Shown here: in pieces, positions 1 to 64,000 of the stretch | Layout: the number at the start of each line of letters is the position of its first letter | Position numbering within the stretch: the stretch's first letter is position 1 | Assembly (NCBI GenBank): GCA_038496445.1 | Contig: JALMLS010000062.1 | Location: 620,001-684,000, forward strand | DNA length: 64,000 nucleotides | Reading direction: 5' to 3' | Source: Trichosphaerium sp. ATCC 40318 | Lineage: Eukaryota; Protista; Tubulinea | Made by a program: the position numbers and the translations under genes | Notes under the pieces: model-generated | Database searches by the model: none | Told to the model about the DNA's origin: nothing | The model's input: the letters and a program-made list of their open reading frames with translations, nothing else

Positions 1-912
1 TCTGCATACAGGAAATGCAGTAATCAAAGTGCCGATTGGGCAACAATAACGTCCGCGAAGTTACTCGGAAGTAGCAGGAGGTGTCGTGTATTAAAAGCGC
101 GGCGAAATGATACCGACGAGAGTATAGCTCTCAAAGTAATTGACGCAGTGAATAGAACTGCTGAATCATTCGCAGAGGATGCCAAGGCACTTGTAAGTAC
201 TTTTTTTTCTTTTTGCTTTTTTTAGTTTCAAACGACGTAAATACTTACTCAACTTCTCTAGGAGCGCGAATACGACTTCGCAGATAGTCTCGAGTACAAA
301 GGCATTGTAAAGCCCCTTGGCTTTCTACGTTGTGACCATGGCGTTGCTATTGCCATGCCCAGAGCGTACGGGTCCCTGTCAGATGTGCTTAAAAAGCCAG
401 CAATAGAATCTGCAGCACGCGTAGCTTCAGATCTGTTAGCTACGCTTTCTCAGCTACACGATGATGGCATTGTGCATAACAATGTAACGCCAGATAACAT
501 CTTGATGTTTCCTGGTGGGGCCGTACGGCTCACAGATTTCGGTGCTTCCGGGTATGTAAAGGATACTCGAAAGCTCAGAAACTTTATGGGCACTCCTGGT
601 TTTGTGTCGCCCTTCGCTGAGTATGGAGGGTACACAGCACGAAACGACCTTTTCGCAGTCGGCGTAACGATAATGCGACTCATGTTAGGTGACGACTACG
701 TGCCTGTTGAGGAGGATTCCAGTGCCAATGAGTTTGAGGCTAACTACCTCGCTTTTTCAAAGGTGAAGAATGTGTTCCTGAAAAGGTTCCCTCGCCAAGG
801 CAGCTGTATGGAACACTTGCTGGTTGATTTTGTGAAGGCTTGTCTTTATCCAGGAGACAACCCTCCGACTGCGCTTGATTTGATGGACCATCATTTCATC
901 TCGTTGGCGTAA
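1..912 (+). CDS. Protein kinase-fold protein, probable pseudokinase (5' end outside window)
   Basis: Frame 1 is open from base 1 (LLGSSRRCRV...IALKVI), then a GT-AG intron at 193-261, then ...IVHNNVTPDNILM...LTDFG...GTPGFVSPF...DLFAVG; stop at 910-912. Confidence 0.85.
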
Positions 913-1415
913 GAGAGGAGCAGCGTAGAAAGTCTGCCATTTTTTTTGGTAGAAAAAAATATGGCACTGAGAAAGGAGTTTTTTTTTTTGAGAGTTTTTT
1001 TATTGTAGGTGGATCTCTTGGTGTTGTGTTGTGGGACAAACCAAAGATCTTTCCTCTTTCCTCTCAACTTTTAGGTTTTTAAAAGGTACCCTTGTTGGTT
1101 GTGCGTTGGGGACAGAACCGACAAAGGCGTCCTATATTTTTTTTTTTTTTGAAGATTTTCTTTTTTTTATTTAGGTATTTCCGTTTCCTTAATCGTATTG
1201 TGTGTACGTGACAGGTTATTCTGCAACGGCTTGCTCTTAATAAAATAAATAATCCTTATTAATTCTGTTGCACGTTTTTCTCATAGTTGTAATTTCTCTT
1301 GTGTCTACTGAAGCAACACTTGTTATTACATTTTTACAAATGATTGCTATTATTTCACGTGAGTTTTCATGATTTATTTTCAGCTAAACTTTCATTTGAT
1401 TTCTATGTTTTTTTT

Positions 1416-4209
1416 TTATCTATCAAAGCCAGATACCTGCCATATTGGTGCTTGATCTAAAACAGCATCCACTCCTCCGTGAACACTACCAATAGGCATA
1501 TCTTTGCTTACCTTAAGTACACGTTGTAATCCATACTCTGCAATAAGAGTATACAACGCTTCTTTAATTATTGAATCAGCCTTTGAAATAATTAATAACA
1601 ATAGTTCAAACAAGATAGATTAAAAGTCGAATTGTATACCTCCTTAACACCATATTTCTCTTCATAGTGGTTCAATATAAGACTAGCACTTTCTATTGTA
1701 TTTTCAATTTGCTTTGCATCCGCCAGAAGCGTAGTCAACCTGAGAAGACAAGTTACAACCCAAGAATACTGTAAAAAAAAAATTACCTTTTCTGAGCATC
1801 TAAAGACCACGATGTGCTTGTATGGTGCTCTAATACCTCTCTTTCAAAATCAAGACGATAAAGCCTTCTACAAACAGCACATAAAAGCATAGTATCATGA
1901 TGAGGTAAATCATAATCAGCATCTTTGTTTCTGTAGTACTCATAGGTGCACAGTGCCTTTACATCGCGTTCAAGAATACTTAATATCTTAACCATTGTTG
2001 GACTCGTTACTGTCTTTTCTGATTCCAATAGACGCTCTTTTGACACTCTTGGAGGTGTTGTAGATCGTGTAGTATCGTTGTTTTCGAGACTCTGTGATAT
2101 ATGTCTAGACAGTTCTCGCCTTGGAGATATCGTAACATCTGAGTCATCATCAGGCTGAAACAATAGTTAGTTTTCAGGCAATAATTCTCATGGCGCACGT
2201 TTTGTACAACACTAATGGCTACGCCGTCAGGTGTATTCTCGCTTTGCGTTATAGGAGGAGCTGCACTAACTTTTTTAAGGGGAATTGGTTTCCCTGATGC
2301 CTACATAACAGTCAGACGGTGAAGGGTAAAAAAGTAGCTATGTTGTGCCTTTGTTTTAAATACGTTTGTCATACAACCCATTATTTCTTTCCAGCCTATG
2401 ATGCGCCATATAGATACAAGTACATCTAGCATATCTGATTCTAGTGGTGTCATTTTTAGATGTGTCTGTGAAAGGATATCCCTAATACAACGATAAGCAC
2501 AATTGATTTCAAGAACTTTTGTTGTACGTTAGGTCCGTGGTTGTCACTGGCTCTTCAGCGTGTGCATCTGATTCCAGCTGCTCAATCATATTTGGATGTG
2601 GTTCGTTTAATGAAGGCCATACTTCTCTTGGTATAAAAAATGAGAACACGTGCAAACACACAATGGAAAATGTCAAAAAAAGAAGAAAATAAAAACTTAC
2701 TTTTTGTAATGTGGAATACCAATATCATCAACGCGTTTCTTTGTTGATGGTGTAATGCTATTCAATAGGAGCATTGCTTCATCATACTCACAAAGAGCTA
2801 CCTTACATCGTGCTAAGAGTACTTGAACACGTGGTTCTGGAGATAACTCAAGAGCACTCAATGCGCTTTTGTAGGCCAACTGAGGTTTCTCCTCACGCAA
2901 ATACAATAGTGCCTGCACTGTAAGTTAAATTCACTGCGTTTAAATAATGCAAAAGACGTACTAATTGTACGTGAACATCTGTTAGCCAAGGTGCCGCTTC
3001 GTGTGCCTTTGTGAGAGATTCAATGTGCTTCACAATACTCTTTTTACTATCAGTTACTTGAGCGAGTATATTATGCATAGCAGGATACTTAACGACAACT
3101 TGATAGACAGTCAAAGAGAACTAATTACAAACAAAGCAAAAAACAAAGAAAAAAAAATAAAAAAAGATACGTGATGTAAAGAACACTCTCAATTGATTCC
3201 AACGCTGAGATTTAGCGAACATGCGCTGAATAGATCGGACCAGAATGTTATTGCCCAAAGTTGAAATAGCCCCAGCATCAGGTGAGCCAAGAGTTTTTGC
3301 TTCACCGCAAACGACTGCAGCTGCCTTTAAGAATTGTTCTTCATCCTTCATAGTAACCAAACATGGTTCCATACGTAGAGGAGCTACTTTATAATTCTCA
3401 GAATTCTTTTTACAAACTGTGAGTTGCGCAACAAGTCAAAAAAAAAGTTATTTTCTCGAAGAAAATGAGAAAATATTAGGAATGTCAAGCATGACATTTT
3501 AATAATGTATGCGTACCAAACTACGTAAAACACCGCTAACATATAATGCCTGAAAGAATTTATCATCATCAGATGGTATGACTTGCCTACAAAGGTACTT
3601 AAGAAAACCTTCTTCGAAAAAACAATAAACACAACTTACTCAGTTCCCCTGCTATTAACAGCTGTTATCACAGGCTGAGATGCTACTTCACCTACCATAT
3701 CTACTGCCATTACAACGTCGACATTATAGAATGGGTTATATGAGCAGTAATAGCACTTTGTGACCTGTGTATCGCTATTTTCGTGAGAAAGTTTTAAAAC
3801 AATAGTTTTTCCGTACTGGACGCCAAAAATGCTTGTTTCAAGATTGGTAACGAGTTTAGCTATGTATCCTATCGGAAAAGCTGTAGTATTGACACCCTAC
3901 GTTAAGTTACGGAGTACTGGTGGAGGAAGCGTCTACAATTTGCGTACAAGCACCCAATGATAATATCCGGCTTTTGTATCGCCTATCGGTACGTTTAGGG
4001 TACGCTTGAGGGTTTTATACCAGTTTAAAGACTTATGCTCTTTTACGAGCACTACCATATCCGGGGGTCCTTTTAGCGATTAGAGGCAGTTCTTTTTTGG
4101 CCAAATACTCACCTAGCCCTGAAAAATGTTGTATGGCATCTCTACGCTTCTGTAGAGCTTCACCGGAATCCAATTCTACTCTTTCAACCGTGTGCGATAT
4201 TGTAGCCAT
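1416..4209 (-). CDS. ChAPs family (Chs5p-Arf1p-binding; exomer cargo adaptor, Bch1/Bud7-like) TPR protein, multi-exon
   Basis: Spliced translation gives GPPDMVVLVK, GYYHWVL/GVNTT and YCSYNPFYNVDV, which match ChAPs N-terminal motifs. TPR segment QALLYLREEKPQLAYKSALSALELSPEPRVQVLLARCKVALCEYDEAMLLLNS. Confidence 0.75.
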
Positions 4210-5294
4210 AGAAAAGGGATAGTGTGCCTATTTTGGTCGTATTCTTTACCTACAAGACCAAGAGCAGCTACTAGGTCGCGCTAATGGCACAAGCGTTGAT
4301 TTGCACTGAAAATGACTTATTGACGAAAAGGTTGCGCCCGTTCCGTATTAAGACTTTACTTCACATCACAACGAGGTACAAAAGTTCTTGCACTTGTTTT
4401 CATCAAATACCAAATATAGCGTTTACAAGCCCAATACTCGAAACACATAGTAGCTCGATACAGTACTCGTTTGGGTTTGTTGTACTCATTGCGCACTTTA
4501 TTCTACGCTGTTGGCTCTACGGTTGCTCGTAGGGTTTGTGGGAGTTAATACTGGACGTAATGGATTCTTCTCCAACCAATACGTTTTTAAGGCGTCTGTA
4601 CGGCCTACTATGACTGCCTCTGAGTAACTTATCAAAGCGAAGGTTTTGTAGTATTTTTGTGTACTTGACCTAACACTTTCAACGAAAGGAAGTCAATTAA
4701 TAGCAACGCTTTAAAGCTCAAAATGCATAGACAGATGTTGTTGCACGAATTTAACGAGAGCTGGGTAATTGTGATTGGCGTTTTAATTACAGTTATTTAC
4801 ATTTAATTTTACACTTAGTTTGACTTTTTTGAATACTCTGTCTTCTCCAAATTGATGTTAATAGCTCAACATCTACCATGTGAAGAATATTCTTTGTCTA
4901 TCTTTGCAAAACGTCGTTTGTTTCGTCGTTGGCGAACAGATCTGGGATTGACATTGCGTGCAATAGCAGTGCAAAGGCAAACAAAAAGTGATGCCGGTAA
5001 GAGGACAGCAGGGGCGAGGAAGGTTCTTGATGTTGTAGTGTTCATTGGTGATGTCTTAGAAATAATGATTGTCAAAGATCACAAATTGTACTGTTCCATA
5101 CAGTGAAATCCAAAAAATTTTCGTCAAAATAATTGGATAAAAAACCGTTGAAAGATATTTCAGTGAACAAGCAAGAAAAGTTGAAATAAGAAATTAGCAC
5201 GAAAAACATTGATTATGGTCCACTAATACAGTGTTATAAGAATTAGCGCGTTAGAGAATGTACATTGGCGGTTTATTGTGAGTTTGGGGGTTTT

Positions 5295-7360
5295 TTACAT
5301 GGTTTCGAAGCAGAGTGCTCTTGGAGCGAGTTGATCCATCAAATCGGCATCGGTGGCACTCTGACTGCGTTGGTATAATTGTTTCTCTACAGGAGATAAA
5401 GTCAGAAGAGCCAACCAAAACAAGAAACAAAAAAACAAAACTTCCAAAAAAGTTCTTAACGATCTGTACAAGGTTCGATAAAGATCCAACCCAAAGAAAA
5501 GGGAGGTACCCAGAATCTTTGGTTCGAAACCAACCCAGAAATGGAGGTATCCTTGAATAAGACTCGAAGTAGGAGAGAAGAGAAAAAAAAGGACTAAAAT
5601 AAGGTTGCTGAACTCTTGCGTACTCGTTCTGAAGATTCTCATGCTTTGTTTCAATTCTTCTTTGAATCGAGGGTCACGCATTTCTACGTAGTTAATAGGT
5701 TGGCAAATAAACTATAATAACGTTAGCATTGAAATAGCTGAAGAGTTTGATTTGTCGACTTCGAAGAGTTAAAGTAGTAACTTTTTTTGTTGTTGTGTGG
5801 GAAAAAAGTAGTTACGACTTTGAAAAAAAAAATTATCGGCCGAGATTCGTACTTTATGGGTTTGAAATAATTCGCGATAACCTCCATGTAAGAGGTATAC
5901 TTGTGGGTAATCGACCTTTGGATACTCGTTAACATTTCTTTGTTGGTCAAGAGCAACCAAGTGTCGAAGCCTAAAAACAAATCGTAAGACACAAATAAAT
6001 CAGAAAAAAGGTATTAAAAAAACGTTCAAAACAAAACAAAACCCAAAAGTTGTTTCAGGAATTGTGGTTTACGAGTTTTCTTAAAATCGTATTTTATCGA
6101 AAAGCGCACGTACAATTTAGGTCCGCGGTGAGAAGAGAATTCGCCTGTGGGTAGAGAGTGAGAAGAAGATATAGTAAGAGAACCGTAAAAGAAAACTACA
6201 AACTTTTTTCGGCAACCACTGTGAGCGCAGTTCCCATTTAGATGGAAATTTGCGATAGTTTTAAACGTTTTTAGTAACAAAAAAAAAAGACTTCACGCCA
6301 GAATTAGAAGTGTTTGGTTAAATGGAGGGTAACACTTACAGTGAAATATAACACAAACGTTGTCTCCCATCTTTCTCAACTCGTCGTTTTCGCCAAAAAA
6401 GTAGGATTCGACAGAATCGGGTGTAGTGAGGTTGATAGCGCCCTAACAAGAGTAAATACAAAAGATCACCGAGTACGTAAAAAAAATCGAAACGACAGCT
6501 ACGCGAATAGAAATGAAACAAGAAGCGTGAACCGTGAGAAAAAACACGATAAGGTACCTTGATGTGACCACCTTCGTACTCGTAACCGAACCTGCAGTCC
6601 ACAATTACAATACGTTTAAATAAATTGTCGTATTTACCAGCGATAAGCTCCACAATCTAAAAAAATACGGTAAACAAACTTGTTACAAGAGTTGAAGACG
6701 AAAGAGATAAAAAAAACTTGAAAATGTCGGTTTGGGTTTTTGTACCAAAAGCACGTTATTAGAAAAACGTGTGGATATGGTATTATAAGCGTGAAATAAG
6801 TGTAGACGTTGTAGTTTAAAAATGGGCGGGAGGGTGAATTCAAAAAAAACTTCAAAAAAAAAAAAATCTGATTTTGAGCCGAGGATTTTGATTCAACTGA
6901 GCTGTCAATTATCATGCTCAGTTTGTAGGTAAATATAGTAATGACGTACAGTGCTTGCTATGATGCAGTTGCATCCAGGTTTGGACTTTAGGGAGAGAGT
7001 TCGAAGTTTGAGAGGAATATATTGCAGCGGGAATGGATCGCTTGAGTTTAGGGCGCCATGGTGCTGTTTGTTTTGGTTCATGTCCGAGTTAAAAGCTGGT
7101 CGCGGTAAATGGCGAAAATTTGGATCAATGTTTTCATGACCAGTGCCTTGAGCGTGCCATACACCTCCTGGCATGTTACCTATCGATACGCACTGCTTTT
7201 TGCGTTCGTAGTTCATAACATTGTTGTAAGAGGGATATTTGCTTCTTAAACACCCGCGGGCACTTCTAGGGCTGTTTCTTGCTGATTTACTTGGCTCGTT
7301 GAAAAAGCCTTCCTCTCCAAGGGCTGGGATACTCTTTCGTTCGACTGGGGATGAGAACAT
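5295..7360 (-). CDS. CDC25: CDC25-type M-phase inducer phosphatase (rhodanese fold), multi-exon; true 5' end uncertain
   Basis: [21 protein letters not shown], spliced catalytic motif [32 protein letters not shown]. Confidence 0.92.
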
Positions 7361-9594
7361 TGTGACGTGGGACAAAGGAGGTGCTCGCTAGTGATTTTAG
7401 AACGAAATGTTTTACCGTTACAGTTTTAGGCGTCAAGTGCCGAGCGGTTTGACACTCAACTTTTAGCCATCTTCAACACGCTGTGTAAGGCGCTCTGGTA
7501 CAATTCTAAGGTAACAACTAAAGGCGGGAGCTCAAAAATGATTTATTTGTGTTCTGAACCTATTGGTGCACTACTAATGTGCGCGAATATGAATACTCTC
7601 ACTATTAGCAACGTACACGCGAGATTATGTTAAAAGTTATCCATTACTAGACTTTTTGTGCAACTTGTCGCTTTAAACTTCTCTACCATCTTTTACCATA
7701 CAAACAAGTCTTCGGCGCATATTTACCTAAATAGGAGAGCACTCTCAACCCAAACTCGGAGTTGAAGAACGTAAGAACCGTAACAGTCGTCTAGAATGTT
7801 GCTACACGTTTGCAATTGTGCATCGGGTCATGTAGATGGTATATAACGCTATTCTCGCGTAGATCCTAACTTCTAAATTGGTGAGCATTCAGCAGAATAC
7901 TGAAAATCTTGTTGCACTTACAAAAGACCAGAAAACAAATAAACGTGTTCTAGCACGCTAAAAAATGAAGTTTTCAGTATTAATTGCTTGGAGAAAATTG
8001 CATAAATGAGGAAATTGTGAGGTCAATGATGGGTTTTAATCACTTGGAATAGTTTGTACCGTAGTGTATTTATCTGTGACGCGATTGTTTGTAATATAAA
8101 CCAAGGCGTACCGAGTCACAAAGTTTTTCGTGTTCACTTCAAACTTATTCTTAACGCTACCATTACATCTCCAAGGTGCTGCAATTGAGGTGTTTAACAT
8201 GGTGGTAGCACTTTTTGAGGGCGTGTATTAGTTGTGGAGAAACAGTTTTCTTACACAGGAGGCAACAAGTCACTACATGACTTGTAAGTAGATAGATACG
8301 AGTACTTGAGCACAGTTTTTTTAAAACGATTTCGCGGTTTTTTGTATCATGTGCACCAAACCGGCAGTGCTTCGACCACGTTAAAAACTCGACTGAGAAA
8401 ATATTCCTTCGTGTATTTAGGGCGTGTTTAGAGCGTATTTGGGTTTGTAAAAGGATTGAGAAGGCGCCAAAAAAATCAGAAAGAAATAATACCTTTTGTT
8501 TGGCTGTCTGTGCAACATGTACTGTGTTTCGTCTTTAAACAATGTTGTGTAATTGTGAATGGCTTTAAATAGATGGTCTTCTGGTAAATTTCTTTGAACT
8601 TTATTGGCGCGAGTGCTAGGCGGGTTAGAACAAACAGCGTTGTGTAATATAAATTGTTTTGGGAAAAAAAGTTTTTTTGGTTTTTTTGTTTAGGGGATAT
8701 CTCCATTGTATGGGAAAAACATTTTGTTTTTAATATCTTATTATTAAACTACGTACTTGAATTTATCAGTGTATACGTGAAAGCGATTAACTTGTGGTTG
8801 ATACTATGTACGCTATTAAATACCTTGAGATACATATTTTATAGCACGAAATAGCGTGTATACGTTGTTATCACGTGTTCCCGCTATTGAACGTCGGAGT
8901 GATCGACATTTGGTTATCTTACGATTGTATCTTTTGTTTTTACGCACCACGTACCGTAATGTAGAGTTATACAAACCTTGGCCTTATTTCTGGGAAATAA
9001 TCGTCAATCGTTTCGATCAATTTGTTACTTTAGATAGGCAACACTCTTAGCTAATGCGTGAGAGTGCAGTGGTTCCTTCAATGTGTAATTGGAGTCTTAA
9101 TTTAGTGGTTCACGCCGAATTTAATGCATATCGCCACTGTGGTGAGTGTTTGAATGATTGAAACACGTTTTTGTGCAAATTGTTTCGTGTTGGCTTTGTA
9201 TTAATTGTTATTCCTGTTTTTCGGTGTATGTAACTGAATAAAGCTTGAAACGGCTGGAAAGGTTAAAATACAAGCCATGAAATTTCATAAGCATCAGAGG
9301 CAAGTTTAATTTGCATGGTTACTTTAAATATGCGTAATAGTACATCTCGTGGGTTTATCACGTGATAAAATTGCGTATCTCCTCTATGTACGTTTACGTA
9401 TGCTTGTGTTATTGGGAGCGCTCAAGCGACGAGGAGCAAAGGCAAAGTTGTAACAATTGCATCATTGGCTTAAAGAACCTCATTGACTCAATTGAATGCT
9501 CATTTTTTTATCTCGCACAAAAAATGTCACGTTGCAGTCAATGAAATAGTTGTTTTTGTTACAAGTGTTTTATACTGTATTAACGCGGTTTAAT

Positions 9595-11300
9595 CTATTT
9601 CTGTCTCATAAAGAGTTCTATAATACTCTTCAAAGATGGCGGATCCTGAGGTCCAAAGTTTTTTACAATTATTGGAGCATATTTTGTCCTTATAGCTTCA
9701 TTCTTTGACCAACGTAAACAAAGCATACCATTTAATAGTTCTTCTTCAACCATCAGCTTTCTGTTCATGTCAAGGAAGGATAGATTAGCTAGTGCAAATG
9801 CACCAAACTCTGAAACAACTTCAATGGTCGATGTTGTAAGTGAATAAAATGGTTTTATGATTGACCAAACAAATCCACTTTCACGTTCCACTTCCCTTTG
9901 AATAAAATATTAAAAAAAACATACTGGATATCCAGTTAACACATACCGGACATTTTCGGGTGTGTATGTTGACATACACTTTGCAATTTTATCAGCGACT
10001 TTCACCTTCAGCTCTTCGTTTTTAAAGTCCGCTAATAAACCTGTTAGCATGTTGTTTATTCGATAAAAATTGAATGTAGCAAATCACATTGTGAGTAAGG
10101 ATTGATTGATACTATTTTTTTTTTTCTTGGATATTTAACGCACGACTGTTGAGAATGCATGCCAGGCAAAAAGATGTCAAGTATTCTGTTGTTATGACTG
10201 TTCTTTCATTGTCAATAACATTTGTATCAATTTTTATTAGAATACTAGCAACATCCAACTCAATGAGACGTTTAATTCCTGTTGCTAAACAAAAAAAAAA
10301 ATCAAAACCCAAGAAAAATATATTTTAACCTTACGTCCATTTGCACAGCATTGAAGGCATCCAATAACTCGGTAAAGCGAATCAGGGCTTGGTAATTCTT
10401 CTGGTTTTTCAAGTAGAGCCTTTAACTCTTCTATACAGCCTTCCTTAATCAAATAATCTCGGCTATCATCTAAACAACAAATGTGTCAAAATCAAACAAG
10501 AAACAAAAAAAAAAAATGTCAGCCATCTTCAGGCATTCATAAACGCAAGAAAAAAAAGACAAATACCGTATTCTAGGAATCCCCACATTGCACCAATGCC
10601 TACAACTTTAAATTCCACATCCTCATTCCTTAGGAATGAGATGTAGTGCTTCAATGCACCATGTTGAAGTAGACAAGTCATGAATTCGCCTTTGACACAA
10701 AGAGTCAACCTCATACTATACTCCTTACGTTATCGTACGATTCTGTGGAGTTGTTAGAGCTGTTAAGAGTGCTAATGCTTACCTCTGCGAAATTCCAGCA
10801 AGCTGATGCCGCAAATCTGGCCTTGGGTAATAGTGTGAGGGTTTTTTCGCGTGTTGTATACGTACAAGGTGTATGTAACGTCCGTCAAGAGTTACAGATA
10901 TTACATCACTTGTCATTAAGTCCGTAATCAATGCCACACCTCCATTATCGCGAAAGTAACGTTTGTTGGCAACTACATTTTAAAAACAGTTTTTAACTCG
11001 TAAAGGAAGCATTGGGCAGCTACTTACTGCATTGAGGATTGCCCCATGGCATAAAAACACCTGTATCGTACGCAAAATATTGCAAAGACATGAACTTTTC
11101 AAAAACAGTCCCCACGCGTAGGGCTGCGAGGTTTTCATCTAATTTTTCTTTATCAGGCTTCGTGTCAGGCAGCTTCTTGTTCAGAATCTCCAAAGCATTG
11201 TCAGCCACTTTTGCCATGTCCAAACAGAAGTTGCTGATTGTTAAATGACTTTCAGGATGTAGCTTAATACGCTTCAACAAACGGAACTGCGATTAAGGTA
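9595..11300 (-). CDS. Armadillo/HEAT-repeat protein, multi-exon; 5' end unresolved (may extend towards ~11.9 kb)
   Basis: ARM-like helical repeats: GALKHYISFLRNEDVEFKVVGIGAMWGF and IIKPFYSLTTSTIEVVSEFGAFALANLS; stop at 9595. Confidence 0.65.
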
Positions 11301-12040
11301 ACACCGCTCATAAAACCATTCTTGTCGCTATGGGCACGTGCTTGTATCAAATTGTGAATGTTGTTTACCTCTACGTAACTCTTGCTTCTCAAAAGGTACC
11401 TTCGAATTCCATATTGCTACGACTTTGACACTAGCAATTTGTACCTCAAATTTTTGAGAAGGCAACCTAGTTGTCCTTCTAGGGTATGAAATTCTTTTCA
11501 TTGTTTAACGATTATACACTATTAGGTTCCCTATTAAGACTGTGGGTTTCTAACTTCGGTAAAGAGTATGCAGTAATTTCCAGAAATGTCACCAAATTTA
11601 TTTTTGGTTGCAGCATGTTCTCTTCAAAGTCTCGATACTGGAAGTAGAATTTGGGTTTTGTTTTCAGTGACCGCTATTTGTACAGTACTTCTAAGCGCAG
11701 AGAAGAAGCTGCGTTTATAAAGTTGCAAAAGTACAAGCTGTCATCTGTACGATTTTCAGCCAGTGAATTACCTTTGTGCAGTCATCATGCACGAGCAGCG
11801 CAAATTTGATCTAAACATTCGTAGACACTCGGCTGCAACTATAGAGACATGTTTTGTCAAAGTATTGCAGTGGTAAGTTGATAACGAAGATGGCCAAAGA
11901 GCCAAGCAACCTAAAGTTAAAAAAATCTGACACGCGAGGCAAGGACGTTGGAGTTCGTTTTGCTGAGTGTAAAAAGTACCCTTGTGCAAAGAGATGGCAG
12001 TTACGACCGTTGTTTTTTTTATTGAGGATTTAGTTACCAA

Positions 12041-12478
12041 TTAAAAGCCAGCGCGTACTGGTGGCGCAACGAGGATTACACCGTCGCCTCGTACGAAGAG
12101 CATGTCAACTTTACGTTTTTCAGGCTAATCAAAGAGTTAGGTTTGGTTTAGGTTGTTATAACGCATGCCTTGACGATTTCTTCAAAGGTTTCTTCATCAA
12201 TTTCTGCTGTTGTGTGGGTTTCCTCAACATCGCTTAGAATCATATTTAAATGCTGGTCATATGCCTTTAGTGGTATTAGGTGCATAATTAAATAACATTT
12301 GTAAGATTTACGTTTAATTTGCCTCGCAGCTCTCTGTCGCCTCGCAATTTGACGTAAATTACTTCATCAAGACTTAGGCGTATTAGATCGAGTGGTTCTT
12401 GCACAGTGGTGCTTGCTACCTCCTATAGATTGTTATTTAAGCGTTCCACGGTAATGTACGCACAGGTTGTCCCGACAT
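12041..12478 (-). CDS. LSM3: U6 snRNA-associated Sm-like protein LSm3 (4 exons)
   Basis: [45 protein letters not shown]...[15 protein letters not shown]. Confidence 0.96.
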
Positions 12479-12708
12479 GAACCAGTTTTTGCCGAAGAAT
12501 AAGCGACAAGACTTAGCTAGTAAACTCGCTCTACAATCTAGTATACGCACTACAGTACTGGCATACTCGAACGACGTGGTCACTGGACATTTTGTAACTC
12601 CGCAAGCTTGGCATTCTCGACATTCTCTTTTACCAGTGGAAGCTGCCTTCTTCAGACGAAAGAACAACAATACGCTTTGAATTTCTTCTATTGAGACTTG
12701 TTGCATAA

Positions 12709-15700
12709 ATGTCCGCAGTATTGTTCCGTTTGGAGACTCAGGTAGAGCTCAACAAGCTCTATACACTAGAAACTGGAAGCGGTAATCACATTTTTTTAAA
12801 CTTTTTAGTTTACCGTTTTTGTAGATGCAAGGGCAGTAACGCAATACGCACTATTTGTGAGGTTGTTCAGAAGTGAGAATGCAAATGTACGAGAAGCCAC
12901 ACGTCAAATATTAGAACCGCGCGTTCATAAGCCTGCAGGTACGTCCTGCCCTTAAAAATGCAGATGGCGCTCTTTACAACTTTTTTGTAGGCTTGAATCT
13001 AGCAACACGTTTGCTGGACCACGACAATGACAGAGTGGCACTAGAAGCAGCGCACTGTTTCGGTACAGCTGCATCAAAAGGTACAGAGCAAACAACCAAT
13101 ACTTCCTATTTTGTATAAACTCGTACCTGTATTTACTTTGTTGTAGACGGCGTATTAACGCCTTCCGCCGTCAAAGAACTGTTACCTTTATGTGTTCGTC
13201 TACTAAACCGAACTTGGTCTTGTATTGTGCTTCAGCTAATCGCTTTGCTTGTTGCTAATCACAGTACGTATTTTTTAACTCCCTTGCAATCAACCACGAA
13301 CTGAAATTCTACTTTTTTTTTTTTGAAAGTTTTTTTAATTCATTTCTTGTAGAGCATTACGCCGAGATGTTTCTTGCTGCTGATGGTATGGGTGCATTAG
13401 TTCATGTATTGCAATACGTTGGTAATATTGATGCACTTCTAAGTGCTTGCGGGATATTATATTCTCTTGGTTTAATTCTTACTGGTTAGCTTTAAATTGG
13501 CTGTTATAATTGTTGCTTACTATTAAATTAGATAACTTCAGTGCGATTGCAAAGGACCCACAGTTATATAAGGGCCTCAATCAAATTCTTGAGAATCACA
13601 AACAACAATATTATCATTTCTCTTTGATTCACCTTCTGGTAGACTCAATAAACCAGCTCGCATGCTGTGGTACGCTTTTTTAGTATTTTTTTTTGGTGTT
13701 ATTTGATTGCTAACTTGTTGAATGTCAAGGTGATCAAGCGGTGATCAATATTGCTGAGAGTGGTCTTGTAGGTCAGTTGATTAGAGTCATAAAAAATATG
13801 TATCATCCAGATATATCTCAACCGTTATTACAAATATTCTCTACTCTTCTACGCAATGGTAACAAAAACTTTACATATTGAAAAAAAAAGTCTAACTTGT
13901 CTCCAATCCGGATAGATTACGCTGCAGGTGTTTTTGTGACTAATGGTGGGTTTGGTGCTATTTTAAAGTACCTAGATCAAGCAACACTAGATGTTTTACG
14001 TTGCTTGGCAACACTTGCAAGCAAAGGTACCAAGCAGGCTTTTTTTTGCTTTTTTTTGGTTGTTATTGACACGCTTGGCGCAGAAAAAACTTGTACCATC
14101 ATAAGAGAGGAGTTCTATAAAGGAAATCCAATGAAGAAAATTGTAGCTATATTAAAAAGTCTAAAACCGACCACACCGGATAACTATCGTATTGTTGGGA
14201 TGTTTGCTAACATTTTAAGCAATGGTACATTTCTATCCAATATTTATATTGACGTTGATTGCTTGTAGAGTTCGTGCAAGATGCTTTCGTTAGTGAGAAA
14301 GGCATAGAAATATTGATGAGCAAAGTGAAGGTCAGCAAGAACCAACAAATGCTAATTTTCCTTGGCTATTGTCTGAGACATTTGGTGACATTTAAACCAA
14401 GTACAATATTTTTTTGATCAACTTTTGGTTTATCCCTTACCACTATTAGCGATGTTTTATGCGCGAATCAAAGCTAAGGGTGTTGTGCTTATAGCAAATA
14501 AGTATATACAACAAGAAACACCAGCCACAAAGGTTGTAGGAGCAAGAATACTGTCTTTACTATCAGTATCGCATCAAAAGGCGTTCCTCTCTGGTATACA
14601 CTTTTTTTTTTCTGAGCCTCTTAGATTGTCATTAACATTATGGTTTTATTTTAGAACCTAAAATATTTAAACTATTGGTGGATGCTTTAAAAGATGATAC
14701 GGCCACTGTTGAACTTACTGAATGGGTAGCTTTGACAATTGGTAATCTGTCTCAAGAGAGTACGTCCAAGAGTGTTACCAGTGTAGCGATAGTTAACAAG
14801 TGCAATAGAGGACTGTGGAGAGCGTTTATTTAAGCTCAATATTGCGGAGGTTGCTCTAGCAGCAGTAGAGAGATCATCACGACCTGATGAATCTAAAATA
14901 CACGTTGCAAATATGTTAAAGCGGCTTGCACGAGTCAGTACGTTCAGGTTTTTTCTGCTCTGCTTAGGGCTATTATCTTGTTTTTTTGACTAACACTTTG
15001 CACAAGGTAAGATACGTTCATTGTTACACAGTAGTGGTAAGATTGAAACATTAATGGATATACGGAATGCAACAAGAAACTCGGAGCTTAAAAAGGCACT
15101 TGGGTCTGCTCATACAATGATGTCATTCCCTTGCACCTCTCTGTGTAGGAGCATACGTGTTGATGACAAGAGACATAATCCTTATGCCGACTATAAGGAA
15201 GTAGTCGAGGCAATCATCAACGACGGTAAAAAAACCACGTTCTTATTTTTCTTATCATTAAGTGCTTACTATTGAATTCAGAGCAGCAGCTTGGTACTTC
15301 TGAAGAATATGAAAAGATTGTAGAATACATTGAGGTAGATTGTTTTTATATTTTGCAGATGTTAATTTTTTTTAGATTGATCAGGACGCTGAGAAAGACC
15401 GAATTGCAGAAACCCTAGATACAGCGTTTGTATCACATAATTATTCAGCTATTATGAAAGTGTCGAAATCTACAAGTGCTGTACCTACTAAAACCAAGCC
15501 ACGTTTTACAAGGTACCATTTTTATTCAAGCTTTTTTTTGTTGTGTTTTTTTTTTCTGACAGCGTGTTAGGACACGCACTGTGGGTTCTCCCAATAGTAA
15601 AAAAGCGCCAAAGAAGCGAGGAAGAAGTCGTACTATTGTAGATGATATTGATTTTTCAGACTTGGACTCTCTTGCTAATGCATTGGATGAGTTGAGTCCA

Positions 15701-18259
15701 AAGAAGAGGTTTGTAATATTCATGAGGTTTTTGATTTCTAATATTGTACAGTAGACGTAATAGACGCCAAGTGGTTAGCATGAAGATGGATAGGAAGACT
15801 CAAAATAAATTAGAGGCACAATTAAAAGAAGCCCAAAAAAAAAAGCTTTCTTCTAGTTCGTCAGCTGATGGTTTGAATGGTAACCCTTTAATTTGCTTTT
15901 TTTTGTTAATGTTTTCGCGACTTACTTATTTTGGCTCTAGGTTTAATGAGATCTTCTACTAAGTCAACATCAAAGCTTTCTTCTACGTCAAAGAGTGCTC
16001 GGGTCAGCAGGTTGCGATCCAATACATATTTTCCTGATTTGGACAACAGCAAAAATCGCGCTGATTACATTGAATCTAAAGAGAAAAGAACAGTCTCTTC
16101 TAGAGCTTTATCGTCATCATCACAGTTGAGGAAGAAGAGGGTTAAGGGTAAAAAACCTGCACTGAAACGGAGAAAAAGGCACTCTATGCAACTATGTAAA
16201 GAGGCCATACCCCTGGTAACCCTTTTATCTTTGCAGAACAAAAACTAATTTACGTTGTTTTTAGAGCTTGGATTTACAAGCTCGGAATATTGCTGTACCT
16301 GAGCCTAGATCTCTCTCTGCTAGGCAACCAAAGGGATCTAGAAAGGCACCTGCGTTTAATCGTGTTGAGTCACGTGAAAAGTTCTTGGCGTTGCGCAAGT
16401 CAGGACTTCGAGGTCAGCCTACTGGAAATGCTTCACGTGTGAAACGGTTTGCGCTCACATCTTTGCAACAAAACCCTAAAAAGCGTACACTCTTTCGTAC
16501 TAGCGATGGAAAGTCTACGAACTCGTTTAAAAGAACGAGAGAGGAGTTGAATGGATTAAAAAAGAAGTACAAACTTTACAGTTCCTTTCGCTAAAGACTT
16601 ACTTTTTATTCTAGTATTGTAGTGCGAAGAACTGTTAATGTACCAAGGACAAAGTCTTCAAAGAGATACGCTGCAGCTACGATGCGGTGGAGAACACTAC
16701 CTGATAATATTGACCCTGACATGCTTGAGGAGGGTATGGAATTTCTCTTTTTTTATTTTTTTTCTGACTGTTATAGCGACACTCTACTACAAGAGGACGA
16801 TGATCGTTGCTGAGATTTTAGAAACTGAGAGAAATTATGTACATCAGTTGAACACATTAATTACTGTGCGTATACCTTGTTTTTATTGTCAAAAACCCCA
16901 AACTAACATTATCTTGTGTAGCGGTTTGAGCAGCCTTTAATGGCCATTGCAAAGACAGAAGACGCTTGGATAAGTCAGACCCAGATTACCACAATTTTTT
17001 CTGACTTGAATACTATCCACACGGTGAATTCCATCATGTTGCAATGCCTAAAAAAGAAATATGACACATGGTATGAGTCCAACATAAACTTTATTTTGCA
17101 CTAAAGCAAGATTTTTTAATAAGTTCATAGGTCATCAAAACAAACGCTTGGGGACTTGTTCTTACAACTTGCTGAATTTTTTAAAAAGTATCAAACGTAC
17201 ATTAACAACTTTGATATTGCTACCAGCACTTTGGTGAGGATGATGAATACCAACAAAAAGTTTCACGCATTCATAAAGGTACACTTAATTTTTGTTCAAC
17301 AAAAAAAAATACAAGATATATTACCCGCTAAGCACTCATCTAGAATGCGTTGGATGACCCTGAATGTGAAAAATCAGATCTTCAAGGGATGCTTATTACA
17401 CCTATACAGCGGTACGTGGTTATTTTTAGTTTGTTGGTTTGTGCTCACCTGTTAACGATTAGGATACCACGCTATGCTTTACTGCTAAATGTACGCCTAA
17501 TATTTCTAATCATTTCTGTACTAACACCAAAAATAGGAGTTGGTACAACTGACAGATAGCCAGCACCCTGATTTCTTATCACTAAACGATGCTCATCGGC
17601 GGATACAAGGCGTAATGAACTACCTTAATATCCAAAAGAAAATAGCCGAAGAAACGTCCAAATTAGAAGAAGCTTTAAAGGATTTAGGTCCAGATGATAC
17701 AAAGGTACGTATCAAAAAACCAACTAAATACAGCACCTTTAAAATAGTTCCGCAGTTTTTATTTTTGTTCGTTCATTTAAAGTCATTTTGACTTCCTGTT
17801 TTATCGCTTTTTTTTAATTTACTAATTGGTCCTTTCTTTTAGTTAGTGCTTTCATCTACATCACGAAATATCATCCTTGTTGAGCGTTGCGCTTTTCATG
17901 CGCCTAAAACTCGACAAGGAAAGATATACGTATTTAATAATGCGGTGATGATTACAAAGCTTAAGCATGATAAAAAACAAGATAAACACGCAGCAGATGG
18001 TACTAGTAGTACTAAGAAGAAGAAAGAAAAAATAGTAGAGCTACTGGAGTATGGAAAGTTCGAGAATGTGACCGTGGACGAAGAAGGGTTCCTTGTGATT
18101 ACTACAACACCACAAAGTGCTAGAAAAAAGAGTACTTTTAAATGCTACTTTGCAACAAAAGAAAAGCGTGCTATAGTACGCCATTGGATCATAAAGTTGT
18201 GGAAAGGTATGAATCATGAACAAAGTGGGTTTGTGGACTCTAGAAGGTTCACACAATAG
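12709..18259 (+). CDS. RhoGEF (DH-PH) with N-terminal armadillo repeats and a basic/Ser-rich linker, multi-exon
   Basis: ARM-like exons at 12.7-15.2 kb. DH motifs KRTMIVAEILETERNYVHQL and LQGMLITPIQR/IPRYALLL. PH-like last exon 17846-18259. Joining ARM and DH-PH into one gene is inferred from continuous spliceable exons. Confidence 0.8.
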
Positions 18260-18660
18260 GAAGGGTTAACGAGGAAGTCCGGTGCTGTACCAACGGTCTT
18301 TTTTATTTTTTCTATTGTTAGATGTAACATAGATGGATTGTATGTATCACTGGGTCGTTTTTTTTGCGTGTTGATGTCCGTAGACGGTCAAGACGGTCTT
18401 GTTTTTTCTTTTATTTTTTTGTTTTTTATTTTTATTTATTACGAAGTTACTAACTTACGTTTGATAAAAGAAAGTCTTTTTGTATTTTCATAAGTTCAGG
18501 GAACCTTTTGTAGTTATTTTGAAGTTTTTTGTTTCGATCACGACATACATTTTGACCTTTTTTGGAATTTTCAATGACACAAAATTAAGTCAAAATTTGT
18601 TTTTTCTTTTTCAGCGATAAAACTCAAACAACATTTAAAACAATATAACAGGTCTATACG

Positions 18661-21600
18661 ATGCGTTTGCCTTTGTGCATATGTATAGTAACAGTGTATT
18701 GCTGTTTTGTTTCAAATGTGTACCCAAAGGCTGTCAATGCTTGTAGGGTAAACGTAGAAGATGAATTAATAAAGAGTAAGTACTAAAGCTTGTTTTCTTG
18801 CTCTACACAAAGTTAAAATAGTTTAAACGCCGTATAGGTGATGCGAACCCAACAACGCACACGCCTTGGCTTTTCTACAATCCACGCGGTGTACTACACG
18901 TACTCTACATCAATAGAGACGATGACTATGCTGATACGTGCTTCACGTTAAAGAGATACACTGGAGAGTGTAACCTCGAAACAACACCAGCTGAATTCGT
19001 GCAAGTATGGTACGTCCCACAAAACGTTGACACAAATTGCACGAGTCGACAAAAGACGGCAAAGATAGCAGTGCTAGAGTTGTACTGTTTGTCAAAAAAA
19101 CTCAAAAGACCCAAGAGGTTTATTGTTCTATTAGGTGCACTCGAGGCAGTCGGTTTACTGAGCGATTATCGCCTTATCATATACAGTATGCTACTTTTAT
19201 TGATAACAGTACAATACACGTGTTGTATGACACTGGAGAGGATTCCCTGCGGGATGAACAGTTTTATACCTTACGCTCAGGAACCCTTATTATTGGTGGA
19301 AACTACACTGATGACGTTGAAGTTGTCAAGTCGAATAAACAGTGGCAGTACGTAAACAACTTTTTATAATAAACTGAAAAAAAAACCCAACTTTGCGTCT
19401 TGATTGATAACATTTTTACTAGTGGTATTTTTGGTAACTATCAGCGGGAAGAACCTGTGACGTTCCTACAAAGACTAGGTATTGTAACTACAGATAACCC
19501 AAAAGATTTCTACGTAGTATATGCGTACCCGAACACAACAGATCCAAATGATGCTAGTTTTGATTTTCAAGATTTTAACACTATTTACGTTGCACAATAT
19601 CAAGACGCTCAAAGAGTAAGAGAGGCTATGATTGTAGATACAGATGGATCTGGTATATGTTCTACAAAGGTGTTAGTGACGAATGATACTATTACAGTAA
19701 TGTGGAAGACAAACAAGACTGATGAATCAATATTTAAAATCAGTCAATATGACCTTGATTTTAATTTATTAGTTGAAAAACGTGACTTTCTTGATTTCAA
19801 GGCTCCTTTCCCTACTCTGCACTATGAGGTTAAAATAACTCATATGATTCCTTTGAGTGATAACCAAACTGTTATTTTATGTACGTATTGAACACGTGTA
19901 TGACAATACTAAGTTTTTTTTTGCTCGAACAGCGATTGCTGCTTCCGATTATACAGAAGTTAATGCTGATTTTGCACTGTTACCCAATAATGCGTTTACA
20001 TTCCGTATAAATATATCTGATAGCCTTAACTGGAAGATTCAAGAAGGGGATCCTATAGGAACAGAGCTATACGTAAACAGAGCTGAAGTTGTTGGACAAG
20101 GTATGCAACAGAAAAGTGACTTAAAGTTGACACGTATTAGGAAATTACGTTTTGTTTCCGGGAGGTGATTATGCCCTACATTATGATTTTATTATACCTA
20201 CTGATGGTGCAACACGAGCTTCTATACCCTTTTTTGTTCGGTTTAATGAAACAGCTGTTGTTGAGAGTATAGATGTTGCCCCTGATGATCTTTTTGGACC
20301 AACTAATATCGAGAATAGAGGAGGTTCACAAATACTTTTGTTTTTTGCCTTTGTCTGACTGTATTCTTTGCAGATGGACTTCATGCCATTGTATTAAGTG
20401 ATGACGATCTAATATTAGCATTTTGCTATAAGGCAACATCAACAGGCATAGCACCAGTTCACTTTGATGTTTACATGGAATTCTTCAATTGTAAGTTTAC
20501 CAGTACAATCAGAGTTCGTGTATCTAACTTTTTGGTTAATAGTTAGAGAGGAAGTAGTACCAGACGATCCAAGCGATACCATAGAGAGTACTAGAACCAT
20601 ATATTCGTTATTCAATGCTAACTTGATGTTCGTTTAATTGTAGTACAATCTGAAACTATAATTCTGATTGTAGTTGCTGTCGTAGTGTTGTGTATAATTG
20701 CTATTGTAATCTTACTTGTTGTTCTATTTTGTAGATGCACAGCGAAGAACAGTACGTATTATTTCGGATCAGAACAGTTCTTCTAATCATTTTTGTTAAC
20801 AGTAACAATTCCTGACCATTACGGGTCTTCTTTGAATGATGAGGACTTGACATTGAAGACTGTTTTTGGTCCAAAAGTTGATAAGAAAAATATAGGAATG
20901 ACAGATGTGACATTAAACGAGCTTTCTTTGCCTTTCTCTGAGGTTGTTTTAAAGGAAGAGTTGGGTGCTGGGAATTATGGAATTGTATATAAAGGGTACA
21001 TATAGTGCTATTTAATTTATTGTTTACCTTATACATTAAAGTGAATGGAGAGCTACAGAAGTAGCAGTTAAGACTGGTATTTCAATTGCCGAAAATGCTC
21101 TCGACGACTTCTTGACAGAAGCGTATCTAATGAGTAAAATGAAACATCACAAGCACGTTACACAACTATATGGTATAGTACTTAATGCTAGTATGACTGC
21201 TATAGTGATGGAGTACGTCATACGAAAGAACACAATACAAAATGTATCTGTTAATTTGTGTAAAAATAGGTATTTGGCTGGAGGATCGTTAGATTCACAG
21301 CTATTTAACGATGAAATTGCGATGTCTATAACAAAGAGAATGCATATACTAGCTGGTGTATCTCGAGGAGTATTACATATCCACAAAGAGAGCATAGTAC
21401 ATCGGTAATACTACACTGTTTCAACAAGTTTTGCTAATTTTTTTTTTGTTTACAGTGATCTTGCAGCACGTGCGTTTTTTACAAAAGAGTATTGGATTGT
21501 GTTATATTGATCGTTGAGTATGTAGGAAACATTTTATTAACTGCAACAGGAATACCTAAAGTGTCTGATTTCGGACACTCGAGGAATTTAAAGAAAGGAA

Positions 21601-22144
21601 AACTAGGTAGAACAAAAGCAAAAGCTGGTCCAATCAGGTAATTTTTTTCCTCACAAACTTTTGAATCAACTTAGAAATGAGGACACTCTAAGATGGTTTT
21701 TGCTTCAGTTGTGGTTTGATTTAACGTGTATACAACTAGGTGGATGGCACCTGAAAGTATTGGTAGTGATAAGATCTACTCAGATGCTACTGACGCTTGG
21801 ATGTTTGGGTGTGTTTGCTTTGAGTGCATGGTACTATTTTGCAACCTTAAAAGTGATTCTTATTGTTGTTATAGGAAAGAGAGGAACCTCATGCTCTAGG
21901 AGATATATTAGTAACAGCAGTTTCAATACGGGATAAGGTATGGCTTGCAAAACAATTGCTTATTTTTCTGTCTCTGGAATTCACTTTTTTTGCTAAATTT
22001 TGGTGTTAGGGTTTATATCCGACGCTGCCAGATTATACACCAGACTGGCTAAGGGTATTAGCAGTATCATGCTGGAGTTTTGATCCAGCACAGAGGCCAA
22101 CATTTGAAGAAATCACTGAAACGTTCTCTCAAAATGGCTTCTAA
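18661..22144 (+). CDS. Single-pass receptor tyrosine kinase (signal peptide, unknown ectodomain, TM, TK domain)
   Basis: Hydrophobic N-terminus MRLPLCICIVTVYCCFVS; TM at ~20660-20730; ELGAGNYGIVYKG, VAVK, spliced HRDLAARNILL, SDFG, GPIRWMAPE, QRPTFEEI. Confidence 0.88.
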
Positions 22145-22327
22145 CTATTTTATTAAAACCGAAAGAAACACAAAAAAAAAACTCACTTGTACAAAAAAAA
22201 ATCACAACTGCCAACCTTATTTAACAAAAAAAATCACGTAATCTTATATCTGTGTTATTATTAAACACTGTTAAAATCAAGGAAAAAAGTATATATTGTA
22301 AGGGTTACAACTCACGCTTGTCAACAT

Positions 22328-24376
22328 CTAGCGAAGAAAAGTTAGTTTTTTTGGTTTTTTTTGAAAAACCGGACGTGACGCACTCTTTGTTACTTTTGGA
22401 GGATCCAGAGGCGGAAAAAACTCTGAAAGAACTTCCACAGCAGATAACAACTGTCTATCGAAATTACCATACGAGGTGAACTCCATACCAACAGGTAAAC
22501 CAGACTTTGAGAATCCTATTGTAAAAATTCAACAAAAAAAAGTTTTCCACGTGCTGTATGACGTCTACTGAAATCTATGTTTATAAATAGTTATCGTACC
22601 TATTGGAATTGTAATAGCAGGCAATCCCAAGTGCGAAGCTAAATTCATATTGTGACTGTGACTAAAAAAAGAGTGAGAAAACACAGAGCTTTTTTTGAGA
22701 GTGCACTTACGCTAGCAGGCTGTCAACAGTTTTACCGTTTGCAAGCTTAATTGTTTCTTGTCCTACAGGTGTAGGCTGTACAATAACGGTAGGATACACA
22801 AGTGCATGGCATATCAATTCCTCTAATTGCACATAAAACTGGTGTTCAAGTCGAGACTTTTCTTTTTCTGCTTGTTTCATCAGTTCTTTGGTTATTTTAA
22901 CTGGTCCTTTGTTGTTCAACGACCAGTCAAGGGCTGCCTTGACACCTGGTGTTTTAACTTGAGATACTAGATCTTCAAAAGTTACTGGTGGATTAGTTTC
23001 CTTCATGTATTCAGGCAACAAGGTCTTGGTGTCCCACAAAACAGTAAAAATATTGTTTGCCATCAGCTCAGAAAATTCATCAATTTCCATCTTATGTATA
23101 CCACCCTGCAAAAGAGTTACAAACTTAATAATCTTTGATTCGCCTTAGTATGACTGTTTAGTACCTCATTATCCTTAATGGCTTTCACTGCGGCGTTGAA
23201 TACATCCATGATTTCAGGATCAACATTATCCATAAAATGCTCTTCATGAGTGCCTGACTCAAAGAGGTAAGCAACTCCATACTTATCTAGATACAATGTC
23301 TATTGTAATAACGTACAAAATACCATGTCTTTAACTTGCATGTCCACAGTAGTATCATCTCCCTTTATAACCTCATCAACAAGTAACACTTCCTCCAGTG
23401 TCTTTGCCATTATTCCAATAGTATCTCTATTCGATATCCTTATCGTTCCTTCGTAATTATATCTGTTCTTAGTAGGTCTGTATCCCACGACTCCGCACAT
23501 CGAGGCTGGTATACGCATTGAGCCACCTAGAGATGTCAGTACAAACAATAAGGAAAACTATCATTAACTGTACCCGTATCAGTCCCCAATCCTATTCTTA
23601 CAACACCTGCTGCTATGGCTGCAGCTGTACCACCACTACTACCGCCTGAGATCAATTCGGTATCATAAGGATTATGTACAGGCCCAAAAGCTGCGTTACT
23701 GCTCGTAGTGCCGTAAGCAAGTTCCTACAATATCTGTAAAACATATCACGTGATTTAAAACGACATTTCAAACACGCACGTGAAGATTGGTTTTGCCAAT
23801 CAAAATACCGCCGGCATTTAGTAATTTGGTGACAACAGGTGCATCTGTTAGAGGTCTGTTGTTCAACAGAGCTTGAGTGCCTTTCAAAAAAATCAATATT
23901 AATGACGTGTCAGCCACAACATACATACCGCCTGTCGTAGGTAAGTCTTTTGTGTTTATATTGTCTTTAACGACAAATGGAATGCACTCAAGTGTTGATA
24001 GCTTGTAATCATCTTTTGAAGCCAATTTCTCATCAGTCTACGTAGATTACTGTCAGAAGTATGTAATGAAATAACATTTGGCTGTTTTGGTACCTTTTTT
24101 GCTTCAGAAATAACAACATCGCGTTCTGTTACCGATATAAAGGCATTCAGAAGGGATCCTACCGATTCTAGCACGTCATACGCGTTTGTCGCGTATTCTA
24201 CGCAAGATAGAGACCCCTCTTTTAAACGTGCATGTACTTGTTCTATTGTCAAGTCATTCAAGCTTGGTGTAGCAATCGACACGTTGGAGAGCACCAAAAT
24301 AAGCACTATGGCAATTAGCGTACTGAAAAGGGATATGAGAATATATACACGTGATATATACGAAAGGTAGCTCCAT
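22328..24376 (-). CDS. Amidase-signature family enzyme with predicted signal peptide, multi-exon
   Basis: [63 protein letters not shown]; the Ser-cisSer-Lys triad residues are present. Exact start uncertain. Confidence 0.9.
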
Positions 24377-24618
24377 TTGTTAGACGTAACAACTTTGGCT
24401 TACGAAAAGTCATGTTGCTTAAATGCTGCGATTGAGAGCGCCCAAGCGCGGATAGCCACGTGGATAAAACTAAATAGTCATTTCAGTCGTACGACGTCCA
24501 TAATTGCAAATCCCTTAAATACATCCTGTTTATTCCCAGTTTGCCTTAACGTTCACACACGAATATAATAGGTTGTGTTTTTTACCGCTTCTAAAAAACC
24601 AGACGGAAACACGTTGAG

Positions 24619-26543
24619 ATGTTAAAACAAGACACTCTCGTATTATTAGTTGGTATAGCTGTATGTATAGCCTTTTCGAGCACGATTGTAGGCGTAGGAC
24701 TAGCACGTGGATGGGAGGTATGCGGCAATACAACCGATTGGGAATTTGTTACAAGGCAGTGCCCAGAACGTTTTCGTTCTATGCCAAACCTATCTGATCC
24801 TATAGACATGGGGACAATAGGAAGAAACTCAGACGCAATGAAATCTCAGTGGTTCGTGATGAAGCAGTTTAAAACTAAAACTGTTTTTTTCTGACTTCGT
24901 TTTTTATTTTCGTCCCACGTGACTTTTCGCCATAGGTATTATTGGTAAGCACTTTCTTGATGTATTGGATATCTTTATTTGCTGACGGCTTGCGTTTGTT
25001 CTTTAGGAAAAGAGCAGACCCTTCTGTTGTTTCTAGGTCTATTGTATGGCTATGCTACGCCTTACATCAATTTTCTATGTGGGCTATTATATTTATGGCA
25101 CAGAGAAAAGAGCAAGTGTACAATCAAAAGCTAAGATGGTTTAATTGGTGCGTAGTACCAAATGCTTGTGGTTTAATAACGAATGGTGTATAGGTTAGCA
25201 ATTGTAGTAAATGGGTTATTCCACGTGATACATTTAATACAGACGCACACTACGTACGATGGTACAGCTCAAGACGTAAACGTGAGGTATATATTAGTTC
25301 ACAAAGTCGACGCTAAACAGTTTTTACCTAATGTTCTATAGCTCCTCACAAGGATCAGTTATAGTCATTTTAGTCATCGTACGAAGCGACAAAAAAACCA
25401 AATATTTTTTTTTGGGAAGCTACGTGAAACAAACTGACGACGTTTTTTTGTAGGTACTCATTATGGAATTTCGAGACAGAGGTTTCTTATTGGGATGGCC
25501 ACAAAATGGATGGAGAGGAAATAAATTTAGGTAAACCCAAAAACTTGAAGTTTAATGTTCCCATTGTTAAGTACAAAAAGAGTGCCTGAGATCGTTCTCT
25601 ACATGGTTCGCAAATATCATGGGTACGGCTTTGCTTGGGGAACAATCTATACTTTCTGGTATCATCCTATGGAACCTACTATTGGTAAGCCTTCCCAGCA
25701 GTAAACCGGTTTTTTGATTAAATTTTTTTGCATCAGGTCACGCTTTTGGATTTGCTCATACAGCTTTTTTGATGCTTCAAGGATCTCTGATGTTCACACG
25801 TGCTCATTTGAATAAGTATTGGAGACTTATTCTAGAATCGTGGGTTCTCATACATTCAACTATTATAGCATTCCAAATAGCACCTCACATCTTTGAACAT
25901 GATAACTCTTGGCAACGGTTTTTTTTTGGATTCGCGTTAATGTTTTGTCTTGTACAAGTACACGGACTTCCTTTCTTTAAGCGTGCGCATCGGAAGTTTA
26001 ATATGGAGAATCGGAGAAATATCATAGTCTCACGTGATTTTTAGGTTTGCCTTGGTGGACTCATATCTTTCCTGCTGCTGGATTTGTTGTTTTAGCTGTA
26101 GCTGTTTATGGTGCCCAAGGAAGGTGGGCTCAACTAGCTTTCGAACCAATACAGATTCCCTTGATCTTGTTCTTAGCGGTTGGAGTTGGTGTTCTTCAAA
26201 TATGGCTAATGAACAAATGCTGTGGTTGTTGCATTGATAAACGTGAGTCGGAAAAAAAAAACTAGTGTTAATTTTTTGTGACTCATTAAATTCTGCTTTA
26301 GGTACTTCTACTACCACCAAGGTATTCTTGATTGTTGCTCATATCATTTTATACATGCTATGTGTTCTGTTGTCTCTAGTATTGCAACAAAATCAAGTGA
26401 ACTTGCAATTATTTATTCTAATGTTCATTTTCTTGTTTACATTCCAGATTCTTATTGTATTCGGCATGTTTATTATGGAGGCTGTATTGCATCGTGTTCA
26501 ATCTCAAGCTGATATCAACGTTCCACTAAAGATGAGTAAATAA
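24619..26543 (+). CDS. Uncharacterised multipass membrane protein with several His-containing TM motifs
   Basis: Spliced: QWYYWKR, HQFSMW, HVIHLIQTHTTYDGTAQD, VRKYHGYGFAWGTIYTFWYHPME, GHAFGFAH, LQGSLMFTRAHLNKYW, WVLIH; many hydrophobic segments. Confidence 0.75.
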
Positions 26544-26730
26544 CTTGTAATCTAAACTACTGGCTTTAATGAGTTAGTCAACAAGAGTTTAATAAATAAC
26601 ATAGTATGACTTTTGATTACGTCTATTGAACAAGGAATAAACGAACTGTTTGATGCTCATAAAAACACGAAACTTGCACAAATATCCCAAGCTGGGGAAG
26701 TGGTATAAAACAAGACTGAGGCGAATTTGT

Positions 26731-27306
26731 TTATTCACAAAGGCGCATTGGTTCACAAACGGGTCCAAAACCTCCGTTGATGCCCTTACAGTTTACCTTA
26801 TTCCCTTTTACAACAGTATAGTAGCGATTACATTCTTTTTTTGGATGTCCATTAAAGGTTGAACAATCATCGATTTTCTTGCTGTGACATCTTTCTGTGT
26901 TTGTGCAAGGGTTATTGCGGTAACATCCTTTTCGTCCTTGTATTGTTTGTACTGTGCATTGAGTACCCATAAAGTTGAAATAAGGGTAATCGGACCAATA
27001 TTGGTCACACTTGTGCAAAGGTACTGAATCGCATTGGAGGGTGTATTTTCCGCAGTTTGTAGGCGTAGGAACGCAAGTTTTGCCAGAAGGCATACATTTA
27101 TCTGCAGTTGCATTCCAGGCACATGAGTTACCTGCTTGGGCTGATTGCAATGTAAATGTGTAGTTGCAGTCGTTTTCGTTGGAGTAGTCGCAAGCTCTCT
27201 CGAATATGCTCGGACAATACGTCACAGCGACTTTTTGAGGCTTGATAGCGCTAACTAGAGCGCAAGAGAGAACTAGGATACAACAGAGAACGAGAGATGC
27301 TTGCAT
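26731..27306 (-). CDS. Intronless secreted cysteine-rich protein (191 aa) with three 6-Cys repeats
   Basis: Signal peptide MQASLVLCCILVLSCALVSA followed by 18 Cys in three similarly spaced modules. Confidence 0.85.
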   Translation of the reverse strand: MQASLVLCCILVLSCALVSAIKPQKVAVTYCPSIFERACDYSNENDCNYTFTLQSAQAGNSCAWNATADKCMPSGKTCVPTPTNCGKYTLQCDSVPLHKCDQYWSDYPYFNFMGTQCTVQTIQGRKGCYRNNPCTNTERCHSKKIDDCSTFNGHPKKECNRYYTVVKGNKVNCKGINGGFGPVCEPMRLCE

Positions 27307-27423
27307 TTAGAGGCGTACTTACTGGAACTGACTAAAAAGAAAGTTGCATGTAAAAACGGAACTACCATAAAAACTTGCAACTTAACGAACTAAGCCAACC
27401 TTTTGTTCTTGAAAAACTTTTTG

Positions 27424-30400
27424 ATGAAAATGTTTTATGCTGTGGCTCTATGTTGTTGCTTGGTCGCGCTGTTAACATGCTGTAGCGCTAGTCTTAACGC
27501 TGAATACTATAATAACACTGCTCTTGGGTATAAACCAGCGTTTTCGCATATTGACAATAATGTGGACTTCACGTGGCCAAAAGGCACCTCACCAAACAAG
27601 GTAACTGAACTAATGGCGAGGCTTCGCTTTCTAACATACTTTAACGGCCCTATCTGATGATTATTACTCTATCCGATGGACTGGTACGTTAACGGCACCA
27701 CGTGACGAACTGTACACATTTTCTGTAGTGGCGACTGACGCCGTCAGGTTTAAACCGTTTATCCTGTACACAATCCTACTAAAACATTATAGGTTGTGGA
27801 TATCAGATCACTTGGTAGTAGATGACTGGAAGAGTAGTAGTTTGCGCACTGTACGTGACTACGCAATTGTAGCTTTGTGTTTTGTCACATGTTCATTTTG
27901 TACTTTTGTGTTGACAGATCAATTGAAGGCCAAAGCTGTTTTAAATTATCCCATGAAGAAAGGAGAAACAGCTATTGTTCGCTTAGAGTACACTCACTTT
28001 GCAAATAGCCAGGTACAAAAGGCTTAATGTAGGCAGTGTTTATTGTTTTGCGTAGGAAGGGCGGATACAGCTCAGATGGGAAGGCAACTTTACAAAGGAC
28101 TCCGTGATACCAAGCAGTGTTATGACAACGTCTCTACCACCTTCTGAAATAGCGCGCAATGCTATTAGATATAAACAAGCAAATATTGGATGGGGTCAAT
28201 GGTTCGTTTGAAGGTTGCTTTTTTCAATACATCTAACATATCTTGTAGGTATCGAAACAACATGCTTGCAACAGTACACTGTCCTACAGGTTTTGGATTA
28301 TCCTTGGGATTATATAATATTGAGTAAGCAATTGCATCCTGTTGTGTCTAATAGAAGTAGGACAAAGAAGTATCTGTCCGATACAACCGTGTTTTACAGA
28401 AACAAACCAGCACAGATAATTCCAGGTTTTGAACAAACAGATTTATCTCCTTCGGTTTTTTACGTATTTACAGGTCCACATGCCACATATGGAGCAAGAT
28501 ATTCTAATATCACTGTTAATAATTGGCTTGGTATGGGGAGATTTGAAGTACAGACTGCAATGGATGGTACACGTTTACACTACACGTGACAAGTATTCAA
28601 CTAAGAAAAATAGGAAATGACGTATTAATACTGGGAACTCCAGTGTCCGGTAACTTTTCATCACACATGCTGATTGTAACGCCAATAATGGTGTGGAGTC
28701 GCACTGGAATTTTGTCTGTTAACAAGGAAGAAAGTATGTCCTGAAAATTGTTTAAAGTAACGTCTTCAAGGTACCTTCACTGCGACTATGCCAGGTTTCG
28801 ATGATGTACTTTTTTTTTCTTCAACGAGCGGGACAACAGTATCTGGTTTATCAAATCCTCACTTGGCATATCGACTAGATCAAGGACCTATATTGATTTC
28901 TACTGGAAAAGTTCGCCAACCCTCTGATGAGAAGACACTTTTCACCGAAGCACGCGAATCTGTAATTTCGGGTTAGGTTTCTCTTTTTTCTTTTTGCTAC
29001 TTACCCTGCTATAGAATACAAGAAATATGGAGAATTATCCGAAGTTTATAACGCTATACATACAGTAGTATCGTGGAATACTATATGGACTCCATACGAA
29101 GGTCTTGTTACGCCTGTATCTCGAGGATGGTCTTGGCCAGGTAACGAATAGAACTTGTTATTTTCTTTAAAACACTGACGACTGCAAAGCCAATTATGTA
29201 CTGTTTGATTGGGATAACTACTTCGTTTCGTATATGTATGGGATCGTTGATAAAGAACTAGCATATAGTAATGTCATACAAGTCACAAAATCGAGAACAA
29301 TAGATGTGCGAATATACATGAAAATTATAAAAAGTAACCTTCTGAGTTTAGGGATTTGTTCCTAACTTCTCATCTGGTACTGATAAATCACGTGATCGTA
29401 CTGAGCCAACAGTTGGATCTCGAGTTGTTTACGAGTTATGGAATAAATTTGGAGTACGTCTAACATACCGAACAAAGGGATCTTACTTAAAATAGGATGA
29501 TTGGTTAATTGATTTGTTGTTTGATGACTTGTTCAATTGGCTTGACTGGATATGGACCCATAGAAGACTCCCTCCACTAAACTTAGTGTGTTTGGTAAGT
29601 CTTTGCATAATGTTAGAGCCCTTTCTCTTAGCGTCTGCTTCAGGGAAGCGATCCAAACATGCCAGATTCAGAGAGAGAAAATTACATGCAAGGGCACGGT
29701 ATGAATCAGGATTAGATAACTCTCCAATGTACGATTCACCTCCTGTTGAATACAACAATACTATGCACAAAATGATGTTATACGGTACATAAGCATAGTT
29801 CGCAAACCAACAGTGCTAACTACTAGTAGATGTGGGAATGACAGCACTGTTTATAACGGAATGTCAAGTTCTCTCTGAGATAGCTACAAAGACTGGAAGA
29901 TCATCTCAAGCAGCACTGCTCACTCAACGTGCTAAAGAAATGATTCAAGCTATGAATGATAATCTATGGAGCGAGAAGGATGGTATATACGTCAACAAAA
30001 TAAGCACATCAAACACATTCTACAACAGGCACACTTTGTTCAAGTTTTTTCAAAATGTTTGACTGTTTTTTGGAAGGCTATCACCAACAAACTTTTATCC
30101 GCTCCTCACTGGATCAGCGAGCGATGCTCAGGCATTACAAATGCTGAAGCATTTGATAAATCCTAAAGAGTTTTGTGTTGTATCAAATACGACAGCAGCA
30201 GGCTGCTCATTTGCTTTGCCATCAATATCAAGGGATGATCCAGCTTTCAAAGATCAGTCGTATTGGAGGTGCGCTTACTTCACTAATGACATTAAATAAT
30301 ACTGGTTTATAAAGAGGACGTATATGGGGACCAATGGTACAGTTTGTTTATTGGGGATTGGAAAAGTACAGCCACATTCCAGAGATTGAACAAGCTAGAA

Positions 30401-30671
30401 AAAACTTTGTTTTACAGTCAAAGAATTTATTGATGATTGAATGGAATGAGGTGAACACTTTCAATTCCGTTACAGTACACGTGCTGATTTTTGGATAGGA
30501 ACATCATGTTCACGAGAATTACAACGGTATTACAGGACAAGGCGGTGACGTAGGAAACAGGTAAAAAATGTTTGCACTACATTCGTTCCTAATGAACTTG
30601 ACAGCAATCCATTCTATCATTGGGGAGCACTTACTGGGTTTATTTCCATATTAGAGCAAGGCCATTGGTAG
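27424..30671 (+). CDS. Secreted PA14 domain + GH63/MGH1-like (alpha/alpha)6 glycoside hydrolase, multi-exon
   Basis: Signal peptide; PA14 motifs LNAEYYNN...VDFTW...YSIRWTGTL. Hydrolase motifs WNTIWTP, VSRGW, LFDWDNYF, RTEP, ESGLDNSPMYD, YWRGRIWGP, HENYN, FYHWGAL. Confidence 0.85.
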
Positions 30672-30956
30672 AAATAGCAAGAAGCCAAATAAACTTACTG
30701 ACTCGTTCATCCTGCTGTCCAGTTTAAACTGCGAGTAAGCAAGGCAGTAGCCTTTTAGGCTTGTTGCAAGTTTTCTTTGAAACAATGACAGGAAACTCAC
30801 AATTTCGGTTCTCTACCTCCCAAAATCAGAAAGGTGGTTGTGACATACCTCAAGTCATTCACGCGTTGCCAGAGATTGTTCCAAGAACTTTGTAATTGGC
30901 TTAAAATAACTTAAAAAAAAATTTGACAAAAAAACAACATTTTCACAAGAAACGCA

Positions 30957-32947
30957 ATGTCAAAGAAACCAAAAGTACGCAAAGTACAAAAATAGCATTC
31001 TTATTGACGTGTTAAAACCTAGCTCACTCGCGCTGGAACTATGGAAGCAACAGCTATGGAAGGCCAGCAAATGTTAGAAAACCAAGGGTTTGAGGAGGTA
31101 GAAGAGCGTGAAACGCGCTCAACCAAGCGTGTACGCTAGTTTGTGTTTTTACATTCCAAGTATTAAAAATACGTTAACGCAAAAAAGGCCAAAGAGTCCG
31201 CTGATGTACTACTTGGTGCTAAGAGAAGACGTCCAGAGGAAGTTACAGCTTCAGAAATGCAGACATACGTAAAAGGCTTAAAAATGGCTTTTCGGTACCG
31301 TTAGAGGTTTCTCACGCCTTTAAACTTATTCTCGTTAGCGTTTTTGATGAAAACAAAGACGGCGTTATTGATGCAACGGAATTATTGTCAGTTTGTCGTT
31401 CTCTCGGTAAAAAGGCGACAGCAGCCAAAGCGAAAAAGATTCTTCAAGAAGCAGACACAAACAAAGACGTAACCTCTTTTTTATTGTTTCCCAAAAAGCG
31501 CGTTGCCTTATTAACGTGTATTACATGTAGGGCTGTATTTCAGTTGATGAGTTTGTTGCGTACATGGTACAAAAGAGAAAGCTCAAAGTGAAGGGAAAGG
31601 TACGTCACGTTGTTTTGTTTTTTCTCATGGCACGTGGTTTAAATACTGAGCGTGATAGGACTGTCCTCAGCCAAAGAAAAGGAAAGTTACACCAACTAAA
31701 GCTAAAGTACCTGCTAAGAAGACACCTGTTAAAAAGGCAACGAAAAAACCCGCGAGTCCTCCTCAACAACAAGAGAAGACGCCAAAGAAGAAGAAAACAA
31801 AGTAAAACCACTTTGATTTTATTTCAACATGGTTAACGTTGTTTGTTCTTTAGGCCTGCTTTGAATAAGGAGTTGAGTATAACAAACTTCTTTACAGAGT
31901 TTGCCGATCAACATGACGAGATTCAAGCCACCCATAAGGATGCACATCTCAATCCAACAGGTCGACAATACGACCTCGGAAGAGAACGAGCTTTTGGAAT
32001 GTTCACTGTATTATTATACTCCTATTATAAGTACCCCGATGTTGCCACATACCAAAATGGGGACCCAAACATCTGGACAAACCCTAAAAAAGCTCTTGAA
32101 GCCAAGGGATTTATAGTTATCCAAGCAGAGACCGAAGAGGTAATTCAGTGATTTCCTACCTTAGAAAATAATTTTGTTTTGTAGGAGATGCTTGATGATC
32201 TGCACAACCATGACCAAGTATGGATTATACCAGGCCAATCACCAACGAAGCATATGGCACGTCTCAAGAAAGAGATCAAGAAATTTCACGATGATGGCAA
32301 AGGAGTATTCATATGGTCGGACAATACGCCATACATCCGACAGGTAAAAACAATTTCACAAGTTGTGAATTAATTTTCTCTAGGCTAATGCGTTATTGGA
32401 TGCCCTTGAACTCGGTTATCAAGTTACCGGTAATCTCCCAGGTTCCAAGACCCTCACACTAGGTGGAAGGGGTACCCCTAAGAAAGGGACATGTACGAAA
32501 TGCTTGAGCACGTGTGATATCTTACTTTTTTGATAGTCAAGCGTCATCTTCTTACAACTGGTCTTGTCAGCCTTTATGAAGGTATCACCATATGCCATCC
32601 AACAAAGATCACACCGGACATGAATGTACGCAATACTATAATACAGCTGACATTGATATAACATTTATTAGATTATTGGAACTGGCACAGATGGCAAGGC
32701 ATGTTTTTGGTCTCATCACCCAGAAAAAAAAGGTAAACTTTGATTACTTTAAGGCTGCTTTTTTGTAATGTCGAGTTTAGGGCGCATTGTGGTTGACTGC
32801 GGATTTACAAAGTTGTACTGCAACTGGGATTCTGCTGGTACTGCTAGATTTGTAAGAAACTGCGCTGTTTGGCTCTGTGGTGTTGATTGGAGGCTTAAAA
32901 ACGGGTATCCAATGAAAGGTCCTATCGACTTTTCTAACACCGAATAA
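30957..32947 (+). CDS. EF-hand pair + Lys/Pro-rich linker + uncharacterised C-terminal alpha/beta domain (GATase/ThuA-like by inference)
   Basis: EF loops DENKDGVIDATE and DTNKD/GCISVDE. C-terminal motifs QYDLG, ALEAKGF, DQVWII, GVFIWSDNTPY, LYEGITI, GRIVVDCGFTKLYCNWDSAGTARFVRNCAVWL. Confidence 0.75.
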
Positions 32948-33078
32948 AAACACTTTTATGTTAAGTTGATACTTACGCTTTGGACCGAAAAAAGTCTACT
33001 AAATGAAAAGAGGATATCAAATCGTTGTGCTTTTATTCATTGCTTTAAGATAATTCGTAGTACAGCATACTTAGGATC

Positions 33079-33467
33079 TTAGCAGCTTCCACAAGCAGCT
33101 TCACTCCAGCAACACCATTTATCACTTCTGATACGGAAGCACAATGGAGATCCAGGGTAGCAGTATGCAGTTGAACCTATCAAAATAAACGTGAGATACT
33201 GAACAACACATTTTTCTTTTCACATACATTGACCATTCTTTTCACGACCACGTTTACGCCATCCAGGAGGACACCATCCATTTGTATCACATGTTTCACC
33301 ACACAACAGTGGTCCTTGCTAAATCGTATGTTAGAATACAAAGTAAGTGCTGCTGTTAGACTTACTTCAGTTGCTCGTTTAGCTCTTTCACTGAGCTCTT
33401 TAGATTGGACCGCCAAGGCAACAGCTAATGCCATGAGTACAAAAGCGAAAAGTGTTGTTGTTTGCAT
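33079..33467 (-). CDS. Secreted 10-Cys prepropeptide, leader type A, copy A1 (3 exons)
   Basis: MQTTTLFAFVLMALAVALAVQSKELSERAKR-ATE | QGPLLC...KNGQ | CSTAYC...AACGSC*; both introns GT-AG. Confidence 0.9.
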
Positions 33468-33774
33468 TGTTCTATGAGGTGTAGTTGTTCTTGTTATGGT
33501 TTTTATTTATGACTGGAAGGTCAATATGATTTAAGTCTCACGTGAAATGTTACGGTAAATTTTATTGTAAACACAAATATAATAGCGTTTCTGTTCTCTG
33601 TATTGATACCAAAGAGATTATGGATAAAAAGTTTAGCGAAAAAGAAATGAGGTAAAACGACTTATGATACTTTATTTCACTGAATACAACACTTAACTTA
33701 AACTGGATTTCTAAGTGCACTCAAACCAAAATACAAAACAACAACCAACGACAAACCTCTTCTTCAAACAACAA
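33468..33774. promoter_or_regulatory. Bidirectional promoter of peptide pair 1
   Basis: 307 bp between divergent ATGs; sequence blocks conserved with 35375-35716 and 62012-62345. Confidence 0.7.
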
Positions 33775-34188
33775 ATGAACACAACAATATTATTTGTATT
33801 GGTGACTTTGGCGTTGATACCAATTGCCTTGACGACCCAATCTAAAGACTCTGAAGAGATGCCAGATATGCACGAAAAAAGATCAACTGAGGTATGTCGA
33901 CACTTGCTACTTTTACTTTCAGTATGTTAATTAACATGCGGTTTAGCAAGGACCACTATTGTGTGGTGAAACATGTGATACAAATGGATGGTGTCCTCCT
34001 GGATGGCGTAAACGTGGTCGTGAAAAGAATGGTCAATGTATGTGAAAATCAAAGGTTGGTAGCAGACTTCTAAATACTTACCTTTATTAGGTTCAACTGC
34101 ATACTGCTACCCTGGATCTCCATTGTGCTTCCGTATCAGAAGTGATAAATGGTGTTGCTGGAGTGAAGCTGCTTGTGGAAGCTGCTAA
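33775..34188 (+). CDS. Secreted 10-Cys prepropeptide, leader type B, copy B1 (3 exons)
   Basis: MNTTILFVLVTLALIPIALTTQSKDSEEMPDMHEKR-STE, then the same exon 2-3 core as A1. Confidence 0.9.
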
Positions 34189-34569
34189 GATCTTGGCACT
34201 CCAATATGAATGTAAAACTAAATAAAGTACCCAAGTTTTACTACTATTCGTTTTCATAGTTAGGCTGCATTGTTTACAGTTCCAATTTCAACAAGAAACA
34301 CATTTTGTGAGCAATCGAATAGACAGCGCATAAACCAATAAGCTAGGCTAAATACATTAGCCATCCATGAAATTGCGCTTTGCAGACACCGGTTTACAGT
34401 AAACGTGAAACACACTGTTCAATCACTAAAACAACGTTCAACGTAGAGCAAAGTAAGCAGTACAGACTTACATTCACATTTTGAGCAAGTGATACCACAT
34501 CCAGGCAGGAAATGGCATCCCATTGATTTCTGCCTTTGTAGTCCAATCTGATTAGCTTAGAACTGTGAG

Positions 34570-34750
34570 AGCATGTCCCATTTTTGTGTAGTAGAACATG
34601 CCTCCTGGATGGAGTAGGCAAGTTCATGAAAAGCGTTACAGTTTATGCACAAACCAGGTTGCCCACTAGTATGCTACTACCCTGGATCATTACTAATAAT
34701 CTACTAATACCTAGAGGTGCTGCTGGAATGAGGCAATTGGCTGTCAGCAT
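34570..34750 (+). pseudogene. Decayed paralog of the 10-Cys peptide core
   Basis: Fragments PFLCSRTC, PPGWSRQVHEK, CYYPGS and CCWNEA, with frameshifts and stops. Confidence 0.65.
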
Positions 34751-34976
34751 GGATCACCTTGAACACTGAAACTTAATTAAATTATACAACTAAGACTTGT
34801 TAGTGCAACAAAAGCATGTAATAGTTCATTGAGACCGAAACATATGTGACTGATATTTATGCTACATTTTGATATAACCAGCACTTTAGTTAGTAAACTG
34901 TAGTCTGATCTACTTGTTGGTACTTTTATTGATTCTTTACAATGATATATGGTACAACAAGTAATGCTTTGCGATC

Positions 34977-35374
34977 TTAGCAGCTTCCACAAGCAGCTTC
35001 GCTCCAGCAACACCATTTATCACTTCTGATACGGAAACATAATGGAGATCCAGGGTAGCAGTATGCAGTTGAACCTAATAAAGGTAAGTATTAAAGAAGT
35101 CTGCTACCATTCTTTGGATTTTCACATACATTGACCATTCTTTTCACGACCACGTTTACGCCATCCAGGAGGACACCATCCATTTGTATCACATGTTTCA
35201 CCACACAACAATGGTCCTTGCTAAATCGTATGTTAGAATACAAAGTAAATGTAACAGCAGAACACGACTTACTTCAGTTGCTCGTTTAGCTCTTTCACTG
35301 AGCTTTTTAGATCGTACTGCCAAGGCAACAGTTAATGCCATGAGTACAAAAGCGAAAAGTGTTGTTATTTGCAT
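34977..35374 (-). CDS. Secreted 10-Cys prepropeptide, leader type A, copy A2
   Basis: MQITTLFAFVLMALTVALAVRSKKLSERAKR-ATE plus the identical core. Confidence 0.9.
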
Positions 35375-35716
35375 TGTTCTATGAGGTGTGGTTGTTCTTG
35401 TTATGGTTTGTATTTATGACTGGAAGGGCGAGATGATTTAAGTCTCACGTGAAATGTTACGGTAAATTATATTTGCTTTAAAATCGTAAGTCTACTTACA
35501 AAACCCAGATAGAATAGCGTCATTTGTTTTGGTATATTGATGGCTAACGATCGCGGAGCAATTGGTGGATTTAGCGAAAAAGAAATGAGGTAAAACGACT
35601 TATGATACTTTATTTCACTGAATACAACACTTAACTTAAACTGGATTTCTAAGTGCACTCAAACCAAAATACAAAACAACAACCAACGATAAACCTCTTC
35701 TTCAAACAAACAACAA
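35375..35716. promoter_or_regulatory. Bidirectional promoter of peptide pair 2
   Basis: Homologous to 33468-33774. Confidence 0.7.
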
Positions 35717-36124
35717 ATGAAAACAACAATGTTATTCGTATTGGTGACTTTGGCGTTGATACCAATTGCCTTGACAACCCAATCTAAGCACGCTCAAGAC
35801 TCTGAAGAAATGCCAGATATGCACGAAAAGAGATCAACTGAGGCACTTGCTACTTCTACTTTGTACATGACTAACATATGGTTTAGCAAGGACCATTGTT
35901 GTGTGGCGAAACATGTGATACAAATGGATGGTGTCCTCCTGGATGGCGTAAACGTGGTCGTGAAAAGAATGGTCAATGTATGTGAAAAGAAAAATGTTGT
36001 TCAGTATCTCACGTTTATTTTGATAGGTTCAACTGCATACTGCTACCCTGGATCTCCATTATGTTTCCGTATCAGAAGTGATAAATGGTGTTGCTGGAGC
36101 GAAGCTGCTTGTGGAAGCTGCTAA
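35717..36124 (+). CDS. Secreted 10-Cys prepropeptide, leader type B, copy B2 (intron-1 GT donor lost)
   Basis: B leader plus an intact core. An 8-nt deletion (tatgtcga) turns GAG|GTATGT into GAG|GCACTT. Confidence 0.75.
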   Translation: MKTTMLFVLVTLALIPIALTTQSKHAQDSEEMPDMHEKRSTEALATSTLYMTNIWFSKDHCCVAKHVIQMDGVLLDGVNVVVKRMVNVCEKKNVVQYLTFILIGSTAYCYPGSPLCFRIRSDKWCCWSEAACGSC

Positions 36125-36317
36125 TATCCACAAACGTGTAAAACTTGAAATAAAGTTCCCAGTTACAAATTCTTGTTTAATTAAGATTGATTGAAAAAAA
36201 GAAAGGATGTGTTTGTATGACAAGTGCTATGTAAGAAAAACGTCTACACTAAAATCTTGTTGAGGAGGAGCACAACAGAACAAACTCTAGCGATACAGTA
36301 TACTAAAAGTTAAAAAT

Positions 36318-39300
36318 TTATTTCTTTTGGTGGGGTTTGAGCCTCACACTGAAAAGTAGTGTTTTACCACCATTTTTTCTTCTTTCCTCCTTTACCTTTC
36401 TTTTGACCTTTCTTTGCTGCTTTTGCAGCGTCTCTCTTTTCTTTTTCAAGGCGTTTAATCTTTTCGCTGTATGATACAAATGCAGCACCCCAAATTTCAC
36501 CAAGACGGTTTCTCGCATCATTAAGTGGTACAGCACTGTATTTTGGTGGCGTGCTTTTATCCTGGACAACAAGTTCCTACAAAAAAAAAAAAATCAGAAA
36601 AAAAAAAGAAAAAAAAAAGGTTTCAAAGCGACCTTTGTCAGTAGTGTCAAAAAAATGATAATTCAAGTTATTTGATACGTACCATAGCTACTAGTTTTTC
36701 TAAAGCATCATCACACTCAAAATCAATATTCTGGTTTGCAGTATGAAAGTCATCTTCCATATTGAAAATAAATTTCTCCACCATTTCATCAAGTTCTTCT
36801 TCTGTGCTATCTCCCTAAAACGAAAAATCATTAATCACTTCCAAAGAACAAAATAGTTCACAGCATGAATTACGTAATGTATACATTGTAAAAAAAACAA
36901 AAAGAAGGAGGATGACATGACGTTTGGAACAAAAGAAGGAAAATTGATCGTACTTTTAGTAAAAGGAAAAAATAACCTAGCACAGCCTCTTTCCATTCTT
37001 GTGCCTGCACTTCATCAATCAACCATGTCAACAATCCAGAGTTGGTGTTAATCCTAATATTAGTAAATAAACAAACAGCGGTGCACAACAATCACTATTG
37101 GTGGATTAAAAAAACGGCACGCACGTTTTCTTTGTAAGCAAGTTCAGTACAGTTTTCTCATACAAGATCATTAAACTATTGTAGCTCGAATACACCTTAA
37201 AAGCAACACCAGCAAAAGTTACCATACTCATTAGACCAACGTATCCACCAGCCTGCGAATGATAAAATTTAGATGTTTTGCGCTGAGAACAAGAAAAAAA
37301 AAGATATTCGTTGAATGTAACTTCAAAGCAGACGTACCTCTGTCATCAGATTAACAATGAGAGATATAACAGCAATGGCAAGAGTAACAACGATAGTTAT
37401 AAAATCTAGAGCAGACAATTTTGTCTTACACTTGGGCAAGGCAACTTTGACGTCAGCCTATAACACGTGTTAAAACGAAAAAGCTAAAGAAAGTAGACCT
37501 TACCATCGGAATATCACGGAAAGCACGCAAGAAAATATTGTTCATCTGTGGGTCGTTGTTTGCCATTGGGTCTTTCTTTTTTGTTTTGCTGAGAGGAGGT
37601 GTTTTCCTCTTGACCCTACGAAGGAAAAAGAGTCAAAACCCGGCTTAAAATAAAAAAAACAAGATGAGATTGACGAGTGCATACCTGTACAACATGACTA
37701 CTTCTTTAAATCTAGGCTCTTGTACAGTAACCTCATTGAACAAGTGTCCCATTTTTGTAATGTCACCGACTTGGGACTTGAGAGATTTACGCTCATACAC
37801 CATGACATCAGGGTCTGCTACTTCTTCTTCTACTTTTTTCTTTGACTTCTTTTCGCGATGTTTATGTTTCTTATGTCCGTCTCCTTTTACCGCTCTACTA
37901 TCTCTTCTAGGACGTGTACGTTTTTCTTCTTTGGATTTAGGAGTTGATTCAGGTGAAGTAGCAACACCATCTTCTTTTGCTTCTTCTTTTGAATCAGCTT
38001 TTTTACTTTCCTTTTCTGGGTTGACTTCTTTCTTATTTGCCTTGCTAGCACTCCTAGAATGCTTTCTAGGTTTTTCTTCTTTCGGTTTATCAGTATTATC
38101 GGAGTCTTTGTCTTCTTGTTTATCGTCATCCTTTTTTTCTTTTTTTTGTTCCTCTTTGGATGATCCTTCTTTTTTGCCGTCCTTGGCTCCTTCTTTAGCT
38201 TCTTTCTTATCGCCTCCTGATTTGGATGCATCCTTGGTATCCTTAGCATCTGCTGGTTTCTTCTTTGCTACAGAAAACACGTGAACACCCAATCAATTAA
38301 CGATAAAAGCGTACTGAAATATTTGTTTTTGGCGTAAGTCACTAGATTTTGTACTAGGATGTCTATCTTCTCCTTCACAAACTTTGAGCTCGTTTGATCT
38401 ACAACAGGTTTGTCAACACAATACAAAAAACAAACAGGAATAAATTATCTGATAATAACAATACGAACCGACATCCATGCCACGTGTGTAAATCCATACT
38501 TTATCCACAAAATCAGGTAGTTTTGCTTCTCCTTCATTCTACCGTAACACTGTCAATCAAAGCGCTAACTCAACGATAAATACGTACCGGGTGTGCCTTG
38601 TTGTAGTCTCCTAACAAGTTACCATCCAAAGTGTCAAAATCAGGTTCAATAGGAAGCGTTGTGACGTAATTTGCTTTTAACGCAAAGTCCCACTACAAAG
38701 GCACCATTGTAAGCAAAAGAAAATAAATCTCCAAAAAACAATTTCTCACCATTTCTTTGGATAAAGGTTCAAAGTTAGCTCTCTCCAATAGCTGTCTACA
38801 GTTCGTTAAGAACCTATCCTCAGCTGCTCTATACTACACGTGTGTGAGAACCCGCTTAGGAAAAATTGAATAAAAAGATCTGGAACTCTATGATCTTTTT
38901 CGGAGATCTCCGAAAAGAAAAAGAAGACGTCAACCCTCTTTTGTTGCTTTTTTCAGCTACTTACGCCTTCATTACCAACGTGTTTGGCTAATCTAGCACC
39001 AGAAGGTTCAAACAAGTTATAATCTGCTAAAACCTCCTTCCCAAGAGGCTTGTGAGATAGCATGATGATTAATTCTAGTCGATCGAAAAAGTCATTAAAT
39101 TCAAATCGTTGATCTGCTGCGATTTGAGTCTGAAGCTCCTTTCGCAGTTGTTGTACGGAGAAAGGGATGTATTGTTGCCTTTTTACAAAAACCTACAAAA
39201 AAAAACCGTATTAGCTCTCTTGAACTCCCTTTATATAAACTGAGGCTGAAACCACGCGTTTGAGGTCTCACGTGGTACACATAAAGTACAAAAAGTCGAT

Positions 39301-39422
39301 TTTTCAGAAAAGGAGCGAAAACAACTTGGCATCTCCGATGTTAATTAGCTGGTTTAGTTAGTTTGTACCTTGGTCTCGGTAGTTGAAGGTTTTTCTACGC
39401 TTTCAATTTGTTTTGAAGCCAT
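36318..39422 (-). CDS. DUF3754 / TMEM143-like membrane protein with a long charged low-complexity insert, multi-exon
   Basis: LPDFVDKVWIYTRG, LFNEVTVQEPRFKEVVMLYR, IFLRAFRDIPM/ADVK, LIDEVQAQEWKEAVLGYFFL, IDFECDDALEKL; K/E/D-rich insert at ~37800-38280. Confidence 0.8.
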
Positions 39423-39830
39423 TTTTTATTACAATCCGTTAGTAATATTATGAGGTACTATAGTATACGTCAGGGGAGCTTTTGTACTGTTTGCGTACTT
39501 TAAGAAATTCGCAGAGTCAAAAAACAACTACGACGCGTCTACAAAGCAAAAGAAACCACCAAGTCGAAGCGTGACGTTAGTTACCTTTTTACCAGATTAA
39601 AAGAAATCTTAAACTCCAAGGACTTAATGGTAGCGCTACCGAAACGTTATTATTTTAGCAAAAACGTTTACAATACACGAATCCCTTGATAGTGGATCTT
39701 ACAATTTATTAAAGTGAACTAAAATTCTCACAAAATATGGAACCTTTTTCTTAATTACAAGGTGTTGGAATTGGCGAGATATCGATTGAGTAAAGTGGCA
39801 ATTCCAGGGTGACACAATTGGGGTTTTTTT

Positions 39831-42290
39831 TTACTTACAGTACCGCCGCACTGTGTGGCTGAATTGTTCGTATACTCGCAAGTCACAACTGCTAAAGGCA
39901 GTACATCTTGCTGATCGCAATACTGCTTCCCAGTGCTTACGATTAATAAATAACTGCTGATCATCTTGATTTGACATTACGTGATCTGCCAAAGCCTTGC
40001 GCTTAGCTGCCTTTGAAATATCAGTTTCTGTAAATGATTGTACTTAGCAACGTACCTTGCATATTTCAACAATACTTCCTGCTGTGTACCCATGTAGTAC
40101 TTCGGCAATTCTATCAACTACGACACCTTCACCTAAATATGCCTCACCAATGCATTTCTAAGATAGAGCCAAGTGTTAGCAAATGAAAGTCTTGGCTGGT
40201 TTTTTCAATCACGCACAGAGAGGATATCACCCCTGGTTTCCATATCAGGATAAGGGATATAAATAAGCTCAGTAAACGTTGATAAAATTCCGTAAGGAAG
40301 CAAGTGTGGTCGACATGACGTTGCCACGAAGAAAACGCCGGTTGTACTGTTAACTTGTTGCACAAGTTGGCGCCATACAGATTGTGTACTTTACAAAATT
40401 GTTAACAGTTACCATACAAAAAGCAAGTTTTAGGTGTACGTACAACTCTTTCATAGCTACAAAATTATGGAAATTCCTGAAATGCATGACACATGGTATA
40501 ATTGTCAAAGCTTCCTTAATTTGTTTTTTCACAATCTCCACTGATTGAAAGAACTTGATGTTTACGCCCTAGATTATTATTACGCGTGACATTGATCAAG
40601 ATTACATACATCAATCTCCACATAGTGAACACCACATTCATTAGCTATAGCCTTGGCTATCATTCGCTTACCACATTCTTGGGCTCCGTAAAGAAAAAGG
40701 AATCTACCTGGAGACCCTCTATATTTGGCATATAAATGTGGATACTCCAATGGCAATCGTATCGCATCTCGTATTCCCTGTTTAACTCCACTTGATACGC
40801 AAACATCATTCCATGTAATACTTGGTATATTTAGCTGCCTTCTATCTATACACGTGCTTCTACAGGAATCCAAGACTTTCTAAGAATGTATTAATGAAAT
40901 ACATAATACTTTGTATTCACCTTAAAATGCTTGTTCGTTACAGTAACTTCTTCTTCCAATAGCAAGTTTATATTTTCTCTCATACAAGCCATACCAGCTT
41001 CTGTACAAAGTCGGATCAAGTCAGCAGGCACAAAACCATAAGTCTGCTCTGCTAGTTTAAAAAGATTAATATCTTGTGCAAGGTTCATATTTCGAGTCTG
41101 ATATTTTAAATGTGATAGTCTATCTACATTCACTACTTAGTCTTTCACATTGAGTCTTGGTGCTTTACCTATAACCCCAGGAACACCAATAAATATATGT
41201 TTGCCAAATCTACCTGGTCGTAGCAGTGCTTCGTCTACAGATTCCAGGCGACTAGTTGTAGCTAGAAGAATGATATTTCCTCTGTCTAATAGACCATCCG
41301 TGTACGCCATTAACAATGATACTATCCTACTCGATGGTCCGATCTAGGTCGCTTAATTATTGGCAAAATATTATTACGCACAACTGAGTGCCTTCGAGGA
41401 GCAACACTGTCAATATCATCAAAGAAAATAATAGCACGTGGAACGCTTTTAGCTTTTTGAAAAATCTTAGTCAACACGTGTTCGTCATCCCCATGAGTTG
41501 CACCAAGTAATTCAGGACCAGAAACAGCGATAAATAAGCAACCACATTCTTTAGAAATAGCACGAGCCAAGTGGGTTTTGCCACAGCCAGAAGGACCGTA
41601 CAGGATGATGCCCTAAAATATACCTTTAACAATTGTTATTTGGATTGTTCACATGCCTTACTAGGATTACACCGGAGTGTAGAATACAATGTGGGGTACT
41701 TCAAAGGCCATTCTATTATCTCACGGACCAATTGAACTTCTTTGTTGAGTCCTATTACACTACCGTACCCTAGGCATGTTGGACAATAGAACAGTGTTCG
41801 ACCTTTACCTTCTTTCTCAGAATAGCTCGGATTCTTGAGATGCTGAGCTTTCACCTTGCTGTACAACGTTTCTTTCTTCTTGTTTTCAGCTTTAAGAACT
41901 CCTCGGACAACTACAAGACCGCTAAAGGGTACTATAACAGAATTGTGTACCAACTAGATTGTAAGGTATTTTTAGCCACTTAATATTAGGTACCCTGCTA
42001 AACCTCACTCCTTCTTCAGTCACTGAGGGGTCTATCATTATAGTAGCAAGTGTGCCGCCCACAATAGATATCTTTCCGTTTACATGTAACTTGGGTGTAA
42101 CAAAAACCTCATCACCCTCTTGTAAATCCAATTTTTCGAGTGTTCTGCAATGTACAAACACTACTGAGCCATGCTCAGTGCCAATTATCCCACCAACGCT
42201 CAAATAGCAATATTCATCCCGATAATTGCTTAACTGGGCTTTCGAATCGCCTATACGCATTTCAGACAGCCCATTTATACTAACAACCAT
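39831..42290 (-). CDS. Divergent CDC48/p97-like AAA+ ATPase (N domain, D1, degenerate D2)
   Basis: LVREIIEWPLKYPTLY, ILYGPSGCGKTHLARAI, IIFFDDIDSVAPRR, DEALLRPGRF, TYGFVPADLIRLCTEAGM, IPSITWNDV...RLPLEYPHLY, YGAQECGKRMIAKAIANEC. Confidence 0.8.
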
Positions 42291-42486
42291 TACACATCAA
42301 AATAAGAATTAACACGCACAGATTAGGCACAGACGTCATAGTGATTGCGTAAACGCGACCTAGAATGAACTAGGATACTCAAGCGCTTTGTACAGTCAGC
42401 TTTGAACTACCTTTAACTGAAAGCAGTACTAAGGTCAAACATTTTTGTGTTTTTAATTTTTTTTTTATTGTACAATATTATGAGTT

Positions 42487-43607
<1,121 letters not shown>

Positions 43608-43753
43608 AACGTTGGTTGTTTTTTCGTTAAAAAAAACTTAACAGGTTAAGCCACTAGTTTTGAGTTGGAAGCACGTGATAACTTTCATTTGTAACAGACA
43701 CAACACAAACTAATGCTCTAAGACTCAGTGTTTATTTTCGTCACTACAACAAG

Positions 43754-44524
43754 TTACTTGGCGAGCATCATAGCTACCTAAACAGTGATTGTTAGTGGAT
43801 ACACAAGAAATAAATAAAAACGCACGAATTCTTCGTAGTTGATTTCACCGTCACCGTCGTGGTCTGCCTCGTCAATCATGTCAGAAATATCTTGATCGCT
43901 CAAGTTCTCACCAAGACCCTCCATAACCTTCTTCAATTCAGCTATAAGCAGTGAGTATACCCAGATTCATTTGCCTTGTGGATGAAAGCAGTTACCTTTT
44001 GAAATTTTTCCATCACCGTTTTGATCGAAAGCTTTAAATGCTTCACGGAGCTCATCTTGTAGATCACCTTTCGTCATTTGTTTGGCCATGAGTTGTAAAA
44101 ACTAAATAATTTAGTTTACCCAAAAGATAGTTCGGGTGGCACACGTGCGCAAGCGACACTAGCCCTTTTTTTTAAACTAACAATCATACTATCACTAAAT
44201 CTTAATTTCTCGCAGTAACGCACCTCGTCAAACTCTATAGTGCCTGAATTATCCTTGTCTACCTCATTTATCATTTGGTCCAGTTGTTCAGATGTTGGCT
44301 CTTGACCTTTGGGGCGGTTATGGCAAAATACTACGATCTTATTGGCAAATTTGCGTACCTAGAGACTTCATAACCTTTCCAAGTTCTTCCTTGCTAATCA
44401 TGCCGTTTCCGTCTTGGTCGAAAAGAGCGAACGCTTCTTTGAGCTCTTCTATTTGTTCCTTTGATAAATCAGCTTGTGCCTACAAAATCATTAGAGAAAA
44501 ACACAACAGGAGCTGCGTTACCAT
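43754..44524 (-). CDS. Calmodulin-like protein (4 EF-hands); first coding exon is ATG only
   Basis: [65 protein letters not shown], ends MMLAK*. Too divergent to call canonical CaM. Confidence 0.93.
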
Positions 44525-44816
44525 TGGTGTCTTTTGGTCAATACAATAAAATATCACATGTGTACGCTAACTTAACGGCGGTATACTAAAACGCGCTTTG
44601 GTAGTAGGAATATGTGGTAGGCGACTTTTGAGGCAGGCACAAAAAAAAACAAACAAGTGATCTTTCTTCTGTACCGTGAGTGCTCAGTAGCTCTTCTACA
44701 CAAAGATAATGCCAATGCAACACTGTTCGTTGAGACTGTTTGACTTGTGTACCAAGTTGATCGATTTTGAAAACCAAAAAAAAAACAGTTATTATTAATG
44801 GTATAATGAGGTACTA

Positions 44817-47800
44817 ATGGCCTCAAGTGGTAAAGGCGCACTGCAAATGTACAGTGATCATTGGCTCACCACCAAGGAAGAGTCTTTACTGTTTGATGCG
44901 AACCTCGTTAACCTAAAGTACAACGATGTGGCTACAGAGAAAGAATTTGATGTGAAGAAAAGTACCCGCGCTGTTTCTAAGGATAAGACGGACGAGGAGG
45001 TGAGAATTTTATTTTTTTTGTTATTTTATTGAGCTGACACTACAGAACACCGATGAAAGTCACAAATTAGTTGGTATAGTGGATGTGGACGAGTTTGAAT
45101 TCCACAAAAAAGCTGTCAAACGGTGGCGAACGGAATTGTTGGACACATGTACACCAAACCGAACCGCGCCCTCTTCGTTCCACTACACGCTTCAAAAACG
45201 CATGCAGGTTCAGAATTACCTTCATACAGTTCTTTTAAAGGACCAAAAGCGAAGAAAGAACATCAAGGTACGTTACTTACTTTTACGCTATTTTCAAAGC
45301 ATAAGATGCATCCACAATACAAAGCTGTAACGGCATGTATTTTTTTACCTGTCAACTGATAAATCAAAGAAATCGACAAGGGCATACCACGAAGAGCCTA
45401 CAAATATCCCAGTCGTAGTGCGACTTGGCGTTTTAACGCTGATTCCGTTGATCGAGAGCCTAAGTGAAGTCCAGGTATTTTATTCGTGTAATCATATTTT
45501 TTACAAGCGCCTTACAGCATGTAGGGCATTAATTATCAAAAATTATGCTTTCGCACTTTGGATATGTTTATTTCAGTTCTGCGCACTATAAAACGTCTCG
45601 GACTCAAGGACGAACCTACAGATTGTCTCGACGCGTTCAAAGACTTTATCTATAATTTAATTGAAAAAAACAAATTTACAATTGTACGTAACGCTATCGA
45701 TGCCTTGAATCGAAAATGGGTACTAATACAATCCTCAGGATTCACCAGAGAAATCTCAAGCTGTGGTAGCGCTTGTGGGATTAGCAATCTCAAGAGGAAA
45801 CGCTCATTTTCTTTTACAAGCAATTGACGTTTTATTTCGTATCTACAAAACTAACACGTATGTACACTTTGGAGGAACAAAATAATTTCTGTTCCGTTTG
45901 GTGAAAAATATTTAAATGAAAAAAAAAAGACTCACTGAGCGCGTCTCAGGTGTCATTATTATACTAACTGATATCTCTAGAAAATCCTCTAATGGTGCTG
46001 GACAAGCTCTGGACGTAGCTGATTTTTTAAAACAGTTAGCAACGTATAATCAAAAAACTAAGTTATCTATCCCACAGAGTGCTTTGTGTGGTACAAATCA
46101 ATTTTATTTTAGTTTTTCCAGGGCTGTTAAAGGGTATTGTTGACGTTTGTTATAAGGATCATGGGTACTAGAACTCGACAGAAAAAAACAACCAAAGAAG
46201 CCTCTTGAGTTTGCAAAGACTTCTGCAATAGCTTGTGATGGCACATATCTTTATTTCCATACTTCTGAAGGTGGTTTAAGTAAGATTGGCACTGGTAGAG
46301 AAGGTAACGCTTTTTATTGAGTCAAAATTTCAAAAAAAAAAATTAACTCGCAATAGGAACTGTTCAAGGTCTTCGTTATGTATCTAATTCTTCATACCGT
46401 ACAATGGATACAAATGTGTCTCTTGCATATACCAGAGGAAAATTGTATTATTACTCAGCTGCCTTGGCGCCAACTCCTGCTGTGGATGATCAAAAGAAGG
46501 AGGATGAAGCAAAAGCAGGCTCTTCTGAAAATCAAAAAGAAAATGAAAAGGATACAGTCACACCATCGTGTGTTGCTGTGATTGATCCTGTTACTTTGAA
46601 GCAAGAACAATTAATAACGTTGAACACAACAACAGCTGAGGGAACGCATTGGCTTCTCACAGAAGGCCGTTACTTGTATTTCTTGGGTGTAAAGAAGGTA
46701 TGTCAACGTTTCATATGGATCATACTCTAACATAGCGCTCAGCGTTCAGGAAAAGACCAAAAGGATAAACCAAAACCAGCTCAAGTTGATAAAATGGAAC
46801 AAGACGCTTTACTACCACCACCTACTGGCTTACACCCAGCCATTGCATTTGAGCTTGGCATGCCTGATGTCGACTTGAATATGCGTGATGAAGAAGAAGA
46901 CATGTCTTCCAGCGCTAGTTCTGAGTCTAGTGATTCTGATGACGAGGAAGAAGAGGTAAAAAACATGTCTTGTTGTTTTTATATCAGTATTAATAAATTT
47001 ATTCAGGTCGAAGAATGGGAAGATAGTGAGCCTCCAATAGACCCATTTTTGTCACGTGCCAACAAGGACGAAAAATTTGTAGTTGACATTTACGATCCTG
47101 CTCAAATTGGTTCGGATACACAAGAGTTATCTGAAGTGCAATCTCTACAGTTACAAGGACCAGAAATTGCTGGTGAATCAATAGCTCGTACGTTCTACAT
47201 TTCTTATTGGTTTCTAAAGGCTAATAATTATTTGTAGGTCATAATGCCCTTACATTGAATGATCTTCAAAAAGGCGCTTTTTATGTTACTGGTCACCAGC
47301 TCGTGGCTGTTGTATTATCATCAACAAATTCAAGGAAATCCAATAACAATCTTACTATTGCACGCACTTTCTCGTTGACTGATGGCAATTTCCTCGAAGA
47401 TAACACAATCGCTGGGGTACTATTTTTTAGCGCTAAACCTTTGAGTTTCTTATTGTTTTATGAAGCACACGTGCCAATTACGTATGTGTTACGAACACAA
47501 ATCAAACTTGATTTGGGGATACACTCACCCAGAGCGCCGCATCAAGACATGGCTGAATTTAGGTCTTGTACCACATATTGAAGATGGTGGTGTTGGTAAG
47601 ACTCAAACTACTTATTGTATTTTATAATAACTAACACTGGTATCATCATAGATGACATGACAGATAGCGGGCCAAGAGAGATGAAGCTTTTACCTTTCTC
47701 ACCAGAGTCAGTTCTTCAAAAGCCAAAATTTGTTGAGCTTGAGAAAGTATCTACAACCCCTGCTGATACATTCGGCCTCCCTTCACCGGCAGCAGTAAAA

Positions 47801-50800
47801 TTCATGCCTCTTGAGGCTATTTTCGTATTATTGGGTCACATGGACAGACTTGCAAGGCAACATCCATCTTATAATAAGACAGAAATTGTGGATGGTTCTG
47901 ACGAGTCATCTCGCGTCGATAGCCAGCCTTTCACAACTGGTATGAATTTAACGAGTAAATACATATCTTGCAGTGGCTTATTAGTGTATTCTTAGATTCT
48001 CATGGCCAAGTATTGAAGTTCCTACACTCCATATTAATTCATGGATTGGATTGCCTTGAGGTTAAGTCTTCTGGTATGTGTTTGTTTCATTATTGAGAGA
48101 ATTCTTTAACTGATTTCATACAGATGTTGACTTCCAAGTGAACACAATGCCGTATATCCTTATTTCTTGCTTGCGTTTATTGAAAGTGAACATGCATTTC
48201 ATTATAATGTCATCTTCGGATATGAAGCAAATGTTCCGTAAAGATGGTTTTGGTACAGCATTTTCTTCATTACTTATTTCTTCGTTTACACTTTCTTAAC
48301 TCATTCTAGCTGATGGCGGAGATGCTATGATCTCTCAAGTTCGAGGTTTGTTGTTAAGATTTATTCAGAACCCACCACTCGTCAAAGCGAATCCTGCAGC
48401 TTCAGCACTTATACAGGAAGCTGCAATCGATGCTTTGATTCTTGGTTTTGTAGTTTTTTACTCACAACCGGTTGATAAGATCCAATTTGTTCTCGAATTA
48501 CTATCTCGGGAAGACAACGAACCTGTTGGTAAAACAACGTTCCGTAGTCGCTTATTCTACGCATTGGCAGACTGGTGTCAAGTATCTGATATGCTCGGTA
48601 AAAACACCCCTGAGAAAAAGGATGAAAAGGCCGCAGCAGCACAAAAACCGAAGCGTGAGAAGAGTAAGGAACTCACTCAAGAAGCAAAAGTACCAAACGC
48701 GCTCACAATCAAATTCCTGGGTTCTCTGCTGAACTATGTTATAACTGAGGCTAGAATCGGTATTGATAAGCTCAGTACTATGCAAGGCGATCCACCAACT
48801 GTGGTACTTCGTCTATCACCTGCTGTTAAGTTGCTACTTTCGTTACAACGTGATATAGTAAGTAACTGCAGCACAGGAAAGGTACTACTATCAATTATAA
48901 TAGTAAACATAACCTTACTCAATTTGTTTGTAGGCTCTACTGTTAGAGTATAGTGCAATGTTTGTTAGACAGTGCACAGACTTGGCGAATTATGTTGTTG
49001 ACAAGCACGCTAAGCTCTTAGATGAAGAGGAGGTTGGTAAAAAACTAGTTGATGCTGTAGACAAACATCTCCAGTGCACTGTTATTGGCTCTGTATTGCC
49101 TTCTCTTGTACGTGTCACAATGCTTTTTTACCAGTTTATTTATTTCTTTTGCAACCACTCTATTTATTGTATCCATTAGGCTATCGCATTATCCAGGCGC
49201 AACCATGTAACAGACTTTAACTTGGTTACACCATCGTACTTTAACAACTGGCTTAACTTGCTTTCTGTTATTGACAAGATTAACCACAAATTGTCTGCTA
49301 CACGTGATGCTGATAACCGTTACTTGCGCCGTCTTAATCAAAAGAAAGAGAAACGTGTTGTAGTAGAATCGAAACATCCGTATCCAGCAGGAAGTGGTAA
49401 AAACTCCTTCAGGTATGTGAAATGAATGGTATAAGCTTGTATTTACATCTACCTTTAGAGTTTCTGTAAATGTTCCAGGTGCTAAGGCCTTATGCCTTTG
49501 GTTTGACCCTAGGTGTCGTACTGTTAGCGCCACGCAAGATATTGTTCATTTGCTTACATCGACGTCAATGGAACAGCCTCTATCTGGACCTAACAACGCT
49601 CCTATGCTTTTCGGTGGCACAAACTGGCCTAAGCAATCTCTCATTATTGATGGCGATACCGTCACGTTTGTATTCAACGCCACATCAAGAAACGACCTCT
49701 CAGCCGCTAACACAGCATCCGTACGCTGGGGCTTTAAGTGTGTTGTAACAGCCATACAAGCTACCGCTGGTGTACCTCAAACCATTACGCACTGGCTTCT
49801 CGATTTGGAGAATACTATTGCAGTGCTTGGTGCTAAATGCTCAGCTGCTCTTACAAAAGGAGAATCTCCAACAGAAAAGTACGAACTACCACAAGTTATT
49901 GTATTATGCTAACTTGAGTCATTATAGAGAAAAAGCAGTCGCTCCTTGGCTTGAAACCAGATTCCTTAATGGTGGCCTTGACGAGAGAAAGAAACCAAAA
50001 GATATGCAGTTACTAGATGACTTGGTTGAAGGAAGAGAAAATATACTACCTTTCTACAAGTGGGTCAAACGCCGAGCTCCCTTCCAAGTTGGCTCACTTG
50101 CCAGACCTTGGGTAGAGAAGGCTCAACGCGCTACAATTGCCGCAATTATTAAGCATCTCGGTACGTCTACCGTCAAACAAGGAGCTTTTCTATTTTTTTG
50201 TAGAACGTTGTTTTGACTCTGTTAGGTCTTACTGCTGAAATGAGTCGGTTCAACGATGCTCTTGTTGCCAAATCGAATCTACCACAGGGTACTATTGGCA
50301 AGTTCAGTCTTATAGCAAAGAAAACGAACCAAGTGACATCATGGCTAACACAACGTGGTCAAATGGAAAAACTTTGGCAAGTTGCATTATCTGAAAAGAC
50401 TCCAGATATTAGCGATACTTTTGAGACATACAGTAACAGCCCTGAAAAACTTCTCGACTTGTGTGAGATGAAGGGTGTAGAGTTCGATCTAATGGATTCT
50501 AACGAGACCATCAAGCGTCTGTTTAACAAACTACTTGATGAAATTGCTGAGGCTGAAAGAGTTGAGCGTAAGCGCAAAGAGGTATGTCTGAATTTTGCTC
50601 CAAAATATAATTTACTGACGAACGATTAGAGTGGCAAACCTGTTACCCCAAGAGCTGCGCAAAACGCATATGAAATCGTTGCTGGACCAGTGATTGAGCG
50701 TGCTAGACTTTTACTACAAATGGCTCCTTCTCAAAAACGTGTCAGGCCACCTACTGCTGTAGCTGATAATCCATATCATCGGTATGTTTTAGTCTTCGCT

Positions 50801-53800
50801 TTACTTTATTGGATACTTGATATTGATTACCTTTTGTTAGTGAGCAAGCCATGGCGCGCATGAGACAGAGTACACGTGGTGTTAATGTTAAATCAGAGGT
50901 TAGTGATGATCACCCTCTTGCCAAATCATTCTCGACCATTCCTGCCACTGCACACTCTGCCAATATTCAGAGAAAGCGTAGACAAGAGAGAGAACAACAA
51001 GCTGCTTTCCAGCGTAGAGTAAAGGCTTTACGAAGATGGGTCCATGCCTACGATAATTGGAAAGAATGGCAAGATAGTTCTCTTATGCCGAAAGGCAGAA
51101 AGACTGAGCTACCTCCTGAGTCTCCTATTCAAGGCGTCATCTCGTTCGTGAAGAGCGTTATAAGTGTAAAGGAGTTGGAGAAAGTAATCAAGGTCAATGT
51201 AACAAGAGCAAAGTCACGTGTTCAAGGTCTAGCCTTCTACAACCAACTCTTGTGCTTCTGCTCATTTGGATCAGTGCGCCATCAGCTCCTTAGCTCAATA
51301 GGAGCACCTCTAGGATCTGGACACTACCTTGACAACATATACACATGTGGAGAGGAACTAACGAACAAGGTGTCCGCCGAGTTTGCTGCATTGTTCCAAA
51401 AGTTTTCAGACATTGCTCACAATACAAAACTCGATCCGACTTCTCGTCTGTACGCTCTCAAGATATACGCGTTATCGTACAAGGACTTTGATGTTCAACT
51501 ATTGACCAGCACAAATGCATTTGGTTTATTGCGTAACATCATCTCTGAGAAATCTAAAGTCAAAGCCATCGCTGCTGTTGATGCAATGGACGTTGATACA
51601 CCTTTGCAAAATGGAGGAGACAATGTGACAAAACAACAGCAAGATCAAGAAGAGCAAGAGCTTCAAGAACAGCACCAACGTGAAGAAACCTTGCGACACT
51701 CTGCTTGGAATGCTTTTAGATTGCTTGCTGCTCAGTGTATTGAATGGGGCATTGGTAGAAAAACATCTGACCCTGTTCAAGATCAAGTACGTCAACTACT
51801 GAATGTTTATATCTCTTGTCTATCTAACTCTTGGTTGTAGGTATTTACATTAATGTGTCTCGAACTGAAGAGACTCTCTGAAAGTCTTAAAAAAGGAGAG
51901 AATTCAGTAAAGGGCTCAGAAGAGGATAGAGAGCAATGCTTCCAATTGCTTTCATTGTTGTACCTTCTGGGTGGATCACAAACACATTTACGTGCTTCTG
52001 AGAATGTTGATAACTTGATAACCCTACTCGATGAGACTACCGCACCAAGATCACAACGTCTCATTTTAAGGTATGTACCAAAAGTTACAGTGTTCCAGAA
52101 ACCTTTTTTTGCTAACACCCTTCTTTCAGATTGTGCCGAAGAATCTTACCGGTACAAACCAAGGCTGATCCAAAACTTATTACGTTCTTCCTCGATGAGA
52201 TTGGTCGTTGGCTGTTTAAGGGAAAATACCAACAACCAAACACTGTTGATACTCCTAGACAACCTGAAGAGCCTAAAGCCGTAAGTTTATCATATGATTG
52301 TGAAACATGTTGACGTTACTATCTAGGCACCTACACAAGCCGATGACGAAGATAGCGACTCTGAAGAAGAGCCAGCACAGTCCACCGAACGCTACGCTGT
52401 ATATATTCACTCTTGGGCGCTCGGTTACAAGCGTCTTGTTGAGGCTTGCGTGCAAGTTTTCGACGCTGATTTCCTAAGACAAGCTGGATCAAATGCTGGA
52501 TACGGTAGGTTTGCAGCACAAAATGCTGAAGCCAAAGCACAACAAACCATTCAAGAGATACAATCCAAAGAAAAAGCTTTATTGAAGGTTGGTACTGAAG
52601 ACCAGTGCAAACGTCTTGCTGCTGCTCTTGGTGGCTCAGGTGCTACAGTATCAGTCACTCTCGCACCCGATGAAGATGGTGACGAAACACAAGAAGGTCA
52701 AGAAGTGACGCCAAATCAAAGTAAGGTCAAAAATAATCCACAACATTGGGCAGATGGTTACGCTGCATATTCGCTATCATCTGAACATATCGCACTTGTT
52801 CGATACCTGATGCACTCGCCTACCTGGGCAAAAGTCATTCGTGATGAATTGAAGGTAACGAGTGAATGCTGTAAAGCAAAAACTTTTAAACTAACAAACT
52901 GCATAGAACAACCTTCTGAACATACCTAAAGTAATGCAAATATTGCAAGACGGAGGTAGCGATATCAGTCAGATCGTACCAAGAACGTTGGCTGCACTAT
53001 GTATAGTTGGTGGCTTCCATGAGGTATGCTAGTAGAACGATTGGATTAGATTGTATGTCTGATTCTCACTGTTTTAATTTAGAATATTCGTATCGGTGGT
53101 AAAGTAAGCACAATGATAGGAAGTGATGATACTCGTTTCGCCACAGTGGTTGGCTACCAACCTGGTATCTCATCAATAGCCGAGGTAGTCTATGACGATG
53201 ATCCTACAACAACTATTCACAAGTTGGATACCAAACTACTACAGCCTTCAACTGAGATTAAACTTCATAGAGACGTCATTGAGAAGATAGTACCTGATGT
53301 ACGTGTTGGCTATGTCTCGTTGGTTTGTTATTTACTAACTTATGTTGTCATTAGCTATTACCATCGTTCCTGTCTGTTATTAGATCTTCGAATGAAATGG
53401 ACGTTGATTCTAGTGCTATGTCAACACAGGGCAAGGGATTATACCCAGAATTTGTTTCTAGATCCCTCGCTGCTCTTTGTGAATTGTCAAAAACATCACA
53501 AGCAGCTAACCTCATATTATCATTGGGCAAAGACAAGGTATGTTCCTGTTTACTTATATATCACGAAAATGTTTTAACTTAACACTTGTGATAGATATCG
53601 ACAATGATAGATATGGCAAAAGGCTCAGACTCTCGTGTCAGTGCTTCTGACATGGAACGTGATGCATTCTATCTTGCTCAACGTCTATGGAACATTGTAA
53701 CCTCACCTGTATCCAACGAAAAAATTGGAAACTCGATGAAGTCTATCCTACCATATTTCCTTCATGCTAAGATGGTTGATATTACGCCTACTTGTTTCAA

Positions 53801-56800
53801 GTATGTTATATTTTACTCCTTGGATTTTATTTTAAACTAAGTGGACTATTAGGTTGGTTAAGAACAAACAACAGCAGCAAGGTCTAATCTTCTGGGGAGA
53901 TGATATGCGTACCATTGAGCTCACAAACGGTCGCTTCTCTGGCGGCGGTGGACGAGGTGGTCGTGGCTCCCTATTTGGCGGTGGGTATGGTTCTCGACCT
54001 CCTGGTAGAAAAGGAGAACAGTTATTCCATGCCAATGTTGCTATTCCCGTTAAAGTTCCAGAGTTTTACTTTGAAGTTGAGATAATCAAAGCTGATTCCA
54101 ACTCAAGTATTGTCAGTGTTGGTTTTGCACCTGAAGGTCAAACGACGTGGGGACAAGGAAGTTATAGATACCAAGCCAATAGAGTGCGTACATGGTTCGT
54201 TAATGGTGCTAGACGCCAGGAAGCTTATGGCGCCCACTATCGTGCCAAGTGTGTTATTGGCTGTGGATGGAAAAAGAATGGAGGTGTTATTTTCTTCACA
54301 AAGGACGGAGAAGACCTTGGAGAGGTGACCAACTTGCTTTATTTAAAACCTTAGTTTGTATTATATTGACTTTTTGTTGTAGGCCTTTAATTCTGTACAA
54401 TTGGGCAATTTATTGCCTTGTATCGGTCTAAGCAAGGGTGTCAAAGTCAAAATCAACTTTGGCCAAGAAAAATTCAAGTATGTCATGGTACCAGACGAAA
54501 ATATCGACCCTGAAGAGCTTGCTCGTCGTAAGAAGGAGAGTGATGAAAGACGTAAACGTGATATTGAAGAAGAAGAAAAACGACGCAAGAAAGAAAAGGA
54601 AGATCGCGATGCTGCCCAGAAGGAAGCAGCACAACCAATGATTGCTATGGGATACGAACTAAAACAAGCCATACGCGCCCTTGAAGCTACAGGCTATCAA
54701 GGTATTGAACCTGCAATCAACTGGCTCCTTGACAACGGCGATGCTGGATTTGAAGAGGAAGAAGAACCAAAACCAGAAGAGCCTGAAGAGGATACAACTG
54801 CTAAACCTGATGACAAAGGTAAAGCTGAGGATGACGGAACAGGAGAACCTGATTCTAGTGATCCTAACACTCCAGCCGAAGAAGGATACAATCCAAAGAG
54901 CAGTCAAAGTTATCAATTGCCTGATGGTTACACATACCCAGCTGATTTCTTGCTTTCCCAAGAGGATGCTAAACAAAACGATATGTTAACTGAATGGGAA
55001 GAAAGAGTAATACCTGAGATTAAGGCTTGGATGGAGAAGGATGGATACCCTCGCTTTGAAGTGTCAGAGTATATTCAACAAATTAAAAATGAGTTGATGA
55101 ATGGTGACGAAAACTCAGCACGCACAATGGTCTTACAAATTCTTGGTGACTCATCTGCTAATATAAGGTACTGTTTGATTGTTTTTATGCGTGTCCTTGT
55201 TCTAATAGTTGTAAGGTTACCTTCCGGCACAAGCCAAGCTGCCAAGTCTCAACCGAAGAAACAACAACTTGATATTGATCGTGTTGTTGTTGGTTTACTT
55301 TTGTCGGTTAAAGAACAAGACCCAACTGATATCTCATCTCGTCATTGGCTCTCTGCAATGAACGCTACAATGGGTAGAATTGGTTGTGTTAAAGCTGTAG
55401 ATAGAAAGGAGAACCTCATCTTTTTGGAGTTCTACGATCCAGAATCTGGTGTTCTTAAAGAGTGGTGGTTCCCAGTTCAGACTCTACAACGCCCTGCTGC
55501 CACACAAACAGGAGTTGAAAAGTCTTTAAATATACCATTCGTGAATGCTGCCTATGATACAGTGCAACAACAGCTTGTAACCACAGAATCACAACTCGGC
55601 CGTATATACATGCGCAGAATTGTGTTATCCTTGTTGAGGCATACTGGCTTGGATAAGAACGGTACGTTTAGAAATCAAATTTGGATCTCCTTTTTGTGGC
55701 TTATTTTTCTGTTAAGGTTTGAATGTTGATGATCTACTTCAACTGAGTGCTGCGGAATACATGTCATCTGATACTGTTATTGCTACTAATAAACTACTTC
55801 GTGGTAGCGAGACTGTTAAGGGTATGGAATTGATTGACAGCAAGCTTGTTGAGCTGTACAAGAGAGGAAGTGAGGCAGAACTGACACAATTGCTATCAAC
55901 GAAGGCTGTTAAAATGCTACGCAGATTTGGTAAACGTATGATAGACAACCAATCCATTGTCAATGCTAAAAACGTACGACTTGGTCCTATATTCATAAAC
56001 AAACCCAAGAGAACGAGCTTACTAATTTCTTAGGTTGGTACAATCACAAAGATTAGCGTACCTGACACCAGGTCAATGATGGTTGTATTTGATCGATCCA
56101 CAAACCTGCCTGCTGATTCTAAAGGAAAACTTGGCTTCTACCTAGACGCTGAGTGCACCAAACCTGTAAAGGTATTCCCTGGTGTTGGACCGTTCCTCCC
56201 ATTCGTTATTGATGCCAATGAATCATTCATTCGTCTAAAGGTACTATTTCTATTCCATCATCTCTTCAGTTTATACTGACCTTGTTTTAAAAGGCCAAAT
56301 CGAAGATTGCCAATTGCAAGTTCAAGCTAGACGCATTGCCACTATCAGTGAATGCACCTCTAAGTAAATGGCTTGTTGAGTTCATTGTAGATCAAGGCTT
56401 TAAATTATCGCCTACATCACCTGACCTTGTACCTGTATTCAACTGTATTCTAGATTTTATATACCATTCAAAAACACCTTCCAATCTAAAGGAGGGTATG
56501 TATAACCTCTTGGCATCTACTTTCGGACGTCTAAGAAGAGACAGCGCTGGAAGAGAGACGCTAAAGAAACTTCCTTTGAAGGTACTATTTTTTCAAAAAA
56601 AAAATGGAGTTGACAGGTTTGTTTTCTTATGCTGTCTGTAGCGCCTTTCAAAGCTGAAACAAGAAATGCAATACCTTTATGAACAAGAGACAAAGAGGGG
56701 TGTATTACACTCTACGTACTTGCAGAGCTTAACAGAATTCATGGTTGAGGTCAAACTATTCGATCTTGAAGTCAAAGCAATGCGTCGTTCTAGAATGAAA

Positions 56801-59800
56801 AAAGACGATACACTCTCTGTTGCTATTTATTTAAGCTCCTTCCTTGAATTAAAGAAGGAATCTATCGAAAAGGCATCCAAAGGTGCGTTAATAAGAACAC
56901 TCCGCGTTTCATTGTTCGTTTAGCGAGCTAACCGTATTATCAAGGTGAGAAGGCCAAAACAGAGCCATCAGGCGATAGTGAGTTGGAACGTGCCCTCAAA
57001 GCCTCCCTCGCAAACGCCAATGCAGGAGAAGATGCTCCTGCAACTCAAGCCCAGGATGATGCATCATCTGGAGGATCCCTATCATGTTCAGGATCTGATT
57101 CTGAGGACGCCGATTTTAAGGCTGCTCTTGAAGCCTCTGTTCAGTCTTTTGGTGGTGACGCCGCTCCAATGGAAGTTGACGCTCAACCAACTCCAGTAAA
57201 ATTGGATTTTGATGTCGCCAACGATGATGAAGACGATGACGATGAAGAAGAAGCAATGCGTGCAGCCATCGCAGCCTCTCTTGCAACCCACGAACCAGAA
57301 AATGCCGGAGAAGGACAAGCCGATTCTATGGAAGTGGACAAGCCTGAAGAAGCTGCTGATGATACCAAACCTTCTGAAGATAAGTCAGAGGATAAACCAG
57401 AAGAAAAGCCTGAGGATAAAGAACCTGAAAACAAGGAAGAAGAAGAGCCTAAAGAACCTATTGACGACAACCAAAACCAAGGTGGACTTGCACCTCCGCC
57501 TGTTCCAAACATGTTTGGCTTTGGTGGTGTAGGTGGCGAAGAAGATGACTTAGCCATGGCTATACGTCTCTCAATGGCTCAAGGTGACGGTGAAGGCTTT
57601 AGTATCCCGGCAGATATGGATCCAAACATGCCTATGCAGATAGACTTGAACCGTGTACTTCAAGAGTCACTTGGTGGCGCTGATTTGGGATTCCCATTTG
57701 GTGCTCCAAACAATCAAGATGACAACCAAGACAATCAACCTAAGGATGACGATAAGGCTGAAAACGATGGAAACGACAATAAGGATACTGGTGATAAACC
57801 AGACGAGCCTATGAAGGACGTTGAACCTAATGTCGATGGTGCTGAACCTAAAACACCAGCTCCACCAAAACCACGTAAGTTTTTTTGTTTTAAATCTATG
57901 GATTTTGTATTGTTGTTTGTTTAACTCTTTTATGTGTTTAGCTACTGGTTTCCCTAAACCTCCTACGAAAAAGACTAAGTCTAGAAGGTCTCGACCTACT
58001 GAAACCGACTGGTTCATTAAGATTTGTGCAGTAACACAAGTCTTGGATGTTCTTTGCTTCAGAAAAAAGAAGGCTTATCCTTTCCGCCGTCAAGTGCTTC
58101 ATGATTTGACAAGGAAGAGCTGGCAGGAAACAAAGAAGGAGACTATCAAACCACGGATCATTATGGTTGAGAATCTTCCTTGTGTTCCTCTTGATCGCCA
58201 CTCAGAACTCGTTTCTACACTTGCTGTAGTTTTCGATGACTTGATCGCAAGTGTCCGTAATAGCCTTTATGTACCTTTCGATCATGCCAACAAGATAAGT
58301 TGCAAGTACGTCAATCCCTTTATTTAAATCCAAGCCTACTTGTGTGCTAATCATAAACTACCTAGCTTTGGTTTTGTTGAAATACAGAGCTTGTCTAAGG
58401 TTGACGAAGCAATTGAAAAGCTTTCCAAGTATAAATTCAAACTCCCTCAACAACTAAAGGATGTTGTTCCTAAAACAGATAAGACATCTTATTCATTAAA
58501 AGCAAAGAGCTTTTTGGAGCTAGAAACGAACAAAGACCCACGTGTAACAATTGTACGTCATTTCAAAAAAATTAGTACATGTAAGCGCTGACCTCTTTTT
58601 GTTTTAGTTCCTTAAAGGACTGTTGTATGACGAGAGCAAAAAAGAATTATCTCCTGCCTTCAAGAAAGTGCTATCAGAGGTGTTCGTTTTATTCGCTGGA
58701 GACAAAGCAGGTGTTCTTGGTATGTGGTCACTAAAGAAAGATTGTTACTTTATTCAACACATTACTTATTGGTTTTTTTTACTACAGACTTTAAAGCGTT
58801 ATCTGCACTACAGCTTCAATCAATGGGTGAAAAAATGGATCAAAAGACTTTTGACTTTATAGTATCCAAGTACGATAATAACACAATCGTTCGTGAAGTC
58901 CCAGGTAAAGATGGTGCCGAGTGCGTTTCAGAAAAGATTCATGGTCTAACCCTAAAGGTACGTTGTCTCTGTTTTTTTTTGTTTGGCCTTTCTGTCTAAT
59001 GTACGATAAAGGGATTCATTGCACACTATGAAACAGATCAAGTACCTAACCAAGATCCTGGGTACACTTGGTCAGAGCTAGAGGCTCTGGGTTACGACCT
59101 GCACCTTGAACGCAGTTTCTACTTTAAGCTTGAAGATGCTATTACAGCTATGGAGTCTAATCACTTTGCAAAACTGATTGTTGATGAACAAATTGTTCGT
59201 TATGCTGAAGACCTTGTAGCAGAGTTCGAACTGGCATCTCCTTTGCTTCTAAGTCACTCCCACATCAAACCTATCGAAGAATCAAATTATCTTTCTCAAG
59301 TGTTCCCTCTTGTTGCCAAACTTCCTTTGCCTGCACTAAGGCTCAGGTTCCAAATCTTGCACCACTTGAATACCGCTCTTAAAGATGTGCTATCATGCAT
59401 AAACTTTGGATCAAGCGGATGGCTCTCTCAGACGGTGACAAAGTGTCGTGGGTTAATGTTCCACATGGTCAAGATGACATTCTTCTACAAGGTCTTGGGC
59501 CAAACTGCTGTCAAGGTACTGAATACTTCTGTTTTCGTTTCTAAGAACCCAGATTTTGACTTTTTTTCTTGAAGGTACCACAGCCTACTGTATCTATCAA
59601 CAGGCTCAAACTTGCTGCTGTTAAAGAGAAGGACCCACCAAAATGTCTTGATGATTATCTTAAAAACACGTGCTTTGGTATTACATTCCATCACTTGAAG
59701 AAGACCCCACCATCACACTTTAGACAAAAGAAACCTCCTGGCGCAGAACCTCACTTTGCCTTGAAGATTGACTTTAAAGGAGAAAACGTTGAGGGTGAAG

Positions 59801-61093
59801 GTGGTCCATACCGACAATTCTTTACTGATATCTCACGTGAGCTCACACACGTGCTACCGCTATTGATACCTTGCCCTAATGCCATTACTGGCACTGGTAC
59901 GCTTATTTTCGATGTAGAATGGTTTTTTTTTTGTTCTGACATTTCACCTAAGGTAAGAACCAAGATAAGTATATTACAGCTCCATCGTGCAAATCCCGAG
60001 TTCATTTGGAAATGTACAAGTTCCTTGGTAAATTGATGGGCATGGCTATACGAACAGGCGTCATGTTGACAATTGACTTTCCAGAGTTCTTTTGGAAGCC
60101 TCTTGTTGGACAACCATTAGAGCTAGCGGATCTCAGTAAGGTCGACAAGTCGCTTTATGGGTTCCTTGAGTTTATCAAAAACTGCGAACGCGAGGTACCT
60201 ATATTTCTAACTAATACCAGCGGAATGCTGACTCCTTTGTCAAGGATCTTGAAGGACCAAACCGCAAGATATTCGAAAAGTTCCAAATATTGCTAAGCGA
60301 TAAGACTGAAGTGTTATTGAAGCCTCATGGTGACCAAATAGATGTCAACTGGGCAAACAGAGGAGAATATGTTGATTTAGTCATTTCTAAACGACTACAT
60401 GAAGCTAGAGCTCAGACTAACGCCATACGTGAAGGTACGTACCTAACAAAGATACTGTAGTATTTCTTGAGTGCATAAGCTAATAATCTGTTTAGGTATG
60501 AACTCTGTTGTACCACCTATGCTCATGAAGATATGCACTTGGCGCGATTTAGAATGGCGCGTCTGTGGCAAACCAATCATTGACATTAAGCTCCTTAAAC
60601 GTCATACAGAATATAGTGGTGTTCTTCCTACTGCACCTCATATTATGTACTTTTGGCAGACACTGCAGAGCTTCTCTCAGGAAGATAGAAGGTAAACAAT
60701 CGTTAACCCTCAATAATATCAAGAAAAAAAAAAGGATTTTTCTTGAGGTGCAATATCTTCGTGATACTTATCTTTGTTAATAGAGCGTTTGTTCGCTTTG
60801 CATGGGCACAAGAGAGACTACCAGGTTCTGATCAAGAATTCGAACGCACACGGACACGCATGTTGATCAAACCGTTCGATACATCTAACCCTGATAATTG
60901 CTTCCCAAAGGCTGATACTTGTTTCTTCAACCTTATGCTCCCAGCCTACTCTAGTGCTGAAATTCTGCGTAAGCAGTTCTTGTTTGCTATCCACACAGAC
61001 GCTGACTCTATGGATGCGGATGATCCTCAAGAAGAGGAACCACTAGGACGGCCTACACGAACAGGATTATCGGCCTTTTTGGATTTTAGGTAA
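44817..61093 (+). CDS. Giant HECT E3 ubiquitin ligase (HECTD4-like): ESKHPY/CUB-like, SPRY, UBA, UIMs, RRM-like, HECT; many exons
   Basis: ACDGTYLY...GGLSKIGTG, VVESKHPY, SPRY FYFEVEI...IGCG...IFFTKDGEDLG, UBA AMGYELKQAIRALEATG...AINWLL, UIMs, HECT FKGENVEGEGGPYRQFF...FAWAQERLP...PKADTCFFNLMLPAYSS. Confidence 0.92.
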
Positions 61094-61304
61094 ACCTTTT
61101 GCCAATTCACAAAAAAAAGTGTAAACATTTTTCAACCGAACCAAAAAACAAACCTGAACAGACCCTATTGGCATATTTTGTAAATTGTACCACAATATCC
61201 ATGCAATAAATGTACAGATCCTACCTGTAAAAAGTGTCTTTTGAGTCATTGATCAAAAAAAGTTGGACAGAAAAGCAATTTCACGTATTTCTATGGTACA
61301 CGTG

Positions 61305-61618
61305 TCAAAATGTGAAGGTACGTATGTACTGCTTACTTTAGCTCTACGTTGAACATTATTTTAGCAATTGGACAGTGTGTTTCACGTTTATAGTAAACCT
61401 GTTTCTGCTAAAGCTCAATTTCATGGATGGCTAATATATTTAGCAATGCTTATTGTTTTATGCACGCACATTAACATGCGCTGTCTATTCGACTAACTCA
61501 CAAAATGTGTTTCTTGTTGAAATTGGAACTGTAAACAATGCAACCTAACTATGAAAACGAATAGTAGTAAAACTTGGGTACTTTATTTAGTTTTACATTC
61601 GATTGGAGTGCCAAGATC
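61305..61618. repeat. Inverted duplicate of the B1 3' flank (34189-~34485)
   Basis: Reverse complement of gatcttggcactcc...ttgtttacagttccaatttcaacaagaaacac...gtgaaacacactg...gtaagcagtaca. Confidence 0.9.
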
Positions 61619-62011
61619 TCAGCAGCTTCCACAAGCAGCTTCGCTCCAGCAACACCATTTATCACTTCTTATGCGAAAGCATAGTGGAGATCCAGGGTAG
61701 CAGTATGCAGTTGAACCTATCAAAATAAACGTGAGATACTGAACAACACATTTTTCTTTTCACATACATTGACCATTCTTTTCACGACCACGTTTACGCC
61801 ATCCAGGAGGACACCATCCATTTGTATCACATGTTTCACCACACAACAGTGGTCCTTGCTATACAAACAATAGTTAGAAAAGGAAATGTAAGAGGAGATC
61901 TTGACTTACTTCAGTTGCTCGTTTAGCTCTTTCACTGAGCTCATTAGATTGGACCGCCAAGGCAACAGTTAATGCCATGAGTACAAAAGCGAAAAGTGTT
62001 GTTGTTTGCAT
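61619..62011 (-). CDS. Secreted 10-Cys prepropeptide, leader type A, copy A3
   Basis: MQTTTLFAFVLMALTVALAVQSNELSERAKR-ATE plus the identical core; TGA stop. Confidence 0.9.
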
Positions 62012-62345
62012 TGTTCTATGAGGTGTGGTTGTTCTTGTTATGGTTTGTATTTATGACTGGAAGGTCAATATGATTTAAGTCTCCATTTCACTTGAATTTT
62101 ACGGTAAATTATATTTGTTTCACTATCGTAAGTCTACTTTGCAAAACCCAGATAGAATAGTGTTGTTGTTTTAGTATATTGATGACTAACGATCATGGAT
62201 AACAAGTGTTGGATTTAGCGAAAAAGAAATGTGGTAAACAGCTTATGATACTTTTATTCAGTGAATATGAAGACTTAAATCGTCTAAGTGCATTCAAACA
62301 AAACCAATTTACAAAACCTCAACCAACAACAAACCTCATCTTCAA
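62012..62345. promoter_or_regulatory. Bidirectional promoter of peptide pair 3
   Basis: Homologous to the other two spacers. Confidence 0.7.
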
Positions 62346-62766
62346 ATGAAAACAACAATATTATTTGTATTGGTGACTTTGGCATTGATACCAATTGCCT
62401 TGACGACCCAATCTAAGCATGCTCAAGACTCTGAAGAAATGCCAGATATGCACGAAAAGAGATCAACTGAGGTATGTCGACACTTGCTACTTTTACATTG
62501 TATTGTTAATTAACATGCGATTTAGCAAGGACCACTGTTGTGTGGCGAAACATGTGATACAAATGGATGGTGTCCTCCTGGATGGCGTAAACGTGGTCGT
62601 GAAAAGAATGGTCAATGTATGTGAAAATCAAATATTGGTAACACTTCTTTAATACTAACCTTTATTAGGTTCAACTGCATACTGCTACCCTGGATCTCCA
62701 TTATGCTTTCGCATAAGAAGTGATAAATGGTGTTGCTGGAGCGAAGCTGCTTGTGGAAGTTGCTAA
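62346..62766 (+). CDS. Secreted 10-Cys prepropeptide, leader type B, copy B3
   Basis: MKTTILFVLVTLALIPIALTTQSKHAQDSEEMPDMHEKR-STE plus the identical core. Confidence 0.9.
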
Positions 62767-62914
62767 GATTGCAAAGCCACACTTGTTGTGCCACATATCA
62801 TTGTAAAGAATCAATAAAAGTGCCAACAAGTAGAATCAGACTCAGTTTACTAACTAAAGTGCTGGTTGTATCAAAATGTAGCATAAATATCAGTCACAAT
62901 TCTTCGGCCAATGA
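62767..62914. repeat. Inverted duplicate of the A2 3' flank (~34826-34976)
   Basis: tcattgtaaagaatcaataaaag...gtttactaactaaagtgctgg...cataaatatcagtcaca matches the reverse complement of the A2 downstream region. Confidence 0.9.
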
Positions 62915-63451
62915 GGAATTTCGACTCGTAAAAAGTTGAGCGTAAAAATAATATGGTTCAGAGATTTGGTCTTTTTTTGGTTTATTTTTACGCTCAAAAC
63001 TTTTCACTCGTAATCGTAATTTACATGTAAATGTTGTTAGTGAACTACTGAGGCTTAACCTATGTTTTATTAAGTTTACAAGGTTGTTAATAATGACAGT
63101 GCTGTCACAGTGATTGAAAAAAAACCAATTGATTCACTTCTATTGATGAGAGCCTACTGAGCACTTTCTAATGACTTTAAAGTATAACGTTGCAAAAACA
63201 GCGTTAAACAACGTCTCAATGTATCTGAAGAGCTTGTATAAGGACCAATAACAAGTGGTGATCTTTTTTTGTATTAATGACTGTATTGTGCAACCAATAA
63301 ATAAAGTGTTTTTGAATGAGTTACGATTTACGAGTGAAAAGCATTGAGCGTAAAAAAAACGTAAAAAACTAAACCCAAAACTGTCGTAAAACTAAGTCCA
63401 TTCTTTGAAACCAGCAATTTTTACGCTCAGCTTTTTACGAGTCGAAATTCC
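62915..63451. mobile_element. Non-autonomous DNA transposon (MITE), ~537 bp
   Basis: ~35-bp terminal inverted repeats ggaatttcgactcgtaaaaag(t/c)tgagcgtaaaaat with 1 mismatch; subterminal inverted repeats at ~62985-63025 and ~63317-63356; no ORF; flanking trinucleotides tga / tta. Confidence 0.85.
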
Positions 63452-63505
63452 TTAATCCAACACTTGTTATCCATGATCGTTAGTCATCAATATACTAAAA
63501 CAACA

Positions 63506-64000
63506 CTATCTGGGTTTTGCAAAGTAGAGGACTTCACAGTACGGCATGCCGCTGTATTCGAAAAATACGTTGTTGGCGAACGCTTTTTTGCACGTGTGGC
63601 ACGTGAAACAATCTGGATGCCACGTGGCGCCCAAAGCGCTAATGTAGGATCCAAATATTTGTTTGTTACAGGACTTATGCGAAAAGAACGTTTAATATCT
63701 CCGTGGCCTTACTAGAAAGAACGTACTTGCACATTGGAGCAAAACCAGAGTAAAAGCACGATTGGCAGTACGGCTTGCCGGTCCTTGTTTTTCAAAAAAG
63801 TTACCTCCTGGGAACGTACGGATACAATTCATGCAAACAAAGCAGTTCATGTGCCACAGTTTTCCCAGTGCACTTACACCTTGTCCTTGCACCACCTTTT
63901 GAGGGATTAATGGATGACTCATAAAATAGAGATACTCAGTACTGGTTGTACTCTGCACAGACATCGGTGGAGCTGTGCGAGGCGTTTTATTTGCAGATAT
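63506..64000 (-). pseudogene. 3' part of a LIM-domain (paxillin-like) gene with lesions
   Basis: SALGKLWHMNCFVCMNC...FFEK [frameshift] GKPYCQSCFYSGFAPMCK/SCNKQI...WHPDCFTCHTC...PYCEVLY; Zn ligands substituted. Confidence 0.65.

Follow-up and report, generated by a model that had tools for sequence, protein, structure and literature searches.

The precursors of yeast alpha-factor, the KP6 killer toxin and the Euplotes pheromones share one order of parts, in which a signal peptide and a short propeptide are followed by a Lys-Arg (KR) site and a disulfide-bonded mature product, and in Euplotes it is the mature part that varies between alleles. Defensins, macins, mytilins and knottin-type peptides form a second group of secreted peptides, of about 60–75 amino acids with 8–10 cysteines; their surface is basic and aromatic, they are made as prepropeptides from clustered genes, and their leader is usually conserved while the mature part diversifies. 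Two further systems are relevant for their genomic arrangement. Histone clusters and fish antifreeze arrays consist of tens of silently differing copies that encode one protein, and the ampliconic palindromes of sex chromosomes carry inverted copies that are closer within a pair than between pairs. To our knowledge, next to nothing is described of the peptides that free-living amoebae secrete, saposin-like pore formers excepted.

Here we describe a gene family of the amoeba Trichosphaerium sp. ATCC 40318 that resembles each of these systems and departs from each of them. Its sequences predict the layout of the kexin-processed precursors, but no sequence similarity to them was found and no fold match came from a model of pLDDT 55; its precursor carries one peptide instead of tandem repeats, and its mature part is invariant where that of Euplotes differs between alleles. 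With the defensin-like families it shares size, cysteine content, surface character, prepro layout and clustering, whereas the usual roles of leader and mature part are reversed (mature dN/dS 0.006). Its many silently differing copies recall histone and antifreeze arrays, which suggests amplification for quantity, although the product is predicted to be secreted and disulfide-rich, the genes lie in dispersed head-to-head pairs and not in long tandem arrays, and each pair bears two promoter/leader types. As in ampliconic palindromes, inverted copies are closest within a pair, but the arms are only ~400 nt long and homogenisation reaches no further than exon 2, exon 3 and the 3' side. The best explanation of the data as a whole, to which we assign a probability of roughly 60%, is a lineage-restricted, dosage-amplified family of secreted Cys-rich peptides, made in bulk and directed at a non-evolving target.

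Gene models and copy number

The window, that is, the whole 64,000-nt stretch of DNA that was analysed, contains six genes of the family in three head-to-head pairs. All six three-exon models proposed in the first-pass annotation were reproduced exactly, and are listed here with the associated features:

33079–33467, minus strand: gene 1, leader A; exons 33366–33467, 33228–33318 and 33079–33176; GT-AG introns of 47 and 51 nt; 96 aa; reference core
33468–33774, no strand: intergenic region common to both genes of pair 1; 307 nt from ATG to ATG, with separate conserved promoter blocks for the A and B genes
33775–34188, plus strand: gene 2, leader B; exons 33775–33891, 33947–34037 and 34091–34188; GT-AG introns of 55 and 53 nt; 101 aa; reference core
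34590–34760, plus strand: remnant of a family copy in advanced decay; stops break up the surviving collinear fragments PPGW, YYPGS and CCWNEA
34977–35374, minus strand: gene 3, leader A; exons 35273–35374, 35130–35220 and 34977–35074; GT-AG introns of 52 and 55 nt; 96 aa; reference core
35375–35716, no strand: intergenic promoter region common to both genes of pair 2; 342 nt
35717–36124, plus strand: gene 4, leader B; exons 35717–35842, 35887–35977 and 36027–36124; intron 1 donor GCACTT, not GT
61619–62011, minus strand: gene 5, leader A; exons 61910–62011, 61768–61858 and 61619–61716; stop codon TGA
62012–62345, no strand: intergenic promoter region common to both genes of pair 3; 334 nt
62346–62766, plus strand: gene 6, leader B; exons 62346–62471, 62526–62616 and 62669–62766

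Each gene starts with an ATG, closes with a stop codon and has three exons; the introns measure 44–55 nt and all end in AG. The spliced products of 96–104 aa all contain the same 62-aa, 10-Cys core, in agreement with the earlier reading. GT donors are found at both introns in five of the six genes. The exception is gene 4, which has GCACTT at the intron 1 donor after a small deletion and offers no in-phase GT donor, and since the donor is not GT, both the splicing and the function of this gene are doubtful. Its unspliced 135-aa open reading frame (ORF) follows the coding frame in exons 1 and 3 but not in exon 2, so that the earlier remark that the ORF track reads exon 2 in the wrong frame is correct for this gene.

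The proposal of a six-gene family did not survive a genome-wide count, while the high gene dosage proposed with it did. The family comprises ~49 loci in three subfamilies, and ~41 of these loci look intact; the copies are scattered across more than 20 contigs. The count may include uncollapsed alleles (C584 versus C15, 99.8% identical; C480 versus C152, 98%). Most genes stand in head-to-head pairs (n = 12 genome-wide) with one member per promoter/leader type. An exactly identical core is encoded by 27 copies, and the remainder are nearly invariant. Some intact-looking copies are probably dead and keep their appearance through gene conversion, namely gene 4, the copy at C12:684992 with a non-GT donor and the copy at C40:126328 with a frameshift in the signal peptide.

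Leaders, promoters and predicted precursor processing

The prepropeptide would consist of a hydrophobic signal peptide, a charged propeptide of 9–16 aa and a mature peptide of ~65 aa that would start at (A/S)TEQ. Every leader begins with a short polar segment, continues with 14–16 hydrophobic residues and closes with a small-residue Q-S end, after which the propeptide runs to its invariant KR. The motif KR-(A/S)-T-E is the same in 41 of 41 leaders across all three subfamilies, while other leader positions vary. The genome also encodes a kexin/furin-like convertase. The P-domain (PF01483) exceeds its cut-off at 3–4 loci, and the locus on contig C36 combines it with subtilase catalytic motifs, including SWGPxDDG and GTSxSAP. 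The layout of a putative signal peptide, a propeptide and KR recognised at first reading is supported. Cleavage by signal peptidase and then by a kexin/furin-type convertase would be expected from the sequence to set the mature peptide free in the secretory pathway.

Besides 10 Cys, which presumably pair in five disulfides, the mature peptide contains four Trp and a strongly basic RKRG loop; Trp, Tyr, Gly and Pro are abundant in it.

Two leader types, A and B, were described in the first-pass annotation as unrelated. That there are two types and that both end in KR holds, whereas their unrelatedness does not: A and B leaders are collinear homologues that align end to end with 64% nucleotide identity, and recombinant leaders (signal-A/pro-B) are present. 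The promoters are likewise of two kinds. In pair 1, the A gene is preceded by a TATA-like TCATAAATA together with a CACGTG element and the B gene by a TTTAGCGAAAAAGAAATG block, and genome-wide the A- and B-specific blocks are kept in at least 11 of 12 pairs, with upstream sequence type tracking signal-peptide type. At the other end of the gene, AATAAA occurs 20–79 nt past the stop codon in 37 of 41 copies compared with 8% of background windows, and several types of 3' flank exist among the copies. Three blocks recombine separately: the promoter with the signal peptide, the propeptide with intron 1, and the core with the 3' end. Because the A and B promoter-leader modules remain distinct, one product is probably placed under two regulatory inputs.

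Selection and exchange between copies

Among the six copies of the window, 12 of 189 core nucleotides vary; 11 of the differences are synonymous and the twelfth is a stop codon (TAA versus TGA), which upholds the earlier statement that all core differences are silent. Given ~38 synonymous and ~148 non-synonymous sites in the core, the neutral chance of 11 silent changes out of 11 is ~3e-8. The same pattern extends to the main subfamily, in which 30 copies give a dS of 0.21, a dN of 0.0014 and a ratio of 0.006, and across 36 copies 34 codons vary while the amino acid is altered at only 5. These values confirm the strict purifying selection on coding genes that had been postulated: extreme purifying selection holds the mature peptide invariant. 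A comparison of codon usage is uninformative, as the copies are not independent.

As had been noted, leaders and introns diverge while the core does not. Exons 2 and 3 differ by 2.7–5.2% without indels, the introns by 12–14% plus indels, or three to five times as much as the adjoining exons, and the flanks by 11–23%. Superimposed on selection, exchange between the arms of each head-to-head pair further homogenises the cores, which differ at a mean of 4.4 positions within a pair versus 7.7 between pairs (permutation p < 1e-4). Since this homogenisation takes in exon 2, exon 3 and the 3' side but ends before intron 1, promoter, signal peptide and propeptide stay of two kinds. The architecture is a clean natural example of modular evolution, in which selection and local conversion act on different parts of a 400-nt gene.

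Relatives and possible roles

The core has the cysteine spacing C-3-C-5-C-14-C-4-C-6-C-8-CC-5-C-2-C, a framework that the first-pass annotation did not recognise and for which sequence and profile searches of Pfam, PDB, collections of 5.8 and 1.84 billion proteins, and metagenomes gave no homologue; no match to an already characterised family was detected in the databases covered. A word-indexed search of 5.8 billion proteins returned nothing for the core or for the unspliced 135-aa ORF of gene 4. Three phmmer matches from an exhaustive search of 1.84 billion representatives were rejected as internally repetitive proteins lacking the Cys pattern, and no transcript-derived family protein occurs in either collection. 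In Pfam, no family was matched at E up to 10, the spacing fits no model, and there was no significant profile match to defensin, knottin, hevein/CBM18, granulin, WAP, EGF and similar domains. PDB sequence matches to a plant MBD protein and to aerolysin domain 1 were sub-threshold (E 0.5–1.8) and involved a PPGW or GW motif only. JGI metagenome contigs yielded 475 pattern matches and zero relatives, and IMG/VR viral contigs a single 13-residue match, lying in no related ORF and rejected as chance. Look-alikes of single exons in the ESM Atlas (lantibiotics, cyclotides, spider toxins) scored 0.76–0.84, which is chance level and below 0.85. The single-sequence AlphaFold2 model has a mean pLDDT of 54.9, too poor for excluding any fold, and Foldseek comparison of this model with the PDB gave nothing at E <= 0.001; the paralogues are more than 80% identical and therefore add no covariation for structure modelling. 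No RNA run was listed in a sequencing-run search with a 3.2-kb query, only ~1.2 kb of it exonic; PMC10521059 gives BioProject PRJNA833396 for the public RNA-seq data of Trichosphaerium. A literature search on cysteine-rich secreted peptides of Amoebozoa gave nothing relevant, and the word "cysteine" is absent from the Trichosphaerium genome paper (PMC10521059).

Many copies of one unvarying product suggest a bulk need and a target that does not evolve away, and the target may belong to the class of membrane lipids, glycans or minerals rather than to co-evolving proteins. With near-zero amino-acid tolerance in ~40 apparently intact copies, this orphan family is, on sequence grounds, a strong candidate for one of the marine amoeba's major extracellular products, with candidate roles in defence, feeding, coat building or signalling. 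Trichosphaerium is a bacteria-eating marine amoeba, and our leading guess, a tentative one held at less than even odds, is that the peptide serves in defence as an antimicrobial, either secreted or phagosomal; the net charge of the mature peptide is only ~+2, modest for a membrane-active antimicrobial. Of the roles proposed at first reading, an identity or mating signal fits poorly, because the mature peptide is invariant among copies while the leaders vary. A toxin caught up in an arms race is disfavoured too, since change is confined to the leader and the mature part stays frozen. A bolder version of the bulk-product reading, which we regard as possible but doubtful, is an undescribed disulfide-rich family, possibly with a new fold, among the amoeba's most amplified secreted products, whose paired A and B modules would deliver the frozen peptide in two physiological or life-cycle contexts. 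If true, it would establish a novel class of protist peptides for defence or for building the coat, with the unusual feature that leaders evolve and the payload is frozen. If the peptide proved antimicrobial or material-binding, its compact scaffold with five predicted disulfides would have practical value.

A structural or adhesive role in the extracellular coat would likewise call for bulk material with a physical target; the peptide would then be a small disulfide-locked, aromatic-rich module that binds polysaccharide or mineral. Many copies of an unvarying product are expected under this idea too, and the richness in Trp, Tyr, Gly, Pro and Cys would suit it. Trichosphaerium builds a fibrous test and, in one life stage, calcite spicules; the sequenced isolate, however, is the spicule-free form (PMC10521059). 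Moreover, no carbohydrate-binding or matrix family was matched in Pfam or PDB, and a single repeat-free module of 65 aa is small for a matrix protein. We consider a coat role unlikely. Less probable still is a role as a secreted peptide signal, whether an autocrine factor for growth or density or an attractant of gametes, with A and B promoters switching by life stage. The prepro-KR layout of pheromone and hormone precursors, an invariant mature part befitting a receptor-locked ligand and two distinct conserved promoter types would agree with it, but signals work at low concentration and seldom need ~40 gene copies, no receptor candidate is linked to the family genes, and the lack of allelic or mating-type variants in the mature part speaks against an identity signal.

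A silent or selfish amplification, in which the palindromic pair is a mobile foldback-like unit conserved through recent copying and gene conversion, would account for the dispersal of copies over more than 20 contigs, for pairs that are inverted repeats with detectable arm-to-arm conversion and for the perfect core retained in some defective copies. We hold it to be very improbable. Recent copying alone cannot explain a dS of 0.21 with almost no replacements, the promoter blocks and poly(A) signals are conserved, and the intron enclosed by the putative conversion tract shows three to five times the divergence of its neighbouring exons. A foldback or terminal-inverted-repeat (TIR) transposable element was rejected because the copies have no common sharp termini or shared outer boundary: homology past the stop codon breaks off at scattered points, anywhere from 58 to more than 1200 nt.

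Six three-exon genes in the window

All six gene models of the first-pass annotation were reproduced exactly when the window sequence was read and its exons were assembled by script. The genes form three pairs (1 and 2, 3 and 4, 5 and 6), each with one gene bearing leader type A and one bearing type B, a leader being a putative signal peptide plus a propeptide ending in KR. These genes, a relic and a neighbouring copy are listed below (window positions unless a contig is named).

33079-33467, minus: gene 1, leader A, product 96 aa
33775-34188, plus: gene 2, leader B, product 101 aa
34590-34760, plus: decayed family relic between pairs 1 and 2, with collinear PPGW, YYPGS and CCWNEA remnants and several stops
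34977-35374, minus: gene 3, leader A, product 96 aa
35717-36124, plus: gene 4, leader B, product 104 aa
61619-62011, minus: gene 5, leader A, product 96 aa
62346-62766, plus: gene 6, leader B, product 104 aa
C12:684992-685398 (window-equivalent 64992-65398): seventh good-looking gene (L047/L018), reference core, ~1 kb past the window's end on the same contig

Each of the six genes runs from an ATG through exon 1 (102-126 nt), intron 1 (44-55 nt), exon 2 (91 nt), intron 2 (49-55 nt) and a 98-nt exon 3 with the stop codon at its end. Acceptors are AG throughout and donors GTAAGT or GTATGT, the sole exception being intron 1 of gene 4, which starts GCACTT following a small deletion and lacks an in-phase GT donor there. 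GC content of the window is ~38-39%; the published Trichosphaerium sp. assembly has 37.69% GC and short introns (PMC10521059). As had been claimed, the 62-aa core with its 10 Cys is identical in all six spliced products, and its nucleotide differences are silent: 12 of 189 positions vary, 11 of them synonymously and the twelfth as TAA vs TGA in the stop codon. With ~38 synonymous and ~148 non-synonymous sites, 11 silent changes out of 11 have a neutral probability near 3e-8. The remark that an unspliced ORF track reads exon 2 in the wrong frame is right for gene 4, whose 135-aa unspliced ORF is correctly framed in exons 1 and 3 but misreads exon 2 because its two introns total 93 nt.

Elsewhere in the window, a run of long open frames on the plus strand (46800-58300) has UBA, UIM and SPRY domain matches; these frames are probably exons that make up one or two large ubiquitin-related genes. 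The window also holds a protein-kinase exon (355-912).

Family size, head-to-head pairs and leaders

The genome (70.3 Mb, 642 contigs) was searched at the DNA level and by six-frame protein search, and all places were fetched and their models rebuilt exon by exon. Family matches fell on >20 contigs in the DNA search; the protein search recovered these places again without adding remoter relatives. The supposed six-gene family thereby grows to 49 loci with an exon 2, of which ~41 look intact and ~7 are plainly defective, with stops, frameshifts or exon losses. The exact 62-aa core is encoded by 27 copies. The main type comprises 30 copies; the second has 6, one residue apart (N28R), each a single gene located on C15 or C65; the third has 5, with a 63-aa core that carries ~8 replacements and ends differently at the C-terminus. 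Full-length divergence is 5-18% for most loci, and the only pairs that might be uncollapsed alleles are C584 vs C15 (99.8%) and C480 vs C152 (98%). The former, L039 (C584:1-2500) against L036 (C15:100000-104500), extends over 2.5 kb and probably reflects allelic copies or a duplication in the assembly. In the C584 copy the C-terminal end is altered and extended, and the last Cys is lost.

Twelve head-to-head pairs exist genome-wide, with ATG-to-ATG spacings of 279-359 nt. Nine, including the window's three, join an A-leader gene to a B-leader gene; the remaining three (C224, C287, C465) contain a gene whose A-type signal is followed by a B-type propeptide. The two leaders had been called unrelated, a description that does not hold: a full-length alignment of the two (M-TT-LF...AL...QSK...KR-TE) shows 64% nucleotide identity and two indels, of 3 nt and 12 nt, and four genes join an A-type signal peptide to a B-type propeptide. 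In segment clustering, the upstream region tracks signal-peptide type and intron 1 tracks propeptide type, while intron 2 and the 3' flank are reassorted relative to both; beginning with exon 2, A and B genes differ no more than copies of the same type do. Recombination in blocks within the family is evident from these comparisons. The third subfamily carries both leader types, and the A/B duality is therefore old.

Separate conserved blocks adjoin each gene in the pair intergenic region: on the A side, a TATA-like TCATAAATA ~50 nt upstream of the ATG plus a CACGTG element, and on the B side, one TTTAGCGAAAAAGAAATG and one TTATGATACTTT block. Together with the leaders, these make two conserved promoter and leader modules. 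AATAAA occurs 20-79 nt past the stop in 37 of 41 copies, compared with 8% of random windows. Transposon-like termini were sought and none was seen, homology downstream of stop codons breaking off at many different distances. A dispersed ~2-kb repeat, 90-93% identical among L043 (C25:339000-343000), L044 (C3:767000-771000) and L045 (C131:121500-125500), contains only an exon 3 fragment of the peptide gene (residues ~35-62) and might be a mobile element that picked up a piece of a family gene.

Core differences average 4.4 positions within pairs vs 7.7 between pairs (permutation p < 1e-4), which agrees with arm-to-arm gene conversion. The C12:684992 gene combines an A-type signal with a B-type propeptide and shares the GCACTT intron 1 donor of gene 4; a relic region similar to that between pairs 1 and 2 adjoins it (34601-35503 is homologous to window-equivalent 64863-65785). 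The C40:126328 gene (L002/L013) has lost one base early in the signal peptide, causing a frameshift, and its exons 2-3 still give a perfect core, differing from its partner at 3 silent sites and nowhere else. These three intact-looking copies, two without a GT donor and one frameshifted, are probably non-functional. Since their cores are perfect, conversion from a partner can mask decay, and C40:126328 reads as an example of such a masked dead copy.

Selection on the core and its putative role

Strict purifying selection, as first proposed, is borne out. Pairwise comparison of the 30 main-type copies gives means of 0.21 for dS and 0.0014 for dN (ratio 0.006), and dN/dS between subfamilies is 0.04-0.19. 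Across 36 copies 34 codons vary, only 5 with an amino-acid change, 4 of these in single copies. When segments are compared one at a time, divergence is 2.7-5.2% without indels in exons 2 and 3 and 12-14% in introns 1 and 2, with indels there totalling 6-8 nt. In the flanks it is 11-23% over the 150 nt before the gene and ~21% on the 3' side. Intron 2, though lying between two conserved exons, diverges three to five times faster, and exon conservation therefore reflects selection on the protein, not copying alone. The same pattern is the best available evidence for the exon-intron model. Judged by these measures, the loci constitute a genuine family of small genes that is amplified and under selection.

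The peptide, whose Cys framework went unrecognised at first reading, resembles nothing detectable in the searches made. No match was found in Pfam (E up to 10), among PDB sequences (no significant match) or in a word search of 5.8 billion proteins with the core or the unspliced ORF, and metagenome contigs held no relative. An exhaustive HMMER search of 1.84 billion representatives returned repeat artefacts only, the sole viral-contig match spanned 13 residues and was judged chance, and Atlas look-alikes of single exons scored at chance level. A single-sequence AlphaFold model, unreliable at pLDDT 54.9, yielded no fold match. The Trichosphaerium genome paper does not mention the family, nor does it contain the word cysteine (PMC10521059).

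The mature peptide is frozen, the leaders are changeable and the copies number in the tens. Toxins in an arms race, antimicrobial families that diversify, and pheromones of mating or identity show the reverse, which speaks against the identity/mating signal suggested earlier and also against an arms-race toxin. The pattern points to a product that is required in large amounts and acts on a non-evolving target. Our leading guess is a defence (antimicrobial) role, at a probability of about 35%. Less probable is a role in the coat or in material binding, a signalling role is rather unlikely, and other roles take up the remainder.

Putative processing and secretion

The KR site proposed at the end of the leader withstood wider comparison: KR followed by (A/S)-T-E is kept in 41 of 41 leaders, other leader positions being variable, and marks a clearly conserved dibasic site. 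The putative signal peptide is suggested by a hydrophobic stretch and a Q-S end. The propeptide would be cleaved by a convertase and the mature peptide, presumably with five disulfides, would be secreted; the family may be highly expressed. A conserved basic loop in the core (RKRGREK; RRRGREKR in the third type) might, speculatively, be cut by a convertase as well, which could in principle yield a two-chain form.

Convertase P-domain proteins are encoded at 3-4 loci of the genome, and on C36 kexin-type catalytic motifs adjoin the P-domain; the machinery assumed by the first-pass annotation is therefore present. The C36 locus (L050, C36:151711-154881, minus strand) is a multi-exon kexin/furin-like proprotein convertase gene with subtilase catalytic motifs and a P-domain, and further P-domain matches lie on C188, C27 and C11.

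Follow-up and report, generated by a model that had tools for sequence, protein, structure and literature searches.

Pair-specific exon haplotypes consistent with short-tract gene conversion between neighbouring copies of a putative secreted-peptide gene family in Trichosphaerium sp. ATCC 40318

Arm-to-arm gene conversion has been described for the palindromes of sex chromosomes, including those of the human and ape Y and the primate and mouse X (PMC3723533, PMC8600007, bioRxiv 10.1101/800185), whose arms range from 10 kb to 1.4 Mb with >99.9% identity. Interlocus conversion, direct as well as inverted, has been reported for the head-to-head hsp16-1/hsp16-48 modules of C. elegans and other adjacent inverted paralogues (PMC3966223). 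In addition, the head-to-head vertebrate receptor paralogues SIGLEC11 and SIGLEC16, located about 9 kb apart, contain converted regions of about 3 kb (PMC5701461).

What the gene pairs described here add to these cases is a new gene family; the process, conversion between adjacent duplicates, is a known one. As in the sex-chromosome palindromes, inverted repeats flank a non-repeated spacer, non-reciprocal exchange has made the arms more similar to one another than to paralogues elsewhere, and occasional inversion of the spacer is a possible side product. In contrast to those palindromes, the arms measure only about 240-400 nt and the spacer about 630 nt, the spacer holds the divergent promoters and first exons of the two genes themselves, identity is patchy in that it covers the exons but often leaves out intron 2, no GC bias is seen, and non-palindromic neighbours convert too. 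With the hsp16 modules the family shares small divergent pairs, a common intergenic promoter region (putative in the present family), duplication of the module and short tracts able to span small introns; however, the two genes of an hsp16 module differ while the modules are homogenised, whereas here the partners within a module are homogenised, and only over the two 3' exons. As in SIGLEC11/SIGLEC16, conversion is limited to the shared-domain part and the remainder is functionally distinct, but here a 0.4-kb peptide gene is present in many copies, and the distinctness lies in the exon for signal and propeptide.

Three divergent A/B pairs were found in the window, the whole 64-kb stretch of DNA that was analysed (33079-34188, 34977-36124 and 61619-62766). 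A 50-nt exon-2 probe gave six matches in the window, arranged as three minus/plus pairs, against a chance expectation of 0. Inverted repeats extended over exon 2 and exon 3 in all three pairs (109-122 nt, 95-98% complementary; in pair 1, for example, 33212-33333/33932-34053 and 33075-33184/34083-34192), which was in accordance with the divergent pairing and inverted-repeat arrangement proposed in an earlier note on this DNA. The left, minus-strand gene of each pair carried an A leader of 34 codons and the right, plus-strand gene a B leader of 39 or 42 codons, with an ATG-to-ATG spacing of 307-342 nt.

Based on exon matches and GT..AG borders, gene A1 of pair 1 (33079-33467, minus strand) was composed of exon 3 (33079-33176), exon 2 (33228-33318) and exon 1 (33366-33467), separated by an intron 2 of a type designated X (33177-33227) and intron 1 (33319-33365). 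The divergent intergenic centre between the two ATGs (33468-33774, 307 nt) contained one A-type and one B-type upstream region and was without internal symmetry. Gene B1 (33775-34188, plus strand) had exons at 33775-33891, 33947-34037 and 34091-34188, with intron 1 at 33892-33946 and an intron 2 of the other type, Y, at 34038-34090. In pair 2, gene A2 (34977-35374, minus strand) comprised exon 3 (34977-35074), exon 2 (35130-35220) and exon 1 (35273-35374), with a Y-type intron 2 (35075-35129) and intron 1 (35221-35272). The centre of this pair (35375-35716, 342 nt) was followed by gene B2 (35717-36124, plus strand), in which a B leader with a three-codon HAQ insert was encoded by exon 1 (35717-35842); exons 2 and 3 were located at 35887-35977 and 36027-36124, intron 1 (35843-35886) started with GC, not GT, and intron 2 (35978-36026) was of X type. 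Pair 3 consisted of gene A3 (61619-62011, minus strand; exon 3 61619-61716, exon 2 61768-61858, exon 1 61910-62011; X-type intron 2 61717-61767, intron 1 61859-61909), a centre of 334 nt (62012-62345) and gene B3 (62346-62766, plus strand; exons 62346-62471, 62526-62616 and 62669-62766; intron 1 62472-62525, Y-type intron 2 62617-62668), whose B leader also had the HAQ insert.

Exons of both orientations were covered by cDNA contigs, which were not assignable to a single copy. One contig joined 33174 to 33226, so that intron 2 of A1 was spliced out, and another, carrying the template-switch oligo, ended at about 33728, likely the 5' end of a B-type mRNA.

Every codon variant quoted in the earlier note was present in the window copies: both arms of pair 1 carried ttg tgc ... 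agt in exon 3, both arms of pair 2 carried tta tgt ... agc in exon 3 and cca ttg ttg in exon 2, and both arms of pair 3 carried tgc ttt cgc ata in exon 3. Twelve of the 189 sites in exons 2-3 were variable among the six copies, and eight were informative. Synonymous variants had been said to sort by pair and not by leader class, and this held for seven of the eight (exon 2 position 10; exon 3 positions 35, 38, 41, 44, 47 and 74), the only class-sorting site being exon 2 position 21, common to B2 and B3. A stretch of 40 nt in exon 3 contains six of these seven sites, which therefore represent roughly a single haplotype block in each pair and not seven independent events; the evidence from the window thus amounts to about one 40-nt block per pair and one exon-2 site. 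A1 and B1 were identical at 98/98 positions of exon 3 and 90/91 of exon 2, and A2 and B2 had identical exon 3 sequences with one difference in exon 2. All differences among the six copies were synonymous, and the encoded mature peptide was identical in 6/6. A tree of the six copies recovered all three pairs, and the AU test rejected both an A clade (p=0.015) and an X-intron clade (p=0.005).

Intron 2 was only 67-72% identical between the arms of the three window pairs, with the X type (A1, B2 and A3) opposite the Y type (B1, A2 and B3) in each. Intron 2 of A2 showed an identity of 0.91 to the Y intron of B1 and 0.71 to the X intron of A1, and that of A3 was identical to A1 at 51/51 positions. 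Because intron 2 differs between the window arms, tracts there must have been short and confined to exons, and the arms were not converted as whole units. In pair 1 the upstream regions of the two arms were 0.65 identical, while A upstreams shared 0.79-0.89 and B upstreams 0.75-0.95 among themselves; the A and B upstream halves of the pair centres were unrelated. The B-side 140 nt of the pair 2 centre (35570-35709) had 99% identity with 33632-33771 in pair 1. Together with the 3' flank types, the segments were linked as U2'-X-A|B-Y-U1 in pair 1, U2-Y-A|B-X-U1' in pair 2 and U1-X-A|B-Y-U2 in pair 3. A simple flip-flop inversion would fit the X/Y intron swap in these three pairs; it is not claimed here, because intron types and flank types (U1, U2 and U3, shuffled among leaders across the genome) are reshuffled family-wide and the entire gene body of B2 matches an unpaired copy 29 kb off (L001:4992-5398; C12:684992-685398).

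Trees spanning 12 A/B pairs of the genome, for which the columns of exon 2 and exon 3 were set side by side, as they were for distances, revealed a mosaic genealogy. Exon 1 separated into an A clade (100/99) and a B clade (100/100), and exons 2-3 grouped by pair, as had been predicted for separate trees. Class labels were randomly distributed over the tree of exons 2-3 (10 changes vs 9.9 after shuffling), and the pair label was clustered (15 changes vs 19.6; as low a value in 0/200 shuffles). The AU test on exons 2-3 rejected an A clade (p=0.007), and the genealogies of exon 1 and exons 2-3 were incongruent. A PHI-type test also detected recombination (p=0.0005; 477/1081 site pairs incompatible). 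In a Sawyer-type run test, our own implementation of the GENECONV/Sawyer criterion, the A/B pair on C27 had 96 consecutive polymorphic columns in common (global p=0.01), and fragments between B/B neighbours reached p<=0.01 in several cases. Over whole genes this test was dominated by the A-vs-B differences in exon 1 and intron 1, and apart from C27 it reported mainly same-class sharing.

Across the genome, 12 head-to-head A/B pairs were compared using shuffled partners as the null for identity. Partners were closer than shuffled partners in exon 2 (0.983 vs 0.970, p=1e-4), exon 3 (0.972 vs 0.952, p=1.5e-4) and intron 2 (0.84 vs 0.79, p=0.009), and not significantly closer in exon 1, the upstream region or the 3' flank of these 12 pairs, which are not fully independent because some of the loci, at 92-96% identity, are themselves related by duplication. 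For 15 of the 24 paired copies, including all six window copies, none of the 29 family members was closer than the own partner. Five of the 12 pairs differed at 5-9 sites and were no closer than random copies, indicating that conversion is episodic.

Near-identical tracts continuing through intron 2 were found in four of the 12 pairs, all on other contigs (C27, C96, C149a and C40), with intron 2 identities of 94-100%. The tract of the C27 pair was about 300 nt long with 1 mismatch, starting 26 nt ahead of exon 2 and ending about 30 nt beyond the stop codon; intron 2 was 100% identical in the C96 pair and 98% identical in one C149 pair, and the C40 tract extended >80 nt into the flank. In the A genes of C27 and C96, intron 1 changed from A-type sequence at the 5' end to B-type sequence at the 3' end, which identifies the B arm of the partner as the side from which the tract came. 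Further, chimeric leaders combining an A signal with a B propeptide were present in three pairs with a B partner and in one unpaired copy, and they matched the B propeptide of the partner. The claim of arm-to-arm conversion was thus borne out as non-reciprocal exchange between partners by trees and shuffling, but not as homogenisation of intron 2 in the window. Likewise, the leaders, said to stay distinct, do form A and B clades, with the chimeras as exceptions. A polarity from B to A is suggested by the C27 and C96 tract ends and the A-signal/B-propeptide chimeras. Gene conversion is often accompanied by GC bias, and no sign of GC-biased conversion was seen here (GC3 0.277 in exons 2-3 vs 0.384 in exon 1).

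The earlier note had also attributed the uniform mature peptide to conversion. Within the core family, dN was 0.0014 against a dS of 0.21 (dN/dS about 0.007), and unlinked subfamilies with a dS of 0.57 encoded nearly the same peptide. Purifying selection keeps the peptide uniform, and conversion is not needed for it. The A and B leader exons were only about 67% identical. Candidate processing sites are the KR of each leader and, possibly, an internal RKRGREK stretch. Searches of Pfam and NCBIfam, exon by exon, gave 0 families at E<=10, and exon 3 alone as a query gave 0 matches among PDB sequences. In the ESM Atlas the best feature score for exon 3 alone was 0.84, below the reliable range; a gallidermin look-alike with this score was rejected as noise.

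We consider it likely that, in a three-exon family of about 46 copies, exon homology retained by selection, combined with short-tract conversion between adjacent copies, gave rise to the pair haplotypes. The genes, which stand mostly as divergent head-to-head A/B pairs, would encode a secreted 10-cysteine prepropeptide, with A and B leader exons probably derived from a common ancestor. Exons 2-3 are 95-100% identical family-wide because of very strong purifying selection on the peptide, and this retained identity may provide homology blocks of about 90-100 nt as a substrate for short-tract, homology-limited conversion. Conversion would be most frequent between physically adjacent copies, here usually the head-to-head partners, and would leave each pair with synonymous haplotypes of its own. 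In neighbours whose introns are sufficiently alike, tracts continue through intron 2 and into intron 1 and the 3' flank, with an occasional overrun into the propeptide half of exon 1 that generates chimeric leaders; where old intron types differ, as with X and Y in the window, tracts end at exon borders. Double-strand-break repair or template switching from the nearest homologous copy may underlie the exchange, and heterology in intron 1 and exon 1 presumably protects the leaders under normal conditions.

In the earlier note the arms of each palindrome were taken to convert each other, and the distances between copies bear on this view. Mean differences were 3.8 for head-to-head partners, 4.6 for tail-to-tail neighbours, 6.2 for the remaining copies of one locus and 7.2 between loci. 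Tail-to-tail neighbours resembled each other more than unlinked copies did (p=0.008), and homogenisation over exon 2, intron 2 and exon 3 was seen in L026, a B/A pair in direct tandem orientation; a palindrome is therefore not required. A palindrome-specific mechanism, in which the head-to-head layout is the cause because inverted arms pair by fold-back or within a chromatid, convert and cross over so that the centre is flipped, is accordingly unlikely. It would account for the lowest mean distance in head-to-head partners, although their difference from tail-to-tail neighbours was not significant (p=0.21), and it could yield the three window linkages of complementary segment types by arm crossovers in exon 2 or 3, as rare arm-crossover inversions are documented in human palindrome P6 (PMC3723533). 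However, the same homogenisation in L026 argues against it, and ectopic exchange, given the shuffled flanks and the B2 match to an unpaired copy, explains these "isomers" equally well. We are doubtful, if slightly less so, that the A/B module is itself retained as a recombination architecture instead of being a by-product, with arms that convert, mostly from B to A, and cross over, each crossover flipping the centre. If true, promoter/leader cassettes would be re-dealt over an invariant peptide body, giving the three window linkages, and copy number would be protected, as exchange between arms inverts DNA and does not delete it.

Within-pair identity was read from one assembly, in which mis-mapped reads from the other arm or from family members could have made the arms alike during polishing. 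About 46 near-identical copies exist and several short contigs resemble uncollapsed duplicates, but mis-mapping among 46 copies should pull sequences toward the family consensus and not toward pair-private haplotypes, and within the same 1.1 kb the identity tracts stop sharply beside introns and leaders that have diverged strongly. Long reads also far exceed the length of the arms (about 240 nt) and of the spacer (about 630 nt), and the exon-3 haplotypes of pairs 1 and 2 were found mismatch-free in cDNA contigs that were deposited separately but perhaps come from the sample of the assembly. Such an artefact is very improbable. Least probable of all is a history without arm-to-arm transfer, either a recent inverted duplication with a leader imported later ectopically or synonymous-site selection alone: leaders, introns and flanks clearly move among copies and synonymous sites of exons 2-3 have diverged little in comparison with the X and Y introns, but 12/12 pairs would need the same independent outcome (an A-type or chimeric leader plus B), the A-to-B change within intron 1 of the C27 and C96 A genes marks a tract from the partner's B arm, and codon selection cannot make pair-private variants or identical introns.

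Conversion between adjacent copies as preferred here offers a base-pair-level view of how a high-copy family of putative secreted peptides evolves in a little-studied amoeba lineage. Selection would fix the peptide, and the surviving homology would channel short tracts between neighbours, with ends visible in introns and chimeric leaders. The duplication history of the family is not recorded in its exon trees, short reads cannot give its copy-specific expression, and assemblies of loci like these need long-read confirmation. With at least 12 pairs of differing homogenisation ages, the family could serve as a compact natural system in which to measure how little homology mitotic conversion needs in an amoeba and how long its tracts are. 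In addition to the intact genes, the spacer between pairs 1 and 2 contained a decayed exon-2/exon-3-like relic on the plus strand (34578-34753), identified by local alignment (score 57 vs a shuffled maximum of 49) and carrying a 19-nt deletion relative to exon 2.

Three divergent pairs of genes for the secreted 10-cysteine prepropeptide were found in the window (C12:620001-684000), two of them within 33079-36124 (pair 1, 33079-34188; pair 2, 34977-36124) and the third at 61619-62766. A 50-nt exon-2 probe had exactly six matches in the window, corresponding to three minus/plus pairs (chance expectation, 0). The left gene of every pair carried leader A (34 codons) and the right gene leader B (39 or 42 codons), with a 3-codon HAQ insert in the leaders of B2 and B3, the B genes of pairs 2 and 3. 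Homology between the A and B leaders, which both end in KR-x-TE, was recognisable, with an identity of only ~67%. In each pair, exon 2 (91 nt) and exon 3 (98 nt) were present as inverted repeats with 95-98% complementarity. Between the repeats lay a ~630-nt spacer made up of the first intron and first exon of the A gene, an intergenic centre of 307-342 nt, and the first exon and first intron of the B gene. A decayed relic of the family, resembling exons 2 and 3, was located between pairs 1 and 2 (34578-34753, plus strand); it lacks 19 nt of exon 2 and aligned with a score of 57, the maximum for shuffled sequence being 49.

In cDNA contigs from one public run, intron 2 was spliced out (joint 33174->33226) and the exon 1B-exon 2 junction was present. 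The end of one cDNA contig, with the template-switch oligo attached, fell at ~33728, 47 nt ahead of the B1 start codon, and this position is a probable transcription start; the contig itself derives from a paralogue, since it carries 4 nt that B1 lacks. These joints and the oligo-tagged 5' end indicate that genes of this family are expressed and spliced. Intron 1 of B2 (35843-35886) and that of an unpaired copy on the same contig (C12:684992-685398; intron at L001:5115-5158 of the fetched locus) have in common a deletion of the GTATGT donor that leaves GC there, and for these two genes either GC-donor splicing or pseudogene status is possible. A cDNA contig in which 35842 is followed directly by exon 2 was not assignable to a single copy.

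The earlier note proposed that the arms of each palindrome convert each other, and all codon variants that it quoted were found in the window copies. Of the 189 positions in exons 2-3, 12 varied between the six copies, the changes being synonymous throughout. Seven of the eight informative positions sorted by pair and one by leader class, which confirmed the pair-wise sorting in the window, with the caveat that six of the seven pair-sorting sites fall inside 40 nt of exon 3. When the six copies were placed in a tree with a diverged member of the family as root, each of the three pairs was recovered. Grouping the three A genes as a clade was rejected by an AU test (p=0.015), as was grouping the three copies whose intron 2 is of X type (p=0.005).

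The whole assembly (70 Mb, 642 contigs) was searched with each exon, and matching loci were retrieved. Full-length exon-2 matches occurred at 48 loci, and the core family, defined by exon 2 at least 94% identical, comprised 30 copies. Twelve head-to-head pairs were located on contigs C12, C96, C40, C99, C27, C149 (two), C465, C287, and C224. Some of the loci were diverged duplicates of one another (92-96% identical). Some contigs were near-identical (98-99.9% over 1.7-3 kb), namely C584/C15 (L019/L020), C524/C224 (L008/L012), and C152/C480 (L023/L024); such contigs could represent either haplotigs left uncollapsed or segmental duplications of very recent origin, and a few possible haplotigs among the short contigs bear on the family copy counts.

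Across the 12 pairs, identity within pairs exceeded that of shuffled partners in exon 2 (0.983 vs 0.970, p=1e-4), exon 3 (0.972 vs 0.952, p=1.5e-4), and intron 2 (0.84 vs 0.79, p=0.009), with no excess in exon 1, the upstream region, or the 3' flank. Since duplication of the unit without exchange would leave any A equidistant from any B, exchange between partners is shown. The partner was the nearest or tied-nearest of the 29 other copies for 15 of the 24 paired genes, including the six in the window. As predicted, exon 1 gave A (100/99) and B (100/100) clades, and pair labels clustered on the exon 2-3 tree (15 changes vs 19.6 shuffled; 0 of 200 shuffles as low). On the latter tree, class labels were random (10 vs 9.9 changes) and an A clade was rejected (delta lnL 42, p-AU 0.007). 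A PHI-type test over exon 2-intron 2-exon 3 gave p=0.0005.

In four pairs (C27, C96, one on C149, and C40), the arms were near-identical over non-coding sequence, beyond what selection on the peptide can explain. The C27 tract starts 26 nt ahead of exon 2, takes in intron 2 and exon 3, and ends ~30 nt past the stop, with one mismatch over its length (global p=0.01 in our own implementation of a Sawyer-type run test). Intron 2 was 100% identical between arms in the C96 pair and 98% in the C149 pair, and the C40 tract reaches >80 nt into the 3' flank. The A genes of both the C27 and the C96 pair have an intron 1 whose 5' end is A-type and whose 3' end is B-type, so the B arm was the source of these tracts. 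The tract shared by the C99 arms stops 17 nt into intron 2, beyond which the A gene is of X type. Five of the 12 pairs differed at 5-9 sites, which argues that conversion is episodic.

Whole-arm copying did not hold for the window. Intron 2 was of X type in A1, B2, and A3 and of Y type in B1, A2, and B3; thus, the arms of each pair carry opposite types (identity 0.67-0.72) between exons 97-100% identical. The two types are old and dissimilar from each other, and conversion in the window pairs has been short and confined to exons. Leaders (A, B), intron 2 types (X, Y), and 3' flank families (U1, U2), two of each, are combined in three linkages: U2'-X-A/B-Y-U1 in pair 1, U2-Y-A/B-X-U1' in pair 2, and U1-X-A/B-Y-U2 in pair 3. 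Segment types are complementary within each pair, the pattern that crossovers in exon 2 or exon 3 between the inverted arms would leave by flipping the centre; however, flank types are reshuffled across the whole family, and the B2 gene, starting at its HAQ insert and reaching as far as the flank, matched at 90-95% the unpaired copy 29 kb away (C12:684992-685398). Ectopic exchange fits the three linkages equally well, and arm crossovers are not claimed here. An assembly artefact is an unlikely source of the within-pair identity, given the pair-private haplotypes, the sharp tract borders, and the occurrence in cDNA contigs of the exon-3 haplotypes of pairs 1 and 2.

The process is likely to be interlocus gene conversion between adjacent paralogues, as in sex-chromosome palindromes (PMC3723533, among others), the head-to-head hsp16 modules of C. 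elegans and further neighbouring duplicates in inverted or tandem arrangement (PMC3966223), and the head-to-head, partially converted SIGLEC11/SIGLEC16 (PMC5701461). The amoeba pairs add a small-scale case in which the ends of tracts are clearly seen, the leaders diverge, and chimeric products occur. A palindrome proved dispensable for such exchange. Mean differences in 186 nt were 3.8 between head-to-head partners, 4.6 between tail-to-tail neighbours, 6.2 between other copies of the same locus, and 7.2 between copies at other loci; both head-to-head partners (p=8e-5) and tail-to-tail neighbours (p=0.008) were closer than other-locus copies, with no significant difference between these two arrangements. 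Tail-to-tail B/B neighbours also had long exon 1-intron 1 runs in common. A diverged subfamily with the C-terminus ...CGQTC contains a B gene followed by an A gene in direct tandem (L026:2394-3963; C99:139-141 kb); in these two genes exon 2-intron 2-exon 3 was nearly identical and the leaders differed, indicating homogenisation without an inverted layout. The simplest rule would be that any stretch still similar is corrected against the nearest copy.

Uniformity of the peptide, previously ascribed to conversion, is instead due to selection: dS was 0.21 and dN 0.0014 in the core family, and 0.57 and 0.023 between it and the unlinked C65/C15 subfamily, whose peptide is essentially the same. The product had no match in Pfam or NCBIfam, queried exon by exon, or in PDB sequences or ESM Atlas with exon 3 as query.

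The separation into A and B leaders is not absolute: a third class combines an A-type signal peptide with a B-type propeptide. It was found in the unpaired copy (L001:4992-5398) and in the C465 (L010:3200-3599), C287 (L011:2564-2944), and C224 (L012:3223-3623) pairs, where the partner is a B gene and partner-like sequence continues past the chimera. Overrun of a tract into exon 1 would generate such leaders. In another head-to-head pair (L022:2555-4243), both leaders are of the same A-type. Near-identity of its arms extends from ~60 nt upstream to the end of exon 1 and resumes at exon 2 as far as the stop, the only divergence being in the central part of intron 1.

Pairs were themselves arranged as higher-order palindromes (A- B+ then B- A+) at L007:2280-5318, L004:2021-4968, L003:2478-4799, and L006:76-2260, the inner B genes lying tail-to-tail ~0.7-0.95 kb apart. 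At L003 and L007, the two inner B genes share long stretches of identity in exon 1 and intron 1, and at L004 and L006 one outer A partner is reduced to fragments. Broken copies included an A gene with a 1-nt deletion in exon 1 (L003:4405-4505), a copy with a frameshift in exon 2 (L008:23-264), and two copies with in-frame stops (L025:1901-2294; L024:2390-2491, exon 1).

Follow-up and report, generated by a model that had tools for sequence, protein, structure and literature searches.

Does a DNA segment that carries two promoters and two first exons invert between the coding exons on either side of it, and if so, is it a switch that still turns or the trace of past events? The question is raised by a locus of Trichosphaerium sp. 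ATCC 40318 at which genes of one family lie head to head. The DNA analyzed (the window, a stretch of 64 kb) is eukaryotic, with short introns and ~39% G+C. Comparison of the window with itself revealed a unit of ~1.1 kb in three copies, each of which consists of a head-to-head pair of three-exon genes; neither self-comparison nor BLAST detected copies of the paired unit beyond these three within the window. Below, A and B denote the type of leader, X and Y the type of intron 2, and Greek letters the 3' flanks.

33079-34188, pair 1: divergent genes A1 (minus strand) and B1 (plus strand), just before position 34977, at which the initial annotation had begun
34977-36124, pair 2: divergent genes A2 (minus strand) and B2 (plus strand)
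61619-62766, pair 3: divergent genes A3 (minus strand) and B3 (plus strand)
33079-33467, minus strand, gene A1: A-type leader, intron 2 of type X (33177-33227), 3' flank gamma (weakly beta-like)
33775-34188, plus strand, gene B1: B-type leader with a 9-nt deletion, intron 2 of type Y (34038-34090), flank alpha
34977-35374, minus strand, gene A2: A-type leader, intron 2 of type Y (35075-35129), flank beta
35717-36124, plus strand, gene B2: B-type leader, intron 2 of type X (35978-36026), flank delta (weakly alpha-like)
61619-62011, minus strand, gene A3: A-type leader, intron 2 of type X (61717-61767), flank alpha
62346-62766, plus strand, gene B3: B-type leader, intron 2 of type Y (62617-62668), flank beta

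This map of modules is observed directly. All three pairs have exactly one A and one B leader, and exactly one X and one Y intron 2. Each pair is a quasi-palindrome whose layers, from the outside in, are unique flanks, exon 3 arms, unlike introns 2, exon 2 arms and an asymmetric core of ~630-670 nt in total, in which intron 1A, exon 1A, two divergent promoters, exon 1B and intron 1B follow one another. In pair 2 the layers are placed as follows.

34977-35074, minus strand: exon 3 arm of pair 2 (outer homology block), 100% identical to the inverted 36027-36124
35130-35220, minus strand: exon 2 arm of pair 2 (inner homology block), an inverted repeat with 35887-35977
35221-35886: core of pair 2, oriented in the window like the cores of pairs 1 and 3 but, in comparison with pair 3, flipped with respect to flanks alpha and beta

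Leaders, peptide and surroundings of the pairs

Exon 1 encodes a signal and propeptide of one of two types: the A leader has 34 residues and ends in KR-ATE, and the B leader has 39-42 residues and ends in KR-STE. Identity among leaders is 88-98% within a type and 60-64% between A and B. Exons 2 and 3 (91 and 98 nt) encode one identical ten-cysteine peptide in all six genes, and the peptide is predicted to be secreted. The leader of B1 (33775-33891) is three residues shorter than those of B2 and B3, owing to its 9-nt deletion, and starts with MN instead of MK. Intron 1 of B2 (35843-35886) has lost its GT donor via a 9-nt deletion and now starts with GC. An in-frame alternative GT donor was sought and rejected, the nearest GT adding 20 nt out of frame. 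Left unspliced, B2 happens to read through as a single uninterrupted ORF of 135 codons, which reaches the usual stop and takes exon 2 in a wrong frame. B2 would thus either use the GC donor or be inactive.

To place the peptide in a family, exons were translated separately and databases were searched by single exon. A Pfam search of each exon gave no family for the peptide, a word search with the exon 1 ORF gave no match, and phmmer with exon 3 against 1.84 billion representatives returned only three weak matches, which their Pfam content (RCC1 repeats etc.) marks as spurious. Metagenomes contained no exact copy of a 32-mer taken from exon 2, and a protein-guided scan of them with the uninterrupted B2 ORF (35717-36121) found no relative; Rfam gave no match in the window. 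By these exon-wise searches the peptide family is apparently an orphan, with no curated family and no match outside this genome.

Further traces of the family and its promoters lie around the pairs. A CACGTG motif is found at 33538-33546 and at 35446-35454, ~70 nt upstream of the start codons of A1 and A2, and is lost in pair 3. A short inverted fragment at 63451-63528, ~700 nt downstream of B3, matches the pair 2 promoter region (35491-35574) at 74%. A degenerate remnant of a member of the same gene family, comprising the 3' part of exon 2 and exon 3 with most of intron 2 gone, lies at ~34600-34760 on the plus strand; its site is the 337-nt junction that separates pairs 1 and 2, between flank alpha and flank beta.

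Re-assortment of introns, flanks and cores

The six introns 2 fall into two classes. Type X, in A1, B2 and A3, has 96-100% identity within the class (the introns of A3 and A1 are identical), and type Y, in B1, A2 and B3, has 85-91%. Identity between X and Y is 61-64%, which is alignment background, and the only parts that they have in common are the first 11 bases and the last few. The initial annotation had described a linkage of A with X and B with Y in pairs 1 and 3, and of A with Y and B with X in pair 2, and these class identities bear it out. It had also noticed one 3' flank common to B1 and A3 and a second one common to A2 and B3, and alignment confirmed both.

34189-34497, plus strand: flank alpha after B1, inverted match of 61294-61618
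61294-61618, minus strand: flank alpha after A3, inverted match of 34189-34497
34835-34976, minus strand: flank beta after A2, inverted match of 62767-62907
62767-62907, plus strand: flank beta after B3, inverted match of 34835-34976

Between B1 and A3 the alpha flanks are 96% identical over the first 100 nt and 99% identical over a repeat match of 104 nt, and between A2 and B3 the beta flanks are 91% identical over the first 100 nt. The differences between intron classes and between flank classes are far beyond chance. The two outer flanks, beta-like to the left of pair 1 (after A1) and alpha-like to the right of pair 2 (after B2), are classed weakly, on ~50 nt of similarity, with z of 5-8 versus ~0 for the other class. 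In BLAST comparisons of the pairs, the direct alignment continues past the genes into the flank on either side for 40-57 nt, which also speaks for this classing, whereas inverted alignments end at the stop codon.

Flank alpha follows Y and the B leader in pair 1, and X and the A leader in pair 3; flank beta follows Y and the A leader in pair 2, and Y and the B leader in pair 3. Seen from the alpha side, the three pairs read as follows, the beta side being the complement in each.

Pair 1, alpha side: intron 2 of type Y, leader B
Pair 2, alpha side: intron 2 of type X, leader B (its flank weakly alpha-like)
Pair 3, alpha side: intron 2 of type X, leader A

Three of the four possible arrangements are therefore represented among the three pairs. 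For pairs 2 and 3, sliding identity gave a direct match of the core (35250-35850) and an inverted match of intron 2 and the flanks. For pairs 1 and 3, the direct match reaches from one intron 2 through to the other, and it is the flanks that match inverted. The points at which direct gives way to inverted match lie inside exon 2 for pairs 2 and 3, and inside exon 3 for pairs 1 and 3; that these exchange points fall inside exons is likewise a direct observation. Read as events, an exchange in exon 2 that turned the core around would separate pair 2 from pair 3, an exchange in exon 3 that turned the core and both introns 2 around as one piece would separate pair 1 from pair 3, and both steps together would separate pair 1 from pair 2. 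At site 21 of exon 2, B2 and B3 have a C, which travels with the B core, and because it does so the exchange on the B side is confined to the last 70 nt of exon 2 and the first 11 nt of intron 2.

The initial annotation had proposed that crossover inside the inverted exon repeats flips the segment from exon 1A through the promoters to exon 1B. Re-assortment and exchange points inside the inverted exon repeats agree with this proposal; a single flip does not. Since alpha adjoins Y in B1 and X in A3, a second ring of exchange in exon 3 is required, and since intron 2 type and 3' flank are unlinked, one central flip is insufficient as the whole explanation and at least two nested exchanges are needed. 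The accompanying claim that re-assortment leaves the peptide unchanged holds, the product of exons 2 and 3 being the same in all six genes. An excised circle that took in B1, alpha, beta and A2 was considered as the source of pair 3 and rejected, since it would have given a Y/Y pair and would call for a larger number of events.

How the arrangements arose

The arms of the pairs provide the homology on which exchange could act. In a repeat search the exon 2 block with the adjoining intron ends extends over ~118 nt at 97% identity and the exon 3 block over ~110 nt at 95-98%, with exact runs of 81-105 nt common to the arms. Exon 3 is 100% identical between A1 and B1 and between A2 and B2, and 97% identical between A3 and B3. 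All six parsimony-informative sites of exon 3 unite the arms of one pair, and not one of them follows the type of leader, intron or flank; the changes in exon 3 among the six genes are all synonymous. Because exon 3 groups by pair while leaders and introns 2 differ anciently between the arms, the arms have undergone gene conversion with each other after the pairs were duplicated. This arm-to-arm homogenization is visible directly in the alignments. The locus thus has the marks of an inverted-repeat locus, namely high-identity inverted arms, concerted evolution of the arms, and differences in orientation relative to the flanks with switch points inside the arms.

We propose, with a probability of about 0.7 and on the evidence of three pairs in one genome, that the arrangements are fixed historical differences between paralogous loci, produced by crossover between arms together with gene conversion, and that they are a neutral by-product of the repeat layout and not a programmed switch. 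The inverted arms of exon 2 and exon 3, which flank the asymmetric core and the unlike introns 2, would recombine by homology. Gene conversion, by which the exons within a pair stay alike, would be the usual resolution, and an occasional crossover would invert whatever sits between the exchanged exons: the core alone if the crossover is in exon 2, the core and both introns 2 if it is in exon 3. Crossover is an alternative outcome of conversion intermediates, and between inverted repeats it inverts the DNA in between, as is established for the palindromes of sex chromosomes, where conversion between arms is frequent and inversion rarer (PMC3723533). The pairs would have been duplicated, pair 3 standing opposite to the others by its flanks, and later flips and conversion between paralogs would have left three of the four arrangements. 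We infer that the flips came about by crossover and inversion and not by templated replacement, crossover being favored over templated repair because in every pair both leader types, both intron 2 types and both flank classes are kept, once each. We also infer that the events are old, because the modules common to the pairs are 4-15% diverged.

Gene conversion from other paralogs has also been at work, since the core is a mosaic and exon 3 of pair 3 diverges beside a near-identical alpha flank. In the core, nearest relatives change from module to module: B1 and B2 group in the B promoters (93%), B2 and B3 in B exon 1 (96%), B1 and B3 in B intron 1 (91%), A1 and A3 in A exon 1 (98%), and A2 and A3 in the A promoters (85%). 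Judged by these groupings, the non-palindromic core is evidently a mosaic of parts with different nearest relatives, and inversion would be unable to reshuffle it. Of the 98 positions of exon 3, pair 3 and pair 1 disagree at 6-7, although the alpha flank next to this exon is 96-99% identical between them, which suggests import from another paralog. Compared with 34091-34188, five synonymous sites are common to both arms of pair 3 (61619-61716 and 62669-62766); two of the five also occur in pair 2, and there are private changes besides.

The same data raise the alternative that no inversion took place and that ectopic gene conversion or gap repair among paralogs re-assorted the modules. A broken pair would then have been repaired from another pair aligned either way, so that a tract of core or intron 2 was copied in the 'wrong' orientation. 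Ectopic conversion is evidently frequent and could yield the same pattern without a true inversion: module genealogies are discordant even within the non-palindromic core, exon 3 of pair 3 carries its five-site haplotype beside the near-identical alpha flank, and the three cores share their orientation in the window although the flanks of pair 3 are inverted, as if the core had been copied in direct order. Every pair is reciprocal, however, which a single crossover gives directly and which one-sided conversions would reach only by way of X/X or Y/Y pairs, and the core of pair 3 is not especially close to either possible donor. We therefore regard re-assortment by ectopic repair alone as unlikely, although it fares best among the alternatives.

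A less probable proposal is that recombination goes on at present in a multinucleate amoeba, whose nuclei or cells would hold a mixture of the four isomers, and that selection maintains a single intron of each type, X and Y, in every pair. If this were true, the unlike introns would split each arm into two blocks of ~100 nt and so limit palindrome-driven instability, and that limit would serve a gene family amplified for bulk production of a peptide.

Whole-genome amplification is known to make inverted chimeras, and it is conceivable, at still lower odds, that the orientation of a core or an arm was set wrongly across the inverted repeats during assembly. For the published Trichosphaerium draft (PMC10521059), whole-genome-amplified DNA was sequenced with Nanopore and PacBio and assembled with Canu, followed by three rounds of short-read polishing in Pilon and by reduction with Redundans; if the window belongs to that draft, the origin from amplified DNA would speak for such an artefact. 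Against it, there is no N in the window, and variants specific to a pair or private to an arm are preserved, where collapse or mis-polishing would have blurred them. Moreover, the three separate loci each present a clean, complete arrangement with both flanks.

There remains the reading as an active switch, which the initial annotation had set beside a historical one. In a flip the two promoters and the two leaders move as one block, with no effect on the peptide, and for this reason the locus has no switch logic; a flip re-partners only intron 2 and the 3' UTR, and the change of product that marks an inversion switch does not occur. Pfam detected no recombinase or transposase domain in 14 ORFs of 116-442 aa between 22.7 and 61.1 kb, in which spliced genes were scanned as ORF pieces, and the only domains in these ORFs were HECT, UBA and UIM. 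Exon-sized ORFs with UBA, UIM and HECT domains lie at 54401-61093 on the plus strand, which suggests that a large gene for a putative HECT-type ubiquitin ligase terminates ~200 nt short of flank alpha at pair 3. Homology blocks of ~100 nt usually recombine rarely. That the pairs still invert at an appreciable frequency, with both orientations together in a clonal culture, is the least probable of the readings: the long exact runs shared by the arms, the complete identity of exon 3 within pairs 1 and 2 (a sign of recent arm-to-arm exchange), the presence of three of four isomers among only three pairs, and plastid genomes that coexist as two such isomers (PMC7145664) are in its favor, but the repeats are the coding exons themselves with no dedicated sites, the Pfam scan of the 14 ORFs gave no recombinase domain, the divergence of shared modules means that differences between pairs are not recent, and in the best-studied palindrome, on a sex chromosome, conversions far exceed inversions, with 56 of the former and 3 of the latter counted (PMC3723533).

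Known inverted-repeat systems and meaning for the family

Site-specific invertible switches include promoter inversion of the fim and hin type in bacteria, the shufflons, and the FLP system of the yeast 2-micron plasmid. Like these, the amoeba locus has a promoter-bearing segment between inverted repeats. It differs in that no dedicated recombinase, among the ORFs scanned, and no short specific sites were found, and in that the segment has two divergent promoters with their own first exons, so that nothing is turned on or off.

The sex-chromosome palindromes of primates and mouse share more with the amoeba pairs, having gene-bearing inverted arms that evolve in concert, a spacer whose orientation varies between copies, and exchange points within the arms (PMC3723533, PMC8327919); in the sex-chromosome palindromes the spacer inverts by non-allelic homologous recombination. 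In primate palindromes the orientation of the spacer differs in about half of the comparisons between species (PMC8327919). Those arms measure 10 kb to 1 Mb, whereas the amoeba pairs have exon blocks of ~100 nt, each arm being split by an unlike intron into two nested rings of exchange. The amoeba spacer, moreover, holds the promoters and first exons of both genes, and the amoeba comparison is one of paralogous pairs in a single genome and not of orthologs or individuals. In the flip-flop of the plastid inverted repeat, as in the amoeba, homologous recombination reverses a single-copy segment with no change of product (PMC7145664). The plastid isomers, however, are about equally frequent within a cell, whereas the amoeba repeats are nuclear and a hundred times shorter.

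The locus is an unexceptional mosaic left by recombination within a family of orphan genes and represents a well-known kind of repeat-mediated rearrangement; it reveals no new mechanism and no regulatory switch. What it offers is a compact, well-resolved case of the evolution of head-to-head duplicates, in which the exons themselves serve as substrates for recombination. Conversion from arm to arm keeps the peptide identical, and 3' UTRs come to be joined to other promoters and leaders by crossover or templated repair; the locus also helps to explain the near-invariance of this orphan family. In practical terms, the pairs call for caution in annotating and assembling the family, and they provide a ready locus at which mitotic recombination between inverted repeats can be measured in an amoeba.
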